Source: Phycisphaerales bacterium (GTDB lineage Bacteria; Planctomycetota; Phycisphaerae; Phycisphaerales; UBA1924). Taken from it: DNA of 58,239 bases. The stretch covers positions 1 through 58,239 of the forward strand of contig JBLHKT010000027.1 in assembly GCA_047620485.1 (NCBI GenBank). Reading direction: 5' to 3'. Under the pieces are notes generated by a model that did not search any database, was not told the origin of the DNA, and saw nothing but the letters and a program-made list of their open reading frames with translations. This document shows positions 1 to 58,239 of the stretch, piece after piece. Positions within the stretch are counted from its first letter, which is position 1; every line of letters begins with the position of its first letter. Position numbers and translations under genes: made by a program.

Positions 1-8
1 CAGAGATC

Positions 9-617
9 GTGCTCACCGACGACTCCTCGCTCGTCATTCTCGGCAAGATCATCGGCAACGGCGTCTCCGGCCCCGGCGGCGCAGGCACCGCAGGCTCCGT
101 CTACGTCGAGGGCGGCGTCATCCCCGGAATCCTCGGCGACCCCTTCGGCACGGCCCGCTTCGACGGCGACCTCAACCTCGGATTCGCCGCCTACACCATC
201 CTCGAAATCGGCGGCACCAGCCCCGGCGTGGACCTCGACCAACTCGCCGCACAACAACTCGGCGTCGCGGGCACCCTCCAAGTCGTTCTCGCCAACGGCT
301 ACACCCCCCAGCCCGGCGACGTCTACCAGGTCCTCGACTTCGTCACCGCCACCGGCTCGTTCAGCAGCATCACCCTCGACCCCGCGCTCATCGCCGCGGG
401 GGCCGACACGACCGACCTGCTCACCAACGGCACCATCTTCATCGCCGCGCCGTGCTCGGTCGACCTCAACGGCGACGGCATCGCGGACTTCGGCGACATC
501 CAGGCGTTCATCGCGCTCTTCCTCGTGCAAGACATCGCGGTGGACTTCAACGGCGACGGCATCATCGACTTCGGCGACATTCAAACCTTCGTCGCCGCCT
601 TCCTCGCCGGGTGCTAA
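9..617 (+). CDS. 3' end of a secreted protein (5' end lies upstream of the window) carrying two dockerin-like repeats (DLNGDGIADFGDIQAFIALFL / DFNGDGIIDFGDIQTFVAAFL) and ending ...AAFLAGC, i.e. a GC-type dockerin-like C-terminal module
   Basis: ORF runs from the window edge with no start in view. The D-x-N-x-D-G-x-[IV]-D-x-x-D-I-x-x-F-[IV]-x-x-F-L repeat occurs twice and the terminal Gly-Cys matches the C-terminus of the subtilase at 30590-32014. Confidence 0.6.
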   Translation: MLTDDSSLVILGKIIGNGVSGPGGAGTAGSVYVEGGVIPGILGDPFGTARFDGDLNLGFAAYTILEIGGTSPGVDLDQLAAQQLGVAGTLQVVLANGYTPQPGDVYQVLDFVTATGSFSSITLDPALIAAGADTTDLLTNGTIFIAAPCSVDLNGDGIADFGDIQAFIALFLVQDIAVDFNGDGIIDFGDIQTFVAAFLAGC

Positions 618-889
618 CCCGCATCGGCCGAGGCCGGTTCCTCGCAACTCACACAGAAGGCTGAGCAGTTCCTTGCTCAGCCTTTTCTGTCGCGCGGCCT
701 CAGCCGATCGCTCGCCGTGCTTCCAGGCGTTCATCCGGCTTCGGGTTATCCACCCCGAGCCCAACGGTCGTGTTAACCAGAACCCGGATTCTGAGAGTTC
801 GGCCGAGAGCGCCGGGGGGAGAACCCCTCGTTCCGGCGGGGTTCGCCTCGGGGTGGACTGGGGCCGTCCAATTCTGAGAGTGCCGATCG

Positions 890-955
890 GCCCCCACGCG
901 GCCCCCACGCGGCCCCCACGCGGCCCCCACGCGGCCCCCACGCGGCCCCCACGGG
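890..955. repeat. Tandem 11-nt repeat gcccccacgcg, five perfect copies plus one degenerate copy; the paralogous copy at 37.3 kb has a single unit
   Basis: Read directly: gcccccacgcg x5 then gcccccacggg. It creates the spurious 'GPHAAPTRPPR' ORFs on both strands. Confidence 0.9.
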
Positions 956-974
956 CCAAGTTCGGGGTGGTCTG

Positions 975-1014
975 GGTAAACAAACAGGCCCGCGTCCTGA
1001 TGGACACGGGCCTG
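975..1014 (-). terminator. Rho-independent terminator on the minus strand (stem caggcccgtgtcc/ggacgcgggcctg, loop atca, followed by TTTGTTTAC) downstream of the 1059-1475 gene
   Basis: 13-bp GC-rich imperfect inverted repeat followed by a T-rich run on the minus strand. The same hairpin follows tRNA-Asn at 37382-37421. Confidence 0.6.
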
Positions 1015-1058
1015 GGAACTCCCCGAGCCGAACGGGTTCAAATGGTTGGCTCTCTATT

Positions 1059-1475
1059 TCAGTCTTCAACTTCAGCTGTGCGGATATCTACAAACCCTGA
1101 CGGCAGGGTGGCGTACCACGTCGGCTCGGTAGAGATCGAGGTGACCGGGTAGATGCGGCCGCTCTGGTTGATCACGTCCATAATCGAGAGCTCGACGCAG
1201 ACCCGGTTGGGCTCGTCCCATTCGGCTGATTTGGTTTCGATGAAGGAGAGCCCGGGGCCGACGTGAGAGGCGGCCATGTTGAAACCATCGCCGTAGATGT
1301 CGATCACGGACTCTGTGGGCTCAGGGTTTGCGGAGATTCTGATGACGCCTGAGCCCTCAACCTTCGTGAGAAACTCTGGGAGAGTCTGGCGGAACAGAGG
1401 GGTGTTGAGGGAGAGACCGTGCTCTTCGAGCAGGGACTGGATTTCTTCGAGGCTCATGTGCTGAGGGTCTGTCAT
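1059..1475 (-). CDS. Hypothetical protein (138 aa), last gene of the long minus-strand array
   Basis: ORF with plausible ATG (MTDPQHMSLEEIQ...) and a terminator hairpin about 45 nt downstream. No recognisable domain. Confidence 0.5.
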   Translation of the reverse strand: MTDPQHMSLEEIQSLLEEHGLSLNTPLFRQTLPEFLTKVEGSGVIRISANPEPTESVIDIYGDGFNMAASHVGPGLSFIETKSAEWDEPNRVCVELSIMDVINQSGRIYPVTSISTEPTWYATLPSGFVDIRTAEVED

Positions 1476-1520
1476 GAGTGCTCCTTGTCGTGTGGCGTGC
1501 TGGGGGCGGCTTGAACGGGT

Positions 1521-2834
1521 TTAGAAATACAGCCCGATGTTGACGTTGAACCTCGTGCCCCACTTGTCATCGGCACCTTCGGCGAGCCCGTCGGTCCAGT
1601 CGCCGCCGAGCCAGGGGTGGTTCTTACCCACAGCCAGATCGATGTAGATGTAGAACGGGTTCGCGGAGATCATGCACCCCAGCACGTTCTGGACGGTGTC
1701 GTTGTACCCGGACTCGGCTTTGAGCATGAGGCTGGAGTCGTTGTAGAAGGTGAGCGACTGGATGCCGTGGTTGTCGATGGGGAGGGTGTAAGCGAGCCCG
1801 GCGGTGAGGATGGATGCCTCGGAGGCGACGTGGTACCAGGCGTCGTAGGCACCCATGGTTACGAAACTGCCGTCGGGGCTCGAGTCGAGTGATGGGTCGT
1901 TCTCCAGGTCGTACTTGTAGTGGATCGCCTGGAGCATGAGGTTCCACCGGCCGTAGGTGCCGTTGAGGTGGGCGGCGACGGCCCACTGGTTGCCGTCTCG
2001 GCCGGTGTTTTTGTTGGGCACCAGCCCGTACTGGAGTGAGAGCCCGATCTCGGTGGTGTTGGATTCGGAGTGGTCGAAGGTGTAGGCGAGCTTGGCGTTG
2101 CCTTGGTGTTTTTCCTCGTTGCCGTCGTTCTCTTCCAGGACCAGGTCGTAGGAGTAGCGTGCGCTGTCGTTGGAATCGCCGGTGTAGTCCCCCCCGTCGT
2201 TGGCGAAGTAGGCGAGCTGGAATTCCCATGGCCCGGAGTCGTGGATGAGCTTGACGCCGAGGTCGTAGTCGTCCTCGAGCCCGACGTAGTAGGGGAGCTG
2301 GAAGAACCAGGAGTGCGAGGCGTAGGTCTGGATGCCGAAGGGGACCTGGGTGAGCCCGGCGCGGACCTGGCTCTCGTCGTCGATCTTCCACCCCAACCAG
2401 GCGTACTTGAGCATGTGGTAGTCGTGGTTGTCGGTGAACCGTTCGTTGTAGTACCGGTATTCGAGCGAGCCGATGATGTGCTCGGTGTCTAGATCGAGAT
2501 TGACGCGCACAGTGTCGAGTGCGAGCTCGCCGGAGTCTTGGTAGTGCGAGCCGTAGTCTCGTGTGGAATAGTTGTATCGGAGGGCGCCGCCGACTCTGAG
2601 CGGGCCGAGGAAGAAGCCCTTCCAGCCCTCGTCGATTTCGAGGTCTGCTGGTTCGATCTCGGCATCGGCGTCCGGGGTCTCGGAGAAGAGAGGATCGATC
2701 GTGGTGGGCGATTCGGATGTCTGCGCCTGAGCGGTCAGAGCAGCGAGCAGCATTGTGAGCCAGAACGTGGGCACCTGACAAGCAGGGCGGTTCACTGGTA
2801 GCGAAGGCGCGCGGTGTGAGGATATGGTCGTCAT
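1521..2834 (-). CDS. Putative outer-membrane beta-barrel protein/porin (signal peptide MLLAALTAQAQ, alternating amphipathic strands, C-terminal ...IGLYF)
   Basis: N-terminal signal peptide, aromatic-rich beta-strand pattern and terminal Phe typical of OMPs. Its start overlaps the stop of the upstream gene by 4 nt. Confidence 0.6.
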   Translation of the reverse strand: MTTISSHRAPSLPVNRPACQVPTFWLTMLLAALTAQAQTSESPTTIDPLFSETPDADAEIEPADLEIDEGWKGFFLGPLRVGGALRYNYSTRDYGSHYQDSGELALDTVRVNLDLDTEHIIGSLEYRYYNERFTDNHDYHMLKYAWLGWKIDDESQVRAGLTQVPFGIQTYASHSWFFQLPYYVGLEDDYDLGVKLIHDSGPWEFQLAYFANDGGDYTGDSNDSARYSYDLVLEENDGNEEKHQGNAKLAYTFDHSESNTTEIGLSLQYGLVPNKNTGRDGNQWAVAAHLNGTYGRWNLMLQAIHYKYDLENDPSLDSSPDGSFVTMGAYDAWYHVASEASILTAGLAYTLPIDNHGIQSLTFYNDSSLMLKAESGYNDTVQNVLGCMISANPFYIYIDLAVGKNHPWLGGDWTDGLAEGADDKWGTRFNVNIGLYF

Positions 2835-5800
2835 TCGCCGATCTCCTTGGTGATTTTGATGAGATTACGATCCGCTCGGCGCTCATACTCGATGGTGTCA
2901 ACAAGGCGTCGGACGATCTCGATGCCGTCACCCCCGATGGAGCGTTCCTCGATGGGGAGGTCGATCCGTGGCGCGGCCTGTTCGAGCGGGTTGAACTCAA
3001 GCCCGTCGTCGGAGATGGTGACGACGACCCGTTGTGTGTTGATCTCGACCTTGATGTCGATCTGGTGGATCTTGTCGTCCTTATACCCGTGGGAGATAAC
3101 GTTGCTGAGCAGTTCGTCGAATACGATGCAGAAGCTTCGGCGGACTTTTTCGGTCAGGCTGTGTGGGGTGACGAACTTCTCGAAGAACTCGTTGACCCGG
3201 GTGATCTCGTCTTTGCGGTTCAGGATCGAGATCTCGAACCGTCGCTGCACCGAACTCTCGCTTGCGCCTCGGTACAGCAGGGTGAGAATGGTGATGTCGT
3301 CGGCCTGCTCGGCGCCGTTCTCGAAAGTACGGATCGCGTCGATGGTCTTGTCGAGAGCCTGCTTGTCCGAATCTGGTGCCTCGGTTTCGAGGAGCTTGGC
3401 GAGGCGATCCTCGGTGAACAGCTCCTTGGCCGGGTTCATCGCCTCGGTGACACCGTCGGTGTAGGTCACCAGCACGTCGCCGGGTTTGAGGGCGGTGCTT
3501 GACGACCCGTACTCCAGATCGGGCGAGGCACCGATGATGGGGCCGTGCCGATCCCGGAGGCGTTCGACCGAGCCATCGACGCGGCGGATCATGGGCGGGT
3601 TGTGCCCGGCGTTGGTGTAGGTCAGCTGCCCGGTGCGGGTGTTGAGCACCGCGAGGAACTCGGTGACAAACATGCAGGACTCGTTGCGCTCCGAGAGCCT
3701 GTTGTTGACCAGCGAGAGCACGCGGGAGGTCGAGACATCGTCCATGGCTCTCGAGCGGATGAGGGTCTGGGTGACGGCCATGAAGAGCGCAGAGGGGACG
3801 CCCTTGCCCGAGACATCGCCGATGGAGATACACAGGTGGTCGTCGTTGATGAAGAAGAAGTCGTAGAAGTCGCCGCCGACCTCGCGGGCGGGGATGATCG
3901 CAGCGCTGATGGAGAACTCGTCGTGGTCGGGGAAGGCGGGGAAGATGAGCGGGACCATGCTCATCTGGATGTCGCGTCCGACGTTGAGCTCCTGCTCCAT
4001 CCGCATGGAGTGCTGCTTGATGATGGCGTAGGCGTCGGTGAGCCGGTGGTTGGTGCCTTCGAGCTTCATGCGGCTCCACAGGAACAGCCCGGTCAGCCCG
4101 GTGATGAGCACGACGGCGAGCCCGGTTCCGACGACGGCCTGACGGGTGAAGGCGGCCCGTAGCTCGTAGGCCTCGGCAACATCGATCTCGGTGGTAATGC
4201 CCAGCCCGATGCGGTCGTCCCAGACCCAGGTGCCGATGACGGGCACGCCGCGGTAGTCGTTGTACCCGTCAAGATTGGACGCCGAGTTGCCGCCGGTGGC
4301 CTGGTCGGCCATGTGCGTGAGAGAGAGTTGCTCGGGCGGGAGGGAAGTGGTGTGCCCGAGGGTGAGGTTGCCGCCGGGGTCTCGCAGGGCGACGTTGAGG
4401 ATGCTGCGTTGGTCGGGTTCGATGATGCCGATCTGCTCGAGCTGATCGTCGAACCGGCTCTCGGAGACCATCTGCCCGAGCCGGTTGAAGGCGTAGGACT
4501 CGCCGGAATCGCCCATGCGGCCGCGCTGGAGGATCGCGGTGAAGGGGCCTTCGGTGTCGGCAGCAAGGATTAGCCCGCCGATCAAGGTGCCTGTCTCGTT
4601 ATACACGGGCGCGGCGACCAGCAGCAGTTGATGCAAGGTGTGCGTGACTGTGGCTTGGGGGTCCAGCGTGGGTACGCGGACCGAGGTCGGGCGGTTGTCG
4701 GCGATGACCTGGTTGAGCATATCGAGGCAGAGCGCCCGGTCAGTCTCGGTGAGCGTGGAGAGGTCTTCACCGGCAAGCAGGAGCTGCCCGTCGGGTGCGA
4801 TTACGACAAACGTGTCAAATGCGAGCGCGTCGGAGGTCTCGGTGAGCGCCCGGCGGAGGGCTGTTGACTGGGCTTCAAGCTCCGCGGCGTCGGCATCTCC
4901 CGACAGGGACTCAACCGCTAAGGGCACCGCGGGGCGCTGCGTCAGGCTCTGGGCATCGTACTCTCGGGCCCGGATCCAGTCGAAGGCGGCCTGGCTTGTG
5001 GTGCGCAGGACCGTGTTCTGCGCGTTGCCGACATCGCTGGTGGCTCGCTTGAACGTCGCGGACCAGCTCATCCGCCCGGCGAGGATGACCACGACGATCG
5101 CGGAAGCCCCGGTGACCACGATCGGCCATGAGTGGAGGAGATTGGCCTTGTGGAAGTCACGCTCGGATGTTTTACGACGGACGGCCAGAACGAGGGCGAG
5201 GACGACCACGCCTATGACAGATCCCACGATGGTGAGCGTCGGGTCACGAGTGAGCAGGGAGTCGCCAGGCGGCTCGAGGGCGATCCATCGGCGGTAGATG
5301 TCTTGGCGCTCCGACGCGGGGATGGAGTCCAGAGCTCGCCGGAGCATGGCGTGGAGCTCGGGCCAATCGTTGCGGGACGCGATGCACAGGTTCCACTCCA
5401 TGCCGGAGGTCCCGGCGACGCGGAGATTTGTCATCCCGTTCTTCTCGATATAGAAGCTCGCGGCGCCGATGTTGGCGATCACCGCGTCGGCGACGCCGAA
5501 CGAGACCAGCTCGAGCCCCTCCTCAATGTTGGGCACTTCGACCAGTTGCAGGTTGGGGTGGTTGTCGCGGACGTACTCAGCCGAGGCGTAGCCCTTCATG
5601 ACGACGACGTTGAGCCCGGCGAGGTCGGCGATGCTCAGCGTGCCCTCGGTCTCTCGCCGAACGATGATGACGATCGGGAGGTCGATGTACGGCTTGGTGA
5701 ACAGCATGAACTCGCGGCGCTCGGGCGTGTTCTGGGCCTCGAGCCAGACGTCGGCCTCGCGGGCCTTGGTCGCGGTCACGACGCCCTGCCAAGAGTCGTA

Positions 5801-6154
5801 TCGGGCGATCTCGAACTCGATGCCGAGCTTCTGTTCGATGATGCCAGCGTACTCGGCCATCACGCCGCGGTAGATCCCCTCGTCGTCGAAGTACTCCATC
5901 GGGGGGAAGTTGGGTGCTGGCGCGACCCGAATACCCGGGTGTGCGTCGAGCCAGGCCCGCTCTTCGGTTGTGATCACGAATTCCTCTTGAGCCAGCGCGT
6001 GAGGGCCGGCCGCGAGAAACAACAGGACTGAGACGGTCCAAAGCACCACCGAAACCACGGCGAGGCGGGGACGATCGCGAGTCTCAAGGGGTGTTGTATC
6101 TTGCTGAGACATGCGGCGGCTGCCTTTCATTCTCGACCCGATTTGAGGTCGCAC
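2831..6154 (-). CDS. 1107-aa multidomain membrane sensor: periplasmic solute-binding domain (SBP_bac_3-like), several TM helices, extracytoplasmic sensor region, PP2C/SpoIIE-type Ser phosphatase domain and C-terminal RsbW-like GHKL Ser-kinase (HATPase_c_2) domain
   Basis: PP2C motifs (REVGGDFYDFF..., DVSGKGVPSALFM..., TYTDGVTEA) and a C-terminal anti-sigma-factor-like ATPase region (ELLSNVISHG...GGDGIEIVRRL). N-terminal PBPb-like region follows a signal/TM segment. Confidence 0.75.
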   Translation of the reverse strand: MRPQIGSRMKGSRRMSQQDTTPLETRDRPRLAVVSVVLWTVSVLLFLAAGPHALAQEEFVITTEERAWLDAHPGIRVAPAPNFPPMEYFDDEGIYRGVMAEYAGIIEQKLGIEFEIARYDSWQGVVTATKAREADVWLEAQNTPERREFMLFTKPYIDLPIVIIVRRETEGTLSIADLAGLNVVVMKGYASAEYVRDNHPNLQLVEVPNIEEGLELVSFGVADAVIANIGAASFYIEKNGMTNLRVAGTSGMEWNLCIASRNDWPELHAMLRRALDSIPASERQDIYRRWIALEPPGDSLLTRDPTLTIVGSVIGVVVLALVLAVRRKTSERDFHKANLLHSWPIVVTGASAIVVVILAGRMSWSATFKRATSDVGNAQNTVLRTTSQAAFDWIRAREYDAQSLTQRPAVPLAVESLSGDADAAELEAQSTALRRALTETSDALAFDTFVVIAPDGQLLLAGEDLSTLTETDRALCLDMLNQVIADNRPTSVRVPTLDPQATVTHTLHQLLLVAAPVYNETGTLIGGLILAADTEGPFTAILQRGRMGDSGESYAFNRLGQMVSESRFDDQLEQIGIIEPDQRSILNVALRDPGGNLTLGHTTSLPPEQLSLTHMADQATGGNSASNLDGYNDYRGVPVIGTWVWDDRIGLGITTEIDVAEAYELRAAFTRQAVVGTGLAVVLITGLTGLFLWSRMKLEGTNHRLTDAYAIIKQHSMRMEQELNVGRDIQMSMVPLIFPAFPDHDEFSISAAIIPAREVGGDFYDFFFINDDHLCISIGDVSGKGVPSALFMAVTQTLIRSRAMDDVSTSRVLSLVNNRLSERNESCMFVTEFLAVLNTRTGQLTYTNAGHNPPMIRRVDGSVERLRDRHGPIIGASPDLEYGSSSTALKPGDVLVTYTDGVTEAMNPAKELFTEDRLAKLLETEAPDSDKQALDKTIDAIRTFENGAEQADDITILTLLYRGASESSVQRRFEISILNRKDEITRVNEFFEKFVTPHSLTEKVRRSFCIVFDELLSNVISHGYKDDKIHQIDIKVEINTQRVVVTISDDGLEFNPLEQAAPRIDLPIEERSIGGDGIEIVRRLVDTIEYERRADRNLIKITKEIGE

Positions 6155-6178
6155 TGGAAACCCTCGGCGGGCGAAGAT

Positions 6179-7096
6179 TCACCCACTCACACAATGGTTT
6201 GCGATCTCGGCGACCTGTGCGATGAGGGCGTGATTAATTCCCGCGATGAGCAGCCCGGAGTGGTGCTGCGCGTCGATGGGACGGCCTGTCCCGTCAACGA
6301 CCTCGCCCCCGGCGTTGCGGATCACCTGCACCGCAGCGACGAAGTCGAACGGGTCGGCCGGGCGACGCTCCCACAGGTTGACGTAGATGAAGTTGCCCTT
6401 CGCTGCGTCTGCCAGCGCCAAGGACGGTGAGCCACTCTCCATGCGAACCAGGCGGACCTGGTCGAGAGTCCAGGCGTCGATCAGGCTCGCGACGAGAGGC
6501 CCCGACCCACGCGAAGAGTGCACGAGCACGAGCGGCTGGTCGGTGGGGGTCTGATCGAGAGGCAGGTCAACACCGATGTCCTGCTCGCCGAACATGTCGA
6601 GGTGCAGCAGGCGGGATTTCCGGGTTCCCATGGTGTAGGAGATCTCGCCGGTCGCGGGGTTCGCGATGATCCCGAGGAACGGGCTGCCGTTACGGAAGAA
6701 CGCGAGGACCACAGCGGTGGTGCTCATCCGGTTGATCAGGGCCCAGGTGCCGTCGAGCGGATCGACCGCGACCGCGATGCCCTGCTCGGGGAGAAACCCT
6801 CCCATCTCCTCGCCGACCAGTTCCGCGTCGGGGCAGAACTCGGTGAGCCGCTCACGGATCATCTGCTCGATCTGTTCTTCTTGCGCGGTCACCGGCGTCG
6901 CGTCTTGTTTGAATGAGGTGGAATCCTGCAGCGGCGTCATGCGGAGCCTGCGGATGACGCGGCAGGCCTCGAGGGTAGTGTTCAAGGCGAAGTCGAGCCA
7001 TTCGTTGAGTGCGTGGTCCGGTGCAGGTCTCGGCTTGTCTCGATCTCCGCTCCTGAAGGCGCCAATAGCTGATTTCTCGGTCGGGGTGAGTTCCAT
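6179..7096 (-). CDS. Inositol monophosphatase-family phosphatase (IMPase/CysQ/SuhB-like, about 305 aa)
   Basis: AVDPLDGTWALI metal-binding motif plus family-typical EEMGG and WERRPADPFD segments. Start placed at MELTPTE. Confidence 0.7.
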   Translation of the reverse strand: MELTPTEKSAIGAFRSGDRDKPRPAPDHALNEWLDFALNTTLEACRVIRRLRMTPLQDSTSFKQDATPVTAQEEQIEQMIRERLTEFCPDAELVGEEMGGFLPEQGIAVAVDPLDGTWALINRMSTTAVVLAFFRNGSPFLGIIANPATGEISYTMGTRKSRLLHLDMFGEQDIGVDLPLDQTPTDQPLVLVHSSRGSGPLVASLIDAWTLDQVRLVRMESGSPSLALADAAKGNFIYVNLWERRPADPFDFVAAVQVIRNAGGEVVDGTGRPIDAQHHSGLLIAGINHALIAQVAEIANHCVSG

Positions 7097-7116
7097 GTGC
7101 GGTTCGTCCTCTCGGT

Positions 7117-9708
7117 TCAGGTGACGGCGGGTTGATTGCTCGTCACGGGGGTTGTTGTTTCCATGGCGCTGATAGCGGCCTTGACACACCGCGCCTCGGC
7201 GGCGGCCATCCGCGACAGCGTTTTCTCATCTGCTCGGGCCCATTGGATTTCCTCGAACTCGCCGCCGGGTGTGAACTGCCTGGGTGACTGCTCGAACGCG
7301 ACGGAGATGCCGAAGGCCTGGATCTTGACCCAGGCGTGGTCGGTCTGGCGGGGGTCGTAGAAGTAGCCCTGGGAGACGGTCGGGATCGCGTCGCACTCGA
7401 TCTCCCACCCGGTTTCGGCGTGGAGCACCCGCTTGAGGGCCTGCTCGCCGGTTTCGGTGGGGTGCATAAATCCCTTGGGCACCCACAGCATCGAGCCGTC
7501 GGGCTTGAGTCCCACAAGAACATCGATCGCGTCGTCCGAGTCATGCTTGCGAAGCACCACACCCGCGGCGGACTGGTTGGGCCCCCAACGCCCCAGCAGC
7601 CCACGCCCCGCAATGCCGGTCCGCCCTCGTGGGTTGAGCAGGCGTCCGGCATCGTCCCGCTTGGCCCGCCGCCCCGTGGCAACAACGGTCGTGTGGTCAT
7701 GGTCCTCGCCGTCGGCCCACGCGGAATCCCCGGTGGTTGCTGAGGGCGACAGCACGCTCTCGTGCACGAAGTACGGTGGTGTGTATTCCGGGCACGGCAC
7801 GGACCAGGGCGCGTAGTCGATCGAGACGCGGCACCGTGCCGGGTACTCGGGCGGACGCTCGCCGCGAATCTGCAGGTGAAAGTCGTCGGCCACGAGGTTG
7901 AACGCCAGCGATTCCACCGAGTACAACGCGTGCATGAGCTGGGGCAGTTCGCACTCGCCTCGATCTCGGGCAGCATCAAAGCTCAGCGTGTGGGCGGCGA
8001 ACTTGAGCAGGGCCACGCGGTACACCAGCCAGTCGTCGTGCTCCTTGATCTCGAAGCAGATCTCCCGGATCCGGCGCACGCCATCGAGGATCTTGCGGAA
8101 GCGAAGGTCCCACTTCACGAACCGCAGGTCCGGCGGCAGCAGCTCGGGCTCCGGCACGACGCGAGAGCCGAGCAGGAACTCCTCGAATCGCCGGAGCCGC
8201 TCGAGATCGTCGAGCCCGAACTGCTTGCTCATCACGAACTTCAGGTCGTTCTCGAGCTTGGCGAAGTCCACCTCGATGGGCGTCTCGCCGGAGTGGGTCC
8301 AGTCGATAAACCAGACGTTGTCGGAGTTGTCGCAGATGATGTTCTGGAGGTTTAGGTCGCCGTGGGACAGGCAGACCTCGCTCTCGATCGCGTCGATGTT
8401 CGAGGTGATGAGTTGCAACATCGAGACGACCGTGCTGTGATCGACCGCTCCGGCTGGCCCGATGCCTCGGTCACACGCCTGCTTCGCGATCTCCGACGCG
8501 TTCTCTTCGAGCCACGTGAGCTGCTGCTCGCCGTCGAGCCCGAGAACCCGGTACGGCGCGACCAGAGCGGTTCGGCTCGTGTTGCGGTGCAGCTTCTGAG
8601 AGATCAGCACCAGCGCACGCCCGAGCCTACCCATGAATCTTTGGAAGCTCTCGTCGTCCTCAGCGTTCTCGAAGGTCTCCTGCAGGGTCTCGGGTCGCCC
8701 CTCCATCGCAGCGAACTCCATCGCGACCCCCACCGAGTCGCCGATCGAAACCGGGTGCGAGAACGCGGGGACGTTTTTGCCCAAGAGGTCTTTCACGAGG
8801 TGGTAGCCGTTAATCTCGCGGCGCATCTGCGTGAACTCGTCGATCTTGAGCACCACCGGCTCGATCTGCGCGTGGCCCTTCCATCCGTCAGCGAGGAAGA
8901 GCAGGCTGCCGCTGAACCCACCCTGGAGCGGCTTGAGCTCGACGCGTGACCAGTTCATGCACAGGCGTTCGATGATCTGGAGGCGGTCATCGCTGATCTG
9001 TGAAACCGATTCGGGCGGCCCGATCTCACAGGGCGAGCTGGCGATCTGCTCGAAATCGGTGGGATCAAGCCCGGCGTATTCGGCGGTCTCTTGCAGATCC
9101 AGCAGGACTTCGATTTCGCAGGCCGGGAGGTTGTGGCGAAGCGCGGCGAAATGAGCCTCGATGGATGAGCTCCCGGTGAGATGTGATGAGACCGCGACTC
9201 GCTTTGCCCCGAGTACGTTTCGCAGGAAGGTGGCGAGGGTCAACACCCGATCTTCGGTGTGGCACCCCACGACCAGGAAGCGGGTGTCATTGTCCAGATT
9301 CAGCTTTGCCGGGTCGATCCCTGCGGCGGTCGTGATCGCGCCCTTGAGCTGGCTCCACAGAGATCGCTCTTCATCTGGGCCCACGATCTCAGCGGTGCTC
9401 AGGTAGGGCTTGAGGACCTCGACCACGTCCAGGGCTTTGAGCTCGCTCGCAGAGGGTGAGGCGGACAGGGAATCCCCCGTGGTGCTGCCCGTCCAGGTGA
9501 CGGTGATGCAAGAGATATCCTCGCCACGGTCTGCCGCCAGGGCGGCCCGTTTGAGAAACGTAGGCAGCGGGCCCTCGCCGTAGGACTTGCCCCGCCCCAT
9601 GAGTCGCTCGATCTCGCGGGCCCCGATGCTCTTCTTGTGCTCAAGGTGTGCGACATCGGCGCTGAGGAACTTGTTGTCCAATCCGATGCCGATGACGATG
9701 GTCTTCAT
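7117..9708 (-). CDS. 864-aa tri-domain protein: N-terminal isochorismatase/nicotinamidase-fold domain (catalytic Cys apparently replaced), central APH/choline-kinase-fold phosphotransferase, C-terminal NUDT9-like ADP-ribose pyrophosphatase-type Nudix domain with a degenerate Nudix box
   Basis: Kinase motifs: GGFSGSLLF (Gly loop), VVLKID (Lys), LSHGDLNLQNII (HGDxxxxN), FIDWTHSG. NUDT9 signature: GRTGIAGRGLLGRWGPNQSAAG. Nudix box reads GFMHPTETGEQALKRVLHAETGW (REUxEE becomes RVLHAE). N-terminus: TIVIGIGLDNKF...FLVVGCHTEDRVLTLATFL...GAKRVAVSS resembles the PncA/isochorismatase fold. Start at MKTIVIG, preceded by a GGGAG ribosome-binding site. Confidence 0.65.
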   Translation of the reverse strand: MKTIVIGIGLDNKFLSADVAHLEHKKSIGAREIERLMGRGKSYGEGPLPTFLKRAALAADRGEDISCITVTWTGSTTGDSLSASPSASELKALDVVEVLKPYLSTAEIVGPDEERSLWSQLKGAITTAAGIDPAKLNLDNDTRFLVVGCHTEDRVLTLATFLRNVLGAKRVAVSSHLTGSSSIEAHFAALRHNLPACEIEVLLDLQETAEYAGLDPTDFEQIASSPCEIGPPESVSQISDDRLQIIERLCMNWSRVELKPLQGGFSGSLLFLADGWKGHAQIEPVVLKIDEFTQMRREINGYHLVKDLLGKNVPAFSHPVSIGDSVGVAMEFAAMEGRPETLQETFENAEDDESFQRFMGRLGRALVLISQKLHRNTSRTALVAPYRVLGLDGEQQLTWLEENASEIAKQACDRGIGPAGAVDHSTVVSMLQLITSNIDAIESEVCLSHGDLNLQNIICDNSDNVWFIDWTHSGETPIEVDFAKLENDLKFVMSKQFGLDDLERLRRFEEFLLGSRVVPEPELLPPDLRFVKWDLRFRKILDGVRRIREICFEIKEHDDWLVYRVALLKFAAHTLSFDAARDRGECELPQLMHALYSVESLAFNLVADDFHLQIRGERPPEYPARCRVSIDYAPWSVPCPEYTPPYFVHESVLSPSATTGDSAWADGEDHDHTTVVATGRRAKRDDAGRLLNPRGRTGIAGRGLLGRWGPNQSAAGVVLRKHDSDDAIDVLVGLKPDGSMLWVPKGFMHPTETGEQALKRVLHAETGWEIECDAIPTVSQGYFYDPRQTDHAWVKIQAFGISVAFEQSPRQFTPGGEFEEIQWARADEKTLSRMAAAEARCVKAAISAMETTTPVTSNQPAVT

Positions 9709-9739
9709 GGGTACTCCCGTGGAATCCGCGGCACACGCC

Positions 9740-10072
9740 TCAAAAACCAGCGAGCGCCACTTGCTCGCTCTCAAACACCTTCAGGAGCGTGTCGAAGCCC
9801 GAGATCTCAAAGATGTCGCTCACGGACTCGTTGAGCCCGCACAACCGGAGCGACCCGCCCCGGTCCCCGAGCTTTTTGGCCGTCACGAGCAGCACTCGCA
9901 GCCCGGCGCTGGAGATGAAGTCGAGCGCGGTGAAGTTGATGAGGACCTTGTCGGCACCCTGTTCCACCACGTCGCCGAGCGTGCTCTCGGCCTGTGCGCT
10001 GGTGTTGGTGTCGAGTGAGCCGTCGAAGACGATTACCTTGACGTCGTTGCTGTCCTGGATGTCGATGTTCAT
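9740..10072 (-). CDS. STAS-domain anti-sigma-factor antagonist (SpoIIAA/RsbV-like, 110 aa)
   Basis: Typical STAS sequence with the conserved phospho-Ser region (...NFTALDFISSAGLRVLL...). Start at MNIDIQD. Confidence 0.8.
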   Translation of the reverse strand: MNIDIQDSNDVKVIVFDGSLDTNTSAQAESTLGDVVEQGADKVLINFTALDFISSAGLRVLLVTAKKLGDRGGSLRLCGLNESVSDIFEISGFDTLLKVFESEQVALAGF

Positions 10073-10127
10073 CCGATTCTCCTGCGGCGTGTGGTGTGGG
10101 CGGGCTCTCGGTGAGTCGTGCTGAATT

Positions 10128-11357
10128 TCACGATGGGCTCCCATGAAACTTGATGGCGATCACGGTGATGTCGTCGCTCTGCGGCGTGCCGAACTCGTGC
10201 TGAGTGACCGCGTCGGAGATCCGGCGGATGACCCTCTCGGGGGTGGGGTTCTCGTCGGCGTTGATTAGCCCCTCGAGGCGGGGCTCGCGGAACATCTCGC
10301 CCGTCGAGTCGGTGGCCTCGGTCACTCCGTCGGTGTAGACCACAAGCATCTCGCCGCGGGTGAGGGTTGTGGAGCTCTCGGAGTACTCGGCGTCCTCGAC
10401 CACGCCCAAGGGCGGGCCGTCGCGGTCGGTGAGCATCTCGGCGTGCTTCCCGGGCGGCCGCCGGTACGGCTTGTTGTGCCCCGCGTTGGTCATGACGACC
10501 TCGCCGGTGTTCAGGTCGAGGATGGCGATGAACAGCGTGATGAACATGCATGAGTCGTTGTTGATAGCCAGCTCGGCGTTGACCCGGGAGGCCAACGCCC
10601 CAGTCGATTCGGCCCGCATCGCGTTGGCCTTGATCAGTGTCTTGGCGGCGGCCATGAACAGCCCCGAGGCGGCACCCTTGTCCGAGACGTCGCCCACGAG
10701 GAAGCAGAGACGGTCGTCGTCCACGAAGAAGAAGTCGAAGAAATCACCGCCAACCTCGAGCGCGGGCTTGAGCATCCCCGCGATGGTGCACTCGGTGCGG
10801 TTGGGTGTGAGACGGCGTGGCAGCATGTTCATCTGAACCTGCCGGGCGACCCTGAGCTCACGCTCCATGCGGTCCTTCTGCGACTTGATGACGTCGTACG
10901 CCTTTTGCAGCTCCGCGGACCGCTGCTCGAGCGCCGCGTTGGCCTTCTCGAGGTCCTTCTTGTGCCGGTCGGCGAGCTTCGAGAACGAGTTGAGCAGGTG
11001 GTCCTGCTCCTTCTGCTTGGTGATCTCCACCGACTCGGCGAGCACCAGTTGTCGCCCGCCACGCTCTATGTGGCGGAGAGTGGTCAGGATCGAGACGGGC
11101 CGGGCGCCCAATCGGATCTCGGCCTCGACCGGGAACGGGCGGCCCTTGTCGAGCCGCTTGCTGGCACGCTCCCGGTTCAATTCGGGCAACCGATCGGCGA
11201 GATCGTTGGACTCGGTTGAGGCTGCGAACCAGCTCTCGAAGGCCCGATTGGTGTATTCCACCCGCCAGGTCTGGGCGTCGGCTAGCGCGATCCCCACGGC
11301 CAGGGAGTCCGCGGAGTCTTCGATCCCAATGCGTTGTCCGTCTCGCCCGCCCATCAC
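10128..11357 (-). CDS. Sensor-domain (PAS-like) PP2C/SpoIIE-family Ser phosphatase (RsbU/RsbP-like, 409 aa)
   Basis: PP2C motifs (LEVGGDFFDFFFVDDDRLCFLVGDVSDKGAASGLFMAA...VYTDGVTEA...SDDITVIAIKF). Start codon overlaps the stop of the upstream globin gene. Confidence 0.8.
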   Translation of the reverse strand: MMGGRDGQRIGIEDSADSLAVGIALADAQTWRVEYTNRAFESWFAASTESNDLADRLPELNRERASKRLDKGRPFPVEAEIRLGARPVSILTTLRHIERGGRQLVLAESVEITKQKEQDHLLNSFSKLADRHKKDLEKANAALEQRSAELQKAYDVIKSQKDRMERELRVARQVQMNMLPRRLTPNRTECTIAGMLKPALEVGGDFFDFFFVDDDRLCFLVGDVSDKGAASGLFMAAAKTLIKANAMRAESTGALASRVNAELAINNDSCMFITLFIAILDLNTGEVVMTNAGHNKPYRRPPGKHAEMLTDRDGPPLGVVEDAEYSESSTTLTRGEMLVVYTDGVTEATDSTGEMFREPRLEGLINADENPTPERVIRRISDAVTQHEFGTPQSDDITVIAIKFHGSPS

Positions 11358-11716
11358 CCGGACCCGACGATGCTGGCCCGGTAGCCCTGCAGTTGCTCTG
11401 AAACGTTATCGATGACACTCTCATCAACGTCGTGGTCTTCGAGGGTCTCGCCGATCAGCTCGACGATCAGATCGAAGTGCAGGTCCTTGATGCTCATCCC
11501 GGAATGCATTTTGTGGAGTTGCTCGTGCGTGTACGACACGGGCCCACCGAGGATGGTGGCCCAGAACTTGGTCTGGTGATCGATCAGCGACGCCATGTCG
11601 GTGTGCTGAAAAAACGGCGAGAGCTGCTCTTCGCTGAGCACCTTGTCGTAGAAATCTGTGACGAGCTTTCGCACCGTCGCAAACCCGCCCAGCTTGTCGT
11701 ACAGAGACTGTTCCAT
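11354..11716 (-). CDS. Truncated hemoglobin (group I trHb, 120 aa)
   Basis: MEQSLYDKLGGFATVRKLVTDFYDKVLSEEQLSPFF...WATILGGP is the 2/2 hemoglobin signature. Start chosen at the internal ATG of a longer ORF whose N-terminal part is Arg-rich noise. Confidence 0.75.
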   Translation of the reverse strand: MEQSLYDKLGGFATVRKLVTDFYDKVLSEEQLSPFFQHTDMASLIDHQTKFWATILGGPVSYTHEQLHKMHSGMSIKDLHFDLIVELIGETLEDHDVDESVIDNVSEQLQGYRASIVGSG

Positions 11717-11745
11717 CGTTCGTCCTTCGGTGTTCGTGCCGCGGA

Positions 11746-13032
11746 TCAGTCGAGTTGCTTGGGCACGGGCGGGGCATGATTGCCCTTGTCGGTGAGTTTG
11801 GAGAAGTCCACGCCGGTGGCGTTGCTCATCTGCTCCATCATCGAGACCACGCTGCTCGTGAGGTTTTTGACGTACGCGGGGAGCCCGTCGCCGCTCCCGG
11901 AGTCCACGATGGTGAGCTTGTCGATCCTGAGATTGTCCGCGACGACGCGTGACATCTTGTCGATCAGCTCGGGCATGAGGTGGATGAGAAACAGGTTTTC
12001 GGCCTCGCCGCCGTTCCACTGCTTCTGGAGCGCCTCGATCGCCTGGGCCTTGGCTTTGCCCTCCTCAAGGGTGCGGCTGGCCTTGCCCTCGGACTCGAGC
12101 AGCATCGCATCTCGCTTAGCGCGGGCCGGCACGACGGTGTCCGCGTTATGGAGTTGAACCGCAAGCTGAGCCCGCTTGGTCTGCAGCTCGATCTCCTCGC
12201 CCGCCCGGGTGATCTTGCCCGCAACACTCGCCCGCTCCACAGCACGGTTTGTCTCGGCCTCGAGATCGGCCCGCTCGACGGCCAGCGCGTTCTCGTGCGT
12301 GATGATCGTCCGTTCGGCTCCGATCTCGGCTTCGCGACCGATCCGATGCTGATCCGCAGCCACGGTGATCGACTCGGCCTTGGCGTGGGCCTCGGCGATG
12401 CTCGCGTCCCGCTGAACTACAGCGTTCTTCTTTCGCCCGATCGCCTCAAGATACCCCTGTTCGTCGGTCACCTCCTGCACCTGCAGGAAATCGAGCACGA
12501 TCCCCAGGTTCTTGAGATCAGCCCGAGCGTGCTCGGCGGCGGCTTTAGCGAATTCCAAGCGATTCGAGTTCGCATCCTCGGGACTCATCGTCGCGACCAC
12601 GCCACGCAGCGCTCCCTCGATCGCCTGCTTGGCGGTCTTCACCACCGCGTCTCCGCCCTTGCCGATGAACCGCTCGATCGCGGCGTCCATGCCGTCCTCG
12701 CTATTGCTCGCGATCTTGACGGTTGCCTTGGCCTCGATGGTGAGTGGGATCATGCCGCCGGACATCGCCTTGTGCAGGATCAGTTCTACAGGCAGCGAGT
12801 TGAGCGGCAGCCTCGCAACGGTCTCGAGCATCGGACGCTTGAACCCGCGCCCGCCTCGCAGCACCCGGTACCCGACGGTGCTCCCGTCGGCGGCCTTGCG
12901 CTTTCGCCCCGCGATCACGACCAGCTCGTTTGGTGGGCACAGGACGATGTTGCTCTTGAAGAAGACGAGCGTCAGCATGATCGCGAGAACGCCCAGGCCG
13001 ATTGCGAGGCCGATGATCTGTGGGGTATCCAT
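11746..13032 (-). CDS. Flotillin/SPFH (band-7) domain membrane protein (428 aa)
   Basis: N-terminal TM helix, SPFH domain, and a long coiled-coil Ala/Glu/Arg-rich region characteristic of bacterial flotillins (FloT/YqiK-like). Confidence 0.75.
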   Translation of the reverse strand: MDTPQIIGLAIGLGVLAIMLTLVFFKSNIVLCPPNELVVIAGRKRKAADGSTVGYRVLRGGRGFKRPMLETVARLPLNSLPVELILHKAMSGGMIPLTIEAKATVKIASNSEDGMDAAIERFIGKGGDAVVKTAKQAIEGALRGVVATMSPEDANSNRLEFAKAAAEHARADLKNLGIVLDFLQVQEVTDEQGYLEAIGRKKNAVVQRDASIAEAHAKAESITVAADQHRIGREAEIGAERTIITHENALAVERADLEAETNRAVERASVAGKITRAGEEIELQTKRAQLAVQLHNADTVVPARAKRDAMLLESEGKASRTLEEGKAKAQAIEALQKQWNGGEAENLFLIHLMPELIDKMSRVVADNLRIDKLTIVDSGSGDGLPAYVKNLTSSVVSMMEQMSNATGVDFSKLTDKGNHAPPVPKQLD

Positions 13033-13081
13033 GGTGGTTGGTCCTTTGCTGTGCTCGATCGGGAGTGGGGGGGTGGGGGGA

Positions 13082-14509
13082 TCAAGCGTCGAAGTACATC
13101 TCAAACTCGGTCGGGTGGGGTCTCAGGCTCAGGTGTTTGATCTCTTTTTCACGCTTCACGCGGAGCCAGGTATCGATGAGGTCTTCGCTGAACACGCCGT
13201 GGTCGGTCAGGAACGAATAGTCGGCTTCCAGCGCATCGAGCGACTCGGACAGCGAGCTGGGTGTCGCCTGGAGCAACCGCCCGTGCTCGGATGTGGCGAA
13301 CTTGAAGATGTCCTGGTCCACGGGTGGTGCCGGCTCGGTTTTGTTGATGACGCCGTCGATCCCGGCGAGCAGGATCGCCGACAACGCCAAGTACGGGTTA
13401 CATAGCGGATCGGGCGTGCGGAATTCCACCCGCTTCGCGTTCGCGTTGGCCCCGGTAAATGGCACGCGGACGCACGCGCTGCGGTTGCGCTGCGAGTAGG
13501 CGAGGATGGTGGGGGCCTCATACCCGGGGACGAGTCGCCGGTAGGAGTTGGTGGTCGCGGCGGCGAACGCGCACACAGCCGGGGCGTGGGCGAGGATCCC
13601 GCCGACGAAATGAATCGCAAAGTCGCTCAGGTCGGCGTACTTGCCCGGCTCGTAAAAGATGTTCTTCTTATCTTTCCAGACACTGATGTTGGCGTGCATG
13701 CCCGATCCGGCCTGCTCGAAGATCGGCTTTGGCATAAACGTCGCGATCTTGTTGTACCTGGCCGCGGTATTCTTGACCGTGTACTTGAACTTTATCGCGT
13801 TGTCGGAGGTCTCGAGGAGCTTGCCGAACTTGAACCCGATCTCGTTCTGACCGGCGGACCCGACCTCGTGGTGGTGCAGCTCGGGGGTCAGCCCGACGAT
13901 CTCCATGACCTTGGAGATCTTGCCCCGAATGTTGTGCCCGGGGTCATTGGGTGGGGCGGAGAAATAGGCGTTCTTGGGGCGGGCCCGGTGGCTCCGTTCG
14001 GGGGCTTTCCCGCCAACGTGCTCGGCGGCATCAGAGTCCACGAAGTGGTATGCGTGCCGGGCGTCCTGCCCGTACCGAACGTCGTCAAACAGGTAAAACT
14101 CAGGCTCCACGCCGAACGACGCAAAGTCCGCCAACCCTATCGAACGCAGCAGTCGCCCGGCACGGTGCGCCACGCCTCGGGGGTCTCTCGAGTACGGCTT
14201 GTACCCGTCCGGATCGAGGATGTCGCAGAACAGGGAGAGCGTGGGGTCGTCGTAAAACGGATCAACGAACAGCGAGTTCGGATCCGGTTTGAGGATCAGA
14301 TCGCTCTCGCTGATCGCCTGGAACCCGCGCACCGAGGAGCCGTCGAAGTTCACACCGCGTGCGAAGCTGCCCTCGTCGAGTGCTTTCGCGGGAAACGTGA
14401 TGTGCTGGAGCCCGCCGAAGAGATCGACAAACTTGAAATCGACAAACTCGATCGATTCCTCGCGGATTCGCTTGAGTATGTCCCGGACATTGATCGGATG
14501 GTCAGTCAT
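13082..14509 (-). CDS. glnA: Glutamine synthetase, type I (475 aa)
   Basis: Full-length GS with conserved beta-grasp and catalytic regions (e.g. FDGSSVRGFQ..., KPIFEQAGSGMH...). Start at MTDHPIN. Confidence 0.9.
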   Translation of the reverse strand: MTDHPINVRDILKRIREESIEFVDFKFVDLFGGLQHITFPAKALDEGSFARGVNFDGSSVRGFQAISESDLILKPDPNSLFVDPFYDDPTLSLFCDILDPDGYKPYSRDPRGVAHRAGRLLRSIGLADFASFGVEPEFYLFDDVRYGQDARHAYHFVDSDAAEHVGGKAPERSHRARPKNAYFSAPPNDPGHNIRGKISKVMEIVGLTPELHHHEVGSAGQNEIGFKFGKLLETSDNAIKFKYTVKNTAARYNKIATFMPKPIFEQAGSGMHANISVWKDKKNIFYEPGKYADLSDFAIHFVGGILAHAPAVCAFAAATTNSYRRLVPGYEAPTILAYSQRNRSACVRVPFTGANANAKRVEFRTPDPLCNPYLALSAILLAGIDGVINKTEPAPPVDQDIFKFATSEHGRLLQATPSSLSESLDALEADYSFLTDHGVFSEDLIDTWLRVKREKEIKHLSLRPHPTEFEMYFDA

Positions 14510-14523
14510 GTGGTATGGCCTCG

Positions 14524-14856
14524 TTACAGCGCCCGCGGTCCGCGAACACCGGTCCAAATGGTGACGATGTCGTCGAGCGGCTGGACCATGATCCGCCCCC
14601 ACCCGCCGGTCTCGTGAGCCCCTCGGCTAATCGCGTCGATCGCAGTCTCGACCTGTGCGTCGTTAACCGCGAGCTCGATGCGGACCCTTGAGAACAGCGA
14701 GACCTCCCGCTGTACGCCGCGGTACATCTGCTGCTCGGACTTGGGCGCGGTGCCCATGACCGTCGAGGCGGTGATGTGCCTGATCTGAGAGTCAAACAGG
14801 GCCTGCTTGACCGACGGGAGCTGTTCTGGGCGGATGACCGCAACGATGAGTTTCAT
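14524..14856 (-). CDS. glnK: PII-family nitrogen regulatory protein (GlnB/GlnK-like, 110 aa)
   Basis: MKLIVAVIRPEQLPSVKQAL...GKIGDG-like core. Position between amtB and glnA is the classic arrangement. Confidence 0.8.
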   Translation of the reverse strand: MKLIVAVIRPEQLPSVKQALFDSQIRHITASTVMGTAPKSEQQMYRGVQREVSLFSRVRIELAVNDAQVETAIDAISRGAHETGGWGRIMVQPLDDIVTIWTGVRGPRAL

Positions 14857-14870
14857 GGGTGCAGCCTCCG

Positions 14871-16205
14871 TTAGTCGGTGGTAAAGATCTGGAATCCGCC
14901 GTAGGACTCCATGCCGTGCTCGTCCAGATCCAGCCCGCGGAGTTCGGTCTCGCGGGTGACACGCAGCCCGACGATCGCGTCGATGGTCTTGAAGACGACC
15001 CACATCGCGATCGCGGTGAAACCGAGGCAGGCCGCGACACCCAAGCACTGGATCCCGAGCTGCCCGAACCCGCCGCCGTAGAACAGCCCGTCCTTGGGAG
15101 ATCCCAGAGACGACTGCCCGAACAGCCCGACCGCGATGGTGCCCCACACGCCGCACAGCCCGTGCACCGGGATCGCACCGACCGGATCATCGACCTTGAT
15201 TTTGTTAAGCCACGTGATCCCGTAGACCACTAGCACGCCCGCAACGATCCCGATCGCGAGTGCTCCGCCGGACCCGACCACCGCACAGGGCGCGGTGATG
15301 CCCACGAGACCCGCGAGCGCACCGTTAAGAGCCACGGTGAGGTCGGGCTTGCCGAACATCAGCCACGCCGCAGACATCGCTGCGATTGCGCCGGCCGCGG
15401 GTGCGAGCGTGGTGTTCATTGCGATCCTTCCGACGAGGCCCGGATCGCCCATCCCGAGCGTGGAGCCGGCATTGAACCCGAACCACCCAAACCACAAGAT
15501 GAACACGCCCACGGTGACCAGCGGGAGGTTGTGACCCGCGATCGCGTTGGGTGAGCCGTCCTTGTTGAACCGTCCGATGCGAGGCCCGAGCATCCAGGCC
15601 CCGACGAGAGCGGCGCACCCGCCCACGCCATGCACCACGGTCGAGCCCGCGAAGTCGTGGAAGTCCATCTGTGCGAGCCATCCGCCGCCCCAGACCCAGT
15701 GGGCCACCACCGGGTATACAAACGCGGTGAGCAGGAACGAGTAGATCAGGTAGGCGACGAATCGCATCCGCTCGGCCATTGCGCCCGAGACGATGGTGGC
15801 CGCAGTTCCCGCGAACACCGCCTGGAAGAGCCAGAACACGGAGGTGGGGAGGGTTCCGGTCGCGTCATTTACGCCGGACATAAACCACCCGGAGGTGCCG
15901 AACAGCAGTCCGTCACCGCCGTACGCGATGGCGTACCCGAAGATAAAAAACCCGAGTACGGCGAAGCAGAAGTCCATCACGTTCTTCATCAGCACGTTCG
16001 CAGCGTTCTTGGCGCGGATCAGCCCCGCCTCGACAAGCCCAAACCCCGCCTGCATAAAGAACACGAGGATCGCCGCGAGCAGCACCCAGAGCGTGTCGAG
16101 CCCGTCGAACACGGTCTCCATGCTCGGCTCATCCTGCAGGGCAATCGCGGGTGTCGCCAAGAGCAACATCGCTGCGGTGCTGGTGTGAAGACATCTGCGT
16201 TTCAT
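14871..16205 (-). CDS. amtB: Ammonium transporter (Amt family, signal peptide plus 11 TM)
   Basis: Strong Amt signature throughout (e.g. ...FFMQAGFGLVEAG..., ...HGVGG...). Confidence 0.9.
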   Translation of the reverse strand: MKRRCLHTSTAAMLLLATPAIALQDEPSMETVFDGLDTLWVLLAAILVFFMQAGFGLVEAGLIRAKNAANVLMKNVMDFCFAVLGFFIFGYAIAYGGDGLLFGTSGWFMSGVNDATGTLPTSVFWLFQAVFAGTAATIVSGAMAERMRFVAYLIYSFLLTAFVYPVVAHWVWGGGWLAQMDFHDFAGSTVVHGVGGCAALVGAWMLGPRIGRFNKDGSPNAIAGHNLPLVTVGVFILWFGWFGFNAGSTLGMGDPGLVGRIAMNTTLAPAAGAIAAMSAAWLMFGKPDLTVALNGALAGLVGITAPCAVVGSGGALAIGIVAGVLVVYGITWLNKIKVDDPVGAIPVHGLCGVWGTIAVGLFGQSSLGSPKDGLFYGGGFGQLGIQCLGVAACLGFTAIAMWVVFKTIDAIVGLRVTRETELRGLDLDEHGMESYGGFQIFTTD

Positions 16206-16618
16206 TCGTGACTCCCGATTGTGTCCGATTCGCCGGAGCGTGGAAAGAACCGTCGCCCGGAGGCCGCAGACTTGATCGCGTTAATGAGATCCTCGCCCAT
16301 GCGTGGCTTGATCACGTACGCCAAGGCACCGGCCTCGAAGGCTTCCTTGCGGTAGTCCGGGTCGTCGTGGATGGAGAGAAAGACGATGCCCGCCTTCTGA
16401 GACGATTCCCGGAGCGCTCTGGCAACCTTGAACCCGTTCATGCCCGGCATGGCGATATCCAGCACGGTGACATCGGCCTGAACCCGTGCCGCCGCCGCGA
16501 GCAGCGACGGCCCGTCGCCTACGGACGCCACGATCTCAAAGACTGGCCGCAACAGGTTCTCGATCTGTGCGAGCATGCCCTCGTGATCCTCCGCGATGAG
16601 TACCCGGATTCGGTCCAT
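16202..16618 (-). CDS. Single-domain CheY-like response-regulator receiver protein (138 aa)
   Basis: Receiver-domain motifs (VLIAEDH...DIAMPGMNG...); stop overlaps the amtB start by 4 nt. Confidence 0.8.
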   Translation of the reverse strand: MDRIRVLIAEDHEGMLAQIENLLRPVFEIVASVGDGPSLLAAAARVQADVTVLDIAMPGMNGFKVARALRESSQKAGIVFLSIHDDPDYRKEAFEAGALAYVIKPRMGEDLINAIKSAASGRRFFPRSGESDTIGSHE

Positions 16619-16707
16619 GGTTTCGGCTCGTCCAACTGATCTGAATCCGGCGTGTCCACGAGACCACCGGGCGAGTCTGTTTGTAGTGGAGACGACCCGC
16701 TGCGGCT

Positions 16708-16752
16708 ACTGTCAAAACTGACAGTTGTCACGACCGAATATTGACAGTTGTT
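16708..16752. promoter_or_regulatory. Candidate operator: two direct TGACAGTTG repeats 23 nt apart (16719-16727 and 16742-16750), each embedded in a TGTCA-N-TGACA inverted arrangement
   Basis: Read directly from the 170-nt intergenic region upstream of the receiver-amtB-glnK-glnA array and downstream of the NarL-type regulator gene. Confidence 0.35.
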
Positions 16753-16789
16753 TAGGGAGCGAACGGTCCAGATATAGATGTGGACAGAC

Positions 16790-17425
16790 CTATGACGAGC
16801 ACAGCCCGTTTCGAATCCCGTACTGGATCAGCTCAGCGCTCGTGGCGATCCCCAGCTGCTGCATCATCCGGTACTTGTGGTACGCCACCGTCCGGGCGGT
16901 GATGTGCAGCGTGCCCGCGATCTCTTTCATCGTGCGCCCCTCGGCGAGCAGCTGCAGCACCTCCCGCTGCCTCGTCGAGAGCCTTGAAGACGGACGCTGC
17001 GATTGATCCTCGCCGAGCGCGACCATGATCTCCTGGGCCAATGTCGGCGGAACGTGGGTCCCACCCTCGAGCGCCACGTTCACCGCGAGGAACAGCTCGG
17101 AGGCCGCGGCGGTCTTGAGCAGATACCCCGAGGCCCCGAGCCGAAAAGCCTCGGCCGCCACGATTGGGTCCTCGTTCACCGTCATGTACACGACCCGGAT
17201 CCCCGGGCAGCGTTCGAGCAGCAGTCGGCCTGCATCGAGCCCGTTGAGCTCGGGCATCGAGATGTCCAGCAGGGCGATGTCGGGCCTGAGCCGCTCGCCA
17301 GCCTCGACCGCCGCCCGCCCGTTGGATACCGCTGCCACGATCTCGAACTCGGGCTCGAGCAGCGACTGGAACGCTTCGAGAAGCATCCGGTGATCGTCAG
17401 CGATGAGGACTCGGGGCTTTTTCAT
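16790..17425 (-). CDS. NarL/LuxR-family response regulator (receiver plus LuxR-type HTH, 211 aa)
   Basis: Receiver-domain N-terminus and C-terminal ...LSTRQREVLQLLAEGRTMKEIAGTLHITARTVAYHK... HTH. Confidence 0.85.
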   Translation of the reverse strand: MKKPRVLIADDHRMLLEAFQSLLEPEFEIVAAVSNGRAAVEAGERLRPDIALLDISMPELNGLDAGRLLLERCPGIRVVYMTVNEDPIVAAEAFRLGASGYLLKTAAASELFLAVNVALEGGTHVPPTLAQEIMVALGEDQSQRPSSRLSTRQREVLQLLAEGRTMKEIAGTLHITARTVAYHKYRMMQQLGIATSAELIQYGIRNGLCSS

Positions 17426-17450
17426 GGGGTTTCGTTTGGATCGGTTCGTG

Positions 17451-20315
17451 TTAGCTCGTCTTGGGAGGGTCCTGAGGCTCGAGATCGGTCGACAGTATAA
17501 CCGAGATCAGTGTTCCCTTCCCCGGGCTCGAGTCCACAGAGATCTGTCCACCTGCAAACCGGACCCGCTCTCGCATGCTCAGCAGCCCCAGCCTGGTGTC
17601 GCCCCCGCCCGTGTTACCCTCGACGTCGAAGCCTTGTCCGTTGTCACTGATCTCAAGACATACGGTCTTGGCATTGACCGTCATCATGACCTCCGCCCTT
17701 GTTGCCTCGCTGTGCTTCACTACGTTCCGCAGTGCCTCCTGGATCACTCGGTACAGGCAGAGCTTTACCGCAGGGGTCAGGGTGTCGATCTCGCCGTGGG
17801 TCTCGAAGTCGATCTCGACCAGCTCGGCCTTGGTAATCTCGTGGCAGAATGCCCGCACCGCCAGCACCAGCCCGAGCTGGTCGAGCTTGGCAGGGTGCAG
17901 GCTGTGCGAGATGTCGTGGACATCGCGTGAGATCGATCGCAGGTCATCGCAGATCGATTGGATCGTCTCGGGCTGGGGCTCTTCCGAGTGTGCGATGGTC
18001 CCGGCCTTGATCGAGACCAGCGCCAGGCGTTGCCCGAGGTCGTCGTGCAGGTCGCGTGCGATGCGACTGCGTTCGAATTCCTGAGAATTGATCAGGTGAC
18101 CCGCGAGCTCTCGGGTTGAACGCTCAGCCGCTCGCCGATGTTCGACCTCGGCCGTTAGCCGGCGATGTCTCCTTCTCGCCAGGAAGGCACGATGTTCGTA
18201 GAGAAGCACACAAAACCCCACAGCCAGCAGCCCGGCACCAATCCTGACCCACACGAGTTCATAGAACAGCGCCGGAATCCTCAGATCAATCCTCGCGACC
18301 TTTTCGCTCCTGGTGCCGTCCTCGCCGACCGTTCGAACCTCAAAGCGATAGCGGCCCGGGTCCAGGTCGCCGTACCGGATGTGCCGGTCCGACCCGCCCG
18401 CTCGCCACTCGTCATGAAGCCCGATCAGTCGGTGCTCAAACTCGGCATTGCCCGGGTCGTGCAGCCATGGGGCGGTGAATCCAACCGCGATGTCTCGGTC
18501 GCCCATCGGGATTTCAACCTCACCCGAGACTGGGAACGCTTTGGTACCCGACGAAACCTCGGTCAATTCCGGGCGTGGTGGCGCCGCCGCGGCTGGAGTG
18601 ACCCGGGGATCCACGACGAGCAGTCCTGCCGAGTTTGGCATCGCCAAGAGGCCCGAGCTGGTTCGAACCCCGATCCCGATTACGCATTCACTCATATTGA
18701 ACGATCGGCAGCGCAGCCGCTCGATCCGCCCGTCGGCCACCGCGTTGGCGTCTTCAAGCGTGCAACTGATCAGTCCCGCGTTCGTGTTGAGCCACAGCGT
18801 GCCGGTCCCGTCATCGAGAATCTGTGACACGCTGTCGTTGAGCAGCCCGTGCCGCCCGTCGATCCATCGAAACTCGCCGTCATCGAATCTGGCGATACCG
18901 CCGCCGTAGCTGCCGATCCAGACCGTCCCGTCCGAGGCTTGGTGGAACGTACGGATCTCGCCGTAGCTCGAACCGGGATCCTTGCGATGTTCCGTGATCT
19001 CGTCACCCACCCTGTGCCAGATCTGATTGTCCTGCACGAACCAGATCGAGTCCTCGCGATCGATCATCAGGCTGTACGGTGATGTTGATTCATCCTGTGG
19101 CGATTCCGGCGCTGTTGTCTTCCCCGGAGCGTGATGTTCCTCGAACGATTCACCGTCGAATGACACCAGCCGCCCGGGGGCGCCGAACCAGATTAGACCA
19201 CGGCTGTCCTCGACGAGATTCGAAGGCAGGCCCATGCTTAAAAACGGATACGGGTATCGGGACCAAACGCCGTCGCGGCGATTCGAAAGGCTATCGGTAT
19301 TGAGTGTCCAGAGTGTCCCATCACGGGCGGTCAGCAGTGACCAATTTGTGCCGATCATCCCCACAGGCACGTTGGGGACAGGGTTTACCCCTCCCGCCTC
19401 GTTCAATCGCATCAGCGGAGGGGCGTTGCCGACCGTGAAGTAGAGCCCGCCCTGCCCGTCATCGGCGACTACAAAGGCTGCGCCCGGCAAGAACTTCTCG
19501 GCGTACTGCACCTCAAAGAAGGGTTGTTTTATGAACAACGCCAGTCCGCCGGTGAACCCGATCCAGTACTGCCCGTCGCGATCTTGAAACACCGATCGGA
19601 TTGTTCGGTTCGGGATTTCGATCCGTGCTTCTCTCTTGACTCGGTCTTGATCGACACGGTCCAACTCAAGCCCGGCCAGCCGCTGTTTGATCACGTGCTC
19701 GATGGTTCGGTCCGATCGCAGCTTCTGTGTCGTACGGTCGAACCACCGGCCGCCATCAACGTCGGCCCACAGCGTCCCCTCCTGATCCTCGGCGAACCAA
19801 TGGACTTGGAACTCAGCTGACACGTCGCGTTTCTTCATCTGCTCAAACTCGCCCTCACGGTACCGCGCGACGTCTCCAAACTGCGAGCCGATCCAGAGCA
19901 CACCCTCGCGGTCAACATAGAGAGCCGTCACACGACTGCTGCCGAGTTCTGAAACCGTTGACATTGAGTAGGTCTCAAAGCGATACCCGTCGAAGCGTGC
20001 CAGCCCGCCGAACGTGCCGATCCAGAGAAACCCGTCCGGGGTCTGGGCAACGCAGGTCACCGACATCTGTGGGAGCCCGTCAGCGACCGTCCAGAACCGC
20101 CTCAGCTGATACCGGCTCGGATCGGGGTCACCCACACTCTGAGCTGTGGGTGGTGTTTTCGATGGCTGGACAGCACCCGCCCCACCCCAGGTGAGCATCA
20201 AGGCAACCGCGAATATTGACCGAAATCGTTTCACGCGAGAGCTCCAAGAAGAAACCAAGCATACTCGCGCAAACTCGGGTGGCCGAGTATTCCGCAGGTT
20301 GTCTCGCGGGCACAT
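17451..20315 (-). CDS. Sensor histidine kinase: periplasmic beta-propeller (two-component regulator propeller / Y_Y_Y-like) sensor, TM, NarX-type HisKA_3 dimerisation domain and HATPase_c
   Basis: H-box ARDLHDDLGQRLALVS and an ATPase G-box region at the C-terminus. Signal peptide begins around residue 28, so the true start is probably near 20234 (alternative start). Confidence 0.8.
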   Translation of the reverse strand: MCPRDNLRNTRPPEFARVCLVSSWSSRVKRFRSIFAVALMLTWGGAGAVQPSKTPPTAQSVGDPDPSRYQLRRFWTVADGLPQMSVTCVAQTPDGFLWIGTFGGLARFDGYRFETYSMSTVSELGSSRVTALYVDREGVLWIGSQFGDVARYREGEFEQMKKRDVSAEFQVHWFAEDQEGTLWADVDGGRWFDRTTQKLRSDRTIEHVIKQRLAGLELDRVDQDRVKREARIEIPNRTIRSVFQDRDGQYWIGFTGGLALFIKQPFFEVQYAEKFLPGAAFVVADDGQGGLYFTVGNAPPLMRLNEAGGVNPVPNVPVGMIGTNWSLLTARDGTLWTLNTDSLSNRRDGVWSRYPYPFLSMGLPSNLVEDSRGLIWFGAPGRLVSFDGESFEEHHAPGKTTAPESPQDESTSPYSLMIDREDSIWFVQDNQIWHRVGDEITEHRKDPGSSYGEIRTFHQASDGTVWIGSYGGGIARFDDGEFRWIDGRHGLLNDSVSQILDDGTGTLWLNTNAGLISCTLEDANAVADGRIERLRCRSFNMSECVIGIGVRTSSGLLAMPNSAGLLVVDPRVTPAAAAPPRPELTEVSSGTKAFPVSGEVEIPMGDRDIAVGFTAPWLHDPGNAEFEHRLIGLHDEWRAGGSDRHIRYGDLDPGRYRFEVRTVGEDGTRSEKVARIDLRIPALFYELVWVRIGAGLLAVGFCVLLYEHRAFLARRRHRRLTAEVEHRRAAERSTRELAGHLINSQEFERSRIARDLHDDLGQRLALVSIKAGTIAHSEEPQPETIQSICDDLRSISRDVHDISHSLHPAKLDQLGLVLAVRAFCHEITKAELVEIDFETHGEIDTLTPAVKLCLYRVIQEALRNVVKHSEATRAEVMMTVNAKTVCLEISDNGQGFDVEGNTGGGDTRLGLLSMRERVRFAGGQISVDSSPGKGTLISVILSTDLEPQDPPKTS

Positions 20316-20380
20316 TCAAATCTTGATTGGGCGATACGCGATGAGGATTGTCAAAGACGATGTCCTTGCTCTAGGAGCAC

Positions 20381-20668
20381 GTGGACGAGAGCTACACGTC
20401 GACGTTTGCTGCCGACCGGGTCAGCCAGCAGTTCTGGGGTGCTCGGTACATCGACGACGCGGTGGCCAAGCGGCTGGACAACAACGCGGACGGCGACTAC
20501 CTCGACACCGCCGGCACGGCGGACTCGGCGTGGTACTACCTGACGGACAGCCAGTTCAGCGTCCGCCAAGTGGTGGACGAGTTCGGCGACCTGTACGAGC
20601 GGCTGGACTACACGCCCTACGGCGAGCCGCGCCACAGCTACGCCGCGGATGTGTGGAGTGCTCTCTAG
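20381..20668 (+). pseudogene. Orphan fragment (about 95 aa) of an RHS/YD-repeat core (AWYYLTDSQFSVRQVVDEFGDLYERLDYTPYGE)
   Basis: Matches the canonical RHS repeat-associated pattern YYxxDHLGS..D..G......Y.PFGE but has no upstream repeats or downstream toxin tip. It converges on and overlaps the recombinase stop by 4 nt. Confidence 0.5.
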
Positions 20669-21240
20669 GCCCTGTTCTTCATCGCCCTGATCACATCCGC
20701 GGGCATCAGGTGGTCCAGATACCTCGCCGTGGTCGCGATCGACTGGTGCCCGAGCTGCTTGGAGATAATCGCGATGTCCACGCCCTCGGCCCGAAGCTCA
20801 GCCGCGTGGGTATGCCGCAGGCCGTGGGGGTGAACCCGCTTGTCGATCCCGGCCCTCACTCCCAGCCGCTTGAGGAGCAGCCGCGCGTACCCGGGCGTGA
20901 GGGGATCACCGTATGAGGTACACAGAAGTGGGGCGATCGGGACCAGACCGAGCCCGCTGCGGGCTACCAGCCACTCAGAAATGTGCGAGGCCCCGCCGGG
21001 GTCAATGCCAACGGTGCGAGATCGTCCCCCCTTGGCGTGCAGCACGCGGACCGCGCCGGCTTCAAGGTCGAGGTCCTTCGGGGCCAGCGCCAGCGTCTCG
21101 CTGATCCGGAGCCCGGCCCGGTAGAGCAGCGCCACCAGGGCCGCGTTTCGGAGGCCCGTGGGATGCCCGGTGTCGCACGCGGCCAGTAGCCTGGCGGCTT
21201 CGCCCCGGCTGAGGACCTCGGGCGGCAGACGGCGGACCGT
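20665..21240 (-). CDS. Tyrosine recombinase catalytic domain (XerC/D/phage-integrase family) lacking a recognisable N-terminal core-binding domain; must use a non-ATG start
   Basis: Catalytic residues present: R in AGLRISE, K in LHAKGGR, HGLRHTH, and the terminal TTARYLDH Tyr. The long ORF extends to 21579 but its upstream part is Pro/Gly-rich low complexity and overlaps the 21417-21647 gene on the same strand. Confidence 0.7.
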   Translation of the reverse strand, partial: TVRRLPPEVLSRGEAARLLAACDTGHPTGLRNAALVALLYRAGLRISETLALAPKDLDLEAGAVRVLHAKGGRSRTVGIDPGGASHISEWLVARSGLGLVPIAPLLCTSYGDPLTPGYARLLLKRLGVRAGIDKRVHPHGLRHTHAAELRAEGVDIAIISKQLGHQSIATTARYLDHLMPADVIRAMKNRA

Positions 21241-21416
21241 GGGGGCCCGTGGGCCAACCGGACCGGACTCTCCCGCAGCACCCTCGGTCTGGCCTCCGGT
21301 CTCGCCGGCGGCGGGGGGCCTGTCTCGGGTCGGCGGGCCGCCCCGGGCCTCGCCGCTATGCCAGTGTCGCTTTTCGTACAAAGCGCTACTGTCATACCTC
21401 AAGGCCCGAGCATGGA

Positions 21417-21647
21417 TCAAGGCGGGTTGTCGAAATTCTCGGCCCCGTCCCGAGGCCGGCACTCCACGAACGTCACGTGGACCACGGTCTGCGCCTCGAG
21501 CCCGCACTTCGAGCACGTCGGCAGCGGGTCGTCCTCCTGCCCCGGCCACACCCACGCCACCGCGCCGAACCCCTTGCACGAGGTACAGACGCCCGGGTCG
21601 AGGCTCTTCTCGATGCGGGCTAGGCGTGCCCTGATCTTTGCACTCAC
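21417..21647 (-). CDS. Small zinc-ribbon protein (76 aa; two C-x2-C pairs, TSCKG...CSKCG)
   Basis: ORF with ATG; its start overlaps the stop of the upstream HTH gene by 4 nt. Cys spacing is typical of phage-borne zinc-ribbon proteins. Confidence 0.45.
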   Translation of the reverse strand: MSAKIRARLARIEKSLDPGVCTSCKGFGAVAWVWPGQEDDPLPTCSKCGLEAQTVVHVTFVECRPRDGAENFDNPP

Positions 21648-22081
21648 ACCAACCCCCCCGGCCCGGACTCAGCGATCAGCCGCTCCAGCTCGGCGAGCCG
21701 ACTGGCCAGGTCGTCCAGCTCGATCCCCTCGCGCGCGTTGCGGAGCAGCGTGGTCGCGGCGTTGACCCGCGCGGTGTGCGGGGCCTTGGGATTGACCATG
21801 ATCTGGGCCAGCGTCTGCACCGCGGCTGCGGCGTACTGCTGCATGAGTCCGACGGCCTGTCCGTAGGCGTCGCGGCGAGCGGCCCGGTACGCACGCGAGA
21901 AGTCGTCGCGCCTCATCCACAAGTACAGCGTGCGCTCGCTGATACCGATGGCCTGGGCGGCCTTGAGGATCGTGGGGTAACTGAGCAGCGCCACGATGGC
22001 GCGCTCGTACCGCCGCTTGAGATGTCCGGGCTCCTCTTTCTCCAGCTCGTCCCGGTCGAACATGTCCCCTTGCGAAACCAT
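21644..22081 (-). CDS. Helix-turn-helix DNA-binding protein (146 aa), phage regulator / terminase-small-subunit-like
   Basis: ...PTILKAAQAIGISERTLYLWMRRDDF... HTH. The long upstream Trp/Arg-rich extension of the ORF is taken as a frame artefact. Confidence 0.55.
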   Translation of the reverse strand: MVSQGDMFDRDELEKEEPGHLKRRYERAIVALLSYPTILKAAQAIGISERTLYLWMRRDDFSRAYRAARRDAYGQAVGLMQQYAAAAVQTLAQIMVNPKAPHTARVNAATTLLRNAREGIELDDLASRLAELERLIAESGPGGLV

Positions 22082-22194
22082 GGCTAAACCCCCTGTGTAA
22101 AAAGTCTGAGAATCTGGCCAGAACGGCCTTGATGTGTGCGCCGACATCCGCCTGCATGGTGGTTGGCCCCGAAGTGGGGCCCAAAGGAGCAGCC

Positions 22195-22707
22195 ATGTCG
22201 AAGAAGACCAGCGCGTCGAAACCCGCCAAGAAATCGCCCGCCAAGAAGCCCGTCCCCAAGCCCAAATCCTCGCCCACAGCGGCTGTGTCGCCAACGTCCG
22301 GGCCCAGCGCCAAGAAGACGGGGACCGGGGCCACCAAGGCGACCAAGCGCCCCGTGGCCAACGAGGCGCCCCCAGCGCCCGCAGCGCCCGATGCACCCGT
22401 CGCGCCACCGGTGCCGACGAAGCCCGCGAAGCGCCCCCCGGTGCCCCTCGCCAAGTCCAACCCCCGCACCCAGCCCAAGCACCTCAGCGCCATCGACGCG
22501 GCGGCGATGGTTCTTGCCGAGGCCAAGGACCCGATGACCTGCAAGGCGATGGTCGAGGTGATGGCCGAGCAGGGGCTGTGGAAGCCCGCGACGGGCAAGA
22601 CCCCCGAGGCCACGCTCTACTCCTCGATCCACCGCGAGATCGCCAAGAAGAAAACCGAGGCCAGGTTCCGAAAGACTGGGCGCGGGCTGTTCGAAGTGGC
22701 TCGCTGA
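22195..22707 (+). CDS. Lysine/alanine/proline-rich histone-H1-like DNA-binding protein with C-terminal HARE-HTH domain (170 aa)
   Basis: KKPAKKSPAKKPVPKPK... tail followed by HLSAIDAAAMVLAEAKDPMTCKAMVEVMAEQGLWKPATGKTPEATLYSSIHREI...ARFRKTGRGLFEV, which fits the HARE-HTH fold seen in RpoE-delta-like proteins. Confidence 0.6.
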   Translation: MSKKTSASKPAKKSPAKKPVPKPKSSPTAAVSPTSGPSAKKTGTGATKATKRPVANEAPPAPAAPDAPVAPPVPTKPAKRPPVPLAKSNPRTQPKHLSAIDAAAMVLAEAKDPMTCKAMVEVMAEQGLWKPATGKTPEATLYSSIHREIAKKKTEARFRKTGRGLFEVAR

Positions 22708-22733
22708 GCAAGCGGAGTTGAAATCCTGAAGTC

Positions 22734-24065
22734 TCACGCCTCGGCCCCGGCCGGGGCGTTTTCTCTCGTCGCCTTCCTCCCCGTGAACTGCTCGAACCTC
22801 TGAATTATCACATCGCAGTACAGCGGGTCGATCTCCATGAGCAGGGCCTTGCGGCCGGTCCGCTCCGCAGCGATGAGCGTCGAGCCCGAGCCGCCGAAGA
22901 GATCCAGCACCCGCTCGCCCTCACGCGACGAGTACGACATCGCCCGCTCGGCCAGCTCCACAGGTTTTTCCGTCAAATGGACCATGCTCTGCGGCGTGAC
23001 CTTCTTCACCTCCCACAGGTCCGAGACGTTGTGGGGCCCGAGGAAGACGTGGGCCTTGCCCTCGCGCCAGCCGTAGAAGCACCACTCGTGCCCGCCCATG
23101 AAATCCTTGCGGCCCAGCACCGGGTGCAGCTTGTTCCAGATGATGGCCTGCGAGAAGTAGAGCCCGGTCTGCTTGAGGACCGGCGGGTAGTTGCCGCAGT
23201 TGAGGTACCCGCCCCAGATGTAGAAGCCGCGTCCGGGCTCGAGCACCCGCGCCATGTTCCCGAACCACGCCCCGAGCAGCCGCTCAAACTCCTCATCGGA
23301 GACGAAGTCGTTGATCAGCGGCCGGTCCTTGGGGCGAAGCTTCTCGTGCGTCGCCTTGGCCTTGGACGGGTGCCGCGCGAGGTCGCTCTTCTGCTGGTGG
23401 GTCGTGGCCTTGGTCGCGCTGGCGGGGAAGCTGGATAGCCCCGCCGCGATCGCGTTGTTGGAGCGTGGCTCGACGTTGACGTTGTACGGCGGGTCGGTAT
23501 TGACCAGCTGCACGGGCTTCCCCTCGACCAGCCGGTCCACGTCCGCCTCGCTCGACGAGTCGCCGCAGAGCAGCCGGTGATCACCCAGGACCCAGAGGTC
23601 ACCGGGCTGGGTGATGGCCTCGTCCGGGGCGCTGGGGATGCTGTCGGGGTCCGTGAGCCCGTCCGTGGGATCGGGGTCGAGCAGCCGCTGCAGCTCCCGG
23701 TCGTCGAAGCCCAGCGTGGTCAGGTCGATACCGAGGTCCATCAGCCCGTGCAGCTCCAGCGGCAGCAGCTCCAGGTCCCACTCGGCCATCTCGGCCGTGC
23801 GGTTGTCGGCGATCCGGTAGGCCCGGGCCTGCTCGGGTGTGAGGTCGGCCGCGACGTGCACCGGGACCTTGGCGAGCCCCAGTTCGGCCGCCGCTTTCCA
23901 GCGCGTGTGTCCGACGACGATGACGCCGTCGCCGTCCACGACGATGGGCTGGCGGAAGCCGTACTGCCGGATGGACTCGGCCACCGAGGCCACGGCCTTG
24001 TCGTTGAGACGCGGGTTGTGCTCGTACGGCCGGATGTCGGCCAACGCCTTCATTGAGATCTTCAT
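22734..24065 (-). CDS. ParB-like nuclease-domain / N6-adenine or N4-cytosine DNA methyltransferase fusion (orphan MTase, 443 aa)
   Basis: N-terminal ParB/Srx region (...QPIVVDGDGVIVVGHTRWKAA...), motif IV DPPY (NTDPPYNV) and motif I FGGSGST near the C-terminus. No cognate restriction gene nearby. Confidence 0.8.
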   Translation of the reverse strand: MKISMKALADIRPYEHNPRLNDKAVASVAESIRQYGFRQPIVVDGDGVIVVGHTRWKAAAELGLAKVPVHVAADLTPEQARAYRIADNRTAEMAEWDLELLPLELHGLMDLGIDLTTLGFDDRELQRLLDPDPTDGLTDPDSIPSAPDEAITQPGDLWVLGDHRLLCGDSSSEADVDRLVEGKPVQLVNTDPPYNVNVEPRSNNAIAAGLSSFPASATKATTHQQKSDLARHPSKAKATHEKLRPKDRPLINDFVSDEEFERLLGAWFGNMARVLEPGRGFYIWGGYLNCGNYPPVLKQTGLYFSQAIIWNKLHPVLGRKDFMGGHEWCFYGWREGKAHVFLGPHNVSDLWEVKKVTPQSMVHLTEKPVELAERAMSYSSREGERVLDLFGGSGSTLIAAERTGRKALLMEIDPLYCDVIIQRFEQFTGRKATRENAPAGAEA

Positions 24066-24220
24066 GGTTCCCCCCCGGGAAATGGTGTTCAGAACTGGAG
24101 TGCAAATGCGACTGTTACCGTTGTTACCGTGTTACCCGCTTCCCCCCCTTCTCTCTAGAACGATTGAGGAATAGAGCGATACACGTCAAGTCGGTAACAC
24201 GGTTACATCGGTAACGCTCC

Positions 24221-26368
24221 TCAAGCATTGGTGTCCCTCCACGAGTCTCGGAGCCTGAGCCCAACACGCCCTTTGGTGGGCGGTCCGCCGATACGCTTGG
24301 TCGTGGTGCGGAACCCTCGTTTGTCCAGTTCCTTCCCCAGCCACCGGCCGCCGGACGACCGTTCGCCCTCGCCCCTGGCCCAGTTCTCGTACGCCGAGTT
24401 GACAGTCGCCCAAGGGGTGAAGAGGGAAGAGTCCTCGGGCCGCACGTCCGTCTCGAAGCACTCCTCGATGAACCTCCCGGTGATGTCCTCCTCAGATCTG
24501 TATTCGGAAGTCGCCAGCTTGACCGCCGTTGGCTCGCCGAGTCCGTCTCGCTGCCACGCCAGGCACCCCCGGACGAGCTTGGCCAGGATTCCCGGCCATT
24601 CGAGCTTGAGCTTCTCGATCAGTTGCGGGTCCCGCTCTTCCGCCGGGATGACCACATCGAACGGGATCATGCGGAGCCGCCTCCAGACCGCCTCGGACTG
24701 CTCACGGATCTGCGGGCGGTTGTTGGTCACGAGGACTGTCTTGTGCGTCCGGGCGAATGAGAAGTAGTCCTGCCGCATGTACCGGCCCTTGAGAGTCGCG
24801 TCCCCGGTGAGCCGCTTAACCATCTGGAGTTTGAGAGCCGCACCCTCTTCGGTCTCCGAGGCCACGACCAGCCGACGCCCGCGAAGGTCGGCGATCTCGG
24901 TCGGGTGTTCGCTGTGTCTGGATTCGAGCAGCAGTAACGGTGGCGCTTCACAGGCGTAGTCGCCCATGATTCCGGCGATCGTGTCGAGCAGCACGGACTT
25001 CCCATTGGCTCCTGCGCCGTGCAGGATGGGGAAGACCTGCTCACTGATGTCGCCCGTGAGGCAGTGGCCCAAGAACCGCACCACAAACTCAATGAGTTCC
25101 TCGTCGCCGCCGAGGACGCGAGCCAGGAAGTCGTCGAACAAGGAGCACCCAGCGTTCGGGTCGAAGACTACCGGGGCGAGCTTCGTGATCAGATCATCGC
25201 GGTCGTGCGGGTGAATCTTGCCGGTGCGAAGGTCGATCGTTCCATTGAGGACGTTCAGGTTCCATTGGTCGTTATCGAGGTCCTCGACACGAACGGTGCA
25301 ACCGCGCTGGGACTTGGCGATGAGGATGACCGCCTCGTGCCTCGCTCGGGACTCGCATTTTCGCGCCCACTCTCTGGTCTTTGTCCGGGAATCTTCATCG
25401 AGGCCGTCCGCGTCCTTGCCGATCTGACGGGCCAGTTCCCCGGCCAGTCGGAGCGGGGTGCCCTCGTCGTCGTCGCGCCATCGGCACCCATCCCAAGCCA
25501 ACCACTTCCCGGTGCTGTGGCAGAACCGAACCCGGTCCCCAAACGTGCTGGCGAACCGCTCGGCATTGCCGAGATCGGTCAGGGGGAACGGGGTCGGCGA
25601 CGACGGGTTGCTCGCCGGGGGGTACTTCGCGATGCTTCGTGCGATCCCCGAGACTTCCTCAGCCTCGAGCGGCGGGACGCACATCTCGATGTTGGCTTGC
25701 TGGAGCGCTACGTTGATCACGGCCTCGGACATGCCGCGCCGTCGCATCGAGCCCGCGAGGCTGGTCAGGCTGCCGTTGCGATCTCCGTCCGGGATCGAAC
25801 CTGAGCCGTCCGTGGATTGGATCACGTTCCGTGGCTTCTTCGCCTTCGCCGCGGCGACGAGCCATCCCGGGGCCACCGGCAACTCTCTCGGCGGAACGTC
25901 GAGGTCGCCGTCAAGCCACCGGTACTCGCCGTCAGAGCGGCGGCTCGGTGTCGCGACGATGTACCCGCCGTCGGCACGGACATCGACATGGTCAGCGATC
26001 AGGCTCTGGCTATTGCGAACCCCGGCTCCCTCCGGTTGGCGGAAGATGAGGTGTCGGCCGCCCCGAGGAGTTTGAGAGATCGGGGCCCCGGCGAGTTCGA
26101 ACTGCAGCTCGGGCTGATCGGACAACCACGGGTTGTCAGCTCCGTCAATGTCCACGACGAGCAGCCCCTCGGTCCAGATCCCGAGGTTGGCGTTGGGATG
26201 CCGCGTCCACCAAGACTCGATCTGCTCCGGATCGGTCGTCGCGTCCTTGAACCCGTGCGTTGTGAGAGGTTTCGACTTGCCTGGCAGCAGCGGGAACACT
26301 GGGTAGCCAAGCTCCGCGTACTTCAAAGCCGCATCGATTAAGGATTGAGATCGGTTGTGTTGGATCAT
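24221..26368 (-). CDS. Bifunctional primase-polymerase (Prim-Pol N-terminal) / D5-P4-type SF3 helicase (715 aa)
   Basis: Prim-Pol motifs (VFPLLPGKSKPL..., LLVVDIDG) and a P4/D5 C-terminal NTPase with Walker A GAGANGKS. Start taken at MIQHNRS. Confidence 0.8.
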   Translation of the reverse strand: MIQHNRSQSLIDAALKYAELGYPVFPLLPGKSKPLTTHGFKDATTDPEQIESWWTRHPNANLGIWTEGLLVVDIDGADNPWLSDQPELQFELAGAPISQTPRGGRHLIFRQPEGAGVRNSQSLIADHVDVRADGGYIVATPSRRSDGEYRWLDGDLDVPPRELPVAPGWLVAAAKAKKPRNVIQSTDGSGSIPDGDRNGSLTSLAGSMRRRGMSEAVINVALQQANIEMCVPPLEAEEVSGIARSIAKYPPASNPSSPTPFPLTDLGNAERFASTFGDRVRFCHSTGKWLAWDGCRWRDDDEGTPLRLAGELARQIGKDADGLDEDSRTKTREWARKCESRARHEAVILIAKSQRGCTVRVEDLDNDQWNLNVLNGTIDLRTGKIHPHDRDDLITKLAPVVFDPNAGCSLFDDFLARVLGGDEELIEFVVRFLGHCLTGDISEQVFPILHGAGANGKSVLLDTIAGIMGDYACEAPPLLLLESRHSEHPTEIADLRGRRLVVASETEEGAALKLQMVKRLTGDATLKGRYMRQDYFSFARTHKTVLVTNNRPQIREQSEAVWRRLRMIPFDVVIPAEERDPQLIEKLKLEWPGILAKLVRGCLAWQRDGLGEPTAVKLATSEYRSEEDITGRFIEECFETDVRPEDSSLFTPWATVNSAYENWARGEGERSSGGRWLGKELDKRGFRTTTKRIGGPPTKGRVGLRLRDSWRDTNA

Positions 26369-26420
26369 GTTTATGCCCCCCCAGGCACCCCGACGAACGC
26401 CGGGTGTTGTTCGAGTTGCT

Positions 26421-26849
26421 CTACCCCGCGCTGGTCTCACCAATGAGCCGCGCCCAAATACGTCGTTGTTCTTCCCAGTCCACGACCGCCGCGATCGGGC
26501 GGACCTCCCGCTCGGTCACGGGGTCGCGGCCCGACTCGACTCGTGGCAGGTCGAGGATCGCTTCTTGAATGTCGGGCGCGAGGTGGAGCAGGTTCATGAT
26601 TTGCGTGATCCGGGCTCGTGTGACGTGCCCGACCTCGGCCAACTCGGCCTGAGTCCTGGCGGCCCCCGATTCCAGCAGGCCTTCGAGCCGGATCGCCAGC
26701 GCCATGAGGCGGGCGAGCCGGGGCACTCTGCCCGGCGGCGGTGGGGGTGTGCGAGGCGCCTCTCCGGCTCGGAGCCTGCGGCCACGCCCGCCGCGGGCAA
26801 AGTGCACCGGCGTCGATCTTGTGCGTCTGGATGATCCGGTGACTGTCAT
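26421..26849 (-). CDS. Small HTH protein (142 aa) with Arg/Pro-rich N-terminus, ParB/KorB-like helix-turn-helix
   Basis: ...TQAELAEVGHVTRARITQIMNLLHLAPDIQEAI.... Start ATG overlaps the serine-recombinase stop (ATGA). Confidence 0.45.
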   Translation of the reverse strand: MTVTGSSRRTRSTPVHFARGGRGRRLRAGEAPRTPPPPPGRVPRLARLMALAIRLEGLLESGAARTQAELAEVGHVTRARITQIMNLLHLAPDIQEAILDLPRVESGRDPVTEREVRPIAAVVDWEEQRRIWARLIGETSAG

Positions 26850-28351
26850 GCGGCGGCCTCCTCAAGCTCGTCGGCGTGGAAGTGCACGTGTACGGACTCG
26901 GTTGCGGCGTCCCACTCGACCCCCGCGACCATCTCGCGAACGAGGTCAGCTCGCTCGGAGGGCGTGAGCGCGTCCCAGACCGGGTCGAAGGCCTCGGCGG
27001 CCCCGACCAGCTCGTCCGGGTCGATCAGTTTCTGCTCGTCGCGAGCGATGCGGCGGTCCAGTGACCTGAGCTGCGTCGTGAGCCGCTCGGCCTCGTTCGG
27101 GTCGGCGGCGGCCTCGAGCCGTGCCGCGAGTCTTGGGCGCTCAGCCTGCCGCGCGTCGGCGTTCTCGATCAGGACCTCCATGGCGTGACTGACCACGGCC
27201 CGCAGCGTCTCGTCTTCGCCCGCGACGGCCCGGATCTCGTCGATCACGATCCGCTCCAGGTCGGTCGCGGGGAGCGACGGGGCGGGGCAGGTGTCCCACC
27301 CGAGCTTCTGGGCCTTGCCGCAAACGTAGTACTGGTACCGCCGGGCCTTGCCCGAGCCGCCAGCCTTGCTGACGTAGTGGTGCCCCATGCCGCACCCGCA
27401 CGCCGTGCAGCGGACGAGCCCCTTGAGCAGCGCCCCGTGCTTGTTGCCAACCCTCGAGCCCGAGGTACGGCCGTTGAGCTTCAGCTGGGCCTGCACCCGG
27501 TCGAACAGGCCCTGATCCACGATCGCGTCGTGCTCGCCCTCAAAGATCTCTTCGTGGTGCCTGACCTTGCCGACATAGACGACGTTGGTGAGCATCGCGT
27601 AGACCGTCCCCTTGTCGAGCGCGGCCCCGCCCTGCGGCTTGTCCTTCTTGCTGGTCCACGCCTTCGTGGTCCACCCTCGCTTGCGGCACTCGCGGACCAC
27701 CGGCATGAGCGACCCGTCCTCCAGGTACAGCTCGAAGACCCGCCGCACCCGCTCGGCCTCGGATTCGTTGACGTGGAGCTTCGAGCCGCCGGGCCCCGGG
27801 ACCAGGTCGTACCCGAGCACGGGCCGACCCCCGGCCCACTTGCCCTTGCGGCGGGCCCCGGCGATCTTGTCGCGGGTCCGCTCGGAGACCAGCTCCCGTT
27901 CGAACTGGGCGAAGCTGAGCAGGACGTTCATCATGAGGCGGCCCATCGAGTCGGCCGTGTTGAACGCCTGCGTGGCCGACACGAACGCGACGCCGTGGCG
28001 ATCGAAGACCTCGATCATCTTTGTGAAGTCCACGAGGGACCGGCTCAGGCGATCGAGCTTGTAGACCACGACGGAGTCGATCTTCCCGGCCTCGATATCG
28101 GCCAGGAGCCGTTTGAGCGCGGGCCGTTCCATGTGGCCGCCGCTGATCCCGCCGTCGTCGTACTTCTCGGGCAGGCAGACCCAGCCCTTGGACTTCTGAC
28201 TTTCGATGTACGACTCGCACGAGTCACGCTGCGCGTCCAGAGAATTGAACTCCAACGCGAGCCCCTCTTCAGAACTCTTCCGCGTGTAGATCGCGCACCG
28301 GACCAGCTTGGTCTTCTCGGTTTCGCTCATCCTTGAGCTGGCCTTGCTCAT
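26846..28351 (-). CDS. Large serine recombinase (resolvase catalytic domain, recombinase domain and zinc-ribbon, about 500 aa)
   Basis: CAIYTRKSSEEG...DAQRD...VVYKLDRLSRS catalytic motifs, then a recombinase domain and CTACGCGMGHHYV...YYVCG zinc ribbon, then a C-terminal coiled coil. Confidence 0.9.
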   Translation of the reverse strand: MSKASSRMSETEKTKLVRCAIYTRKSSEEGLALEFNSLDAQRDSCESYIESQKSKGWVCLPEKYDDGGISGGHMERPALKRLLADIEAGKIDSVVVYKLDRLSRSLVDFTKMIEVFDRHGVAFVSATQAFNTADSMGRLMMNVLLSFAQFERELVSERTRDKIAGARRKGKWAGGRPVLGYDLVPGPGGSKLHVNESEAERVRRVFELYLEDGSLMPVVRECRKRGWTTKAWTSKKDKPQGGAALDKGTVYAMLTNVVYVGKVRHHEEIFEGEHDAIVDQGLFDRVQAQLKLNGRTSGSRVGNKHGALLKGLVRCTACGCGMGHHYVSKAGGSGKARRYQYYVCGKAQKLGWDTCPAPSLPATDLERIVIDEIRAVAGEDETLRAVVSHAMEVLIENADARQAERPRLAARLEAAADPNEAERLTTQLRSLDRRIARDEQKLIDPDELVGAAEAFDPVWDALTPSERADLVREMVAGVEWDAATESVHVHFHADELEEAAA

Positions 28352-28863
28352 GCCGAGCCCCCTCGCTTGGGTTTGGTGAGCCCGAAAAAGAGATAGCCGT
28401 TCCAATGGCTCCCGGTGATCGCGTGGGCGACCGCCGAGAGCGAGCGGTACGCCGTGCCCTCGTGTTCGAAGCCATTGGAAAGGACCGTCACCCGGTGCTC
28501 GATCCCCTTGAACTCCCGTGTCAGAACCGAGCCGGCGATCGGGAGGCGCTCGTCGGGGCGGCGGGCCACGGTGCCCGTCACGGTCCGCACAGCCGCCCCC
28601 AGAGCGACCCCCGAACTCTCCCAGTCGGACGGCGGGCGGACACGCAGGTCGGCGTCACGGGCCAGCTCCGCGGCCCTGACGCGGGCACGCTCGGTGAGGT
28701 CGCCCTCGACCTGTGCCTGCAGCCGCCACGCGATCCTGCGGATCATCCAGCGGCGGTTGGACGAGCGGGTGCCCTCGCCGTACACCTCGGCGTACCGGTC
28801 ACGCAGCTGGCCGACGGTCAGCTCATCGAGCGAGTCGATCTGATCTCGGGTGTGGTCCGTCAT
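28348..28863 (-). CDS. DUF2924-family protein (171 aa), the usual upstream partner of large serine recombinases
   Basis: LDELTVGQLRDRYAEVYGEGTRSSNRRWMIRRIAWRLQ... matches my recollection of DUF2924. Its stop abuts the recombinase start. Confidence 0.55.
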   Translation of the reverse strand: MTDHTRDQIDSLDELTVGQLRDRYAEVYGEGTRSSNRRWMIRRIAWRLQAQVEGDLTERARVRAAELARDADLRVRPPSDWESSGVALGAAVRTVTGTVARRPDERLPIAGSVLTREFKGIEHRVTVLSNGFEHEGTAYRSLSAVAHAITGSHWNGYLFFGLTKPKRGGSA

Positions 28864-29510
28864 CGCGTCTCCCTTCCGGCCCGCATCGCGCAGGCCTCTC
28901 GCGTCTCGCCCGGTAAACCGGACGGGACACTGAGGTCTTGCGAGTGGGGGAGTTCAAGCGATGTCGGGAGAGATTCTGAGCGTGACGGGAGCGCATCGAT
29001 AACGCGGGCCAAGCCGATGCTGAGCGCCTCGACCAATGGCCCGGGCGGTGTGCGCGATGAAAGATGTGCGGTCAGCCCACCGGGACGAAGCCCGGCCAAC
29101 TCGAAGTTTTCCCCCACCATGTCTGCCCCCCCCGAGGCTTGCAGAGCGTGATCTCGCGTCCCGTCCGGCCCCCCAGCCGAGTACTCCCGCGACGCCGGAG
29201 CACGCCCCGAATCGAGTACAATTATAGGCCACTGGTTAACGCGAAGCACTGCTTGGGCCGATCGAAATATTGTATTCGATAGCGACCTGTCGAGCGGTGC
29301 GCGGCCAGGCCCGTGGCATTGATGCCCTGCCCGTGCGGCCGAGCAGGGCCTGCCCGTCGCGGAGTGCTTTGAGTCGGTCGTTCGGGTCTGGATGGGCTTG
29401 GGTGTTGGCATCGCACCCATTGTGTGCACGTGTCAACCGGTGGATTGTCAGGGGCAATGACGAAGCGACTCTGTGAAGAGTAAACGGGCTGAGCGGAGAC
29501 TTGGTGAAGA

Positions 29511-30356
29511 CTAAGTGCCTGAATTTCTTTCGAGCGAGGCGGCCCAAGCCTCGGCAATCTGCCGAGGTTGCTCGAAGTCCCCGCGCTCGACCGCGACGAT
29601 CATGGCTTCGATCTCCGTGGCGGTGAACCGGCGATTGGCGGCGGCCCGACCAAGGGGGCTAGGCGCGACCCCGGCGGCCTCGCGGATCCGGTCGAACTTG
29701 GACGAACTGAGAGAGGCTCCCCCGGCTCCGGCGATCTCGATCAACTGGGTCTTGGTCAGTCCCCGGAAGCCGCCCGGCCATTCGTACCCGGACCTCTGGT
29801 GCGGGTGCAGAGCGGTTACCAACGCGCTGAGCGTCCGAACCGCGAGAGCCACGGCCTCCTCTGGGAAACTCGTGGTGCCGACCCGGTCCACACCGAATGG
29901 GTTGGCGGGCCGCATCAGGTGGTCCCCGGGCTCCTCGCCGGAAAACAGGAAGGGTGGGCGGGGGAAGAGCTCGATCAGCCGACCTAGCGCGGAACTAGCG
30001 GGCTGGAGATCGAGACGCAACTTCGCGGGCGGCTCGATCTGGAGAGCCACATCAAGGCGCGCGACAGCGGCCTCCCACTCGGCCCACCAGGAGATGGCCT
30101 GATCCCTGGCGGCCTGCCGAGCCGCCTCAATCGACTCCTCCGTCTCGCCCTTGCTTAGGAATTCGGTCCCGTCCGGATGGATCACTCCCCCGGCACCGTC
30201 GCCGGGGCGGGCACGCTTGGCATCGGCCCACTGGGTGGCGATGGTGGCCGCGAAGCGGGTCAGCCGGGCCACGTCGTTCGTTGCCCGGTGGAGTTCCCGC
30301 AGACGGGTATCGCCGGGCTTCGTGCAGTCGTAGTCCGATGTCGCGGTCGCCGCCAT
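29511..30356 (-). CDS. Hypothetical protein (about 280 aa) inside the integrative element
   Basis: ORF only; the start could also be at 30395. No domain recognised. Confidence 0.4.
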   Translation of the reverse strand: MAATATSDYDCTKPGDTRLRELHRATNDVARLTRFAATIATQWADAKRARPGDGAGGVIHPDGTEFLSKGETEESIEAARQAARDQAISWWAEWEAAVARLDVALQIEPPAKLRLDLQPASSALGRLIELFPRPPFLFSGEEPGDHLMRPANPFGVDRVGTTSFPEEAVALAVRTLSALVTALHPHQRSGYEWPGGFRGLTKTQLIEIAGAGGASLSSSKFDRIREAAGVAPSPLGRAAANRRFTATEIEAMIVAVERGDFEQPRQIAEAWAASLERNSGT

Positions 30357-30589
30357 GCGTGCACCTCTTCCATGAGCAGCCCGGAGGTCGGGCAATGCAC
30401 GAACAGCCTACACCCACTACCTGAGGGTAATTCCTGCGCATGTGGTAGAGCCATGCTGAGTGGAAATCAAATGTCAATGCACCACGGAACACTAAGTCCT
30501 CGACGCACGCCGCCGAGGCAGGGGCCGTGTTTGTCGGTCTCGCCGTGACGACTTCGGCAGGTTGAAGCTGGAGGGGCGGTGAGTTCGGG

Positions 30590-32014
30590 TTAACACCCCG
30601 TCAGAAACGCAGCAATGAACGACCCGATGTCGCTGTTGTCGAGGATGCCGTCGGCATTGAGATCCGCGGCGATGTCACCGGTGAGGAAGAGACCCACAAA
30701 CACACCGATGTCGCCGAAGTCGAGGATGCCGTCGTCGTTGAGGTCGGCGTGACACGGCCCGGGGCTGGCGACCGCGGCGGCGATATCGAGCATCCCCACG
30801 CCGATCACGTCCTCGAACCCCGGGTTCGCACCCGAGATATCCCGCGCGGTCTTGCGGAGGATCCAGCGGAAGTCGTCCCACCGCCGGATCGTTCCCTTCT
30901 GGATGAGCAACGCCGCGGTGCCGGCAACCAGCGGGGCCGCGAGGCTCGTGCCGTCCGCTTCTCCAAATGAGCTGGGGGGCAGCGCGGGGCCGCACAGCAT
31001 CGCGGGGATCGCCCCGGTCAGGGAGGTGCCCGGGACCGAGATGAAATAATCCACGCCATAGTTGCTGAACCCGGCCAGTGAGCCGCTCTCATCGACCGCG
31101 ACGACCCCTGCGACCTTGCGCATCGCGGCCGGGTACTCGGGGATGTCGCTCGAGTTGTTGCCGGCCGCGGCAACGAGGATGATGCCCTGAGCGGCGGCGT
31201 CGTCCACCGCGCGATCGAGGATGCGCAGATCCGCCCTTGTGCTGAGGCTCAGGTTGATGACATCGGCGTTGTTGTCGATCGCGTAATAGATCGCCTTGGC
31301 GACCCGAAATGCGGTGGTGTGCCCCTCGTCGTTGACGATCCGGATGGGCAGGATCGTCGCGTCTGGCGCGACCATCAACGCGAGTGAGGCGACCGCGGTG
31401 CCGTGCCCGACCATCTCATCGATCAACCCGTCCCCGTCGTCGTCGATCCCGTTGCACACATCGGCGAACGCGGCCGGGTCATTGATGGCGGGGTCGTTCA
31501 GGAATGAGATCGCCAACGGAGAGATGGAGCCCTCGAGATTGGGATGCGTGGGATCAACCCCGCTGTCGATCACCGCGATGGTCACCCCCGCTCCGGTCAC
31601 CGTGGCCTGGGCCGCTTCCACGCCCATGGCCTGGCGCACCGGCTGCTGCTGGAACTGCTCGGGCGGGGTCATCAGAAAGATGCTCTGCGTCCCTGAGCCC
31701 GGGTCGCCCGAGAGGTAATTCAGCTCGCTGTGATCGATATCCGCATCGGTGGCAAAGAGAATCTCGAACGCGTCCGGCGTCATCTGCAGCTCAAGTGACA
31801 CCAGGTGGATCCCACGCGACGCGATCGAGTCGCGCACCACAAACCCGTAGCGTGCGGCGACCGCCTGGATCGAGGCCCCCGGGACGAGCTCGAGGATGCC
31901 CTCGCCCGAGAGGGGCTGATCGCCTTGTGGGCCAGCCGCCGCGACCGCGGTAAGCGTGATCAGGGACGACGCGAGAATCGATAGCCGTGTTAGTACAAGC
32001 ATTCTGGTTCTCAT
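30590..32014 (-). CDS. Secreted subtilisin-like serine protease (peptidase S8, D-H-S triad) with C-terminal GC-type dockerin-like tandem repeats ending ...FLTGC
   Basis: VIDSGVD, HGTAVAS and GTSLAAPLVAG catalytic motifs, signal peptide MRTRMLVLTRLSILASSLITLTAVAAA, and a C-terminal DLNDDGILDFGDIGVFVGLFL / DLNADGILDNSDIGSFIAAFLTGC module. Its start overlaps the CHAT gene stop (TAATG). Confidence 0.85.
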   Translation of the reverse strand: MRTRMLVLTRLSILASSLITLTAVAAAGPQGDQPLSGEGILELVPGASIQAVAARYGFVVRDSIASRGIHLVSLELQMTPDAFEILFATDADIDHSELNYLSGDPGSGTQSIFLMTPPEQFQQQPVRQAMGVEAAQATVTGAGVTIAVIDSGVDPTHPNLEGSISPLAISFLNDPAINDPAAFADVCNGIDDDGDGLIDEMVGHGTAVASLALMVAPDATILPIRIVNDEGHTTAFRVAKAIYYAIDNNADVINLSLSTRADLRILDRAVDDAAAQGIILVAAAGNNSSDIPEYPAAMRKVAGVVAVDESGSLAGFSNYGVDYFISVPGTSLTGAIPAMLCGPALPPSSFGEADGTSLAAPLVAGTAALLIQKGTIRRWDDFRWILRKTARDISGANPGFEDVIGVGMLDIAAAVASPGPCHADLNDDGILDFGDIGVFVGLFLTGDIAADLNADGILDNSDIGSFIAAFLTGC

Positions 32015-34845
32015 TATGCAACTCCGATCGCGATAAAGCCAGACCAAAGTCCGGGGTGAGTGCCATTCTTGATTGCTTGACGCTGGGCCCGGTGAAGGCC
32101 CGAGAATAATCTGGCGGCGGGGGTGCCCGTTTTTGGGGCCTCGGCGTACATCCGGCTCATCAGCTCCCGGGCGGTCGCGTCGTGTGAGGCCCAGAGGCAC
32201 GAGACCAGTCCGCTGGCCCCGGCGGCGAGGAAAGCACGAACAAACCCGTACACCTCCTCGCCTGAATCGACACGGGCACGCCCGGTCTCGCAACCCGAGA
32301 GCGTGACCGCGGCCCCGTCCAGGTCGAGTGAGAAGATCTCACGGGCTGTCAGCCACCGGTCGTGCAGCTTGATCGCCGCGGCGAGTGGGTTGCCCGGCGG
32401 GAAGATCCCGTGAGCCGCCAGATGGATGAAGTCGGCCCCCGCGAGCTGGCCGAGCACACCATCGGCCGTCGCGTCCGCACCCGTCAGCAGGCAGGGGTCG
32501 GGCAGCACGTGCGCCACGGCGCGGGCCTCTGCGTCGATATGCGGGGCGAATCGGTCGGCCACACCAACGACGAGCGATCGACCCGTCGTGCGGTTCTCGG
32601 GTCGTGTGATCGCGCTGAGCAGGCTGGCGCTGGGGAGGTTGGTCACACTCATCCGCTCGATGAGGAACGCGTCGCCGTCGTGCAGTGCGCCGAACGGGAC
32701 GGTGTGCAGGTCCGCCGTCGGCACGCACGTGACACGGGCAATATCACTCAGCAGCGGGAGAACCGGGTGGAGCACGGCGTCGTGCAGCGCGAAGGCCGCA
32801 GAGATCGCGGCCGAGGTACGCTTCGCGGCCCGCGCCGAACTCCCCGAGCCTCGCACGATCGCGCGCCGGAACTGAAACGAGAGGTTTCCGGCCAAGGACT
32901 CGAGCTCGTCGAGCCCGAGCCGAAGATCCACGAAGTGGATCGCCCCCCGCCGAACGACGAAGCATCCCAGCGAATCCCCGCACCGAGCGTACGTGAGCAG
33001 GGCATGATCCGGATCCAGCGAATCGGCGAGCTCGACGCCCGGCTGCGGGGTGGCCAGGACCCCGCGCCCCGCGCGCGACGCGGAAAGCCGAGATTCCAAC
33101 CCCGTCACGCGGCTCTCAACCAGGTGGAGCTCCGAGAGCCAGTCGGTGACTTTGGGGGCTGTGTCAACTTCCGCGGCGGGGTCGATCCGGCTGTACAGAA
33201 AATTGAGCGCGGCACGCTGCTCGGCCAGCTGCATGAGCAGGCGGGACTCGTCCTCGGACCGCGCCGCCCGCGCGATTTGATCGGCCAACTCAACGTCCCC
33301 GCTGATCAGGTCGAGCAGCGCCCGTGAGCGCCCACGCTCGGTGACATCAAACGCCTCGGTTTGCGCGTCCGGCCCACCGGCCTGGAGGATCACGGCGGTA
33401 GCCTCTGAGAACACCTCGTGCCGCTCATCGATGAAGGCCGCTCGGAGCCGATCACCCTGCAGTGCCCCACGGATACGGTCGAGATGGTGCATCGCATGTC
33501 GGTACTGCTCAACCGCCTCAGCGACCGAGCCCCGGGCGCAAAGAACCCGCGCCATCCGGTGGTGCAGGTCCGCGAGCACCGAGGGCAGCGCGAGCGTGCC
33601 CGCGTCTTCGATCGCACGGGCGATGAGGTCGTGAGCCGCCTCAAGGTTTTCGTTCGCCAGCTCGATATCGCCGCGCAGCATGATCCGGAACAGCCGCAGC
33701 GTCGGGGGCTCTACCGTGCCTGCCGGTGGGTCTGCCGCAAAGGCCAGGGCCTGAGCCGTGTCGCCGGCGAGCAGGGCGAGACGACCTCTCAGGAGGCGCG
33801 CGGTGGTCTGGCCCGCGGCGTTGCCGAGGGTGTCATAGAGCTGTTGCGCCCCTGTGAGCGCGTCGCCGGCTCGGGCGGGGTCCCGCTTGAGCAGCACCGA
33901 GGCCAGCCCGGTGAGCGCTCTGGCGCGTTCGGCGGTGAGCCCAACCTCTTGGAGCGCCGAGTCTGACCGGGCGTAGAGCTCCGCCGCATCGTCAAGCAGG
34001 CCGATCGCGGCGAGCACGTCGGCGAGCTCGGCCTCAAGACGTGCCAGGTCACCCGGTGCACGGTCCTGCTCGAAGAACCGCCGTGCCAGCTCGAACTGCT
34101 CGATGGCCTCGGAGAACCGCCCCTGGCGCCCGAGCAGGTCTGCCAGGTTTCCACGCACGATCGCCGCAACGCGCGGCATCCCCGCCTCGTCAAGCAGCTC
34201 GCAAGATTCTCGAAAAGCAGACTCGGCCTGTCTGAACCGACCCAGCTCCAGCAACGACTCGGCCCGGTTGGACTGGATCTGTGCCGTAGTCGTCGGGTCG
34301 CCCTTCGCCAGCCGCAGCGCCTGATCGAACCGATCGATCGACTCGGACCATTGCCCCAGCATCCGGTGCAGGATCGCGTGGTTCGTCACCGCACGCACCG
34401 CGAGCTCGGGCTGTTCAGACTCACGGAAGACCCTCTCGGCGTGCTCGCAGCACCCGATCGCGTCGGCGAAACGCCCGAGGCGTGCATAGGACTGGATCTT
34501 GGTCAGCGAGACGTGCGCACGCTCGATCTCATCCTCACGCGCCGCGGCGATCTGGTCCGCTTCGTCGAGGGCGTGGATCGCGTCCGTAAAGCGGTTGGCG
34601 TAGTTGAGCGCGTGCGCCAGGGCGGTCCGTGCCCGCGCGCTGGCGATCGAGGCCTCGAGGCGGTCCGCGATCAGGCAAAGGATCTCGGCCTGCTCGAGCG
34701 CTCGCGTCAGATCACTCATCACCAGGTCACGCACCTCATCGATCAGCTCGAGCAGCACGCTTTCTGGGAACGACAGGCGCGCGACCTCACGGGCGCGGTC
34801 CGCGTCCGGCATCGAGGCAATCCGTTCGAGTTGCGATCTGTACAC
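32014..34845 (-). CDS. TPR-repeat protein with C-terminal CHAT (caspase-like) protease domain (943 aa)
   Basis: Multiple TPR-like helical repeats, then a CHAT domain with the His/Cys dyad (FIHLAAHG ... VTLSGCETG). Confidence 0.8.
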   Translation of the reverse strand: MYRSQLERIASMPDADRAREVARLSFPESVLLELIDEVRDLVMSDLTRALEQAEILCLIADRLEASIASARARTALAHALNYANRFTDAIHALDEADQIAAAREDEIERAHVSLTKIQSYARLGRFADAIGCCEHAERVFRESEQPELAVRAVTNHAILHRMLGQWSESIDRFDQALRLAKGDPTTTAQIQSNRAESLLELGRFRQAESAFRESCELLDEAGMPRVAAIVRGNLADLLGRQGRFSEAIEQFELARRFFEQDRAPGDLARLEAELADVLAAIGLLDDAAELYARSDSALQEVGLTAERARALTGLASVLLKRDPARAGDALTGAQQLYDTLGNAAGQTTARLLRGRLALLAGDTAQALAFAADPPAGTVEPPTLRLFRIMLRGDIELANENLEAAHDLIARAIEDAGTLALPSVLADLHHRMARVLCARGSVAEAVEQYRHAMHHLDRIRGALQGDRLRAAFIDERHEVFSEATAVILQAGGPDAQTEAFDVTERGRSRALLDLISGDVELADQIARAARSEDESRLLMQLAEQRAALNFLYSRIDPAAEVDTAPKVTDWLSELHLVESRVTGLESRLSASRAGRGVLATPQPGVELADSLDPDHALLTYARCGDSLGCFVVRRGAIHFVDLRLGLDELESLAGNLSFQFRRAIVRGSGSSARAAKRTSAAISAAFALHDAVLHPVLPLLSDIARVTCVPTADLHTVPFGALHDGDAFLIERMSVTNLPSASLLSAITRPENRTTGRSLVVGVADRFAPHIDAEARAVAHVLPDPCLLTGADATADGVLGQLAGADFIHLAAHGIFPPGNPLAAAIKLHDRWLTAREIFSLDLDGAAVTLSGCETGRARVDSGEEVYGFVRAFLAAGASGLVSCLWASHDATARELMSRMYAEAPKTGTPAARLFSGLHRAQRQAIKNGTHPGLWSGFIAIGVA

Positions 34846-34859
34846 GAACCCTCCCGTGC

Positions 34860-35483
34860 TCAGGGGACCAGGACCGGGCCCGCTTCGATCAGCAGGTCGC
34901 CACGCCGCAGCTCAAAGAGGAAGGAGCCAGCGGTGAGCTCGGCGGCAAACGCCCCCATCTCGGATTGGATTTCTGCGATAGGGAGGTCGCTGGCACGGTC
35001 CACCACGGTGATCTGCCAAGCCCCCTCAACGTCGGCGTCGATCTGCCCGGTCACCCGCCACTGCCCATCAGAGACCGGGGCAAGCTCCAGATCGATGTCC
35101 GCCTCGTCGGTGCTGAAGGCGAGCTGGGCCGTCGCCCCAGCGCCTCGGATACCGGCGACCGCGGGCGTGAGCCGGGTGTCCAGATCCAGCGAAGCGATCA
35201 CCCGGACCAGCCCCTCGGCCAACCGCTCGATCGCACCCGGGCGACTCTCGGCCAGGGCCCGCTTGGCCCGCTTGATCGCCTCCGTTGCGGGCACCGTGCG
35301 CGGCTCGGCGAGGAGGAATCGCACCGCGAACTCGATCTTCTCGAACGCCAACCCCAGAGCGGGGTCGGCGTTGATCCGGGCCCTGAGCGCCGCGGCTTGG
35401 GGTCCGTCGAGCTCACCCGTCGCCAGGGACGTGAGCAGCTCAAGTTCAGACGGTTCCGGGTTGTTGGGGGTGTCTGTGTTCAT
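34860..35483 (-). CDS. Putative soluble anti-sigma factor (about 207 aa)
   Basis: N-terminus LELLTSLATGELDGPQAAALRARINADPAL resembles the anti-sigma N-terminal domain. It sits between the ECF sigma and the CHAT gene. No TM helix seen. Confidence 0.45.
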   Translation of the reverse strand: MNTDTPNNPEPSELELLTSLATGELDGPQAAALRARINADPALGLAFEKIEFAVRFLLAEPRTVPATEAIKRAKRALAESRPGAIERLAEGLVRVIASLDLDTRLTPAVAGIRGAGATAQLAFSTDEADIDLELAPVSDGQWRVTGQIDADVEGAWQITVVDRASDLPIAEIQSEMGAFAAELTAGSFLFELRRGDLLIEAGPVLVP

Positions 35484-35545
35484 GGGTTGTTCCACGGTTT
35501 ATGAGAGAGCCGGCTCGGCTGAGATACATCAAGGACACAGAATTT

Positions 35546-36121
35546 TTACTCTGACCCACGATCCTCGTCGGCTTGTGCTTGCTCAAACAGCATTCTGAGG
35601 CGATCAAGGCACCTGGCCCGGCTCGGCCCGATGGCCCCCCGCGGCATGTCGAGCTGATCGGCGATCTGGTCGTACGCCGGGCGTTCGTCCGCGAACAGAG
35701 CAATGAGTAGTGACCGGCACCGAGGATCCAGGAGGTTGAGCGACTCGCGAAGGACCTGGCGTTGCTCGGTCAGCTCGAACTCGGCGTGGGTGCCGATCTC
35801 CGCCTCCGCCTCGGCTTCTCTGGAGACCGCGGACGGGGGGCGCTTTCGCAGCGCGTGCCAGGTTTCCCGCTGGGTTGTGGTGATCAGCCACGCCGCGACG
35901 GTCTGCCCGTCACGCAACGCGTTCAGGTGCCGCACCGCGAGCGTCCAGACGTTCTGAAACACGTCCTCGGCTTCTTCCTTGGGCAGCCCGTGCCGAGCCG
36001 GGATGGAGTACACCAGCCTCGAGTAGCGGTCAACGAGGTCCGACCAGGCCCGCGCGTTGCCCTGCAGGCATCGCGAGACGAGTTGGGCATCCGTGATTTC
36101 GTTCGCGGGTTCGCTTGGCAT
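35546..36121 (-). CDS. ECF-type RNA polymerase sigma-70 factor (191 aa)
   Basis: Region 2 (RLVYSIPARHG...EDVFQNVWTL) and region 4 (AYDQIADQLDMPRGAIGPSRARCLDRLR) are present. Start at MPSEPAN. Confidence 0.8.
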   Translation of the reverse strand: MPSEPANEITDAQLVSRCLQGNARAWSDLVDRYSRLVYSIPARHGLPKEEAEDVFQNVWTLAVRHLNALRDGQTVAAWLITTTQRETWHALRKRPPSAVSREAEAEAEIGTHAEFELTEQRQVLRESLNLLDPRCRSLLIALFADERPAYDQIADQLDMPRGAIGPSRARCLDRLRMLFEQAQADEDRGSE

Positions 36122-36379
36122 CGTTAACCGTGGTGTGTGTCCAGTGTCCCTGAGAGGATAGGGATCTCGCGGGTGCCGCTGTTGAATTCGCGCCGCGGAA
36201 GAATCTTTGAGAAGCGTGTATCTGCCCCGCCGACGCGGCCTCCTCTGTGGTGTCGTACCCGAGCCCGGGGGGCCTGGCCCGGTGCGACTCGAAACCCAGA
36301 CCTTGGTGTGACCTGGCACCAACGTCTCAATCTGATGACCCAGGCCGATGCGGGGAAGAACGGAATTGGAGCACAAGTC

Positions 36380-36838
36380 ATGCTGAAGAACATTGCTATT
36401 TTGATGACGGCGACCGCGGCACTAGGCCTCCTGGCCGCGGGCCCCAACGCAAGCATGCCGGAACCCTCCGCCCTGGGCGGCGGCACCGGCGGCGGCAGCG
36501 GCGGGGCATCCACCCGCGTCAAGCTCGAGGTCCGGATGGAATCCGGCAACGATCAGTCCCAGGCTCGGGCCCGGTATGAGATGCGGCAGCGCAACGGTCT
36601 GGTGATTCAAAGGTTTGATGTGTCCGCCGAAGACTTCGAGCCGGGGACCGTGCTCGACGTGAGCGTCAAGGGCCGTTTCGTCGGATCCATCACGATCAAT
36701 AATCTCGGCATCGGCAGCCTCGAGCTCCGCACGGGCTCACGGATCGATGATCCGGGTGACGGCTCACCCATCGGGGACTTCCCGAATCTTCAGGCGGGCG
36801 ATTCCGTCTCGGTCGGCCCGCTGTCGGGCACGTTCTGA
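36380..36838 (+). CDS. Small secreted hypothetical protein (152 aa, signal peptide MLKNIAILMTATAALGLLAAG)
   Basis: Divergent from the ECF sigma gene; Gly-rich linker then a beta-rich domain. No known domain. Confidence 0.45.
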   Translation: MLKNIAILMTATAALGLLAAGPNASMPEPSALGGGTGGGSGGASTRVKLEVRMESGNDQSQARARYEMRQRNGLVIQRFDVSAEDFEPGTVLDVSVKGRFVGSITINNLGIGSLELRTGSRIDDPGDGSPIGDFPNLQAGDSVSVGPLSGTF

Positions 36839-37186
36839 ATTCACTGATCTCAACTCAGCGACCGCACGATTCAAACCGCTCAAGCGTGAGAGACCTCGCT
36901 TGAGCACTTTCATCCTGCCTCACCGGCAGCTCACCGTCCCCCCAGGCAGCCCGTGTCCGCCCCGCGGTGCGGGTTGCTCTTTCTGCTCACGGAATCTCTC
37001 TAAACAGGGCCACGTGGAATCACGCTGGAGGGGCGAGATTAAACTCAACTCGGACGCCCTGCCCGACTCATGGGCGGGGTGTGTTCACGCCACGAGTTGC
37101 TCGGCAAGGCTCGCTGCAGCGCAGCCCACTCCCTGCGCTCAGTCACCGCTTGGGCTGACCGCTCCCCGTACTTCTAGACGTACATG

Positions 37187-37435
37187 TGGCTGCGGGTTAT
37201 CCACCCCGAGCCCAACGGTGGTGTTAACCAGAACTCGGATTCTGAGAGTCTCCCAGAGAGCGCCGTGGGAAGAGCCCTTGATCCGGCGGGGTTCGCCTCG
37301 GGGTGGACTCTGGCGTTCAGATTCTGAGAGCGCCGAATCGTGCCCCACGCGGCCTAGACGGGCCGGGTTCGTAGCGGTCTCAGCAAACAAACAGGCCCGC
37401 GTCCTGATGGACACGGGCCTGGGAACTCCCCGAGC
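37187..37435. repeat. Copy B of the ~250-290 nt repeat module (see 737-1028); overlaps the last 10 nt of tRNA-Asn and contains its terminator
   Basis: See copy A. A single 11-mer unit here versus five in copy A. Confidence 0.8.
37382..37421 (-). terminator. Rho-independent terminator of tRNA-Asn on the minus strand (stem caggcccgtgtcc/ggacgcgggcctg followed by TTTGTTTGCT)
   Basis: Hairpin plus T-run immediately 3' of the tRNA on its strand. Confidence 0.65.
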
Positions 37436-37498
37436 AGGACTCGAACCTGCGACCTAGCGGTTAACAGCCGCTCGCTCTACCAATTGAGCTACCGGGGA
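37426..37498 (-). tRNA. tRNA-Asn (anticodon GTT), 73 nt, CCA not encoded
   Basis: Manually folded. Acceptor stem TCCCCGG/TCGGGGA with a terminal G-U pair, D arm GCTC-AATTGGTA-GAGC, anticodon arm AGCGG-CTGTTAA-CCGCT, T arm GCAGG-TTCGAGT-CCTGC, discriminator G. Confidence 0.9.
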
Positions 37499-37715
37499 TC
37501 TGGAGATCACCCCCGGGCGGGCCCGGGGAGGAAAAGGGTACTCACCAACCCCGTTCGGTCAAGCGGCGGGGTGGCTTGAGGGGAACGAATCTCTCTGAGC
37601 GGTTTCCGAGCTCGCAGGCTCCCTCACGGGCCCGGACCCGGGACTCTCGCGGTTCGGGCCTGCTCAGAGCCCATTGGGCTGGGAACTGGCAGCCCCACGA
37701 GCCGAAAGGGAGAGC

Positions 37716-38765
37716 ATGAGCAACACGATCCAAAGCCGGCCGGGGAGCCCGGGCCTCGCCCGCCTTCGATTCGCAATTCTCGCCCTGGCGGTCACGCTGG
37801 GAGTCGGCTCCGGGTCGGCGTGGGCCCAGTCCACGCGCGGCCTCATCGAGTTGGCCTACCGCTGGACCCAGGGCGAGACCGCTCGGTACAGGGTCACCGA
37901 GAGCATGACCCAGGAGATCGTCGGCGAGCGAAACGCCACGCTGCAATGGGAGCGGGAGTTCACCTACACCGAGCGGGTGATCGAGGCGGACCCCGAGACC
38001 GGGGCTGCGACCATCGAGCGAGTGATCGACCGCGTGGCGATCCAGGTGGAGGGTGAAGGGATCGACGGGGCCCGGTACGACTCGGAGGATCCCAAGACGG
38101 ACGCGGCCAAGGCCAACCCGATGATCGCGACGTTCGCGAACATGAAGGGGCAGACGATCCGGTTCTCCGTAGATGGCGACGGGCACGTGACCGAGGTGAC
38201 CGGGGCGGTGGACCTCTGGAGCGCGGCGTTGGAGGGCTTCGCAGGCACCGCGCTGGCGGGGGCCCTCAAAGGGGCTGCCCCGGAGGGCGAGGCGATGCGG
38301 AAGCAGATCGAGGCCGCGATGAGACTCATCCCGGGGCGGGGCGTGAAGATACGCGAGAGCTGGGAGCAGAGCACGCCTCACGCGACGCCGATCGGGACGC
38401 TGACGAGCCGGATGGAGCACACGATGGCCGGGTTTGAGCGGAGCCAGTGGGGCCGGGTTGCGCGAATCCAGACCACGGGTGTGCTGAGTATGGGTGACCA
38501 GACCGACGAGATCAGCGTGGGAATGAAGGCGTTGATCGCGCTGGCGGGGATCGAGATCGAGCTGGGCGAGAGTTCCATCGCCGGGCAGACACTGTTCGAC
38601 GTCGAGAACGGCAGGCTGGTTCGACAGGAGATGAACATCACGACCGAATGGTTCACTTCCGTGAAGGGCATGGAGGGGGTTGAGGGCCTGGAGGGGTTGG
38701 CTGAGCTTGCGGGTGATGGCGCGCAGAAGATGATGCAGACCAGCGTGCTCGAGCGGATCGACTGA
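37716..38765 (+). CDS. Secreted hypothetical protein (350 aa, signal peptide ...LALAVTLGVGSGSAWAQ)
   Basis: ORF with signal peptide. No domain recognised. Confidence 0.5.
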   Translation: MSNTIQSRPGSPGLARLRFAILALAVTLGVGSGSAWAQSTRGLIELAYRWTQGETARYRVTESMTQEIVGERNATLQWEREFTYTERVIEADPETGAATIERVIDRVAIQVEGEGIDGARYDSEDPKTDAAKANPMIATFANMKGQTIRFSVDGDGHVTEVTGAVDLWSAALEGFAGTALAGALKGAAPEGEAMRKQIEAAMRLIPGRGVKIRESWEQSTPHATPIGTLTSRMEHTMAGFERSQWGRVARIQTTGVLSMGDQTDEISVGMKALIALAGIEIELGESSIAGQTLFDVENGRLVRQEMNITTEWFTSVKGMEGVEGLEGLAELAGDGAQKMMQTSVLERID

Positions 38766-38804
38766 TCCGCCAACGGGGAAGGGGGACCGACGGAAGGCGC
38801 GCGC

Positions 38805-39455
38805 TCAGATCCCGAACTGCATGAACAGGATGAGCAGGATGAACCACTGAAAGCCGCTGACGAGCATGGCGACAGCCCAAGCGTCGTGGCGGTCGATGCC
38901 GAGGATCCGTTGCAGCAGTCCGAGCAGCACGAACCAGTTGATGATCCAGGGGATAACCGGGATCGGGATGAGCAGGTTGACCAGCACGGAGACGCCCGCG
39001 GCGCCGAGGTAGACCCCCGCCAGCTGAACCGCAATCGTGTGCAGCGGCTGATCGAACCCGATCCAGATCAGCGAGCAGAGCAGGTAGATGACCCAGCCCA
39101 CGATCAGGGTGAACGCGCTGTACATGAGGAACAGAATCAGCCCGGCGGGCCCGAGTGCCAGCCCCCATCCGGTCAGGCCGACCACCGCGCCGAAGGCGGC
39201 CCAGAGCACCGGCTTGCGGTAGAGATCTCGCCACAGGTGCATTCGATGCCGGTTGGTGATCCGGTTGAGCACCCCGGTCGTGATGACCTTGCCGCACTCG
39301 GGGCAGTTGTCGAGCCGGGTGCCTCGCAGCTCATACCCGCACTCCGGGCACGGCAGCGGGACCGCCTTGGCGACGGGCATCGCGGACTTCGCGGGCGGCG
39401 GGCCCTTGGGTGTGTCGTCGGGCGCAAAATCATAGATCTCGGAGTCATCGCTCAT
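38805..39455 (-). CDS. Membrane protein with N-terminal cytoplasmic zinc-ribbon (CPECG...CPECG) and 4-5 TM helices (216 aa)
   Basis: Cys-x2-Cys pairs followed by Trp/Leu-rich TM segments. Last gene of the AAA-VWA operon. Confidence 0.55.
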   Translation of the reverse strand: MSDDSEIYDFAPDDTPKGPPPAKSAMPVAKAVPLPCPECGYELRGTRLDNCPECGKVITTGVLNRITNRHRMHLWRDLYRKPVLWAAFGAVVGLTGWGLALGPAGLILFLMYSAFTLIVGWVIYLLCSLIWIGFDQPLHTIAVQLAGVYLGAAGVSVLVNLLIPIPVIPWIINWFVLLGLLQRILGIDRHDAWAVAMLVSGFQWFILLILFMQFGI

Positions 39456-39503
39456 CGGTGAGAGCATACCAACGGATGAGGTCCGGCTCGCGGCCCGCTG
39501 GTG

Positions 39504-41225
39504 TTAGGCGATGATCTTTCGTCGCCCCGAGACGTAATCCCAGAGCACGAAGCGGTCCAGGTCGTCGCCGCTCGTGAAGAGCACCCGCCCCTTGGTCGCC
39601 TCGGCGAGCCGATGAGCGAACGCGATATCGTCCGAGCTCTGCGACCAGCTTGGCACGAGGAAGATGTTGATCGTGATCCCTTCCTTGGCGCAGCGGGTCG
39701 CCTCGCGCATCGTCGCCTGCTCGGTCAGCGGGTGTGGCGGGTAGAGCATGTAGAGCATCTCGCCCTCGTAGTGCGCGGTGGGGAGCCCGTCGGTGATCAG
39801 GAAGATCTGCCGGTTGGGGGTGTCCTGGGCGGTGAGCACCTGGCGGGAGAGCTGCAGCGACCTCTGGATGTTGGTGAAGTGGGGGTGGACCATGGTCTCG
39901 GAGACCTCGGGGTCGGACATGTCCACGCGCAGCTGGATCCACGGGTCGCGGATGGTGACCGGCTTGGGCATGAGGCTCGGGATCTCGCCGATGGTGCGCC
40001 GCTTGGCGAAGGTGTACATCTCGATGAGCGAGAGGTGGTCGCCGGGATACTCGGTTCGGATGAGCCCGTCGAGCGCGAGGGCCATCTTCTTGCAGGCGAG
40101 GTACTGCCCGGCGTGCCGCATCGAGCCGGACATGTCCATGATGACGCTGGTGGCGGCCTTGGGGCTGTTGCGGGTGCGGTGGACGTCGATGTCGTCGCGC
40201 GAGACGCCGAAGGGTTGGCCCGAGCCGGACGAGCGCCGCGCCGCGTTGACGATGGTGTTGGGCAGGTCGAGGTGGGCGGCCGAGTCGCCGAACTCGTAGC
40301 CGCGCGTGCCGGGCAGCTCGACAGCTCCCTCGCCGCTGATCGGGCCGGTGTGCCGCCCGGACCGGCTGGCCTCCAGGTCCGCGAAGATCTCGCTGAGCAG
40401 CTTGGACTGGAACAGCCGCATGGTCTTGGGGGTCGGCCGCAGCCCCTCCGGCGTGGACTCGAGCCCCTGAAGCTCGGCCTGCTCGCGGAGGTACTCCTCG
40501 ATCCGCTCGCCGAGGTCCTTGAGCTGCTCGATGTCCGCGTCCTCAACGAACCGCTTGAGCGCGTCCGTGTCGATCTTGGCGACCTTCGCGTTCTTGAGCG
40601 CCTCACGCAGCTGCTCGAGCAGTCGGTCGATGGTCTCGAGCTCCTCGGCGATCTGCAGCGCCTCGGGGACGCTGAGCGGCTCGCGGCCGGTAAACGGGTA
40701 CCGGGCGTTCAGGTCTTCGATCTCGTACTTGGAGCCGAGTGTGTCGATGAGGTAGAGCAGGTCGCGGGCCATGGGGCCGTCCTCACGCTCGGCCTTGTAC
40801 CAGAGCCGCTCGAGCTCGGGGATCGATTCCTCGCGGACCGCCCGGTCGAGTTGGTCGCGGAGCTTCTTGCTCGGGGCGCTGGTCTCCCGAGCGGCCTGCT
40901 CGAAGTCGCGGGCGGCACTCTTGGCCGCGGGCTTCGGGTCGTAGGTCTCAAGAATCTTCCGCTTGCGCTCCTCAAGCATCGCGATCAGCGCGTGCAGCGA
41001 CGGCCCGAGCCCCGCGATCTGCGAGGGATCGATCTCGATCGCGTTGGCGAGCTCCTCAGCCGTGAACGGCCGCTCGTTGCCGTACATCATGAGGTGGTCC
41101 ATCGCGGCCGAGGCGATGTCGGGCGGGGGCGCGGTGGGCGAGGGAAAGCGTTTGGGGTTGTAGCCCTGGTAGGAGTGGACGAGGCCGCCGAGGGGGCCAC
41201 CTGGATTGGTATTCCGCTTGAACAT
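39504..41225 (-). CDS. von Willebrand factor type A (VWA) domain protein, ChlD/BchD-like partner of the upstream AAA+ ATPase (573 aa)
   Basis: C-terminal VWA with MIDAS DMSGSM (VIMDMSGSMRHAG) and a long acidic coiled N-terminal region. Start 2 nt after the ATPase stop. Confidence 0.7.
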   Translation of the reverse strand: MFKRNTNPGGPLGGLVHSYQGYNPKRFPSPTAPPPDIASAAMDHLMMYGNERPFTAEELANAIEIDPSQIAGLGPSLHALIAMLEERKRKILETYDPKPAAKSAARDFEQAARETSAPSKKLRDQLDRAVREESIPELERLWYKAEREDGPMARDLLYLIDTLGSKYEIEDLNARYPFTGREPLSVPEALQIAEELETIDRLLEQLREALKNAKVAKIDTDALKRFVEDADIEQLKDLGERIEEYLREQAELQGLESTPEGLRPTPKTMRLFQSKLLSEIFADLEASRSGRHTGPISGEGAVELPGTRGYEFGDSAAHLDLPNTIVNAARRSSGSGQPFGVSRDDIDVHRTRNSPKAATSVIMDMSGSMRHAGQYLACKKMALALDGLIRTEYPGDHLSLIEMYTFAKRRTIGEIPSLMPKPVTIRDPWIQLRVDMSDPEVSETMVHPHFTNIQRSLQLSRQVLTAQDTPNRQIFLITDGLPTAHYEGEMLYMLYPPHPLTEQATMREATRCAKEGITINIFLVPSWSQSSDDIAFAHRLAEATKGRVLFTSGDDLDRFVLWDYVSGRRKIIA

Positions 41226-41227
41226 AT

Positions 41228-42703
41228 TTAGACTTCGTACTGCACCGTCCCGAACCGCTCCCCCCGGCTGATCCGGTCCGTCGCCCAGAGCCCCGCGAGC
41301 ACGAACTCCACGCAGCTCGCCCGCACAGCCGGGTTCTCGTCCGCGTTGACCTCGAACGCCTTGGCCCACGCCGAGGGCACGCGCTTGAGCATCTGCTCGT
41401 AGTGCGCGCTGGGGAAGGTGTCGCCGACCTCGACCTTGACGCCCTTGCCGAAGATCTCGGCGATCTCTTCGAGCCCGTGCTCGTCCACGTACTCAGCGAA
41501 CACCTCGCCGATCGCGGTGGCGAGGATCGAGTCGAGCACCTGCGGCTCGCTCATCTGGTGCGAGCCCATCAGGTCCAGCTCCAGCTTGCCGACCGCCGAG
41601 GCGTGGAAGTGCGCCAGATCCGAGATCCGGGGCACCGCGGGCGACGGCTCGCCCTGGCTCTTGAGCACGATCGCCCGGCGGCGGGCGCTGGCGACCATCG
41701 TTCGGTAGTTGGCGATGCTGAATCGGGCGCTCACGCCCGAGGCCTGGTCCACGTACGGGCTCCGCCGCGCGACGATCGCCATCTGCTCGACGATCTCAGC
41801 CATGAACCGGGGCACGAGCACGGGGTAGCGCTGGGGCAGGGAGTCGTCGGTGCTTTGTGCCTCAGCCTGTGTGATCTCGATGCCCAGCTCGCGGTCCATC
41901 GGGTAGTGCGTCTGGATGGTGGAGCCGATGCGGTCCTTGAGCTGCGGGATGACCTTGCCTGAGCGGTTATAGGTCGCGGGGTTGGCGGAGAAGAGGACGA
42001 GCACGTCGATGTCGAACTTGACCGGGTAGCCGCGGATCTGGACGTCGCGTTCCTCGAGGATGTTGAACAGCCCGGTCTGGACGAGCTCGTCGAGGTCGGG
42101 CAGCTCGTTCATCGCGAAGACGCCTCGGTGGAGGCGGGGGATGATGCCAAACGAGAGGGCCTCTTCGGAGTTGAGGCTTGCGCCGCCCGCGAGGATCTTG
42201 GCCGGGTCGATCTCGCCGATCAGGTCTGCGAACTTCGTCCCCGGGGCCAGCCGCTCGGCGTACCGCTCGCTCCGGTGCCACCACGCGATCGGCGTCGTCT
42301 CAGGCGTGTGCTGGGCGACAAACCTCTTGCCGGCGCCCGTGATCGGGGCGAACGGGTCCTCGTGGACCGGCGCGTCGGGGCAGTCGAGGTAGGGGGTCCA
42401 CTCGGAGAGGAACCGAGAGAGCAGGCGCATGAGTCGGGACTTGGCCTGGCCCTTCTCGCCGAGGAAGAGCAGGTCGTGCCCGGCGAGCACGCCGTTGACG
42501 ATCTCGGGGATGACCGAGTCGTCGTAGCCGACAATCCCGGGGAACAGGGGCTCCGCCGTCTCGGCGTGGTCGGCGGCTTGTGTTTCGAGCGCACAGATCA
42601 GGTTGTCGCGAAGCTCGTGCTTGACACTCTTGGACTTCCACGGGCTTGCGCGCAGCTCGGCGAGGGTCGTTGGCAGCGTGTCGGGCGGGGTGGGTAGGTC
42701 CAT
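41228..42703 (-). CDS. AAA+ ATPase of the Mg-chelatase ChlI/BchI-like family (about 490 aa)
   Basis: [35 protein letters not shown] (Walker A) and ChlI-like insertions. Start taken at MDLPTPPD, accurate to within 1-3 nt. Confidence 0.7.
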
Positions 42704-42825
42704 CGGTATTTGGCTTCCTTGGTGCGGGGCCGGGTGGCGCAGGTTTCTGGGCCCGCTAGATGGTAGCGTGGAGACCGTCTGGGTTGCGGTGCATCCCCCG
42801 CGGGCAGCGGGGCGTAAGGAGAGAC

Positions 42826-44289
42826 ATGTCCGGATTAACAAGCCCGTTGCTCGCGAGAATGTTCCTCATCGCCGTCGCGATTGCGATACCCCTCGGCGTC
42901 GCGCGGGGGGGCGAGGTGACCGACGCAAGCCGCGATCAGGCTCCGGGCGATGTGTTCGAGATCGACGGGCGGCTCGCGGTGGCGGGGCTGCTGACCACGC
43001 CGGACTCGGACAAGCCCACGCGGCTGGCGCACAATTCGCCCATGTTGCGGATGCTCGACGGGCAGATCGCCCAGGTCGATCGGCGGACGATGACGATGCT
43101 TCGTCGGTTCGCAGCGGACTCCGCCTCGGTGGGGACCGCTGCGGCACACGTCGCCACGCTGCACCTGCTGGGCAACGACGGCCAGGACGAGTTGCTGCAA
43201 CTGCTCGACGACGGGGGCGACCTGGTCTGGGCACGGCGCATAGACGGCTCAGGCCTGGTGACGATCCCACGCAGGCGGCTCGACGCGCTGGTCAAGGGCT
43301 GGGACCGGCACGAGACCGGCGGCGTGTCGGCGGACCTGCCCGCCGGGCAGATCGTGGACCTGCCCAAGCCGTATGTCGAGGGGAGCGTGCGGCTGGACAG
43401 CCGAACGATCAAGGCTCGGCTCGACGGGGCGGATGCGCGGTACCCGTCGAGCGGGCTGACGCGGGATCTCGAGGAGGAGCTGCTCTGGGTGCGGCTGCCC
43501 ACGGGGCACGATGCGCAGAAGCCCGCCGGGGTGATGGTGTGGGTGAGCCCGACGCCCGTGTGGCGGATCCCGAGGCAGTTCAACGCGGTGCTCGACGAGC
43601 TGGGGCTGATCGCGTGCGGCGTGGACAACGCGGGCAACCAACGCTCGGTCACGGAGCGGCTGCAACTAATGTTCGACGCGCTCGAGAACGTGCGCACGCG
43701 GTACGCGGTGGACGAGAAGCGGGTGTACGTCACCGGGTTCAGCGGCGGGGGGCGGTGCAGCTCGATGCTGCTGCTCGGGTGGCCCGAGGTGTTCGCCGGG
43801 GGGGTGCCGATCGTCGGGCTCAACTCCTACCACCGGCTCGAGGCGACCGCGCCGGGCATGTTCATCCGGGCCCAGGTCGCCCACCCCAAGGGGCGGCGGC
43901 TGGACCTGGTCAAGACCCGGCGGTTCTGGACCTTCACCGGCGAGACCGACACCAACCGGTACGAGATCGAGCAGCGGACCGACCGGCTGACCTTCGACGG
44001 GTTCACCTGCAAAAGCACGACGGTGCCCGGCATCGGGCACGACATGCCGCCGGCCGACGAGCTGCACGAGGCGGTGCGGTGGGTGGACGAGCCGAGGCAG
44101 AGCGAGATCCAGAGCGACGCCGACGCGGCGGGCGAGGCGATGCGGGCGCACGACGAGAGGTTTGGCCCGAGCGAGCCCGAGAGCGACGAGGCGAGGGCGA
44201 GCCTGGTCGAGATCACCCGCAAGTGGCCCTGGACCCAGACGGCGTGGGCCGCGGCGGTGCGGCTGGGGTATGAGCGGGCGGGCGACTGA
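42826..44289 (+). CDS. Secreted alpha/beta-hydrolase-fold esterase/depolymerase-like protein (487 aa)
   Basis: Signal peptide, GFSGGG nucleophile elbow (G-x-S-x-G), and an IGHDMP His region. Confidence 0.6.
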
Positions 44290-44427
44290 GTCCGCCGATT
44301 GGGGCGAGCGGGGCGGGTCAACTTCAAAAATCCGGGCACGCGATTTGCGTAGTCCCGCACGGGTGCTTGCCGTGGCGCTGACCCACAGCGGGCGTTGTCG
44401 TTGTGCAATGACTGATGGAGAACGCCG

Positions 44428-46425
44428 ATGACCACGACCCGGATCGACTCACGGACCCTCGCTTCCCTCAATCTGACCGGGTCGTCGCAGGACCTGGCCG
44501 CCCGGCTGGGGCAGGCGCTGCGGTTGCGTCAGGGCGGTGGTGTGACCGGATCGACCCCGCCGACCAACAGCAAGGGGATCAACCGCCCGACGGACAGGGT
44601 TGATTTCTCGTCGCTCGATGAGTCGCTCAAGCAGCTCGGGCCGCTATTCCGAGGGATCCAGGCGGCGTCGGCCCGGAACTCGGGGGCGAGCACCGAGGCG
44701 TTTAACGCCGCGATCCAGCGAGCGGTGCAGTCGTTCGCCGCGGACGTGGACGGCGCGTATCCCAACGGGGTGAGCGGGGACTGGAACCCGGATCTGGTGC
44801 GGGGCTCTTCGGTCTTCAGCAAGGGGTTGAAGCTCGCCGAGACGCTTGATATCGAGCTGAGCACACACGGGATAGACGATCAGGCGGGCGTCTTCCTGGA
44901 GTTGGGCACGAACGTCAACAAGTCGGACCCTGCGTCAGCATCAACACTTGGGTTCGACGGGCTGCAACTCCAGGTTGCTGGGAATCTGGGGACGATGACA
45001 CTCTCGTTCTCCTCGGGGCAAACACTCGGGCAGGTCGCGGCGGCGATCAACGCAGTCAGCGGTGAGACCGGCGCGGTGGCCTCGGTGCAGAGCGGCCTCG
45101 GGCTCGTACTCCGCTCGGCAGCCGTCGGGCGTGATGCGTTCGTGTCGGTCGCCGTGGTCAATCCGGGGACTGCGGACACGACTGAGTTTGCTTTTTATAG
45201 CGTTCGAGGCCCTGAAGGTGAGGGGCAGCTTGACTCGTGGGGTGGCTGGTATAACGAAAAGGGATCATTCTCGGATCGCGGCACCGAGTTGAGTGTGTAC
45301 TTCAATGGCACCAAGGCCGAGCGGGTTGGGGACTATTGGACCGCGAGTCTCGACGGTGTGGAGGTGGCGTTCGATCTCAACGAGGCGTTCATCAATGCGA
45401 ACAACCTGTACGGGCAAGAGTTGAGAGCTGATCTGGGAACACTTCGCAGCTCGGATGTGCGTGCTCAGCCCGACGGGACGATCACGGACTTTGACAATCA
45501 GTTCGTGACCGACTCGCTGCTCATCGCGCCGGGGTTGAATCCGGGCGACTCCCTCGATCTGGATTTCGCGTTCCAGGGCGAGCCCGACGCGGCGGGGGTC
45601 TTCCTTGACTTTGGTGCCAACATCGTCGGCGGGCACCTTTCCCAGAGCACGACCTTTGAGATCGGCGGGCCGGACGGGAGTAGTTCCATATCGTTATTCT
45701 CTGGGATGACGATCAGTCAGATCGTTGCCGCGATCAATTCGCAGGCCTCAGTGACCGGGGTTCAGGTGGAGTCCTTCACGTCGGGTGTCGGGATTGTCCT
45801 GCGGTCGAACAACTCGAAACCCGGGGCCTTTGTCAGCGTTACGACGATCCCATACGGAGACGCTGACCCTGGTGATGACGGGCCATTGTTCACGGCGTAC
45901 GAGGTCCAGGGGTCGGGCCAAGATGCCACGATCGTGGGCGAGGGCACCGCGCTGGCCGACGGCGTTGCGTACCGCGACGAGGCCAAGGAGCTCTCGGCAA
46001 CGATCAACGGGCAGCTCGCGCAGTTCGCCAACGGGTACTGGTCGGTGCGCCTCGACACCGGTGTGGACATCACGATCAACGTGGACGAGGACGCGATTCT
46101 GGCCGCGGGCGGGTCGGTGAGCCTCGGGAGCATCTCGAAGCTGCAGGGCTTTCTGACGCCGGACAGCCCGATCCGGCCCACCGGGACGATCAGCCCGCGG
46201 GATGTTGGCGTGGATCGGCCGGCGGTGGACGGGAAGCGGCGGTTCTCCCCGCCGGTCATTCCTTCGCGACCGACGCGACCGAACGGGCCGTTCCTTCCCG
46301 GCACGCCCCGGACGCGGGTCGACGGCACCAGGCTCTCCCCGCCGATCATTCCCTCTCTTCCGGCTGACCCGACCGGGCCGGACGGCGTGGCCCCGCCGCA
46401 GCGCCGGTTGGATCTGGAAGCCTGA
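44428..46425 (+). CDS. Paralog 1 (665 aa) of a flagellin-like family: flagellin-D0-like N-terminus, two Flagellin_IN motifs, Pro-rich tail, C-terminal ...QRRLDLEA; no signal peptide
   Basis: MTTTRIDSRTLASLNLTGSSQDLAARLGQALRLRQGG resembles the flagellin INTNSLSLLTQNNL...ALGTAIERLSSG region. IN motifs: LSFSSGQTLGQVAAAINAVSGETGAVASVQSGLGLVLRS and ISLFSGMTISQIVAAINSQASVTGVQVESFTSGVGIVLRS. Confidence 0.7.
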   Translation: MTTTRIDSRTLASLNLTGSSQDLAARLGQALRLRQGGGVTGSTPPTNSKGINRPTDRVDFSSLDESLKQLGPLFRGIQAASARNSGASTEAFNAAIQRAVQSFAADVDGAYPNGVSGDWNPDLVRGSSVFSKGLKLAETLDIELSTHGIDDQAGVFLELGTNVNKSDPASASTLGFDGLQLQVAGNLGTMTLSFSSGQTLGQVAAAINAVSGETGAVASVQSGLGLVLRSAAVGRDAFVSVAVVNPGTADTTEFAFYSVRGPEGEGQLDSWGGWYNEKGSFSDRGTELSVYFNGTKAERVGDYWTASLDGVEVAFDLNEAFINANNLYGQELRADLGTLRSSDVRAQPDGTITDFDNQFVTDSLLIAPGLNPGDSLDLDFAFQGEPDAAGVFLDFGANIVGGHLSQSTTFEIGGPDGSSSISLFSGMTISQIVAAINSQASVTGVQVESFTSGVGIVLRSNNSKPGAFVSVTTIPYGDADPGDDGPLFTAYEVQGSGQDATIVGEGTALADGVAYRDEAKELSATINGQLAQFANGYWSVRLDTGVDITINVDEDAILAAGGSVSLGSISKLQGFLTPDSPIRPTGTISPRDVGVDRPAVDGKRRFSPPVIPSRPTRPNGPFLPGTPRTRVDGTRLSPPIIPSLPADPTGPDGVAPPQRRLDLEA

Positions 46426-46624
46426 GTCCGGAGTGGGCGGGATCTCGAGTCCTCTTCTCCAGCTCGGGCACCGGCCGAATTGGTCAGGGGCTGGGGCACA
46501 AGTGGGCGGGCGACTGAACGCCGAGGTGCCCCAATTTAGTGCGATTCGTAGGGAACTTCCGATACGAGTTGGAGCCGCAACCCGTGGTGCATGCCGCGGC
46601 GTGCGCCGCTGAAGGAGGACGACC

Positions 46625-47758
46625 ATGGCCACCCCCCGGATCGACTCGCAGACCCTGTCGGCCTTGATGTCGAGAAACACCACGAATGACCTGGCCACCC
46701 GGCTGGGGCAGGCGGCTCGGCTGCGTCAGGGCGGGTTGACGCCCTCGAGCCCGGGCTCAACTCCGGCGACGAACGGCAAGGGCATCAGCCGGCCGACGGA
46801 CCAAGTGGTCTTCGATTCGCTTGATCAGCAGTTTGGGGAGACTTGGACGATGTTCGACCGGATGACCCGAGTGGTCAGCCAGAACGGTGGGTTGTCTCGG
46901 GAGGAATACAACGCGGCGATTCAGCAAGCACTGAAGCCGTTTACGGTGAACCCGAACGGCAAGGCTCCTGGAGGAGTATCGACCGATTTCAACCCCGAGC
47001 TGGTGTTGACGGCGGCGATCAACGGGAAGGGTCTCGAGCCGGGCGAGGAGGTTGAGATTGTAGCGACTCTCGAGCAGTCGGCGCAGCAGGCCGGTCTCTA
47101 CCTCGAGCTCGGGGCCAATGCCTATGGGTCCAGCGGGGAGATCAACCTCGGCGGTGGCGGCGGCACCTTCACCATTGATGTCATGGGCACCGAGGGCAGT
47201 CGCGAGCTGAGTTTCAGTTCCAATCAGACCCTGGGCCAGATGGCTGCGGCGATCAACAGCTTCACAGGCGAGACCGGGGTCGAGGCGATGGTCTCGGGCA
47301 CTGGCATCAGACTCACCAGCAGCGGCAGCGGCTCGGGAGATTTCACGAGTGTGAGGATCGTTGATGACGCGGGCATCGTTGACAACGGCTCGGGCAACAC
47401 GCTCGGCATCTATGAGCTCGCAGAGGATGACTTCAGCGTTGCTACGGGTACGGCGACCACTTTTTCGTCTAGCCGCGGCTCAAACGGAGTCTGGGATGAG
47501 GGCCGCGACGCGGTGGTGGGTATCAACGGCGTGCAGGCACAACTCGTCGGCGGATACTGGTTCGCCAACCTCGGCGGCAGTCTCGAGGTCGCGCTGCAGC
47601 TGGACCTGGGCGCGCTGGGCTCCGCGAACGGGCCCGTGAGCCTTGGCACGGTCGGCAAGGCCGAGCACGGGCACGGGAACGGCCTGCGGGCGGGCGGTGA
47701 TGAGTCAGCCGGGCGCGGGCTCGCCGAGCCGCAGCGCCGTCTCGATCTTGAGGGCTGA
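46625..47758 (+). CDS. Paralog 2 (377 aa): same N-terminus (MATPRIDSQTLSAL...RLGQAARLRQGG), one Flagellin_IN motif, C-terminal ...PQRRLDLEG
   Basis: Strong ribosome-binding site GAAGGAGGA. IN motif LSFSSNQTLGQMAAAINSFTGETGVEAMVSGTGIRLTS. Confidence 0.7.
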   Translation: MATPRIDSQTLSALMSRNTTNDLATRLGQAARLRQGGLTPSSPGSTPATNGKGISRPTDQVVFDSLDQQFGETWTMFDRMTRVVSQNGGLSREEYNAAIQQALKPFTVNPNGKAPGGVSTDFNPELVLTAAINGKGLEPGEEVEIVATLEQSAQQAGLYLELGANAYGSSGEINLGGGGGTFTIDVMGTEGSRELSFSSNQTLGQMAAAINSFTGETGVEAMVSGTGIRLTSSGSGSGDFTSVRIVDDAGIVDNGSGNTLGIYELAEDDFSVATGTATTFSSSRGSNGVWDEGRDAVVGINGVQAQLVGGYWFANLGGSLEVALQLDLGALGSANGPVSLGTVGKAEHGHGNGLRAGGDESAGRGLAEPQRRLDLEG

Positions 47759-47910
47759 GTCCCTGTTTGGGGCGATGATCGTGCCTTTCGAATCGGCTGG
47801 TCTCGCGCGAGCGCGGCCCTGGCCGGGTCGGGCTGAACTCGCGCGCGTTGATAGTCGATAGACCGATATCGCTGTTGACACATCCGCAGAGCCGATCCGA
47901 AAGGACGCCC

Positions 47911-49143
47911 ATGACGGTCAGCCCCCAGATCTCGGGATTATCTTCGCAGGAATCACAGGTCACGCTTCAGCGTTTGGCTGACGCGGTCTGGATGCGCGAG
48001 GGCGCGACGCGGACGGTCGCCACCGCCACCGAGCCGACCGATCCAACGATCAGCCGCGAGTCGGACCGCACGGACTTTGAGGCGCTCGACGAGGTCATCA
48101 AGGGGCTGGGCCCGCTGGTCAAGCGGCTCAAGGCGACCGCGGCGAAGTACGAGTTTCAGACCGAGGAGGTGCGGGATTCGGCGATCGATCGGGCCCTGCG
48201 GCCGTTCTCCGGCAAGCACAAGCACCACGGGGAGGGCGAGAAGTTCCCCGGCGGGGTGACCGGCGATTTCGACTCGTCGTTCGTGATCAACGCGGCGGTG
48301 CACGCCCGCGGGCTTACCCCCGGCGAATCCATCGACCTGAGTTTCCAGATCACAAGCCAGGCCGACTCGGCGGGCGGGTTCGTCAGCTTCGGCTCCACCG
48401 TCTCGGGCAGCACGCTCCGGCTCGGTTCCGCGTTCCAGATCGGCGGGGCGAGCGGCTCGGCCGAGGTCATCGCCACGTCCGGGCAGACGCTTGAGCAGCT
48501 CGCCAACGCGGTCAACTCGCAGTACGAGAGCACCGGGGTGCTGGCGGTCGCCAGCGCCGGCGGGCTCGTGCTCCGCTCGTTGGGCAGCGGCAGCGACGCG
48601 CTCGTGTCCGTCAGTATTGTGGATGCGGGCGATGCCGACGCCAATGAGTTCACGGTGTACGAGGTCACCGGGTCGGGCGATGCGGCCGGCCTGGTTGGCG
48701 AGGGCACCTCGCTCGGCGGTGGCGCGTTCACCGATTCGGGTTCAGATCTGCAAGCCGCGATCAACGGGGAGTCGGCTGAGAGGATCGGCGAGTACTGGGT
48801 CGCCAGCCTGGGCAACCTCGACGTCGCGGTCAACGTTGACGAGGAAGCGATCGCAGCGGCCGGCGACGGCCCCGTGGACCTGGGCACCGTCGGCAAGACC
48901 AAGGGCCACCACGGGCATGACGATGACGGGCATGATGACCATCGCGAGATCCGTGGTGAGCACGGCCGCCGTGGGAATCGTGGGCATCACCGCGGGCACG
49001 ACGTGCGCGAGCGTGAGGACGACGACCACGAGAAGCGGACCGACTCGCCCGAGCACGGCGGTGGGCTTCGGCCCGTCCCGGCTGACGACGGCTCGGTGAG
49101 CAAGGTCGCCGAGCCGGAGCGTCGGCTCGATCTCGAGGTCTGA
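47911..49143 (+). CDS. Paralog 3 (410 aa): related N-terminus (MTVSPQISGLSS...LQRLADA), one Flagellin_IN motif, His/Asp-rich tail, C-terminal ...PERRLDLEV
   Basis: Start chosen at the internal ATG with ribosome-binding site GAAAGGA so the N-terminus aligns with paralogs 1 and 2. IN motif EVIATSGQTLEQLANAVNSQYESTGVLAVASAGGLVLRS. Confidence 0.65.
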   Translation: MTVSPQISGLSSQESQVTLQRLADAVWMREGATRTVATATEPTDPTISRESDRTDFEALDEVIKGLGPLVKRLKATAAKYEFQTEEVRDSAIDRALRPFSGKHKHHGEGEKFPGGVTGDFDSSFVINAAVHARGLTPGESIDLSFQITSQADSAGGFVSFGSTVSGSTLRLGSAFQIGGASGSAEVIATSGQTLEQLANAVNSQYESTGVLAVASAGGLVLRSLGSGSDALVSVSIVDAGDADANEFTVYEVTGSGDAAGLVGEGTSLGGGAFTDSGSDLQAAINGESAERIGEYWVASLGNLDVAVNVDEEAIAAAGDGPVDLGTVGKTKGHHGHDDDGHDDHREIRGEHGRRGNRGHHRGHDVREREDDDHEKRTDSPEHGGGLRPVPADDGSVSKVAEPERRLDLEV

Positions 49144-49276
49144 CCGTACGTCATCGCGGGTGGGTTGGGTTTTCGGGCGGGGCCTTTGGTTCCCGATCCC
49201 GAGCACCCGCGCCCCAATAGGGCTCGGGGCATCGGGATTGTCTGATCCGAAACGTGTGACCCGGTACGCTGGCTGA

Positions 49277-50626
49277 ATGGACCGGGAGCGTGCACTGTTT
49301 TGGCGAGGGGTGGCTGAGGAGATCATGCGCGTCGCGATCGCGTCGGCGGACCCCGCCGTCCGTGTCCGCGAGTGCTGGCCAAAGGAACTAAACGACGCGG
49401 ATCGCGTCGCGGTGCTCGCGGTCGGCAAGGCCGCGGTGGCGATGGGGAACGAGGCGTTCGAGCACCTCGGGCAACGGCTGACTCAAGGCGTTGTGGTCTG
49501 CCCGGCAGCGCACACAAGCCGAGTGCGAGGCCCAGGGAATCGGGTGCGGACGCTCGGCGCGGACCACCCGATCCCGACCGAGCGGAACCTCAAGGCGGCC
49601 GGTGCGGTCGCGGAGTTGGCCAGCGGGCTCGTCGAGGGGGACCGATTGCTGGTCTTGCTCTCGGGCGGGGCCTCGGCGTATCTCTGCTCGCCAGCCGACG
49701 GCATCGGACTCGACGACCTGCAACAGGTCACCCGTCGGCTCCTCGCATCGGGCGCGACGATCGACGAGCTCAACACCGTGCGCAAGCACCTCGAGGTGCT
49801 CAAGGGCGGCGGGCTGGCGCGGCTGGTCTGGCCGGCCGCCTCAACCGTGCTCGTGCTCAGCGACGTTCCGGGCGACCCGGACATTCCGGGCGATCCGCTC
49901 GACGTGATCGGCTCAGGCCCGATGACGCCCGATCCCACAACCTTCGATGACGCGATCGGCGTGCTTCAGCGGCACCGGCTCTTGGGCCATTGTCCCGCGA
50001 TCGACAAGCGGCTGCGGCTCGGGGCGGCGGGCGGGCTCGACGAGACCCCCAAGCCCGGGGACCCCGGCGTCGCGCGGGTGCGGACCGCGATCATCGGGAA
50101 CAACTCAATGGCGATCGATGGCGTTTGCGATCGGCTGACCGCGATGGGGTTGGAGGTCGTCGAGCGTCGCGGCCGGGTGCGGGGCGAGGCGGCCAGCGTG
50201 GGGCGGGCCCTGGCCGATCGGGTCCGCGGACTCGAGCCGGGCCGGGCGGTGGTCTGGGGCGGCGAGACGACGGTGAGCGTTGGCGAGGCCAAGGGGCGTG
50301 GGGGGCGTGGCGGGCCTTGCCAGGAGCTGGCTCTGGCGGCGGCACTCGGGCTAAGCGGCCTGTCAGATGCTGGGGACGGCTTGGGGGTGGTCGCGGTTTC
50401 GACCGACGGCGTCGACGGCCCGACCGAGGCAGCCGGGGCGTGGGCCGGGCCGGGGGTAGTCGAGGCGATGCGAGCCCGAGGGATGGATGCCGCCGGTTTG
50501 CTTCGCGCGCACGACAGCCACGCCGCGTTTGCGGCGATCACGGGGGATCAGGCCGGCGGCGGACTGCTCGTGACCGGGGCGACGGGGACCAACGTGAACG
50601 ACGTGTACGTGGGCCTCTGGGCTTAG
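49277..50626 (+). CDS. Glycerate kinase of the MOFRL family (GckA/TtuD-like)
   Basis: Conserved MOFRL/DUF4147 segments (LAVGKAAVAM..., LLSGGASA..., ...STDGVDGPTEAAGA...). Confidence 0.7.
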   Translation: MDRERALFWRGVAEEIMRVAIASADPAVRVRECWPKELNDADRVAVLAVGKAAVAMGNEAFEHLGQRLTQGVVVCPAAHTSRVRGPGNRVRTLGADHPIPTERNLKAAGAVAELASGLVEGDRLLVLLSGGASAYLCSPADGIGLDDLQQVTRRLLASGATIDELNTVRKHLEVLKGGGLARLVWPAASTVLVLSDVPGDPDIPGDPLDVIGSGPMTPDPTTFDDAIGVLQRHRLLGHCPAIDKRLRLGAAGGLDETPKPGDPGVARVRTAIIGNNSMAIDGVCDRLTAMGLEVVERRGRVRGEAASVGRALADRVRGLEPGRAVVWGGETTVSVGEAKGRGGRGGPCQELALAAALGLSGLSDAGDGLGVVAVSTDGVDGPTEAAGAWAGPGVVEAMRARGMDAAGLLRAHDSHAAFAAITGDQAGGGLLVTGATGTNVNDVYVGLWA

Positions 50627-50690
50627 AGACGTTCTGAGGTGTGGGGCCGCCGCAATGTCGGGGGCGAATCGGGGTTCGAATTCTGGTAGT

Positions 50691-51863
50691 ATGCGTATCA
50701 TCCCATTGTTCGAAAGGGGACGACTCGTGATCCAGGGAGCGCTCAACATCAAGAAACTGCTCAGTGCGATGCGGCGCCTCGATGCGTCGGACCTGCACAT
50801 CAAGGTGGGGATCTCCCCGACCTACCGTATCGGCGGGATGCTCCGGCCCATCGAGGCCGACCCGATCGGCGAGGACGAGGCGGATCACCTGCTCGACCCG
50901 TTGCTGAGCGAGGTCCAGCAGGCGATGTTCGACGAGACCGGGAATCTCGATTTTGCGTGGCATTTCGAGCACCCGGACGGGACGACCGACCGGTTCCGGA
51001 TCAACATGCTGCGGAGCGGGAACCACACCCACGCCGCGATCCGGCGGGTGAAGGGTGTGATCCCGACGTACGAGGACCTGCGGCTGCCGCCGGTGTACTC
51101 GCAGATCGTGGACAAGGAGCGTGAGGGACTGGTGCTCATCGTGGGAACGACGGGGTGCGGCAAGTCGAGCACGCTGGCGGCGATGGTGGACCACGTGAAC
51201 CAGACGCGGGCCGAGAACATCATCACGGTCGAGGACCCGGTCGAGTATCGGTTCGAGCCCAAGCTCTCGATCATCTCCCAGCGTGAGATCGGGATCGATG
51301 TCAACGACTTCCACACCGCGCTGCGGTACGTGGTTCGCCAGGATCCCAACGTGATCCTGATCGGCGAGATGCGGGACCAGGAGACCGTGCTCAGCGCGAT
51401 CCAGGCGGCCGAGACGGGGCACCTGGTGTTCGCGACGCTGCACACGGGCGACACGATGGGCGCGTTCGGCCGTATGCTCGAGTTCTTCCCGCAGGACGAG
51501 CGAGCGTTTGTGCGGGGCTCCTTGGCGGGGACACTCAAGGCGATCTGTGCGCAGCGACTGATCGCGGCCAACGAGGACGTGGCGGGGAACAAGGTGGTGC
51601 CGGCCTGTGAGGTGCTGCTGACCTCGCCGACGGTCCGCGAGTTGATCCGTGACGAGCGGGACACCGACCTGCCCGCGGTGGTGGCCAACAGCAAGAGCGA
51701 GGGGATGCAGTCGTTCACGCAGGCCCTGGCCGAGCTGGTCGAGAAAGAGTGGATCGACATGCAGACGGCGATGGATTATGCCCCGAACGTGGACGCGCTC
51801 AAGAGCATGCTCAAGGGCGTGGAGGTCAAGGCGGGCACGCTGGTCGGCCGGCTCAAGGGCTGA
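50691..51863 (+). CDS. pilT: Type IV pilus retraction/twitching ATPase, PilT/PilU family
   Basis: LVLIVGTTGCGKSSTLAAMVDHVN (Walker A), ITVEDPVEY, and Asp/His boxes typical of PilT. Confidence 0.85.
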   Translation: MRIIPLFERGRLVIQGALNIKKLLSAMRRLDASDLHIKVGISPTYRIGGMLRPIEADPIGEDEADHLLDPLLSEVQQAMFDETGNLDFAWHFEHPDGTTDRFRINMLRSGNHTHAAIRRVKGVIPTYEDLRLPPVYSQIVDKEREGLVLIVGTTGCGKSSTLAAMVDHVNQTRAENIITVEDPVEYRFEPKLSIISQREIGIDVNDFHTALRYVVRQDPNVILIGEMRDQETVLSAIQAAETGHLVFATLHTGDTMGAFGRMLEFFPQDERAFVRGSLAGTLKAICAQRLIAANEDVAGNKVVPACEVLLTSPTVRELIRDERDTDLPAVVANSKSEGMQSFTQALAELVEKEWIDMQTAMDYAPNVDALKSMLKGVEVKAGTLVGRLKG

Positions 51864-51899
51864 TCGCTCGGTGCGGGTGCACTCATCGGAGGCGCGGGT

Positions 51900-53129
51900 A
51901 TGAGTGTGAGCCTCTGGCAGCGGGCCGGGAGTGACGGGAGTGACGGGGGCGACGGACGCGTCGGGGGCGTGGGGGGGGAGCCGCGCACCGGGCGGGGTGA
52001 GACGGTCTCGTGTGATGTCGCGGTGATCGGGGCGGGAATCACGGGGATCTCCGCGGCGATCGAGCTTGAGCGGCGTGGGCTGAGCGTTGTCGTGTTCGAG
52101 GCCGGGGTGCTGGCCCACGGCGCGAGCGGTCGCAATGCGGGTTTCCTGATGCGCGGGGCGGCGGACAACTACGCCGCGGCGATCCGAGAGTGGGGGCCCG
52201 AGAAGGCCTCGATGCTCTGGCGGTGGACCGAGGACAACCTGAAAGCACTTCGGGCCCAGGGGATCGAGTCGCTGAGGTCCTTTGAGAACCGGGCCTCGTG
52301 CCTGGTCGCGGTGGAGGAGGGCGAGGAGCATGAGCTCCGCGAATCCGCTCAGCTCTTAACCCGGGACGGGTTTGAGGCCGAGCTGATCGAGCCCAGGGAC
52401 GGGCCCGACGATGCGGTCTGGGCACGGGCGGGGCCGAGGGTCGGGCTGCTTAACCCGCACGACGCGGTCGTCAGCCCGTACGAGATGGTCTGCTGGCTGC
52501 GGGGAAGGCTGAAGAAAACGCCCGTGATCGAGGGCGTCGAGATCGATCAGATCCAGGCTGACGACCGCGGGCGGGTGCGGCTGACCGGCGGCGGGGCGGT
52601 GCGTGAGGCCTTGTGCGGCCGGGTTCTTGTCGCGACCAACGCTTGGGGCGGGGTGCTGGTGCCGGGGCTGCCGGTTGTGGCCAACCGCGGGCAGATGCTC
52701 GCGGCCAGACCGAAGAACCCGAAGGACGCCGAGCTGCCGCACGCGTACTACATCAACCATGGCTCGGAGTATGTGCGGCAAGGGCCCAGGGGCTGGGGCG
52801 AAGGGCTGGTGATCTTCGGCGGCGCGAGGAAGCACGACGAGGTCGCTGAGCGATCGCACGGGCAAGAGCCGACTCGGGCGGTTCAGGGGAAGATCGAGGA
52901 GATGCTCAGGCGATGGGTGTGCGAGGAGTACGAGGTGGTGGCGCGGTGGGCTGGGACGATGGGCTTTGGCCCTGATGGGCTGCCCACCATCCGGCGCGTG
53001 GGCGACGGGGGCGCGGAGGTCTGGTACTGCGGGGGGTTCACCGGGCACGGGATGTCGATGGCGTTCACGGCGGCCAAGGCCGCGGTCGGTGCAATGCTTG
53101 ACGGGGCTCCGACACCCTTCGGGCCGTGA
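51900..53129 (+). CDS. FAD-dependent oxidoreductase (DAO/glycine-oxidase-like)
   Basis: Rossmann fingerprint DVAVIGAGITGISAA plus GASGRNAGF. The true start is probably about 90 nt downstream of the ORF start. Confidence 0.7.
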   Translation: MSVSLWQRAGSDGSDGGDGRVGGVGGEPRTGRGETVSCDVAVIGAGITGISAAIELERRGLSVVVFEAGVLAHGASGRNAGFLMRGAADNYAAAIREWGPEKASMLWRWTEDNLKALRAQGIESLRSFENRASCLVAVEEGEEHELRESAQLLTRDGFEAELIEPRDGPDDAVWARAGPRVGLLNPHDAVVSPYEMVCWLRGRLKKTPVIEGVEIDQIQADDRGRVRLTGGGAVREALCGRVLVATNAWGGVLVPGLPVVANRGQMLAARPKNPKDAELPHAYYINHGSEYVRQGPRGWGEGLVIFGGARKHDEVAERSHGQEPTRAVQGKIEEMLRRWVCEEYEVVARWAGTMGFGPDGLPTIRRVGDGGAEVWYCGGFTGHGMSMAFTAAKAAVGAMLDGAPTPFGP

Positions 53130-53245
53130 CGCGACGGCTTGGCTTGGGGGCGGTCGGGATGCGGCGGGCATCGTGACGCGGAGGGCGCAAAGAAACAGCC
53201 TCACCCTTGGGTGAGGCTGCGGAGACTGAGCGATGTTGCGGCCGC

Positions 53246-54031
53246 TCAGACGCGACGGCGGCGGGCGGCGACGAGGCCCCCGAGACCCATGAGGGCGACG
53301 GTCGCCGGGGCCGGCACGACGAAGAACTGGGTGTTGATCGAGGCGGCGTCGTTGGCGCTGAGGGTGAAGCCAGCCGAGGCGCTGATGCTCGAGACCGGGC
53401 CGATGAATCGGTTGGAGAAATCACCCGGGTCGTTCCCGGCATCCGAGTTTGAGCCGAACGCGCCCGCGGCGAGGTTGTACCCGCTGAGCAGTGACGAGAA
53501 GTTGGTTCCGCCGTTGTAGTCGGCCCCGTAGACGTCCCCGTTGGCGCTCATGAGGGCACCGTCGCCGGTGCCGTCGGTGAGGGTGACCGCCGAGGAGGCG
53601 AAGCCGCTGGCTCCGCCATACGCGGCGTCGAGCCCGTAGTCGCCGCCGGAGAAGCTAAACGTGGTGTCCGCGTCCATCGAGTTGACGGTGTAGGCGAAGG
53701 CAAAGATGCGTGCGGGGCTGAGCAGGTCGCCCGGGTTGCCGCCGATGAGGACGTCAGCCTGGGTGATGAGGCCGATCAGGGCGTTGGTGCCCGAATCGCG
53801 GAGCTCGATGGGGCTCTGGGCCAGGGTGACCTGGAACAAGAAGAGCTCGGCCCCGTTGCCGATATTGGGGACATAGAACCCGTTGGGGTCGGTCAGATCG
53901 AGCTGCCAGCTGGCACTGCCCAGCGAGCTCGACGCGCCGATCGTCATCACCGTGGATGGGATGGCGGCGAGGGCGGAGCCGGCGGTCATGGCAAGACCGA
54001 GTGCCGCGGTTAGGGCGATGGTGTAGCGCAT
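53246..54031 (-). CDS. PEP-CTERM sorting-signal secreted protein (261 aa)
   Basis: Signal peptide, then C-terminal VVPAPATVALMGLGGLVAARRRRV (PEP motif, TM helix, Arg cluster). Confidence 0.85.
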   Translation of the reverse strand: MRYTIALTAALGLAMTAGSALAAIPSTVMTIGASSSLGSASWQLDLTDPNGFYVPNIGNGAELFLFQVTLAQSPIELRDSGTNALIGLITQADVLIGGNPGDLLSPARIFAFAYTVNSMDADTTFSFSGGDYGLDAAYGGASGFASSAVTLTDGTGDGALMSANGDVYGADYNGGTNFSSLLSGYNLAAGAFGSNSDAGNDPGDFSNRFIGPVSSISASAGFTLSANDAASINTQFFVVPAPATVALMGLGGLVAARRRRV

Positions 54032-54124
54032 GTCATCTCTCTCTTTCTCGTGTTCCCGGGGTTTCTCAGGACCCGGGCCACATCATTTCTCTCTCATCCG
54101 CAAATCCGTGAGCCGTCGCTCTTT

Positions 54125-54161
54125 GCGAAAAAACGCGAGGTGCCGTTTCGGGCACGACGCG
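54125..54161 (-). terminator. Rho-independent terminator between the two PEP-CTERM genes (stem cgcgtcgtgcc/ggcacctcgcg followed by TTTTTTCGC on the minus strand)
   Basis: Imperfect 11-bp stem with a 6-nt loop followed by a T6 run, 19 nt downstream of the 54180 stop. Confidence 0.6.
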
Positions 54162-54179
54162 TTGAGAATTCGGAGTGGA

Positions 54180-54911
54180 TCAGCGGCGGCGACGGGTGGC
54201 GACGAGGCCGCCCAGGCCGAGCAGGGCCGCCGAGGCGGGCGTCGGAACCACGGTGAAGACGCTGGTGCCGGTCGCCGAGTCGAAGGCGGAGATGGTGAAG
54301 TCCCACTTCGCGGAGATGTCGGAGACCGAGGCGGCGACGAAGGAGTACGACCCGCTATTGGTGACGTCGTTGGCGGAGGTCCCGCCGGCACCGGTGATGA
54401 CGCCGCCGGTGAAGAGGTCACCGAAGACCGCGCCGCCGTTGTAGAGGGCCGAGTAGGCCCCCGCCCCGTTGGGCGAGACGGTGACGCCGTCGTTGAAGCG
54501 GTCCTGCACGGTGAGCGCGGCGCTGGCGACGCCGACCACGCTGGTGATCGGGGAGAAGACCAGCGGGTTGGCGTTGACCGTGAAGGAGCTGTTCATGAAG
54601 CCGGCCGAGAAGCTGAAGTCCAGCGTCACGGTCTGGGGGCTCCCGGCGCGGGTCGCGTCGGTCTTGATGTTCATGTTGAGCGAGTCGATGCCGCCGAGCA
54701 GATCGCCGAGTGCGGTGTCGTACCACTCCCAGCCACCGCCATTGAAGGAGTACCCAGTCTCGGTCTTCACCAACTGGTCGAAGCCGATATCGACCGTGGT
54801 CTGGAAATCACCAGCTCCAAAGCCGATGCTGATGGCGGTCTCGGCAGCGTTGGCTGAAGTACCAGCGATGGCCGCGACGAGGAGGACGCTAGCGATTCGA
54901 CAATTGTTCAT
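54180..54911 (-). CDS. PEP-CTERM sorting-signal secreted protein (243 aa)
   Basis: Signal peptide, then C-terminal VVPTPASAALLGLGGLVATRRRR. Confidence 0.85.
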   Translation of the reverse strand: MNNCRIASVLLVAAIAGTSANAAETAISIGFGAGDFQTTVDIGFDQLVKTETGYSFNGGGWEWYDTALGDLLGGIDSLNMNIKTDATRAGSPQTVTLDFSFSAGFMNSSFTVNANPLVFSPITSVVGVASAALTVQDRFNDGVTVSPNGAGAYSALYNGGAVFGDLFTGGVITGAGGTSANDVTNSGSYSFVAASVSDISAKWDFTISAFDSATGTSVFTVVPTPASAALLGLGGLVATRRRR

Positions 54912-55232
54912 GATCTCTCTCCATTCTCATTCAGGGTTGTGCCCTGGTTGACGGGTTTCTCAGGCCCGTAATCTCTCTTCAGTTCTCCGCTGGATGACCC
55001 CAGCGAAATGAAGCATAACGGAATTCCAAACCGATGGAAACCGGAATGCAAGGAGTTTTGCAAATTATTTGCGGACTTCGGGGCTCACCTAGCCCCAAGA
55101 TGCTGTATCCTTTCTGAGACCGAGCGGGGCTCCTCACCCATGTGGGGTGTTCGTCTCGGCCGAAAGAGAGAGCCTGGGAATTTTTCCGGGTGGACGAGAA
55201 GAGAGTACTTGAACGAGCACGGAGTATGTGAG

Positions 55233-56696
55233 ATGCGCAAGGCGTTGATGTCGCTCTGTTTAGGCTTAGTATCGCTGCAGGTCGGCGATGCCATCGCTGC
55301 GGATCGCCAGCCCGGAGCCCCGCTTCGTGTGCTCGTTCAGATCCCTGAGTCTCAAGCTCCCGAATCGGGGGATTTGGTTGAGATCGCCGCTCGGGCCTTG
55401 GGTTCGGAGCGGCTTATTGCTAGTCCGCTGATCTCTTGGACCCCTCGATATCCCGACCGCGTCCGAGAACTCGGGCTGGATCGGTACTACGAAATCGTCC
55501 CTGCCCGCGGTTGGGGCTGGGTCGATGCCTTGGCGGATCTGCCCGCCGGGACTGTGCTGCTGGGCGTGGAACCAGTCGGGGAACTGCACTTTGACGAGGG
55601 CGCCGGAGCGCGGGGCGACGAGTACCCGGACGATCCGATGTTCCCAATGCAGTTCGGTTTGCTGGACCCGATGGCCGGAATTGGGGCGCTCTCGGCGTGG
55701 CGAGAAACCTACGGCTCCGAGGAAATCGTGATCGCGGTCGTGGATTCTGGCGTCAGCGCTACCCATCGGGACCTGAAGGACCAACTCGTTGAGGGGTACA
55801 ACGCCCTGGACGGGTCGTCCAACACCGATGACGGGAACGCCTCGCACGGAACGCATATTGCCGGGATCGCGGCGGCGAGCACAGACAACGGGATCGGGAT
55901 CGCCGGGGTCAGCCGCGGCTCGAAGATCATGCCAATCAAGTCCTTTTACTCGTCGGGTTTCGGGCTCGAAACCGACGTGGCTGAGGGGATCATCTGGGCT
56001 GCGGATCACGGGGCGGACGTGATCTCGATGAGCTTTGGGTTCTCCAGTGTCTTGGGCCCGATGCAGGCCGCGATCCAGTACGCCTACGACAGCGGGGTGG
56101 TGCTGGTGGCCTCGACCGGGAACAGCCCGGGGCAACCGATCGGGTACCCGGCCAAGTATTCTGCCGTGATGGGTGTGGGGGCGTTGGCCAACGATGGCAC
56201 CCTGTGGAACAGTTCGCAGACCGGCCCGGAGGTGACCGTGGTCGCCCCGGGGGCTGGCATTCTCTCGACGTGGGACACGCCGACGGAGCGGAACACCTAC
56301 AAGCAGCAGTCGGGTACGTCGATGGCGACGCCGTTCGTCTCGGGGCTGGCGGGGCTGATCCTCTCGATCGCTCCTGAGCTCTCGCCCGATGAGGTGGAGT
56401 GGGTCATCCGTGATACCGCGTTCGATCTCGGGGATCCGGGTGTGGACTCGCAGTACGGGGCCGGGCGGGTGAGCGCGGCGGCAGCCGTGCACACCGCGTA
56501 CGCGCTGGCCGCGACGTCCTGCCGGGCGGATTTCTCGAAGGACGGGATCCGGGACGGGGCCGACATCATCGCGTTTGTGGAGGCCTTTCTGGCCAGCGAC
56601 CCCATCGCGGATCTGGCCATCCCGTTCGGGGTGTTCGATTCGCGAGACATCGAGCGGTTCCTGGACCTGTACATCAACGAGTGCGACGGGCAGTAA
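55233..56696 (+). CDS. Secreted subtilisin-like serine protease (S8) with a C-terminal dockerin-like repeat module (one DxxxDGxxDxxDIxxFxxxFL repeat; ends ...ECDGQ rather than Gly-Cys)
   Basis: VVDSGV, HGTHIAG and GTSMATPFVSG catalytic motifs, signal peptide MRKALMSLCLGLVSLQVGDA, and C-terminal DFSKDGIRDGADIIAFVEAFL. Confidence 0.85.
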   Translation: MRKALMSLCLGLVSLQVGDAIAADRQPGAPLRVLVQIPESQAPESGDLVEIAARALGSERLIASPLISWTPRYPDRVRELGLDRYYEIVPARGWGWVDALADLPAGTVLLGVEPVGELHFDEGAGARGDEYPDDPMFPMQFGLLDPMAGIGALSAWRETYGSEEIVIAVVDSGVSATHRDLKDQLVEGYNALDGSSNTDDGNASHGTHIAGIAAASTDNGIGIAGVSRGSKIMPIKSFYSSGFGLETDVAEGIIWAADHGADVISMSFGFSSVLGPMQAAIQYAYDSGVVLVASTGNSPGQPIGYPAKYSAVMGVGALANDGTLWNSSQTGPEVTVVAPGAGILSTWDTPTERNTYKQQSGTSMATPFVSGLAGLILSIAPELSPDEVEWVIRDTAFDLGDPGVDSQYGAGRVSAAAAVHTAYALAATSCRADFSKDGIRDGADIIAFVEAFLASDPIADLAIPFGVFDSRDIERFLDLYINECDGQ

Positions 56697-56841
56697 CTCA
56701 CCGGTCCGCGCGGGGTCGCGCGTTCCTGAGTGTCCGGCGGTGTCTATCCTTCTCACGGACTCAGGCCCATGATTTCGTTGTCCTGCGCGGCGCACGGTGC
56801 GTGGCGCGGGTGCAATCGGGCCTGCGAGATCCGGAGGTTTG

Positions 56842-57060
56842 ATGTCGAACAAGGACGAGAAGTTCAGCTTGGAAGCGATCGTGACCGAGGCGTTGCCCAA
56901 CGCCATGTTCAAGGTCCGGCTGCCCAACGATTCTGAGGTGCTGGGGTACGTCTCGGGCAAGATGCGCAAGCACTACATCCGAATCCTGCCCGGTGATACG
57001 GTCACGGTGGAGATGTCGCCCTACGACCTCTCGCGGGCCAGGATCACCTACCGCAGGTAA
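56842..57060 (+). CDS. infA: Translation initiation factor IF-1 (72 aa)
   Basis: [27 protein letters not shown]...[33 protein letters not shown] is a near-canonical IF-1. GGAGG ribosome-binding site 5 nt upstream. Confidence 0.95.
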
Positions 57061-57192
57061 GTTGGGGGAGTCCGTGGCTGCCCCGACGGGGTGGGCTTGC
57101 GCGGATTGGCAACCGCGCGCCGCATCGCGTACACTGGGCGCGACGCGGGGGCCTGAGGCCCCCGGACCGAACCCGTCCATGAGGGCCGACCG

Positions 57193-57777
57193 ATGCGCAG
57201 ATCGTCTTCTTTATCGTTCAACCGGGGTGTGATCGGGCTGATGCTCACGGCGATGGCCGTTGGGCTCGGGCTCGGCGGTTGTAGCTCGACCGACCGAATG
57301 GGCCGCTACAACGTGGTCGTGTCACTCAGCGAGAGCATGCGTGACCCCGTCAGCCGTCTCTATCGCTCTGTCGAGGTGGACCTGGTCGGGGTGAACGCCG
57401 CAGAGAAATCGCGGTGGGACGGCATCGACGTGGACGCGTACTTCGCGCCCGACGGGCTGACCCGTAAGTCCGAGCAGTACAGCGAACTGATGACGTTCAC
57501 CAACGAGAACCCCGGGCCCAAGACGCTCTCGGTCAGCTCGGCGGCCTGGAACGGGTGGCTCGGGCCCAACCCGCGGCAGAACAACGCGGGCATCGGCGCC
57601 ACACAGCTCTATGTCCTCGCCAAGATGGCCAAGCCTCCCAGCGCGGCGCAGAGCGACCCACGCCTGCTGGTGCTCCCGCTGAGCACGACCAAGTGGAACA
57701 ACGGGCAGCGGATCGATATCGAGATCACGCCCGACGGGCTCAAGCTGCTCTCGGCGCCGAAGGTCGAAAAGGAGTAG
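57193..57777 (+). CDS. Hypothetical lipoprotein (194 aa, lipobox LGLGGC)
   Basis: Signal peptide with a Cys lipobox. No domain recognised. Confidence 0.5.
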   Translation: MRRSSSLSFNRGVIGLMLTAMAVGLGLGGCSSTDRMGRYNVVVSLSESMRDPVSRLYRSVEVDLVGVNAAEKSRWDGIDVDAYFAPDGLTRKSEQYSELMTFTNENPGPKTLSVSSAAWNGWLGPNPRQNNAGIGATQLYVLAKMAKPPSAAQSDPRLLVLPLSTTKWNNGQRIDIEITPDGLKLLSAPKVEKE

Positions 57778-57817
57778 GGGCGCACCCGTGGGCCCCACGC
57801 GCCGAAGGGATCGATCG

Positions 57818-58239
57818 GTGAGCGGTCTGGGCGAGTTTCGGGTCTCGGAGGCCTCTCGTCATGACGGATTGGTGATGATCGCACGGGCCGAGGGGCCCGG
57901 CGGCCCGTGCCGATTGCGAGTGTTCGAGGTCCCCGCTGGGCTCGGGCCACGGCCCGACCTCGCAGTTGACCTGCTCCGGTTTCTCGAGAGCGGCGGTCTG
58001 CAGGCTACCGCCGCAGAGCGGTCACCCGAGTGGGTCCCGGTGCTGGCGAAAGGGCGAGACGGCGGCAAGGCCTTCATCGCCACCGAGCCGGGCGGCGAGC
58101 CGATGCAGGGGCTCGTGGACCGCAAGGCCCACCTGAGCGCCGACGATCTGGAATCCATTGTTCGAGGCGTGATCGCCGGCCTGCGGGCCTACCACGCCGC
58201 GACCGACCGGGCGATGGGCTCGCTCTCGCTGGGCACGGT
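57818..58239 (+). CDS. 5' part of an ORF with no stop before the window end (GTG start?), hypothetical
   Basis: About 140 codons with no stop running into the end of the window; coding-like codon usage. Weak evidence. Confidence 0.3.
   Translation, partial: MSGLGEFRVSEASRHDGLVMIARAEGPGGPCRLRVFEVPAGLGPRPDLAVDLLRFLESGGLQATAAERSPEWVPVLAKGRDGGKAFIATEPGGEPMQGLVDRKAHLSADDLESIVRGVIAGLRAYHAATDRAMGSLSLGT

Follow-up and report, generated by a model that had tools for sequence, protein, structure and literature searches.

Two copies of a repeat in a Phycisphaerales genome are best explained as the junctions of DNA that was inserted at the 3ʹ end of a tRNA-Asn gene, a reading to which we assign a probability of about 0.55. 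The 36.4 kb between the copies is now probably a mosaic, immobile island, and it holds conflict-system-like genes, nitrogen-assimilation genes and the remnant of an internal integrative element. The DNA analysed, here termed the window, is 58,239 nt long and constitutes one whole contig of a Phycisphaerales MAG.

A direct repeat that ends in tRNA-Asn

Positions 703-1028 and 37154-37435 are direct repeats of each other, with 245 of 277 aligned bases (88%) matching in local alignment. The repeat far exceeds chance: the alignment of copy A with copy B scores 304, and the maximum among 200 shuffles was 34. An initial annotation of this DNA had recognized the direct repeat and both of its copies, but it began them at 737 and 37187, and the alignment places the start of homology about 34 nt further left. 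The last 51 nt of the repeat (978-1028 and 37385-37435) are identical, and the earlier claim that they include the final 10 nt of tRNA-Asn and its terminator hairpin was confirmed by sequence comparison, ARAGORN and Rfam. With tRNA-Asn placed at 37426-37498, the repeat takes in the last 10 nt of that gene (37426-37435, the same as 1019-1028). The tRNA adjoins copy B only; copy A joins the same 10 nt to a sequence termed motif J. The features of this region are the following.

703-1049, no strand: module copy A (attR-like), consisting of body, terminator, 10-nt tRNA-Asn 3ʹ fragment and J
37154-37435, no strand: module copy B (attL-like), consisting of body, terminator and the last 10 nt of the intact tRNA-Asn
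978-1028, minus strand: 51-nt block of copy A, with the tRNA 3ʹ 10 nt (1028 to 1019), a 4-nt spacer, a hairpin (1014 to 985) and a T-tract
37385-37435, minus strand: 51-nt block of copy B, the terminator of tRNA-Asn, with its hairpin at 37421 to 37392
37426-37498, minus strand: tRNA-Asn(GTT), found by ARAGORN and Rfam (69.5 bits), with no other tRNA in the window; presumed target of integration
888-957, no strand: 11-nt tandem repeat CGGCCCCCACG, 6.5 units, expanded in copy A only (about 1.5 units in the other copies)

Copy A is located between a dockerin-type gene (stop at 617), which has its own terminator around 650-680, and a 138-aa gene (stop at 1059). An extra 44-45 nt in copy A stems from the expansion of the CGGCCCCCACG tandem repeat. 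In total, the repeat extends about 315 nt past the tRNA and includes 45 nt (703-748) that are absent from the two related metagenome contigs described below, L047 and L053. Such a repeat beyond the tRNA is atypical for att sites, and a RecA-type event would fit it equally well.

In both copies, the hairpin was called as an intrinsic terminator of the minus strand, in which 13 pairs precede TTTGTTT; a G-U pair on this strand becomes a C-A mismatch on the plus strand. Each terminator may still end the minus-strand transcript upstream of it, that of the tRNA in copy B and that of the 138-aa gene in copy A. Among all copies, the terminator and core are 89-98% identical, compared with 80% for neighbouring coding DNA. 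The displaced tRNA fragment lies on the downstream side of tRNA-Asn, in the same orientation and inside the identical block. A fragment of 10 nt is short, and its weight comes from the flanking identity and from the recurrence of the same breakpoint in L047 and L053. Identity with the tRNA starts 3ʹ of the T-stem, not at the anticodon loop or T-stem of a canonical crossover. Sublocations of integration within tRNA genes were reportedly distinguished by Williams in 2002, and the breakpoint found here may correspond to the one that we take to be 3ʹ-end sublocation III.

A conserved junction motif in three genomes

The sequence that replaces the rest of the tRNA in copy A recurs outside this genome.

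1029-1049, no strand: junction motif J, CGAACGGGTTCAAATGGTTGG, 21 nt, matching at 19 of 21 positions in L047 and 17 of 21 in L053, at the same place

The tRNA fragment ends at the same base in all three genomes, and J follows it every time. J is unlike the tRNA sequence at the matching position of copy B, with 25-37% identity between copy B and the J-type copies, which is the chance level. In addition, J and the module body align to tRNA-Asn no better than shuffled sequence does and, by this comparison, are not tRNA-derived. The five bases cgaac that follow the fragment in copy A had been described as consistent with a decayed tRNA T-arm with a 6-nt deletion, an interpretation that falls with this result and with the conservation of J in its own right. 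We infer instead that J derives from attP and forms the arm on the element side. Site-specific integration classically leaves this kind of signature, in which a displaced 3ʹ piece of the target gene adjoins a conserved motif foreign to that gene.

Beyond J, nothing is shared among the three genomes. GC content just inside J is 0.55-0.59 in each of them (0.574, the lowest value, for copy A) versus 0.67-0.68 in the outside dockerin genes. The suggestion of att sites thus gained from the breakpoint and J, both reproduced in L047 and L053 and followed by unrelated DNA of lower GC, but the empty site proposed as its check was not seen in relatives: no relative was found with tRNA-Asn, module and dockerin gene in succession, and contigs with the DUF6263 neighbour stop inside the tRNA. 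L047, which alone among the contigs has a homologous dockerin gene, is J-type and so occupied as well. Its outside flank carries this homologue at 80% DNA and 79% protein identity; since the end of the dockerin gene occurs at least three times in the MAG in near-identical form, the homologue may be the ortholog of another paralog. The context of L053 is a third one, unrelated to those of copy A and L047. In L053, a body like that of copy B (80% identity overall, 91% next to the terminator) is joined to J, which is the arrangement that would be expected of attP or of a tandem junction. Both contigs are J-type, and a second copy of the tRNA type was not seen in the JGI metagenome scan. At the J edge, the 138-aa gene has no homologue above 51% identity in searches; the gene across the tRNA has relatives at 83% and 77%.

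Search for further copies

Only two copies of the module are present in the window. A third was not found in a further 16.8 kb of the same genome (75 kb covered in all) or after four other dockerin-type genes, and the JGI metagenome scan returned L047 and L053 as the only related contigs. Viral contigs (pattern scans) and plasmids (BLAST search) yielded no copy, and a scan of a genome-contig collection, with the rest of the source MAG outside its scope, gave chance matches only. These results weaken the suggestion, made alongside that of att sites, that the module is a mobile terminator cassette. Logan unitigs were presumably built with k = 31, so that the unitig L043 would be expected to stop about 30 nt into the shared block. 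It stops after 16 nt, which hints at another J-type variant in the sample.

Motifs within the module

The module contains two sets of short repeated motifs.

753-765, plus strand: 13-nt motif CCCCGAGSCSAAC, site a, a direct repeat of site c (copy B counterpart 37204-37216)
841-853, minus strand: 13-nt motif CCCCGAGSCSAAC, site b, inverted relative to sites a and c (copy B counterpart 37291-37303)
1021-1033, plus strand: 13-nt motif CCCCGAGSCSAAC, site c, spanning tRNA-derived bases of the 10-nt fragment and the start of J
788-797 and 871-880 (span 788-880), plus strand: two direct copies of ATTCTGAGAG (copy B 37239-37248 and 37321-37330)

Site c would be the crossover region, and copy B has the tRNA sequence CCCCGAGCAGGAC in its place. 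Site a is a direct repeat of site c (core plus start of J), and the two are about 270 nt apart, a spacing compatible with a decayed element of about that length, and from its sequence site a looks like an older scar of J and core in the same orientation. Site b is inverted and so would not be a scar; CTCGGGGTGGAC, which flanks it, is invariant in all four known copies. The homology of copies A and B passes 45 nt beyond site a. Within the window, ATTCTGAGAG is confined to the module; L047 and L053 conserve the pair, which may provide accessory or arm-type binding sites. The longest invariant run in the module is 12 columns (p = 0.03).

The enclosed interval

The interval carries almost all of its genes on the minus strand and includes two candidate integrases.

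1050-37153, minus strand: enclosed interval
20665-21579, minus strand: Xer-like tyrosine recombinase, Phage_integrase domain (E = 3e-33), matched in the catalytic domain only
26846-28405, minus strand: large serine recombinase, best NCBIfam match CcrB, with DUF2924 upstream at 28348-28863

The genes include a TCAD9-type cluster, SPFH, glnA, amtB, two-component genes and an RHS fragment, together with the integrative-element remnant, an S8 protease, a CHAT-TPR gene and a sigma factor; P4-type primase and ParB-methylase genes are also present. The gene content given in the initial annotation (glnA, amtB and recombinase genes, with the 1059-1475 gene ending at copy A) was correct throughout. The recombinase genes are located in the middle of the interval (20.6-29.4 kb) and neither adjoins an att copy: both integrase genes are 9-17 kb from the edges, the CcrB-like one about 9 kb from copy B and 26 kb from copy A. 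No att-like repeat marking the internal integrative element was found in the window, and no conjugation or mobilisation genes were seen in the interval. GC3 is 0.81 in interval genes versus 0.87 in the right flank (Mann-Whitney p = 0.01). In 1059-20315, the segment with glnA and amtB, the tetranucleotide signature resembles that of the host (r = 0.82 and 0.77 versus 0.83 between two core segments), and the values of shorter segments are within the range expected for their length. Given the host-like composition of 1-20 kb and the internal position of the recombinase genes, the interval has little resemblance to one simple, recent island.

Proposed origin of the junctions

Under the favoured reading, copy B would be attL, in which the tRNA is intact and its last 10 nt, the terminator and a downstream arm of about 230 nt were supplied by the incoming DNA. 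Copy A would be attR, in which J, on the element side, is fused to the displaced tRNA fragment together with the terminator and downstream region that were there originally. Crossover would have occurred at or next to GCTCGGGGAG, and the incoming DNA would already have carried a homologue of the whole tRNA-distal module. This may have come about by either of two routes. The module may be the attP arm region of an element family, one member of which had left the chromosomal copy at an earlier time, in a CIME-like accretion; alternatively, integration may have proceeded through a module that a circle had acquired in a close relative.

Alternative explanations

A duplication made without a site-specific recombinase is unlikely. 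It would consist of Campbell-type homologous integration of a circle with the region downstream of tRNA-Asn in a module of about 325 nt, or of a local segmental duplication or rearrangement followed by divergence, with J being older. That the homology of copies A and B runs past the part conserved in other genomes would suit such an event, as would the distal body, in which copies A and B match each other at 86% and the other-genome copies at 59-76%, with similarity that is patchy along the module. The lack of an integrase gene at either edge and the host-like composition of the first 20 kb point the same way. However, an earlier precise event would still be needed to bring J and the tRNA fragment together at the same base in three genomes, and no duplicated genes were found in the window, although a tandem or segmental duplication would be expected to copy genes too.

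Similarly improbable is that the module, J included, is a dispersed intergenic repeat, such as a portable cassette of terminator or binding sites, that spreads or persists because of a function of its own, flanks 36 kb by accident and of which copy B landed at tRNA-Asn by chance. Of the four known copies, only copy B adjoins a tRNA, L053 places the module in a third, unrelated context, and motifs specific to the module (three of CCCCGAGSCSAAC and two of ATTCTGAGAG) are kept across genomes. Moreover, near-identical dockerin gene ends are found at the start of three MAG contigs, and more module copies might follow any of these; the early stop of L043 hints at an additional J-type variant. Against this stand the two copies in 58 kb with none in the further sequence or after the other dockerin-type genes, and the yield of two related contigs from JGI and none from viral and plasmid searches. 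The module also lacks terminal inverted repeats and, in copy A, L047 and L053, a target-site duplication, its ends instead carrying a direct repeat (sites a and c). A dispersed repeat would furthermore leave unexplained why the exact last 10 nt of tRNA-Asn stand at a constant distance from the hairpin in every copy. A duplicated structured noncoding RNA or small protein is far less probable. Single-sequence folds are somewhat more stable than shuffles on both strands (z = -2.6 to -2.9), and an 11-13-bp inverted repeat made up of sites a and b gives a hairpin in three copies out of four, but L053 has lost it. No Rfam family matched even at E <= 10, and RNAalifold on the four copies gave unfavourable covariation terms on both strands (+1.3 and +2.4 kcal/mol), with stems that never vary; only the terminator stems are kept, and loops are variable. 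The body lies downstream of the minus-strand terminator, and the plus strand has no U-tract terminator. As for a protein, all reading frames are broken by 1-nt and 44-nt indels, and the only shared open reading frame has no ATG in copy A.

Comparison with known integration systems

Insertion at tRNA-Asn, the preferred reading, resembles three described systems in part. Islands integrated in tRNA genes, as defined by Islander (Hudson, Lau and Williams 2015, PMC4383910), span tens of kb, with recombinase genes inside; they are bounded on one side by the intact tRNA gene and on the other, downstream, by a 3ʹ fragment displaced from it that keeps its orientation, and the target gene regains its 3ʹ end from the incoming DNA; intact tRNA, displaced same-orientation fragment and internal integrase gene are all found here. 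Unlike in those islands, the fragment is restricted to an acceptor-stem strand and is shorter than one produced by crossover in the anticodon loop or T-stem, most of the identity block (41 nt of terminator) falls beyond the tRNA, with about 275 nt of additional homology, and the integrase genes are remote from the edges.

In the ssrA islands of Dehalococcoides, a conserved motif that cannot be aligned to the target precedes each direct repeat, and the integrase is of the CcrB family (McMurdie et al. 2011, PMC3146451). Direct repeats of the 3ʹ end of a small-RNA gene, a non-target motif upstream of the displaced repeat (here J), a CcrB-family large serine recombinase and a ParB-domain gene in the element are common to both. 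However, the integration module adjoins att in Dehalococcoides, whereas the CcrB-like gene is internal here; the repeat there is 20 bp, as opposed to 51 identical and about 275 diverged nt; and many tandem repeats are present there instead of two copies. The ssrA islands that have no integration module were interpreted as CIMEs or products of accretion (PMC3146451).

In the formation of CIMEs (cis-mobilizable elements) and the site-specific accretion of ICEs and IMEs (Pavlovic 2004, Bellanger 2011; reviewed in PMC5704250), a decayed element that retains att sites serves as a landing site, giving tandem structures with repeated att regions. Accretion onto a decayed element would produce the same arm of about 300 nt on the chromosome and element sides and a scar-like site a. 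The differences are the lack of visible conjugation or mobilisation genes, the inversion of site b and the extension of homology past site a.

Implications

Most likely, this is a genomic island of a familiar kind with unusually long junction repeats, and is otherwise an ordinary tRNA-linked island. A further reading, which we consider quite unlikely, is that the module is an att cassette complete in itself and devoid of genes, a CIME-like element in miniature that is conserved among uncultured Phycisphaerales and acts as a reusable landing pad at tRNA-Asn for the Xer-like or CcrB-like recombinase. Such a cassette would possess its own terminator, three 13-nt recombinase-type motifs (two direct and one inverted, hairpin-capable) and the two ATTCTGAGAG copies. 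It could travel with cargo, and glnA, amtB and conflict systems could be captured and exchanged between relatives by accretion.

If insertion at tRNA-Asn is the correct explanation, this gene would be an integration hotspot in an uncultured marine lineage of Phycisphaerales. The junction sequences (51-nt core, J and arm motifs) would then be defined, and islands and their variable cargo, represented here by a TCAD9-type system, a CHAT and S8 protease pair and the glnA-amtB block, could be mapped in related metagenomes. A long, motif-rich att arm on both the chromosome and the element side would make this a candidate for island accretion outside the Firmicutes and Dehalococcoides examples.

Two copies of a module that ends in tRNA-Asn

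The window is the complete 58,239-nt contig of an NCBI 'Phycisphaerales bacterium' MAG, with locus tags from ACI89L_002441. Its sole tRNA gene, on which ARAGORN and Rfam agree, is tRNA-Asn(GTT) at 37426-37498 on the minus strand. The sequence adjoining this gene (copy B, 37154-37435) recurs at 703-1028 (copy A); in local alignment, 245 of 277 aligned bases match, and the score of 304 against a shuffled maximum of 34 shows that the two-copy module described in the initial annotation is real. Searching the window with a profile of all known copies turned up no third one. Copy A owes its greater length to an 11-nt tandem unit, CGGCCCCCACG, repeated 6.5 times at 888-957, an expansion absent from the others; copy B and the related copies in two JGI metagenome contigs, L047 and L053, each have about 1.5 units.

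The final 51 nt of copies A and B do not differ. On the minus strand, this block starts with the last 10 nt of the tRNA, continues through a 4-nt spacer into a hairpin of 13 pairs, and finishes with TTTGTTT. The hairpin contains a G-U pair on the minus strand that is a C-A mismatch on the plus strand, and the T-tract is confined to the minus strand. The hairpin therefore serves as the terminator of the tRNA in copy B and of the gene for a 138-aa protein (1059-1475) in copy A, the latter role having been proposed from the start.

Sequence order in the module copies (for copies A and B, the proposed integrated forms)
Copy A: A-body (...GGTCTGGGT), 51 nt, CGAACGGGTTCAAATGG
Copy B: B-body (...GGTCTCAGC), 51 nt, AGGACTCGAACC
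L047: dockerin homologue, its own terminator, diverged body, same hairpin stems with another loop, AACTCCCCGAGC, CGAACGGGTTCAAACGATTGG
L053: body, hairpin, same core, then CGGACGGGTTCAAGCCGTTGG

A conserved junction sequence beyond the tRNA fragment

The hairpin stems were sought in JGI metagenome contigs; of the seven loci matched, two (L047 and L053) were true relatives. In L047, the module follows a gene homologous to the dockerin-type gene with which the window begins (80% DNA and 79% protein identity). The body in L053 is 80% identical to copy B, rising to 91% in the part closest to the terminator, and neither of its flanks is related to the window. Copy A reads CGAACGGGTTCAAATGGTTGG at 1029-1049, and together with L047 and L053 it shows that the breakpoint, 10 nt inside the 3ʹ end of the tRNA, is the same in three genomes, as is the 21-nt sequence beyond it, here termed J. 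J is conserved at 17 to 19 of 21 positions among these copies, whereas the tRNA sequence of copy B in the same columns is 25-37% identical to them, which is the chance level. Nor did tRNA-Asn align to J or to the module bodies better than to shuffles; a decayed-tRNA origin of body and J was thus rejected, and the earlier suggestion that copy A is followed by a decayed T-arm carrying a 6-nt deletion is not supported.

Past J, nothing is common to the three genomes: the window has the 138-aa gene, L047 a decayed kinase fragment, and L053 non-coding-looking DNA. GC content past J is 0.55-0.59 in each of them, lower than the 0.67-0.68 of the dockerin genes on the opposite side. In the distal body, copies A and B are 86% identical, compared with 59-76% between either and the copies elsewhere, and A-B homology runs 45 nt (703-748) past the part common to L047 and L053.

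Motifs within the module

A 13-nt motif, CCCCGAGSCSAAC, is found in the modules only. Its positions in copy A are as follows.

753-765, plus strand
841-853, minus strand
1021-1033, plus strand

In copy B only the first two are present, the third position being occupied by the tRNA's own CCCCGAGCAGGAC. These first two sites are inverted repeats of each other and fold into a hairpin in three of four copies. A further motif, ATTCTGAGAG, occurs twice per module and is absent from the rest of the window; both motif sets are retained in L047 and L053. We infer that they are candidate binding sites for a recombinase or an accessory protein. They do not fit the consensus sequences of integron attC or dif-like sites.

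That the module instead encodes a non-coding RNA or a small protein is very improbable. RNAalifold detected no covariation on either strand, and the tRNA was the sole Rfam match both at the gathering threshold and at E <= 10. Coding potential is excluded by indels of 1 and 44 nt together with copy A's loss of the start codon.

Gene content of the interval

Gene map from Pfam, NCBIfam, and PHROGs scans (nearly all genes on the minus strand; those on the plus strand marked)
1059-1475: 138-aa protein without known function
1521-2834: porin
2831-6154: SBP-dCache-SpoIIE-HATPase sensor
6179-7189: inositol monophosphatase
7117-9774: APH-TCAD9-NUDIX protein
9740-11357: STAS protein and SpoIIE protein
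11746-13104: SPFH
13082-14602: glnA
14871-16205: amtB
16202-20315: two response regulators and a histidine kinase
20375-20668 (plus): orphan RHS C-terminal fragment
20665-21579: Xer-like tyrosine recombinase
22734-24065: ParB_N-N6/N4 methyltransferase
24221-26443: PrimPol-D5_N / P4-type primase
26846-28405: CcrB-like large serine recombinase
28348-28863: DUF2924
30590-32293: S8 protease
32014-34845: CHAT-TPR protein
35546-36121: sigma-70-type factor
36380-36838 (plus): small secreted protein

The map bears out the presence of glnA and amtB between the copies and that of an integrative-element remnant, which spans 20665-29429 and comprises both recombinases, the methyltransferase, the primase, DUF2924, and two unknown genes. 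The recombinase genes thus lie mid-interval, away from its edges. No att-like repeat was found around them in the window, and mismatch, profile, and shared k-mer searches found no third copy of the core or J beside them of the kind that tandem islands would leave. The RHS/YD-repeat-like fragment at 20375-20668 (plus strand) has 97 codons with a GC3 of 0.92 and retains the C-terminal core only (..YYLTD..YTPYGE..); it abuts the stop codon of the tyrosine recombinase, marking a rearrangement breakpoint.

The 138-aa protein is part of a recurring gene set (1059-11357, minus strand). An unrelated ENA contig (L058, 5044-9864) has the same order of APH-TCAD9-NUDIX, inositol monophosphatase, SpoIIE phosphatase, and a 134-aa homologue, and in another contig (L059) a TCAD9 protein is likewise close by; the version in the window has an extra porin, a STAS protein, and a second SpoIIE protein. 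The set resembles a conflict or signalling system of the TCAD9 type. At 30590-36376, an S8 subtilase with a dockerin-like tail, a 943-aa TPR-CHAT (caspase-like) protein, a 211-aa unknown protein, and the sigma-70-type factor lie on one strand and may constitute another conflict-type module.

Base composition gives a mixed picture. GC3 is 0.81 in the interval genes and 0.87 in the right flank (p = 0.01), and GC reaches its minimum immediately inside J. Conversely, the tetranucleotide signature of 1059-20315 correlates with core segments of this genome (0.82 and 0.77) roughly as well as these do with one another (0.83). The best description of the interval is that of a variable, mosaic region that has been resident for a long time, not of a fresh island.

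To the right of the tRNA, 44428-49143 is an array of three to four diverged paralogous genes, seen as the direct repeats D5, D7, D11-D13, and D15. Its orthologues in L045 (a Logan unitig, 6978-10409), which have Flagellin_IN matches, are syntenic at about 80% DNA identity.

Copy number, assembly, and the search for an empty site

Many secreted proteins of the lineage share a C-terminal, dockerin-like double EF-hand domain that ends in ..FLAGC (3-617 and 30590-30767 in the window); the S8 protease has the same C-terminus as the window-start gene. Three contigs of the MAG, of 58.2, 42.1, and 28.7 kb, start inside gene ends that are at least 90% identical (ACI89L_002441, _002491, and _002548), so a multi-copy repeat in the genome breaks the assembly there. 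These near-identical ends also leave the orthology of the L047 gene uncertain, and the module might come after any of them, which would suit a dispersed cassette or repeat family. Such a family is nevertheless unlikely: no further copy occurs in 16.8 kb more of the same genome or downstream of four other dockerin-type genes, and nothing was found in viral contigs (three pattern scans, for the hairpin, the J junction, and the body) or plasmids (BLAST). The 19-mer TCCACCCCGAGCCCAACGG had 42 loci in a genome-contig collection that does not include this MAG, all of them chance matches with no further similarity.

A chimeric assembly at the 51-nt block was rejected, as L047 independently joins dockerin homologue, module, and J, and a Logan unitig from the same sample, L043, has the J junction. 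L043 ends at window position 1013, 16 nt into the block rather than the expected 30 or so, a break that may reflect a further J-type variant in the sample and in that respect favors a repeat family. Unitigs L044 and L045, from different samples, begin at the same base inside tRNA-Asn (window 37462). These breaks show both the tRNA and the core to be repetitive in the communities.

The relatives come from Logan SRR23287150 and JGI 3300010430, Ga0105053, and Ga0070729. No empty site was seen among them; contigs with a DUF6263 gene beside the tRNA end inside the tRNA. Searches likewise returned no close relative of the 138-aa protein and no module after dockerin homologues in other organisms. In a distant organism (L054, 1951-2061), a 45%-identical dockerin-type homologue is followed 200 nt on by a serine recombinase N-terminus (..GYLRRSTDRQEQ..), a hint that DNA downstream of this gene family may be an insertion site in other lineages too.

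The module copies as proposed attachment sites

tDNA islands are mapped by a signature in which the target gene is regenerated at one end and its displaced fragment lies at the other (PMC4383910). In Dehalococcoides ssrA islands, whose integrase is a CcrB-family serine recombinase, a conserved 15-bp motif that cannot be aligned to ssrA lies beside each direct repeat and locates the insertion point (PMC3146451). J resembles that motif in adjoining the displaced repeat without alignment to the target gene. A 10-nt match to the exact tRNA-Asn 3ʹ end at a fixed distance from the same terminator cannot be a coincidence; the J-type copies must thus derive from a tRNA-Asn 3ʹ flank by recombination at one precise position with one partner sequence. 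By the tDNA-island signature and the ssrA-island argument, copy B is read as attL, copy A as attR, and J as the element-side arm. This reading is the best supported of those weighed, with a probability of roughly 0.55. Excision would be expected to yield an empty attB (A-body, 51 nt, AGGACTCGAACC) and an attP circle (B-body, 51 nt, CGAACGGG), with the crossover placed at GCTCGGGGAG. L053 joins a B-like body to J, as would be expected for attP or for the middle junction of a tandem array.

Several features fit a simple island poorly: the tRNA fragment is only 10 nt, the repeat extends about 315 nt beyond the tRNA, A-B homology outruns the part shared with L047 and L053, and the two copies are closer to each other in the distal body than to those elsewhere. 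Duplication of the module independently of a recombinase is the remaining alternative and seems rather unlikely. Under the attachment-site reading, these features mean that the incoming DNA must already have had a counterpart closely homologous to the recipient's region distal to the tRNA. By one route, a family of elements would have the module as its attP arm region, and an earlier member would have left the copy now in the chromosome, in CIME-like accretion (PMC5704250). By another, a circle that had acquired the module in a close relative would have used it to integrate, possibly through homologous recombination. Either way, the finding would be a tRNA-linked genomic island of a known type, with a junction repeat that is unusually long and motif-rich.

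What the first reader, a model, noticed from the sequence alone, without database searches (positions are those of the whole stretch)
1059..13032. Roughly 12-kb co-directional gene array combining flotillin, globin, partner-switching components, nucleotide-metabolising enzymes, a giant sensor fusion and an OMP
Nine minus-strand genes are separated by -4 to +49 nt: flotillin, trHb, PP2C, STAS, tri-domain protein, IMPase, SBP-PP2C-RsbW fusion, OMP, hypothetical. The array ends at a terminator hairpin (975-1014). It contains a full partner-switching toolkit (two PP2C phosphatases, STAS, an RsbW-type kinase domain) but no sigma factor. This suggests the output is not sigma release but control of the co-encoded enzymes or membrane functions (flotillin, OMP). 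The array follows directly on amtB-glnK-glnA, hinting at coupling to nitrogen status.
Basis: inference. Interest (0 to 1): 0.6.

Follow-up and report, generated by a model that had tools for sequence, protein, structure and literature searches.

The report
Sigma-less partner switch tied to ammonium genes
The nine genes are real and belong to a larger gene cluster, conserved across at least ten bacterial phyla, that joins a phosphorylation-based switch without a sigma factor to ammonium uptake and assimilation genes and to three uncharacterised proteins related to NAD/ADP-ribose enzymes.

Summary
Nine minus-strand genes lie at 1059-13032 with gaps of -4 to +55 nt and end at a strong terminator (1014-985). 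The co-directional run continues upstream through glnA, glnK, amtB and a REC gene to 16618, giving 13 genes. This is not a chance array. The 863-aa tri-domain protein has relatives (37-58% identical) in 65 species-level genomes from at least 10 phyla. Within 10 kb of them lie the IMPase (38 of 43 well-flanked loci), partner-switching genes (35 of 43), amtB/glnK/glnA (25 of 43) and flotillin (19 of 43). Fusion proteins support the links: Amt-PAS-PP2C-RsbW, IMPase-RsbW and IMPase-'hyp' in both orders. No sigma factor lies in the cluster in any locus; the only sigma-like ORF is a large one 2.4 kb downstream of tri in L039. The tri-domain protein combines an isochorismatase fold (Cys replaced by Arg), a TCAD9 kinase with intact motifs, and a NUDT9-homology domain with a degenerate Nudix box like that of human TRPM2. 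The 'hypothetical' protein has a HopF/AvrPphF-type ADP-ribosyltransferase fold. My best reading is a sigma-less partner switch, fed by nitrogen and gas sensors, that controls an NAD/ADP-ribose-type enzyme module acting on ammonium assimilation. The neighbourhood is solid. The mechanism is inferred.

The parts
16619..16789 (-). 171-nt non-coding gap upstream of the REC gene. It is the candidate promoter/operator region of the long unit. It holds CAACTGTCA twice and the palindrome ACTGTCA-GTTT-TGACAGT.
   Evidence: 2 matches against 0.2 expected, and 0 of 100 shuffles reached 2.
16202..16618 (-). Stand-alone receiver (REC) protein. It overlaps the amtB start by 4 nt.
   Evidence: Pfam Response_reg 2e-23; junction. 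Stand-alone REC genes also sit beside the REC-PP2C-RsbW genes in L033 and L050.
14871..16205 (-). amtB ammonium transporter.
   Evidence: Pfam Ammonium_transp 2e-132. Linked to tri in 16 of 43 well-flanked loci.
14524..14856 (-). Divergent P-II (GlnK-like) protein. Its T-loop is shortened and lacks Tyr51, and it has IWTG in place of RIRTG.
   Evidence: Pfam P-II 2e-16. NCBIfam score of 56 bits against a cut-off of 181. The same features recur in cluster-linked P-II proteins from loci of several phyla.
13082..14509 (-). glnA, type I glutamine synthetase.
   Evidence: Pfam Gln-synt_C 3e-118 and Gln-synt_N. Linked to tri in 20 of 43 loci.
11746..13032 (-). Flotillin (SPFH/Band_7).
   Evidence: Pfam Band_7 2.6e-21 and NCBIfam FloT-like 2e-42, below cut-off. 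It follows glnA in nearly all of the 19 loci that have it.
11354..11716 (-). Truncated haemoglobin. Its stop codon overlaps the PP2C start.
   Evidence: Pfam Bac_globin 1e-21. The trHb-PP2C pair recurs after the IMPase in L015, L023 and L024.
10128..11357 (-). PAS-PP2C phosphatase (RsbU/SpoIIE type).
   Evidence: Pfam SpoIIE 2.4e-45 and a weak PAS_8 hit.
9740..10072 (-). STAS anti-sigma-antagonist-type protein with a conserved phosphorylatable Ser (ISSAGL).
   Evidence: Pfam STAS 7e-21; NCBIfam ant_ant_sig 81 bits against a cut-off of 53; alignment with SpoIIAA and 40 cluster orthologues.
7117..9708 (-). Tri-domain protein of 863 aa. Isochorismatase-fold domain at about 9034-9708, TCAD9/APH-type kinase at about 7909-8925, and NUDT9-homology domain at about 7120-7890.
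6179..7096 (-). IMPase-superfamily phosphatase, the constant partner of the tri-domain gene.
   Evidence: Pfam Inositol_P 1e-25. It is below every NCBIfam equivalog cut-off; the best matches are HisN and CysQ. It is present in 38 of 43 loci, always on the same strand as tri. It is fused to HATPase_c_2 in L065 and to 'hyp' in L043 and P0140.
2831..6130 (-). Membrane sensor fusion. SBP_bac_3 at 5282-5932, dCache_1 at 4439-5038, PP2C at 3278-3844 and RsbW-type HATPase_c_2 at 2846-3217.
   Evidence: Pfam. The SBP domain is closest to GlnH, at 2e-18 but below cut-off. Full-length orthologues lie in L001 and L059 (E 4e-283 and 4e-280).
1521..2834 (-). Outer-membrane porin, Porin_O_P-like. Its start overlaps the stop of the sensor fusion by 4 nt.
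   Evidence: Pfam Porin_O_P 1e-5, 25.4 bits against a cut-off of 20.9. It recurs next to the full-length sensor fusion in L001 and L059.
1059..1475 (-). 'Hypothetical' 138-aa protein, identified here as a HopF/AvrPphF-ORF2-like ADP-ribosyltransferase-fold protein.
975..1014 (-). Intrinsic terminator that closes the unit.
   Evidence: 13-bp stem, 10 G-C pairs, 4-nt loop, TTTGTTT tail.

Best explanation
The nine genes are the distal part of one 13-gene, roughly 15.6-kb co-directional unit: REC-amtB-glnK-glnA-flotillin-trHb-PAS/PP2C-STAS-tri-domain kinase-IMPase-sensor/PP2C/RsbW-porin-ART-like protein. This is the Phycisphaerales version of a gene supercluster conserved in at least 10 phyla.

I read it as a sigma-less partner-switching pathway that links nitrogen and gas sensing to post-translational control of ammonium assimilation. 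The steps below are inferred.

1. Sensor domains set the phosphorylation state of the STAS protein through opposing PP2C and RsbW-type kinase activities. In the window the sensors are a GlnH-like periplasmic binding domain plus dCache, fed by the adjacent porin, and a haem globin with the PAS-PP2C. Elsewhere they are a stressosome, a REC/Hpt phosphorelay or an Amt domain.
2. STAS then exchanges partners with the RsbW-type domain. This frees or activates not a sigma factor but the conserved enzyme module: the tri-domain kinase, the IMPase-family phosphatase and the HopF-like ADP-ribosyltransferase-fold protein.
3. In that module the kinase has intact catalytic motifs and is probably active. Its nicotinamidase-fold and NUDT9-homology domains have lost catalytic residues and act as sensors of NAD-derived ligands such as ADP-ribose. 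The IMPase opposes the kinase, and the ART-like protein consumes NAD+.
4. The likely targets are the co-encoded AmtB / P-II / glutamine synthetase set. In other lineages they also include the cyclic-nucleotide-binding-domain (CNBD) K+ channel, the RCK protein or the Na/Pi transporter that occupy the same cluster.
For: Shown computationally:
- Operon-like anatomy and terminator.
- Relatives of the tri-domain protein in 65 genomes of at least 10 phyla. Within 10 kb of them lie the IMPase (38 of 43 well-flanked loci), partner-switch genes (35 of 43), the CNBD K+ channel (26 of 43), amtB/glnK/glnA (25 of 43), flotillin (19 of 43), a stressosome-like set (15-16 of 43) and 'hyp' (12 of 43). The closest Planctomycetota relatives keep glnA-flotillin...STAS-x-tri-IMPase.
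- Fusion proteins: Amt-PAS-PP2C-RsbW in L016 and L017, IMPase-RsbW in L065, IMPase-'hyp' in L043 and 'hyp'-IMPase in P0140, and an Isochorismatase-TCAD9-DSP phosphatase paralogue in the IMPase position in L011. Amt-PP2C-RsbW fusions are common, and three examined examples have a STAS gene beside them.
- The only sigma-like ORF within 10 kb in the 65 loci is one large ORF in L039, 2.4 kb downstream of tri; none lies in the window.
- The STAS phospho-serine is conserved.
- Kinase motifs are invariant, while the Nudix box (RVLxxE) and the isochorismatase Cys (replaced by Arg) are degenerate across the family. The NUDT9-H domain is most similar to human TRPM2, whose equivalent Nudix box binds ADPR but does not hydrolyse it (PMC4974056).
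- 'hyp' has a HopF-type ART fold.
- Cluster-linked P-II proteins form a distinct variant.
- No anti-phage defence models match.
Against: - There is no transcript, interaction or enzyme data. Every mechanistic step is inferred from domain content and gene neighbourhood.
- 8 of 43 well-flanked loci show no partner-switch gene and 18 of 43 show no amtB/glnK/glnA within 10 kb. Part of this is because the cluster is longer than the retrievable flank.
- Amt-PP2C-RsbW plus STAS pairs also occur without tri/IMPase, so tri/IMPase cannot be the only output of such switches.
- The window copy of the ART-like protein has Thr at the position next to the one aligned with the essential Asp of AvrPphF, where most homologues have Glu. 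It may be inactive.
- No ADP-ribosylhydrolase or macro-domain 'eraser' was seen among the conserved ORF clusters.
- The window lacks the K+ channel, RCK protein and stressosome genes found in most other loci.
- The kinase substrate is unknown. A purely metabolic role for kinase plus IMPase is not excluded.
- All 65 loci are metagenome-assembled genomes.
Confidence: 0.5

Rival explanations
1. This is a metabolic or ion-homeostasis cluster rather than a signalling output. On this view the tri-domain kinase and the IMPase are enzymes of a small-molecule pathway. Candidates are a phosphorylated sugar, inositol or nucleotide, a compatible solute, or NAD(P)/ADP-ribose salvage. The pathway would be used together with K+ channels and glutamine synthetase in K+/glutamate-type osmotic or cation homeostasis, and the partner switch would only tune expression or activity.
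For: APH/choline-kinase-type kinases and IMPase-family phosphatases usually act on small molecules (family knowledge). A CNBD K+ channel, a TM+TrkA_N protein or a Na/Pi cotransporter sits in the cluster in many loci. Stressosome-like sets are present. In L011 the IMPase position is taken by a DSP-type phosphatase of a kind also found fused to NAD kinase (Pfam PTP-NADK).
Against: Two of the three domains of the tri-domain protein lack catalytic residues across the family, which fits sensing better than catalysis. The IMPase is fused to an RsbW-type regulatory domain and to the ART-like protein. No biosynthetic genes recur in the cluster. The window itself has no channel.
Confidence: 0.2
2. This is a classical partner switch whose sigma factor, or other transcription target, is encoded elsewhere in the genome. 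The neighbouring enzymes and nitrogen genes would then be regulon members or bystanders.
For: The STAS, RsbW-type kinase and PP2C set is exactly that of RsbV/RsbW/RsbU. Only 58 kb of this genome is available, so a sigma factor encoded in trans cannot be excluded. In Pseudomonas, the HsbR-HsbA switch acts on factors that are not encoded next to it (PMC6482189, PMC5085249).
Against: Among 65 loci from at least 10 phyla, the only sigma-like ORF within 10 kb is one large ORF in L039 that is not part of the cluster. By contrast the enzyme genes are nearly always there. The IMPase-RsbW fusion places the RsbW-type domain on an enzyme.
Confidence: 0.15
3. This is a biological-conflict or toxin-type system: an ART toxin, a TCAD9 kinase and a NUDIX domain that happen to sit beside nitrogen genes, possibly on a mobile element.
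For: TCAD9 was defined from conflict systems, as its Pfam name 'ternary complex associated domain' indicates. The 'hyp' family is related to HopF effectors and to toxin domains of RHS proteins. An integrase and a ParB-methylase gene lie 4-7 kb upstream. High identity across phyla suggests lateral spread.
Against: No PADLOC model matches any of the nine proteins. No immunity gene, secretion signal or chaperone is evident. Linkage to amtB-glnK-glnA is conserved and includes Amt fusions. The same ordered cluster lies on large contigs and on complete MAG chromosomes, for example L036, L011 and L019.
Confidence: 0.07
4. This is a fortuitous juxtaposition of unrelated transcription units that merely share a strand.
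For: There are no transcript data. The promoter scan is uninformative for this phylum. A weak terminator-like hairpin lies at the end of the STAS gene, 9769-9749.
Against: Gaps are only -4 to 55 nt, with three 4-nt overlaps. The same gene set recurs in 65 genomes in varying order. Several fusion proteins join members of different 'units'.
Confidence: 0.05

Closest known systems
HptB-HsbR-HsbA pathway of Pseudomonas (also SypE-SypA of Vibrio fischeri and BtrU/V/W of Bordetella): partner switches that do not simply release a neighbouring sigma factor
   Same: PP2C phosphatase and RsbW-type kinase lie in one polypeptide and act on a small STAS protein. Orthologous loci L034, L050 and L051 even have the REC-PP2C-RsbW architecture. 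In L034 and L050 a giant hybrid kinase with an Hpt domain lies upstream. Outputs other than sigma release are documented for HsbA, which acts on the diguanylate cyclase HsbD (PMC5085249).
   Different: In the window the input is a fused SBP_bac_3-dCache membrane sensor, not REC. The conserved neighbours are a NUDT9-H kinase, an IMPase, an ART-like protein and AmtB/P-II/GS. They are not flagellar, biofilm or c-di-GMP genes.
RsbRST stressosome modules with alternative outputs
   Same: Most other loci carry dCache-HAMP-STAS and Protoglobin-STAS RsbR-like genes, an RsbS-like gene and an RsbT-SpoIIE gene upstream of the PP2C-RsbW and STAS genes. The haem-globin input parallels the trHb found in the window.
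   Different: The window has none of these genes. Its globin is a free truncated haemoglobin beside a PAS-PP2C. The output module is new.
DraT/DraG-GlnK-AmtB control of nitrogenase by reversible ADP-ribosylation
   Same: An ADP-ribosyltransferase-fold protein and an ADP-ribose-binding-type domain are genetically linked to AmtB and a P-II protein. In the DraT/DraG system, DraG is sequestered to the membrane and a P-II protein assists DraT (PMC8120803).
   Different: The ART here belongs to the HopF/AvrPphF family, not DraT. No DraG-like or macro-domain hydrolase and no nitrogenase genes were seen. The target is unknown.
TRPM2 NUDT9-homology domain (a ligand sensor derived from the ADP-ribose pyrophosphatase NUDT9)
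   Same: This is the best solved-structure match (4.7e-11). The same Nudix-box positions are degenerate: RVLHAE here, RILRQE in human TRPM2. That box supports ADPR binding without hydrolysis (PMC4974056, PMC6461439). In 26 of 43 loci a cation channel gene lies within 10 kb of tri, usually directly upstream.
   Different: The domain is fused to a kinase, not to a channel. The neighbouring channel is a 6-TM K+ channel with a cyclic-nucleotide-binding domain. ADPR binding has not been tested.
Amt-domain 'transceptor' fusions (Amt fused to histidine kinases and other signalling domains)
   Same: L016 and L017 replace the sensor with Amt-PAS-PP2C-RsbW. Dozens of such fusions, and also Amt-PAS-STAS, exist in metagenomes alongside Amt-HK-REC forms.
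   Different: In the window AmtB is a separate, ordinary-length transporter. The linkage is by operon, not by fusion.

Membership tests
Partner-switching system (RsbU/RsbV/RsbW, SpoIIE/AA/AB type) | STAS antagonist with the conserved phosphorylatable serine | tested here: met
   ISSAGL aligns with DSSGL (Ser58) of SpoIIAA and is conserved in nearly all of the 40 cluster orthologues. NCBIfam ant_ant_sig scores above its cut-off.
Partner-switching system (RsbU/RsbV/RsbW, SpoIIE/AA/AB type) | RsbW/SpoIIAB-type GHKL kinase domain | tested here: met
   HATPase_c_2 at 2.3e-18 at the C-terminus of the sensor fusion. Weak matches to the SpoIIAB and RsbW equivalogs.
Partner-switching system (RsbU/RsbV/RsbW, SpoIIE/AA/AB type) | PP2C (SpoIIE/RsbU-type) phosphatase | tested here: met
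   Two SpoIIE domains, at 2.3e-51 and 2.4e-45.
Partner-switching system (RsbU/RsbV/RsbW, SpoIIE/AA/AB type) | Cognate sigma factor held by the kinase | tested here: not met
   No sigma-like ORF in the 58-kb window. In 65 related loci the only one is a large ORF in L039 that is not part of the cluster. A sigma factor encoded elsewhere cannot be tested with these tools.
HsbR-type regulator (REC-PP2C-RsbW) | PP2C and RsbW-type kinase fused in one protein | tested here: met
   SpoIIE at residues 771-959 and HATPase_c_2 at 980-1103 of the same ORF.
HsbR-type regulator (REC-PP2C-RsbW) | N-terminal receiver domain fed by an Hpt phosphorelay | tested here: not met
   The window protein has SBP_bac_3 and dCache instead. 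The feature is present in the orthologous loci L034, L050 and L051.
Stressosome (RsbR/RsbS/RsbT) | RsbR-, RsbS- and RsbT-like genes present | tested here: not met
   No window ORF matches the L036 RsbR, RsbS or RsbT-SpoIIE proteins at E <= 1e-3. They are present in 15-16 of 43 related loci.
HopF / AvrPphF-ORF2 ADP-ribosyltransferase family (PF09143) | ART fold of AvrPphF ORF2 | tested here: met
HopF / AvrPphF-ORF2 ADP-ribosyltransferase family (PF09143) | Sequence match to the family model above its threshold | tested here: not met
   The window protein has no Pfam hit even at E <= 1. The link is indirect. The family profile hits 1s21 at E 0.0033. It also hits proteins whose same region is PF09143 above the cut-off.
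HopF / AvrPphF-ORF2 ADP-ribosyltransferase family (PF09143) | Essential Arg and Asp of the putative active site. These are R72 and D174 of AvrPphF, with numbering from my own knowledge of the literature. | tested here: inconclusive
   The Arg aligns with the invariant R29. In the HMMER alignment the Asp aligns with V111. The adjacent position 112 is Glu in most homologues but Thr in the window protein.
HopF / AvrPphF-ORF2 ADP-ribosyltransferase family (PF09143) | NAD+-dependent ADP-ribosyl transfer | not testable with these tools
   Needs an enzyme assay.
NUDT9-type ADP-ribose pyrophosphatase | NUDT9 cap plus Nudix core | tested here: met
   PF25969 (NUDT9_N) and PF00293 are recorded for the family. 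PDB hits to NUDT9 and to TRPM2 NUDT9-H at about 1e-10.
NUDT9-type ADP-ribose pyrophosphatase | Catalytic Nudix box REx2EE | tested here: not met
   The box is RVLHAE in the window protein, and R[VI][LVM]xx[ED] in 21 of the 22 aligned family members. The same positions are degenerate in human TRPM2.
Isochorismatase / nicotinamidase cysteine hydrolases | Fold | tested here: met
Isochorismatase / nicotinamidase cysteine hydrolases | Catalytic Cys, with the Asp and Lys of the triad | tested here: not met
   The Cys position is Arg154 and is nearly invariant (HTExRV). The strand-1 Asp is variable and is Ile in the window protein. This rests on my alignment to the PncA motif from knowledge, not on a structure superposition.
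GlnK/GlnB P-II proteins | P-II fold and sequence family | tested here: met
   Pfam P-II 60.5 bits against a cut-off of 25.
GlnK/GlnB P-II proteins | Canonical GlnK equivalog features: score above cut-off and T-loop Tyr51 | tested here: not met
   56 bits against a cut-off of 181. Tyr51 is replaced, the T-loop is one residue shorter, and RIRTG is replaced by IWTG.
DraT/DraG ADP-ribosylation switch | DraT-type transferase, DraG-type hydrolase and a nitrogenase target | tested here: not met
   None of these was found among the array's Pfam annotations or among the conserved ORF clusters. The resemblance is functional only.

The most novel reading that the evidence does not exclude
The cluster may encode a previously unrecognised endogenous NAD+/ADP-ribose signalling pathway. 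Its 'writer' would be a HopF-like ADP-ribosyltransferase. Its 'reader-effector' would be a kinase gated by a catalytically dead NUDT9-homology domain and a dead nicotinamidase-fold domain. An IMPase-type phosphatase would oppose the kinase. All of this would be under sigma-less partner-switch control, and it would post-translationally regulate AmtB / P-II / glutamine synthetase and linked cation channels in at least 10 bacterial phyla. That would be a DraT/DraG-independent ADP-ribose control of nitrogen assimilation. It would also be a bacterial precedent for the ligand-sensor use of NUDT9-H seen in TRPM2.
Probability: 0.22. Interest if true: 0.9.

Novelty: new variant of a known kind. Interest (0 to 1): 0.72.

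Why it matters
Partner-switching modules without a sigma factor are common in genomes, but their outputs are mostly unknown. Here comparative evidence points to a specific, testable output: a kinase/phosphatase/ART-like enzyme module. It also points to a specific physiological field, ammonium uptake and assimilation. The cluster is found in many uncultured lineages, to judge by the MAG record titles. It includes a distinct P-II variant, a family of about 860-aa proteins annotated only as 'NUDIX' or 'phosphotransferase', and a 135-aa family without any annotation that turns out to be related to HopF-type ADP-ribosyltransferases. If the mechanism holds, it would add a new layer of nitrogen control. 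It would also show a bacterial use of a catalytically dead NUDT9 domain as a sensor.

Tried and rejected
- PADLOC scan of all nine proteins: no hit, so this is not a known defence system.
- NCBIfam: no equivalog for the tri-domain protein, 'hyp', the OMP or the globin. The IMPase is below all cut-offs.
- Literature searches for TCAD9, for combinations of partner-switching/STAS/amtB/flotillin, and for stressosome/ammonium transporter/K+ channel/NUDIX found no description of this neighbourhood.
- A sigma-54 promoter pattern search gave only weak, misplaced matches. The sigma-70 scan found fewer sites than expected by chance and is not informative for this phylum.
- A PDB sequence search with the kinase segment gave only marginal APH hits (E about 0.5), so there is no clue to the substrate. 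The IMPase matched generic IMPases only.
- I checked whether Amt-PP2C-RsbW fusions always sit in tri clusters. Three contexts do not, so that idea was dropped.
- Many 'conserved' ORF clusters in the all-against-all comparison were antisense or alternative-frame shadows of real genes in these G+C-rich loci and were ignored.
- One Pfam call failed because of an off-frame coordinate and was repeated.

Full report
**Origin of the window.** The window is the complete 58,239-bp contig of a Phycisphaerales metagenome-assembled genome. The tri-domain protein is 100% identical to a database entry whose longest contig has exactly this length.

**Observation.**
- Flotillin, 11746-13032.
- Truncated globin, 11354-11716.
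- PAS-PP2C, 10128-11357.
- STAS, 9740-10072.
- An 863-aa tri-domain protein, 7117-9708.
- IMPase, 6179-7096.
- A 1099-aa SBP_bac_3-dCache-PP2C-HATPase_c_2 fusion, 2831-6130.
- A Porin_O_P-like OMP, 1521-2834.
- A 138-aa protein without a Pfam match, 1059-1475.

The gaps are 29, -4, 55, 31, 20, 48, -4 and 45 nt. A strong intrinsic terminator lies at 1014-985.

The run does not begin at flotillin. glnA, glnK, amtB and a stand-alone receiver gene precede it, with gaps of 49, 14 and 14 nt and an overlap of 4 nt, up to 16618. Only then comes a 171-nt non-coding gap, followed by a NarL-type regulator and a propeller-type histidine kinase on the same strand. The anatomical unit is therefore 13 genes and about 15.6 kb.

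**Conservation.** The tri-domain protein has hundreds of full-length relatives of about 860 aa that are 48-59% identical. A pattern scan of one genome per species found 65 loci. All are MAGs. By record title they come from:
- Gemmatimonadota (28 loci)
- Gammaproteobacteria (10)
- Acidobacteriota (6)
- Desulfobacterota/Myxococcota (6)
- Planctomycetota (3)
- Acidimicrobiia (3)
- Alphaproteobacteria (2)
- Bacteroidota (2)
- Verrucomicrobiota (1)
- Armatimonadota (1)
- unclassified (3)

I translated all ORFs of these loci and searched them with the window proteins and with extra proteins taken from the loci. Among the 43 loci with at least 8 kb of flank:
- the IMPase is present in 38, always co-directional and usually immediately downstream of tri;
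- STAS and/or a PP2C-RsbW protein in 35;
- a 6-TM K+ channel with a cyclic-nucleotide-binding domain (CNBD) in 26, usually immediately upstream of tri;
- amtB/glnK/glnA in 25;
- flotillin in 19, nearly always right after glnA;
- a stressosome-like set in 15-16, made of dCache-HAMP-STAS, Protoglobin-STAS, an RsbS-like gene and an RsbT-SpoIIE gene;
- the 138-aa protein in 12;
- a TM+2xTrkA_N protein in 11.

The typical Gemmatimonadota order is (amtB-glnK-)glnA-flotillin-hyp-RsbR-RsbR-RsbS-RsbT/PP2C-PP2C/RsbW-STAS-K+ channel-tri-IMPase-RCK. The closest Planctomycetota relatives (57-58% identity) have glnA-flotillin-stressosome set-PP2C/RsbW-STAS-Na/Pi cotransporter-tri-IMPase.

The window is a rearranged version of this. 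It has no stressosome genes, channel or RCK protein. The trHb-PP2C pair recurs in L015, L023 and L024. The porin recurs next to the full-length SBP-dCache sensor fusion in L001 and L059. The amtB-glnK-glnA genes therefore belong to the conserved neighbourhood.

**Fusions that tie the parts together.**
- Acidimicrobiia loci L016 and L017 encode Ammonium_transp-PAS-SpoIIE-HATPase_c_2 in one 1013-aa protein inside the cluster.
- The Amt-PP2C-RsbW architecture accounts for more than 55 of the 120 best database hits to that protein. It occurs alongside Amt-PAS-STAS, Amt-HK-REC and Amt-cyclase forms.
- A Myxococcales locus (L065) fuses the IMPase to an RsbW-type HATPase_c_2 domain.
- The IMPase and the 138-aa protein are fused in both orders (L043 and P0140).
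- In Acidobacteriota locus L011 the IMPase position is taken by a paralogue with Isochorismatase-TCAD9-DSP/PTP phosphatase architecture. A phosphatase of a different fold thus fills the same position.
- L034 and L050 have a giant hybrid kinase with Hpt, followed by REC-PP2C-RsbW. This is the HsbR architecture.

**No sigma factor.** Searching the window and all 65 loci with an ECF sigma factor and with B. subtilis SigB found nothing in the window. The only hit in the loci is a large sigma-like ORF in L039, 2.4 kb downstream of tri. The STAS proteins of the cluster are close orthologues and keep the phosphorylatable serine.

**The tri-domain protein.**
- The central domain matches TCAD9 and APH. 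Its HGDLNxxN catalytic loop, its IDW metal-binding Asp and its VLK lysine are invariant, so the kinase is probably active.
- The C-terminal domain is a NUDT9-homology domain. The best solved relatives are human TRPM2 NUDT9-H (4.7e-11) and NUDT9 (8e-11). The Nudix box is RVLHAE in the window protein, and R[VI][LVM]xx[ED] in 21 of the 22 aligned family members. These are the same positions that are degenerate in human TRPM2 (RILRQE in the alignment). For TRPM2 this box was shown to allow ADPR binding without hydrolysis (PMC4974056; PMC6461439).

I therefore read the protein as a kinase flanked by two ligand-sensing domains derived from NAD-metabolism enzymes.

**The 'hypothetical' protein.** Its family is small, with 107 representatives among 1.84 billion proteins, and it carries no annotation.
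- Foldseek gives 1s21 as the only significant hit (E 1.9e-5).
- The family profile finds 1s21 as the only significant PDB sequence (E 0.0033).
- The profile's weaker database hits carry Pfam AvrPphF-ORF-2 domains at the matching position, some inside RHS-type giant proteins.
- The invariant Arg29 aligns with the Arg that I recall as essential in AvrPphF. The essential Asp aligns with V111. The adjacent position 112 is Glu in most homologues but Thr in the window protein. Activity of this particular copy is therefore uncertain.

**Other members.**
- The P-II protein is divergent, scoring 56 bits against an equivalog cut-off of 181. Cluster-linked P-II proteins from the loci of several phyla share a shortened T-loop without Tyr51 and an altered C-terminal motif. 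This suggests a dedicated variant.
- The SBP domain of the sensor fusion is most similar to the glutamine-binding protein GlnH, but far below the cut-off.
- The IMPase is a generic superfamily member, closest to HisN and CysQ models below their cut-offs.

**Interpretation.** The neighbourhood statistics, the fusions, the conserved and degenerate motifs and the folds are shown computationally. The following is inferred.
1. Variable sensors set the STAS phosphorylation state through PP2C and RsbW-type activities. The sensors are SBP/dCache with a porin, a globin with a PAS-PP2C, a stressosome, a REC phosphorelay, or Amt.
2. STAS and the RsbW-type domain then control the tri-domain kinase / IMPase / ART-like module instead of a sigma factor.
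3. That module uses NAD-derived ligands.
4. It acts on the AmtB / P-II / GS set and, in other lineages, on the linked channel or transporter.

The functional parallels are the HptB-HsbR-HsbA pathway (PMC5085249, PMC6482189), the DraT/DraG-GlnK-AmtB system (PMC8120803) and TRPM2.

**Caveats.** There are no transcript or biochemical data. The linkage is incomplete in some loci. Amt-PP2C-RsbW plus STAS pairs exist without tri/IMPase. No ADP-ribosylhydrolase 'eraser' gene was seen. A metabolic or K+/osmotic role for the kinase-IMPase pair remains possible.

**Novelty.** No PADLOC model, no NCBIfam equivalog and no paper in the searchable library describes this neighbourhood. Sigma-less partner switches are a known kind. 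The conserved output module and its tie to ammonium genes appear new. I rate it a new variant of a known kind, with a less likely but not excluded reading as a new ADP-ribose-based nitrogen control pathway.

Noticed in passing
window 16619-16789 (minus strand): The only sizeable non-coding gap of the co-directional run holds CAACTGTCA twice (16719-16727 and 16742-16750; 0.2 expected by chance). It also holds the perfect palindrome ACTGTCA-GTTT-TGACAGT. This is a candidate operator, perhaps for the adjacent NarL-type regulator.
   Followed up: partly
window 888-957: An 11-nt tandem repeat, CGGCCCCCACG x 6.5 at 98% match, lies immediately 3' of the terminator.
   Followed up: no
window 20665-24065: A tyrosine integrase (20665-21579) and a ParB_N-N6/N4 DNA methylase (22734-24065) lie on the same strand, just upstream of the histidine kinase gene. 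This may be the border of a mobile element.
   Followed up: no
window 9-617 (+): The product of this ORF ends in repeated DxNGDGxIDFGDIQxF motifs that look dockerin- or EF-hand-like. It has no Pfam match.
   Followed up: no
window 9749-9769 (minus strand): A weak terminator-like hairpin with a T-run lies inside the 3' end of the STAS gene, just before the tri-domain gene. It could attenuate read-through, but it could equally be a chance match, since 14 sites were found against 10.4 expected.
   Followed up: no
L066 8331-10004 and L067 8304-10004: The position between STAS and the tri-domain gene is occupied by a CNBD K+ channel in most phyla. In the closest Planctomycetota it is a Na_Pi_cotrans protein, and in the window it is empty. 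The window's OMP is of the phosphate-porin (Porin_O_P) family.
   Followed up: partly
L011 12489-14921: A second tri-domain paralogue with Isochorismatase-TCAD9-DSP/PTP phosphatase architecture lies directly downstream of the main one, in place of the IMPase.
   Followed up: partly
P0315, P0355 and P0311; loci L068-L070: Amt domains are fused not only to PP2C-RsbW but also to PAS-STAS and to a nucleotide cyclase. Amt-PP2C-RsbW genes outside the cluster have a STAS gene beside them but no tri or IMPase.
   Followed up: partly
P0206, P0215, P0235: Distant relatives of the 138-aa protein are internal or C-terminal AvrPphF-ORF-2 domains of giant proteins, one of them with RHS repeats. The small housekeeping-linked family may therefore derive from a toxin or effector domain.
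   Followed up: partly

What the first reader, a model, noticed from the sequence alone, without database searches (positions are those of the whole stretch)
7117..9708. Unusual tri-domain protein: isochorismatase-like, APH-fold kinase, NUDT9-like Nudix with a degenerate catalytic box, embedded in a partner-switching operon
I do not recognise this architecture as described. The C-terminal domain carries the NUDT9/ADP-ribose-pyrophosphatase signature (GRTGIAGRGLLGRWGPNQSAAG), but its Nudix box reads RVLHAE instead of REUxEE. That substitution pattern is reminiscent of the hydrolysis-deficient, ADPR-binding NUDT9-H domain of TRPM2 channels. The middle domain has all the aminoglycoside/choline-kinase-fold motifs. 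The N-terminal domain aligns to the nicotinamidase/isochorismatase fold, but the catalytic Cys position is occupied by Arg. The gene sits between a STAS anti-sigma antagonist plus PP2C phosphatase (upstream) and an IMPase-family nucleotide phosphatase (downstream). A plausible reading is a sensor or enzyme for ADP-ribose or an NAD-derived nucleotide that feeds a Ser-phosphorylation partner-switching cascade. It could equally be a nucleotide-signal degrading module.
Basis: partly seen in the sequence, partly recalled or inferred. Interest (0 to 1): 0.8.

Follow-up and report, generated by a model that had tools for sequence, protein, structure and literature searches.

The report
Kinase flanked by two dead NAD-enzymes
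This gene encodes an uncharacterised bacterial protein in which an intact small-molecule-type kinase sits between two enzyme-derived domains from NAD breakdown that have lost key catalytic residues (a nicotinamidase-like one and an ADP-ribose-binding one like that of the human TRPM2 channel), and it is conserved across many phyla beside a phosphatase and a stress-signalling switch, so it may mark an unknown nucleotide-signalling pathway.

Summary
Window 7117-9708 (-) encodes an 863-aa protein with three domains.

- **Middle domain:** an APH/TCAD9 kinase with all catalytic motifs invariant. Its closest structures are small-molecule kinases.
- **C-terminal domain:** NUDT9 cap plus Nudix core. 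The box reads RVLHAE; the first catalytic Glu is V/I/A in 53 of 53 homologues, as in human TRPM2 (RILRQE). The ADPR-contacting DPRxTDxAW and GRTGxxGRG motifs are invariant.

The family occurs in MAGs assigned to about 12 major bacterial lineages. An IMPase-family phosphatase lies immediately downstream in 44 of 55 loci. STAS, PP2C and RsbW-like genes are usually nearby, inside a larger Amt–PII–GlnA–flotillin block that often also carries nucleotide-gated ion channels.

My best reading (inferred, confidence about 0.4) is an ADPR-type-nucleotide-binding kinase. With the IMPase it would form a phosphorylation/dephosphorylation pair on a small nucleotide or sugar, acting as an output of the partner-switching module. 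The database label "ADP-ribose pyrophosphatase" is probably wrong. I found no published description.

The parts
7117..9708 (-). CDS of the 863-aa tri-domain protein (stop codon 7117-7119)
   Evidence: ORF. Identical protein P0001 from a Phycisphaerales MAG and more than 345 full-length homologues.
8959..9708 (-). Residues 1-250: degenerate nicotinamidase/isochorismatase-fold domain. The Cys position is R154 (nt 9247-9249); the PncA metal site and Lys are absent.
7879..8946 (-). Residues 255-610: APH-fold / TCAD9 kinase domain. GGFSGS loop, K288, E298, HGDLNLQN catalytic loop (nt 8341-8364), D469 in IDWTH.
   Evidence: Pfam TCAD9 and APH. Motifs invariant in 53 sequences. Closest structures are maltokinase, MTR kinase and APH(3').
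7585..7878 (-). Residues 611-708: NUDT9 N-terminal cap region, running into the GRTGIAGRGLLGRWGPN motif (nt 7561-7626)
   Evidence: phmmer alignment to TRPM2 and NUDT9 from residue 607/625. Precomputed PF25969 NUDT9_N. Low AF2 confidence here.
7159..7584 (-). Residues 709-850: Nudix core of the NUDT9-homology domain, with invariant D785-P-R787-Q-T-D-x-A-W
   Evidence: Pfam NUDIX. PDB matches. Conservation.
7405..7473 (-). Degenerate Nudix box GFMHPTETGEQALKRVLHAETGW (RVLHAE in place of REUxEE)
   Evidence: Aligned to TRPM2 RILRQE.
6179..7096 (-). IMPase-family phosphatase (305 aa from the ATG at 7096; the longer ORF runs to 7189). DPLDGT and GEEMGG metal motifs are present.
   Evidence: Pfam Inositol_P 1.2e-25. 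Immediately downstream of the target in 44 of 55 loci.
9740..10072 (-). STAS anti-sigma-antagonist-type protein (110 aa) with the DFISSAG phospho-serine motif
   Evidence: Pfam STAS 7e-21 and TIGR00377. Upstream of the target in 27 of 47 loci.
10128..11357 (-). PAS-PP2C (SpoIIE-type) phosphatase
   Evidence: Pfam SpoIIE 2.4e-45.
11354..11716 (-). Truncated (bacterial-like) globin. It travels with the PAS-PP2C gene in other loci.
   Evidence: Pfam Bac_globin 1e-21. Pair seen in L015, L021 and L022.
2831..6154 (-). Membrane sensor: SBP_bac_3 - dCache - PP2C - HATPase_c_2 (RsbW-like Ser kinase)
   Evidence: Pfam and NCBIfam.
11746..16205 (-). Upstream block on the same strand: flotillin (11746-13104), glutamine synthetase (13082-14509), PII (14524-14856), ammonium transporter (14871-16205)
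   Evidence: Pfam. PII read from ORF. The same block is linked to the target in many phyla.

Best explanation
**Shown at the level of sequence and predicted structure**
- The protein is a signalling enzyme built from one live catalytic domain and two enzyme-derived domains that lack key catalytic residues.
- The N-terminal domain descends from a PncA-type nicotinamidase. It has lost the Cys nucleophile, the Lys, and, in this clade, the metal site.
- The C-terminal domain is a NUDT9-homology domain. It keeps the ADPR-contacting motifs but lacks two of the three Nudix-box glutamates, as in human TRPM2.
- The kinase between them keeps every catalytic motif. It most resembles kinases that phosphorylate sugars and other small molecules.

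**Inferred**
- The NUDT9-H domain binds ADP-ribose or a close NAD-derived nucleotide without hydrolysing it.
- This nucleotide is either the substrate presented to the kinase or its activator.
- The kinase makes a phospho-ester on a small molecule. The most likely candidate is a ribose hydroxyl of ADPR or NAD (for example ADPR to 2'-phospho-ADPR, or NAD to NADP-like).
- The adjacent IMPase-family phosphatase removes that phosphate, giving a reversible kinase/phosphatase pair.
- The pair is placed under the STAS/PP2C/RsbW partner-switching module. That module integrates periplasmic amino-acid (SBP-dCache) inputs and globin/PAS inputs. The pair acts as an output of the module.
- The physiological setting would be ammonium assimilation and ion homeostasis (Amt-PII-GlnA-flotillin, nucleotide-gated channels).
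For: - **Domain identities.**
- **Degenerate box.** Present in 53 of 53 homologues and in the GTDB loci. A standalone Kitasatospora NUDT9 homologue keeps RELREE.
- **Ligand-contacting residues.** TRPM2 D1431 and R1433 correspond to D785 and R787, and GRTGxxGRG and WGPN are also invariant. These residues are essential for ADPR activation of TRPM2 (PMC5299621).
- **Box and hydrolysis.** A NUDT9-H-type box does not support hydrolysis, while ligand binding persists (PMC4974056).
- **Kinase.** Motifs are invariant. The nearest structures are maltokinase, 5-methylthioribose kinase and APH(3').
- **IMPase.** It is immediately downstream in 44 of 55 loci and in the locus in 57 of 68, across phyla. Its metal-binding motifs are intact.
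- **Phosphatase replacement.** In L011 the IMPase position is taken by a paralogue carrying a fused DSP-PTPase. This argues that a phosphatase is the required partner.
- **Sister family.** It is itself PncA-like - TCAD9 kinase - phosphatase, and its phosphatase matches the Pfam model 'DSP-PTPase fused to NAD+ kinase'.
- **Partner-switching genes.** They are conserved nearby. The order RsbW-STAS-target-IMPase is seen in Bacteroidota.
Against: - No biochemical data exist for any member.
- The kinase substrate is unknown. APH-fold kinases include protein kinases (E. coli YihE/SrkA, from my own knowledge).
- IMPase subfamily assignment is ambiguous: weak partial hits to HisN, CysQ and SuhB.
- The cap region of the NUDT9-H domain is modelled with low confidence.
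- Several TRPM2 ADPR contacts (H1346, Y1349) are not conserved, so the ligand may differ from ADPR.
- Some loci lack any partner-switching gene within 10 kb (L036, L052).
- The partner-switching association is strongest in Gemmatimonadota, which dominate the sample.
Confidence: 0.4

Rival explanations
1. Ligand-gated protein kinase. The NUDT9-H domain (and perhaps the N-domain) senses ADPR or an NAD metabolite and switches on a kinase that phosphorylates a protein. Candidates are the adjacent STAS protein, PII, glutamine synthetase or a neighbouring channel. The IMPase has a separate role, such as clearing the ligand or a by-product.
For: - STAS is the most tightly linked partner-switching gene (37 loci).
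- In two long contigs STAS-target-IMPase occur with no RsbW or PP2C within 10 kb. There the target is the only kinase next to STAS.
- Pfam RIO1 and other protein-kinase-like weak hits are seen.
- The TCAD9 family is listed among protein-kinase-like families.
Against: - The nearest solved structures are small-molecule kinases.
- STAS proteins are normally phosphorylated by GHKL RsbW-type kinases, which are present in most loci.
- The near-obligate IMPase partner, and its replacement by a DSP phosphatase fused to a second kinase, are better explained by a shared small substrate.
Confidence: 0.25
2. NAD-depletion or conflict (anti-phage) sensor. The two degenerate domains detect nicotinamide and ADPR released when NAD is cleaved by TIR/SIR2-type effectors or phage enzymes. 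The kinase then triggers a stress or dormancy response through the partner-switching module.
For: - The kinase belongs to TCAD9, a domain first named in vWA-MoxR-VMAP conflict systems (PMC7159879 mentions APH-like kinases as effectors).
- The two flanking domains derive from the enzymes that process the two NAD cleavage products.
- A mobile element lies about 11 kb away in the window.
Against: - No PADLOC model matches any gene of the operon.
- No vWA, MoxR or VMAP genes were seen in the window operon or among the neighbour genes I annotated; no dedicated scan of all 68 loci for them was run.
- The context is conserved and housekeeping-like (Amt-PII-GlnA), not a variable defence island.
- In this clade the nicotinamide-coordinating metal site is lost.
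Confidence: 0.1
3. Genuine ADP-ribose pyrophosphatase, as annotated in JGI and NCBI records, with accessory domains. The Nudix domain hydrolyses ADPR or a related nucleotide using a non-canonical set of acidic residues.
For: - Source annotations say 'ADP-ribose pyrophosphatase'.
- E752 and E/D765 are conserved, and a Glu is frequent at box position 4 (28 of 53).
- Atypical Nudix hydrolases exist (for example YmfB, 4nfx, among the structural hits).
Against: - The first box Glu is absent in 53 of 53 and the second is variable.
- The same pattern in NUDT9-H abolishes hydrolysis (PMC4974056).
- The annotation is an automatic transfer from the Nudix/NUDT9 domain hit.
Confidence: 0.07

Closest known systems
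NUDT9-homology (NUDT9-H) domain of vertebrate TRPM2
   Same: - NUDT9 cap plus Nudix core, matched at E about 5e-11.
- The same two Nudix-box positions are substituted (RILRQE against RVLHAE).
- The D-x-R ADPR contacts are retained.
- The predicted role is non-hydrolytic nucleotide binding that controls another module.
   Different: - It is fused to a kinase and a nicotinamidase-like domain, not to an ion channel.
- It is bacterial, and the loss of the box Glu residues is presumably independent of the loss in vertebrate TRPM2 (inference; no phylogeny was built).
- Several TRPM2 contacts (H1346, Y1349) differ.
- Channels, where present (CNBD K+ channel), are separate neighbouring genes.
Human mitochondrial NUDT9 ADPR pyrophosphatase (1q33/1qvj) and bacterial standalone NUDT9 homologues
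   Same: - Same cap plus core architecture.
- Same signature motifs GRTGxxGRG, WGPN and DPRxTDxAW.
   Different: The canonical REFGEE/RELREE box is replaced by R[VI]Lxx[ED], so hydrolysis is unlikely.
NrtR (Nudix-related transcriptional regulator)
   Same: A bacterial Nudix domain used as an ADPR-binding sensor rather than as a hydrolase. The degenerate-box sensor role is from my own knowledge. It appears among the structural neighbours (3gz8).
   Different: - NrtR has no NUDT9 cap and is fused to a winged-helix DNA-binding domain.
- Here the output is a kinase.
TCAD9 / APH-type small-molecule kinases (maltokinase Mak, 5-methylthioribose kinase, APH(3'))
   Same: - Passes the Pfam TCAD9 threshold.
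- Same fold and catalytic motifs.
   Different: - It is not associated with a vWA-MoxR-VMAP ternary system.
- The substrate is unknown.
- It carries two flanking domains that lack key catalytic residues.
Sister family: PncA-like - TCAD9 kinase - DSP-PTPase proteins (about 770 aa, e.g. Enhygromyxa salina 'protein-tyrosine phosphatase-related protein')
   Same: - Homologous N-domain plus kinase (25% identity over 460 residues, E 6e-32).
- The Cys nucleophile is also replaced (by Lys).
- A kinase paired with a phosphatase.
   Different: - The sister keeps the nicotinamidase DxH...H metal site.
- It has a fused DSP phosphatase instead of NUDT9-H plus a separate IMPase.
- It is usually a stand-alone gene with variable neighbours.
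- It is also uncharacterised.
RsbU/RsbV/RsbW-type partner-switching systems
   Same: - STAS with a phosphorylatable Ser motif.
- PP2C phosphatases with sensor domains.
- An RsbW-like HATPase_c_2 kinase.
   Different: - No sigma factor is present in the cluster.
- The gene standing where the regulated output usually lies is this kinase plus an IMPase.
Archaeal bifunctional NADP phosphatase/NAD kinase (MJ0917 type)
   Same: An IMPase-family phosphatase paired with a kinase acting on the same nucleotide (my own knowledge). There is a weak NCBIfam hit of the IMPase to NF010678 (E 0.007).
   Different: - The kinase here is APH-fold, not the NAD-kinase fold.
- The hit is far below the cutoff, so this is only an analogy.

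Membership tests
NUDT9-type ADP-ribose pyrophosphatase | NUDT9 cap (NUDT9_N) plus Nudix-fold core with GRTGxxGRG / WGPN / DPRxTDxAW signatures | tested here: met
   phmmer E 8e-11 to 1q33. PF25969 precomputed. Motifs invariant.
NUDT9-type ADP-ribose pyrophosphatase | Canonical Nudix box GX5EX7REUXEEXGU with the three catalytic or metal-binding Glu | tested here: not met
   RVLHAE. Glu2 is V/I/A in 53 of 53, Glu5 is variable, Glu6 is E/D in 46 of 53.
NUDT9-type ADP-ribose pyrophosphatase | Hydrolysis of ADPR to AMP plus ribose-5-phosphate | not testable with these tools
   Needs an enzyme assay.
Non-catalytic NUDT9-H ligand-binding domain (TRPM2 type) | NUDT9 homology with substituted box Glu residues and retained ADPR contacts | tested here: met
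   Alignment to TRPM2 RILRQE. D1431 and R1433 correspond to the invariant D785 and R787.
Non-catalytic NUDT9-H ligand-binding domain (TRPM2 type) | Covalent fusion to a TRPM cation channel | tested here: not met
   No transmembrane or channel domain in the protein.
TCAD9 / APH-fold kinase | Pfam gathering threshold; Gly-rich loop, Lys, HxDxxxxN and D of the Mg loop | tested here: met
   86.7 bits against 40. GGxxGS, K288, H449-G-D-L-N..N456 and D469 are invariant or nearly so.
TCAD9 / APH-fold kinase | Association with a vWA-MoxR-VMAP ternary conflict system | tested here: not met
   No vWA, MoxR or VMAP gene appears in the window operon or among the neighbour genes annotated with Pfam. No dedicated scan of all loci for these families was run.
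Isochorismatase / nicotinamidase (cysteine hydrolase) superfamily | Three-layer alpha/beta isochorismatase fold | tested here: met
Isochorismatase / nicotinamidase (cysteine hydrolase) superfamily | Sequence membership (Pfam PF00857) | tested here: not met
   No hit at E<=1. A profile against PDB sequences finds nothing. The sister family does hit (2.6e-8).
Isochorismatase / nicotinamidase (cysteine hydrolase) superfamily | Asp-Lys-Cys catalytic triad (and DxH...H metal site for nicotinamidases) | tested here: not met
   The Cys position is R154, and R/H/Q/M/E across the family. Lys and the metal-site segment are absent in this clade. In the window protein the Asp position is Ile.
Partner-switching system | STAS antagonist with phosphorylatable Ser, PP2C phosphatase and RsbW-type GHKL Ser kinase encoded together | tested here: met
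   STAS (DFISSAG), two SpoIIE/PP2C domains, HATPase_c_2 at residues 980-1103 of the 1107-aa sensor.
Partner-switching system | Identified output (sigma factor or other sequestered partner) | tested here: inconclusive
   No sigma factor in the cluster. The tri-domain protein is a candidate output by gene order only.
IMPase superfamily (neighbour gene) | Pfam Inositol_P above threshold, DPxDGT and acidic metal-binding motifs | tested here: met
   91 bits against 27. DPLDGT and GEEMGG are visible in the sequence. The subfamily is unresolved.

The most novel reading that the evidence does not exclude
Bacteria of many phyla use a phosphorylated ADP-ribose (or NAD-derived) nucleotide as a second messenger. 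On this reading it is made by this NUDT9-H-guided kinase and erased by the partner IMPase. It is controlled by a partner-switching cascade and read out by neighbouring nucleotide-gated ion channels and the Amt/PII/GS nitrogen machinery. That would be a prokaryotic, in-trans counterpart of ADPR gating of TRPM2, built from two NAD-catabolic domains that lack key catalytic residues.
Probability: 0.15. Interest if true: 0.9.

Novelty: new variant of a known kind. Interest (0 to 1): 0.7.

Why it matters
- **Parallel with TRPM2.** If the reading is right, this is a bacterial case of a NUDT9 enzyme turned into a non-hydrolytic ADPR sensor. That is the change that created ADPR gating of vertebrate TRPM2. 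Here the sensor is coupled to a kinase instead of a channel.
- **A dedicated enzyme pair.** It would define a kinase/phosphatase pair for an NAD-derived small molecule, placed under a partner-switching system that has no sigma factor.
- **An output for orphan switches.** It would give such switches, which are common but poorly understood, a concrete enzymatic output.
- **Physiological link.** The conserved linkage to ammonium transport, PII, glutamine synthetase, flotillin and cyclic-nucleotide or RCK-type channels points to a link between NAD turnover and nitrogen/ion homeostasis. This concerns abundant but uncultured soil and marine lineages (Gemmatimonadota, Acidobacteriota, Planctomycetota).
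- **Annotation.** The current database label 'ADP-ribose pyrophosphatase' is probably wrong for more than 300 database entries (representatives of 90%-identity clusters).

Tried and rejected
- **Profile of the N-domain against PDB sequences.** No isochorismatase hit. The link needed a fold search and the sister family as a bridge.
- **Pfam on the isolated N-domain at E<=1.** Nothing.
- **PADLOC on the whole operon and the sister protein.** No defence-system model, so a known anti-phage system is rejected.
- **Literature searches.** I searched for TCAD9, for NUDT9 with bacterial/kinase/STAS, for partner-switching with Nudix, and for the Rhodanese-phosphatase superfamily. I also made targeted reads. 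There is no description of this architecture. TCAD9 is only named as a vWA-MoxR-VMAP-associated, kinase-like domain. The 2023 paper that defines the PTP-SAK and PTP-NADK models is not in the held library.
- **AFDB Foldseek library.** Unavailable.
- **Sister-family neighbourhoods.** One look-up found nothing. Two showed unrelated, variable contexts, so the partner-switching link is specific to the Nudix-bearing family.
- **Pfam on neighbours in loci lacking the switch.** Mostly no hits, apart from an Amt and an MscS-CNBD channel.
- **IMPase subfamily assignment by NCBIfam and PDB.** Only weak, partial hits to HisN, CysQ and SuhB, so no substrate inference is possible.
- **Rejected reading.** A chance or frameshift-generated fusion is excluded: the architecture is full-length in the 120 best database entries and in 68 genome loci.


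Full report
**1. The observation**

The minus strand carries one long ORF, 7117..9774. The ATG at 9708 is the likely start for three reasons:
- all homologues start at the equivalent Met (MxTIIIGDGL...);
- a GGGAG lies 7 nt upstream;
- the upstream STAS gene has its stop codon at 9740-9742.

The product is 863 aa. It is identical to a protein from a Phycisphaerales (Planctomycetota) MAG on a 58,239-bp contig (P0001).

**2. C-terminal domain**

- *Homology.* Residues 607-830 match the NUDT9-homology domain of human TRPM2 and human NUDT9 (1q33) at E 5e-11 to 8e-11. Pfam NUDIX matches. The precomputed Pfam record adds NUDT9_N, PF25969.
- *Nudix box.* It is G746-x5-E752-x7-R760-V-L-H-A-E765-T-G-W (nt 7405-7473). 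In the alignment it lies directly over TRPM2's RILRQE.
- *Family conservation.* In 53 full-length homologues the first Glu of REUxEE is V38/I13/A2 and never Glu. The second Glu position is variable. The last is E39/D7. Box strings pulled from the GTDB loci (about 35 of them matched the search pattern) show the same pattern. A standalone NUDT9 homologue in Kitasatospora has the canonical RELREE.
- *Ligand contacts.* GRTGxxGRG, WGPN and D785-P-R787-Q-T-D-x-A-W are invariant. D785 and R787 correspond to TRPM2 D1431 and R1433, whose mutation abolishes ADPR activation (PMC5299621). Other reported contacts (H1346, Y1349) are not conserved.
- *Meaning of the box.* Constructs carrying the NUDT9-H box do not hydrolyse ADPR yet still bind it (PMC4974056).
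Hydrolytic incompetence is inferred, not shown.

**3. Kinase domain**

- Pfam gives TCAD9 (2.5e-24; 86.7 bits against a cutoff of 40) and APH (7.9e-10), with weaker Choline_kinase and RIO1 hits.
- The Gly-rich loop GGFSGS, K288, E298, H449-G-D-L-N-x-x-N456 and D469 (IDWTH) are invariant or nearly so.
- A Foldseek search of the AF2 model (mean pLDDT 83) ranks mycobacterial maltokinase, 5-methylthioribose kinase and APH(3') first. All of these are small-molecule kinases.
- TCAD9 was named as a domain associated with vWA-MoxR-VMAP ternary conflict systems. [quoted passage not shown]
- No vWA, MoxR or VMAP gene appears in the window operon or among the neighbours I annotated.

**4. N-terminal domain**

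- *Sequence.* There is no Pfam match even at E<=1. A 34-sequence profile finds no solved isochorismatase.
- *Residue-level bridge.* This came from a paralogue found in locus L011, which has the architecture Isochorismatase (PF00857, 2.6e-8) - TCAD9 (4e-55) - DSP-PTPase.
  - Its N-domain aligns to P. horikoshii nicotinamidase (1ilw) at E 1.6e-5. GVATEYC(133)V lies over GVWTEAKI. The D52-x-H54...H71 metal site (residue numbers from my own knowledge) is retained as RDWH...HC.
  - The paralogue aligns to the window protein over 460 residues (E 6e-32). This puts its Lys over R154.
  - The joint alignment confirms this.
- *Family variation.* The Cys position is R/H/Q/M/E and never Cys.
  - The metal-site segment survives partly in the Bacteroidota and Chromatiaceae members (RDYY...HC, RDCH...RHN).
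  - It is lost in the main clade, which includes the window protein.
- *Distribution.* The domain is rare. Only 97 representatives at 50% identity were found among 1.84 billion proteins. Most full-length hits (about 830-900 aa) carry the domain at their N-terminus, and the shorter hits are probably fragments.
The domain is best described as a degenerate PncA-like domain that is probably non-catalytic.

**5. Distribution**

- More than 345 database entries (representatives of 90%-identity clusters) match at E<=0.001, and the 120 best listed are essentially full-length, mostly about 50% identical.
- There are 68 loci in GTDB species genomes, all from MAGs:

| Lineage | Loci |
|---|---|
| Gemmatimonadota | 29 |
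| Gammaproteobacteria | 10 |
| Acidobacteriota | 7 |
| Myxococcota | 4 |
| Bacteroidota | 4 |
| Planctomycetota | 3 |

- Alphaproteobacteria (2), Acidimicrobiia (2) and two unclassified MAGs also occur, with single loci from Verrucomicrobiota, Desulfobacterota, Fimbriimonadia and two further proteobacterial MAGs.
- No cultured host was seen.

**6. Neighbourhood**

*In the window.* Everything from 16205 down to 1521 is on the minus strand with short gaps or overlaps:

| Gene | Coordinates |
|---|---|
| Ammonium transporter (Amt) | 14871-16205 |
| PII | 14524-14856 |
| Glutamine synthetase | 13082-14509 |
| Flotillin | 11746-13104 |
| Truncated globin | 11354-11716 |
| PAS-PP2C | 10128-11357 |
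| STAS | 9740-10072 |
| The tri-domain protein | 7117-9708 |
| IMPase | 6179-7096 |
| SBP_bac_3-dCache-PP2C-HATPase_c_2 sensor | 2831-6154 |
| Porin | 1521-2834 |

*Across the 68 loci*:
- An IMPase homologue is immediately downstream in 44 of 55 loci that have enough flank. It is somewhere in the locus in 57 of 68.
- A STAS gene lies within 2.5 kb upstream in 27 of 47 loci.
- PP2C and STAS are each present in 35 of 51 loci.
- A K+ channel with a cyclic-nucleotide-binding domain sits next to the target, most often between STAS and the target, in 26 loci from at least eight lineages.
- A membrane protein with two TrkA_N domains follows the IMPase in 17 Gemmatimonadota loci.
- The Amt-PII-GlnA-flotillin block is linked in Gemmatimonadota, Acidobacteriota, Bacteroidota, Gammaproteobacteria and Deltaproteobacteria.

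*Variants:*
- In Bacteroidota the order is RsbW-like, STAS, target, IMPase.
- In two long contigs STAS-target-IMPase follow Amt-PII without any RsbW or PP2C within 10 kb.
- A few loci (L036, L052) have only target plus IMPase.
- In L011 the IMPase position is occupied by the paralogue with a fused DSP phosphatase.

*Summary.* The invariant partner is a phosphatase. STAS is the most tightly linked switch component. The wider nitrogen and ion context is frequent.

**7. Mechanism**

*Shown:* the domain identities, the motif states and the neighbourhood conservation.

*Inferred:*
- The NUDT9-H domain binds ADPR or a close NAD-derived nucleotide without cleaving it.
- The kinase phosphorylates a small molecule. 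The grounds are its structural neighbours, the obligate IMPase (a family that acts on sugar, inositol and nucleotide phospho-esters), and the interchange of the IMPase with a DSP phosphatase whose best Pfam models include one 'fused to NAD+ kinase'.
- The most economical substrate is the bound nucleotide itself, for example a ribose hydroxyl of ADPR or NAD. The IMPase would reverse the step.
- The pair is an output of the partner-switching module, which has no sigma factor.

I put this at about 0.4.

*Rivals:*

| Rival | Confidence | Key point |
|---|---|---|
| Ligand-gated protein kinase acting on STAS, PII, GS or a channel | 0.25 | |
| NAD-cleavage or conflict sensor | 0.10 | PADLOC finds nothing |
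| True ADPR pyrophosphatase, as annotated | 0.07 | Contradicted by the box |

**8. Comparison with known systems and novelty**

- *Closest analogues.* These are the TRPM2 NUDT9-H domain (same fold, same substituted box positions, but fused to a channel) and NrtR (a bacterial Nudix ADPR sensor fused to a DNA-binding domain).
- *Formal memberships.* The protein formally belongs to Pfam TCAD9 and NUDT9_N/NUDIX. It fails the defining catalytic features of both NUDT9 hydrolases and cysteine-hydrolase isochorismatases.
- *Literature.* I found no paper describing the architecture, the family or the operon. The held library is incomplete, and one relevant paper could not be read.
- *Rating.* I rate it a new variant of known kinds: known domain superfamilies and a known type of switch, in an undescribed and widely conserved combination with two catalytically degenerate domains. 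Interest is 0.7.
- *Most novel reading not excluded.* A phospho-ADPR-type second messenger controlling channels and nitrogen machinery. Probability is about 0.15.

Noticed in passing
L011:12489-14921 (+); family P0217-P0336: A larger sister family of about 770 aa with the architecture PncA-like domain (metal site kept, Cys replaced by Lys) - TCAD9 kinase - DSP-PTPase. It has at least 1415 database hits, including Enhygromyxa salina, and is annotated 'protein-tyrosine phosphatase/nicotinamidase-related amidase'. It is also uncharacterised. It takes the IMPase position after the target in L011 and elsewhere is a stand-alone gene.
   Followed up: partly
26 related loci, e.g. L004:3892-5277, L018:8553-9983, L022:8499-9977: A voltage-gated-type K+ channel with a C-terminal cyclic-nucleotide-binding domain lies next to the target, most often between STAS and the target, in at least eight lineages. 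It is absent from the window. Other nucleotide-regulated transport genes recur nearby: an MscS-CNBD channel in L023, and cNMP_binding plus Mit_KHE1 in L071.
   Followed up: partly
17 Gemmatimonadota loci, e.g. L001:13466-14776, L056:13505-14836: A membrane protein with two TrkA_N (RCK, NAD-binding type) domains directly follows the IMPase gene. No K+ selectivity filter is evident.
   Followed up: partly
window 11746-16205 (-), and L006, L011, L015, L017, L055, L067, L070, L071: An ammonium transporter - PII - glutamine synthetase - flotillin block is physically linked to the STAS-target-IMPase block in many phyla. The reason for the linkage is unexplained.
   Followed up: partly
window 10128-11716 (-); L015:13599-15053, L021:3158-4742, L022:13630-14569: A truncated globin and a PAS-PP2C phosphatase travel together as a pair but change position within the cluster. 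This suggests an O2/NO-type input to the partner switch.
   Followed up: no
e.g. L017:3067-7461, L028:2925-7778: Gemmatimonadota loci carry a stressosome-like set between flotillin and the PP2C/STAS genes: RsbS-like STAS proteins and an HATPase_c_2+PP2C fusion.
   Followed up: no
window 20665-26443 (-): Tyrosine integrase, ParB_N-DNA methyltransferase and a Prim-Pol/D5_N primase. This is probably an integrated mobile element about 11 kb from the operon.
   Followed up: no
window 16202-20315 (-): A Reg_prop/Y_Y_Y-HisKA_3 histidine kinase (954 aa) with two response-regulator genes lies directly upstream of the ammonium transporter gene.
   Followed up: no
L070:7858-9273, 13603-15018, 18471-19886: Three copies of a DDE transposase flank the STAS-target-IMPase triad in one 5.2-Mb contig. 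This hints that the triad can move as a unit.
   Followed up: no
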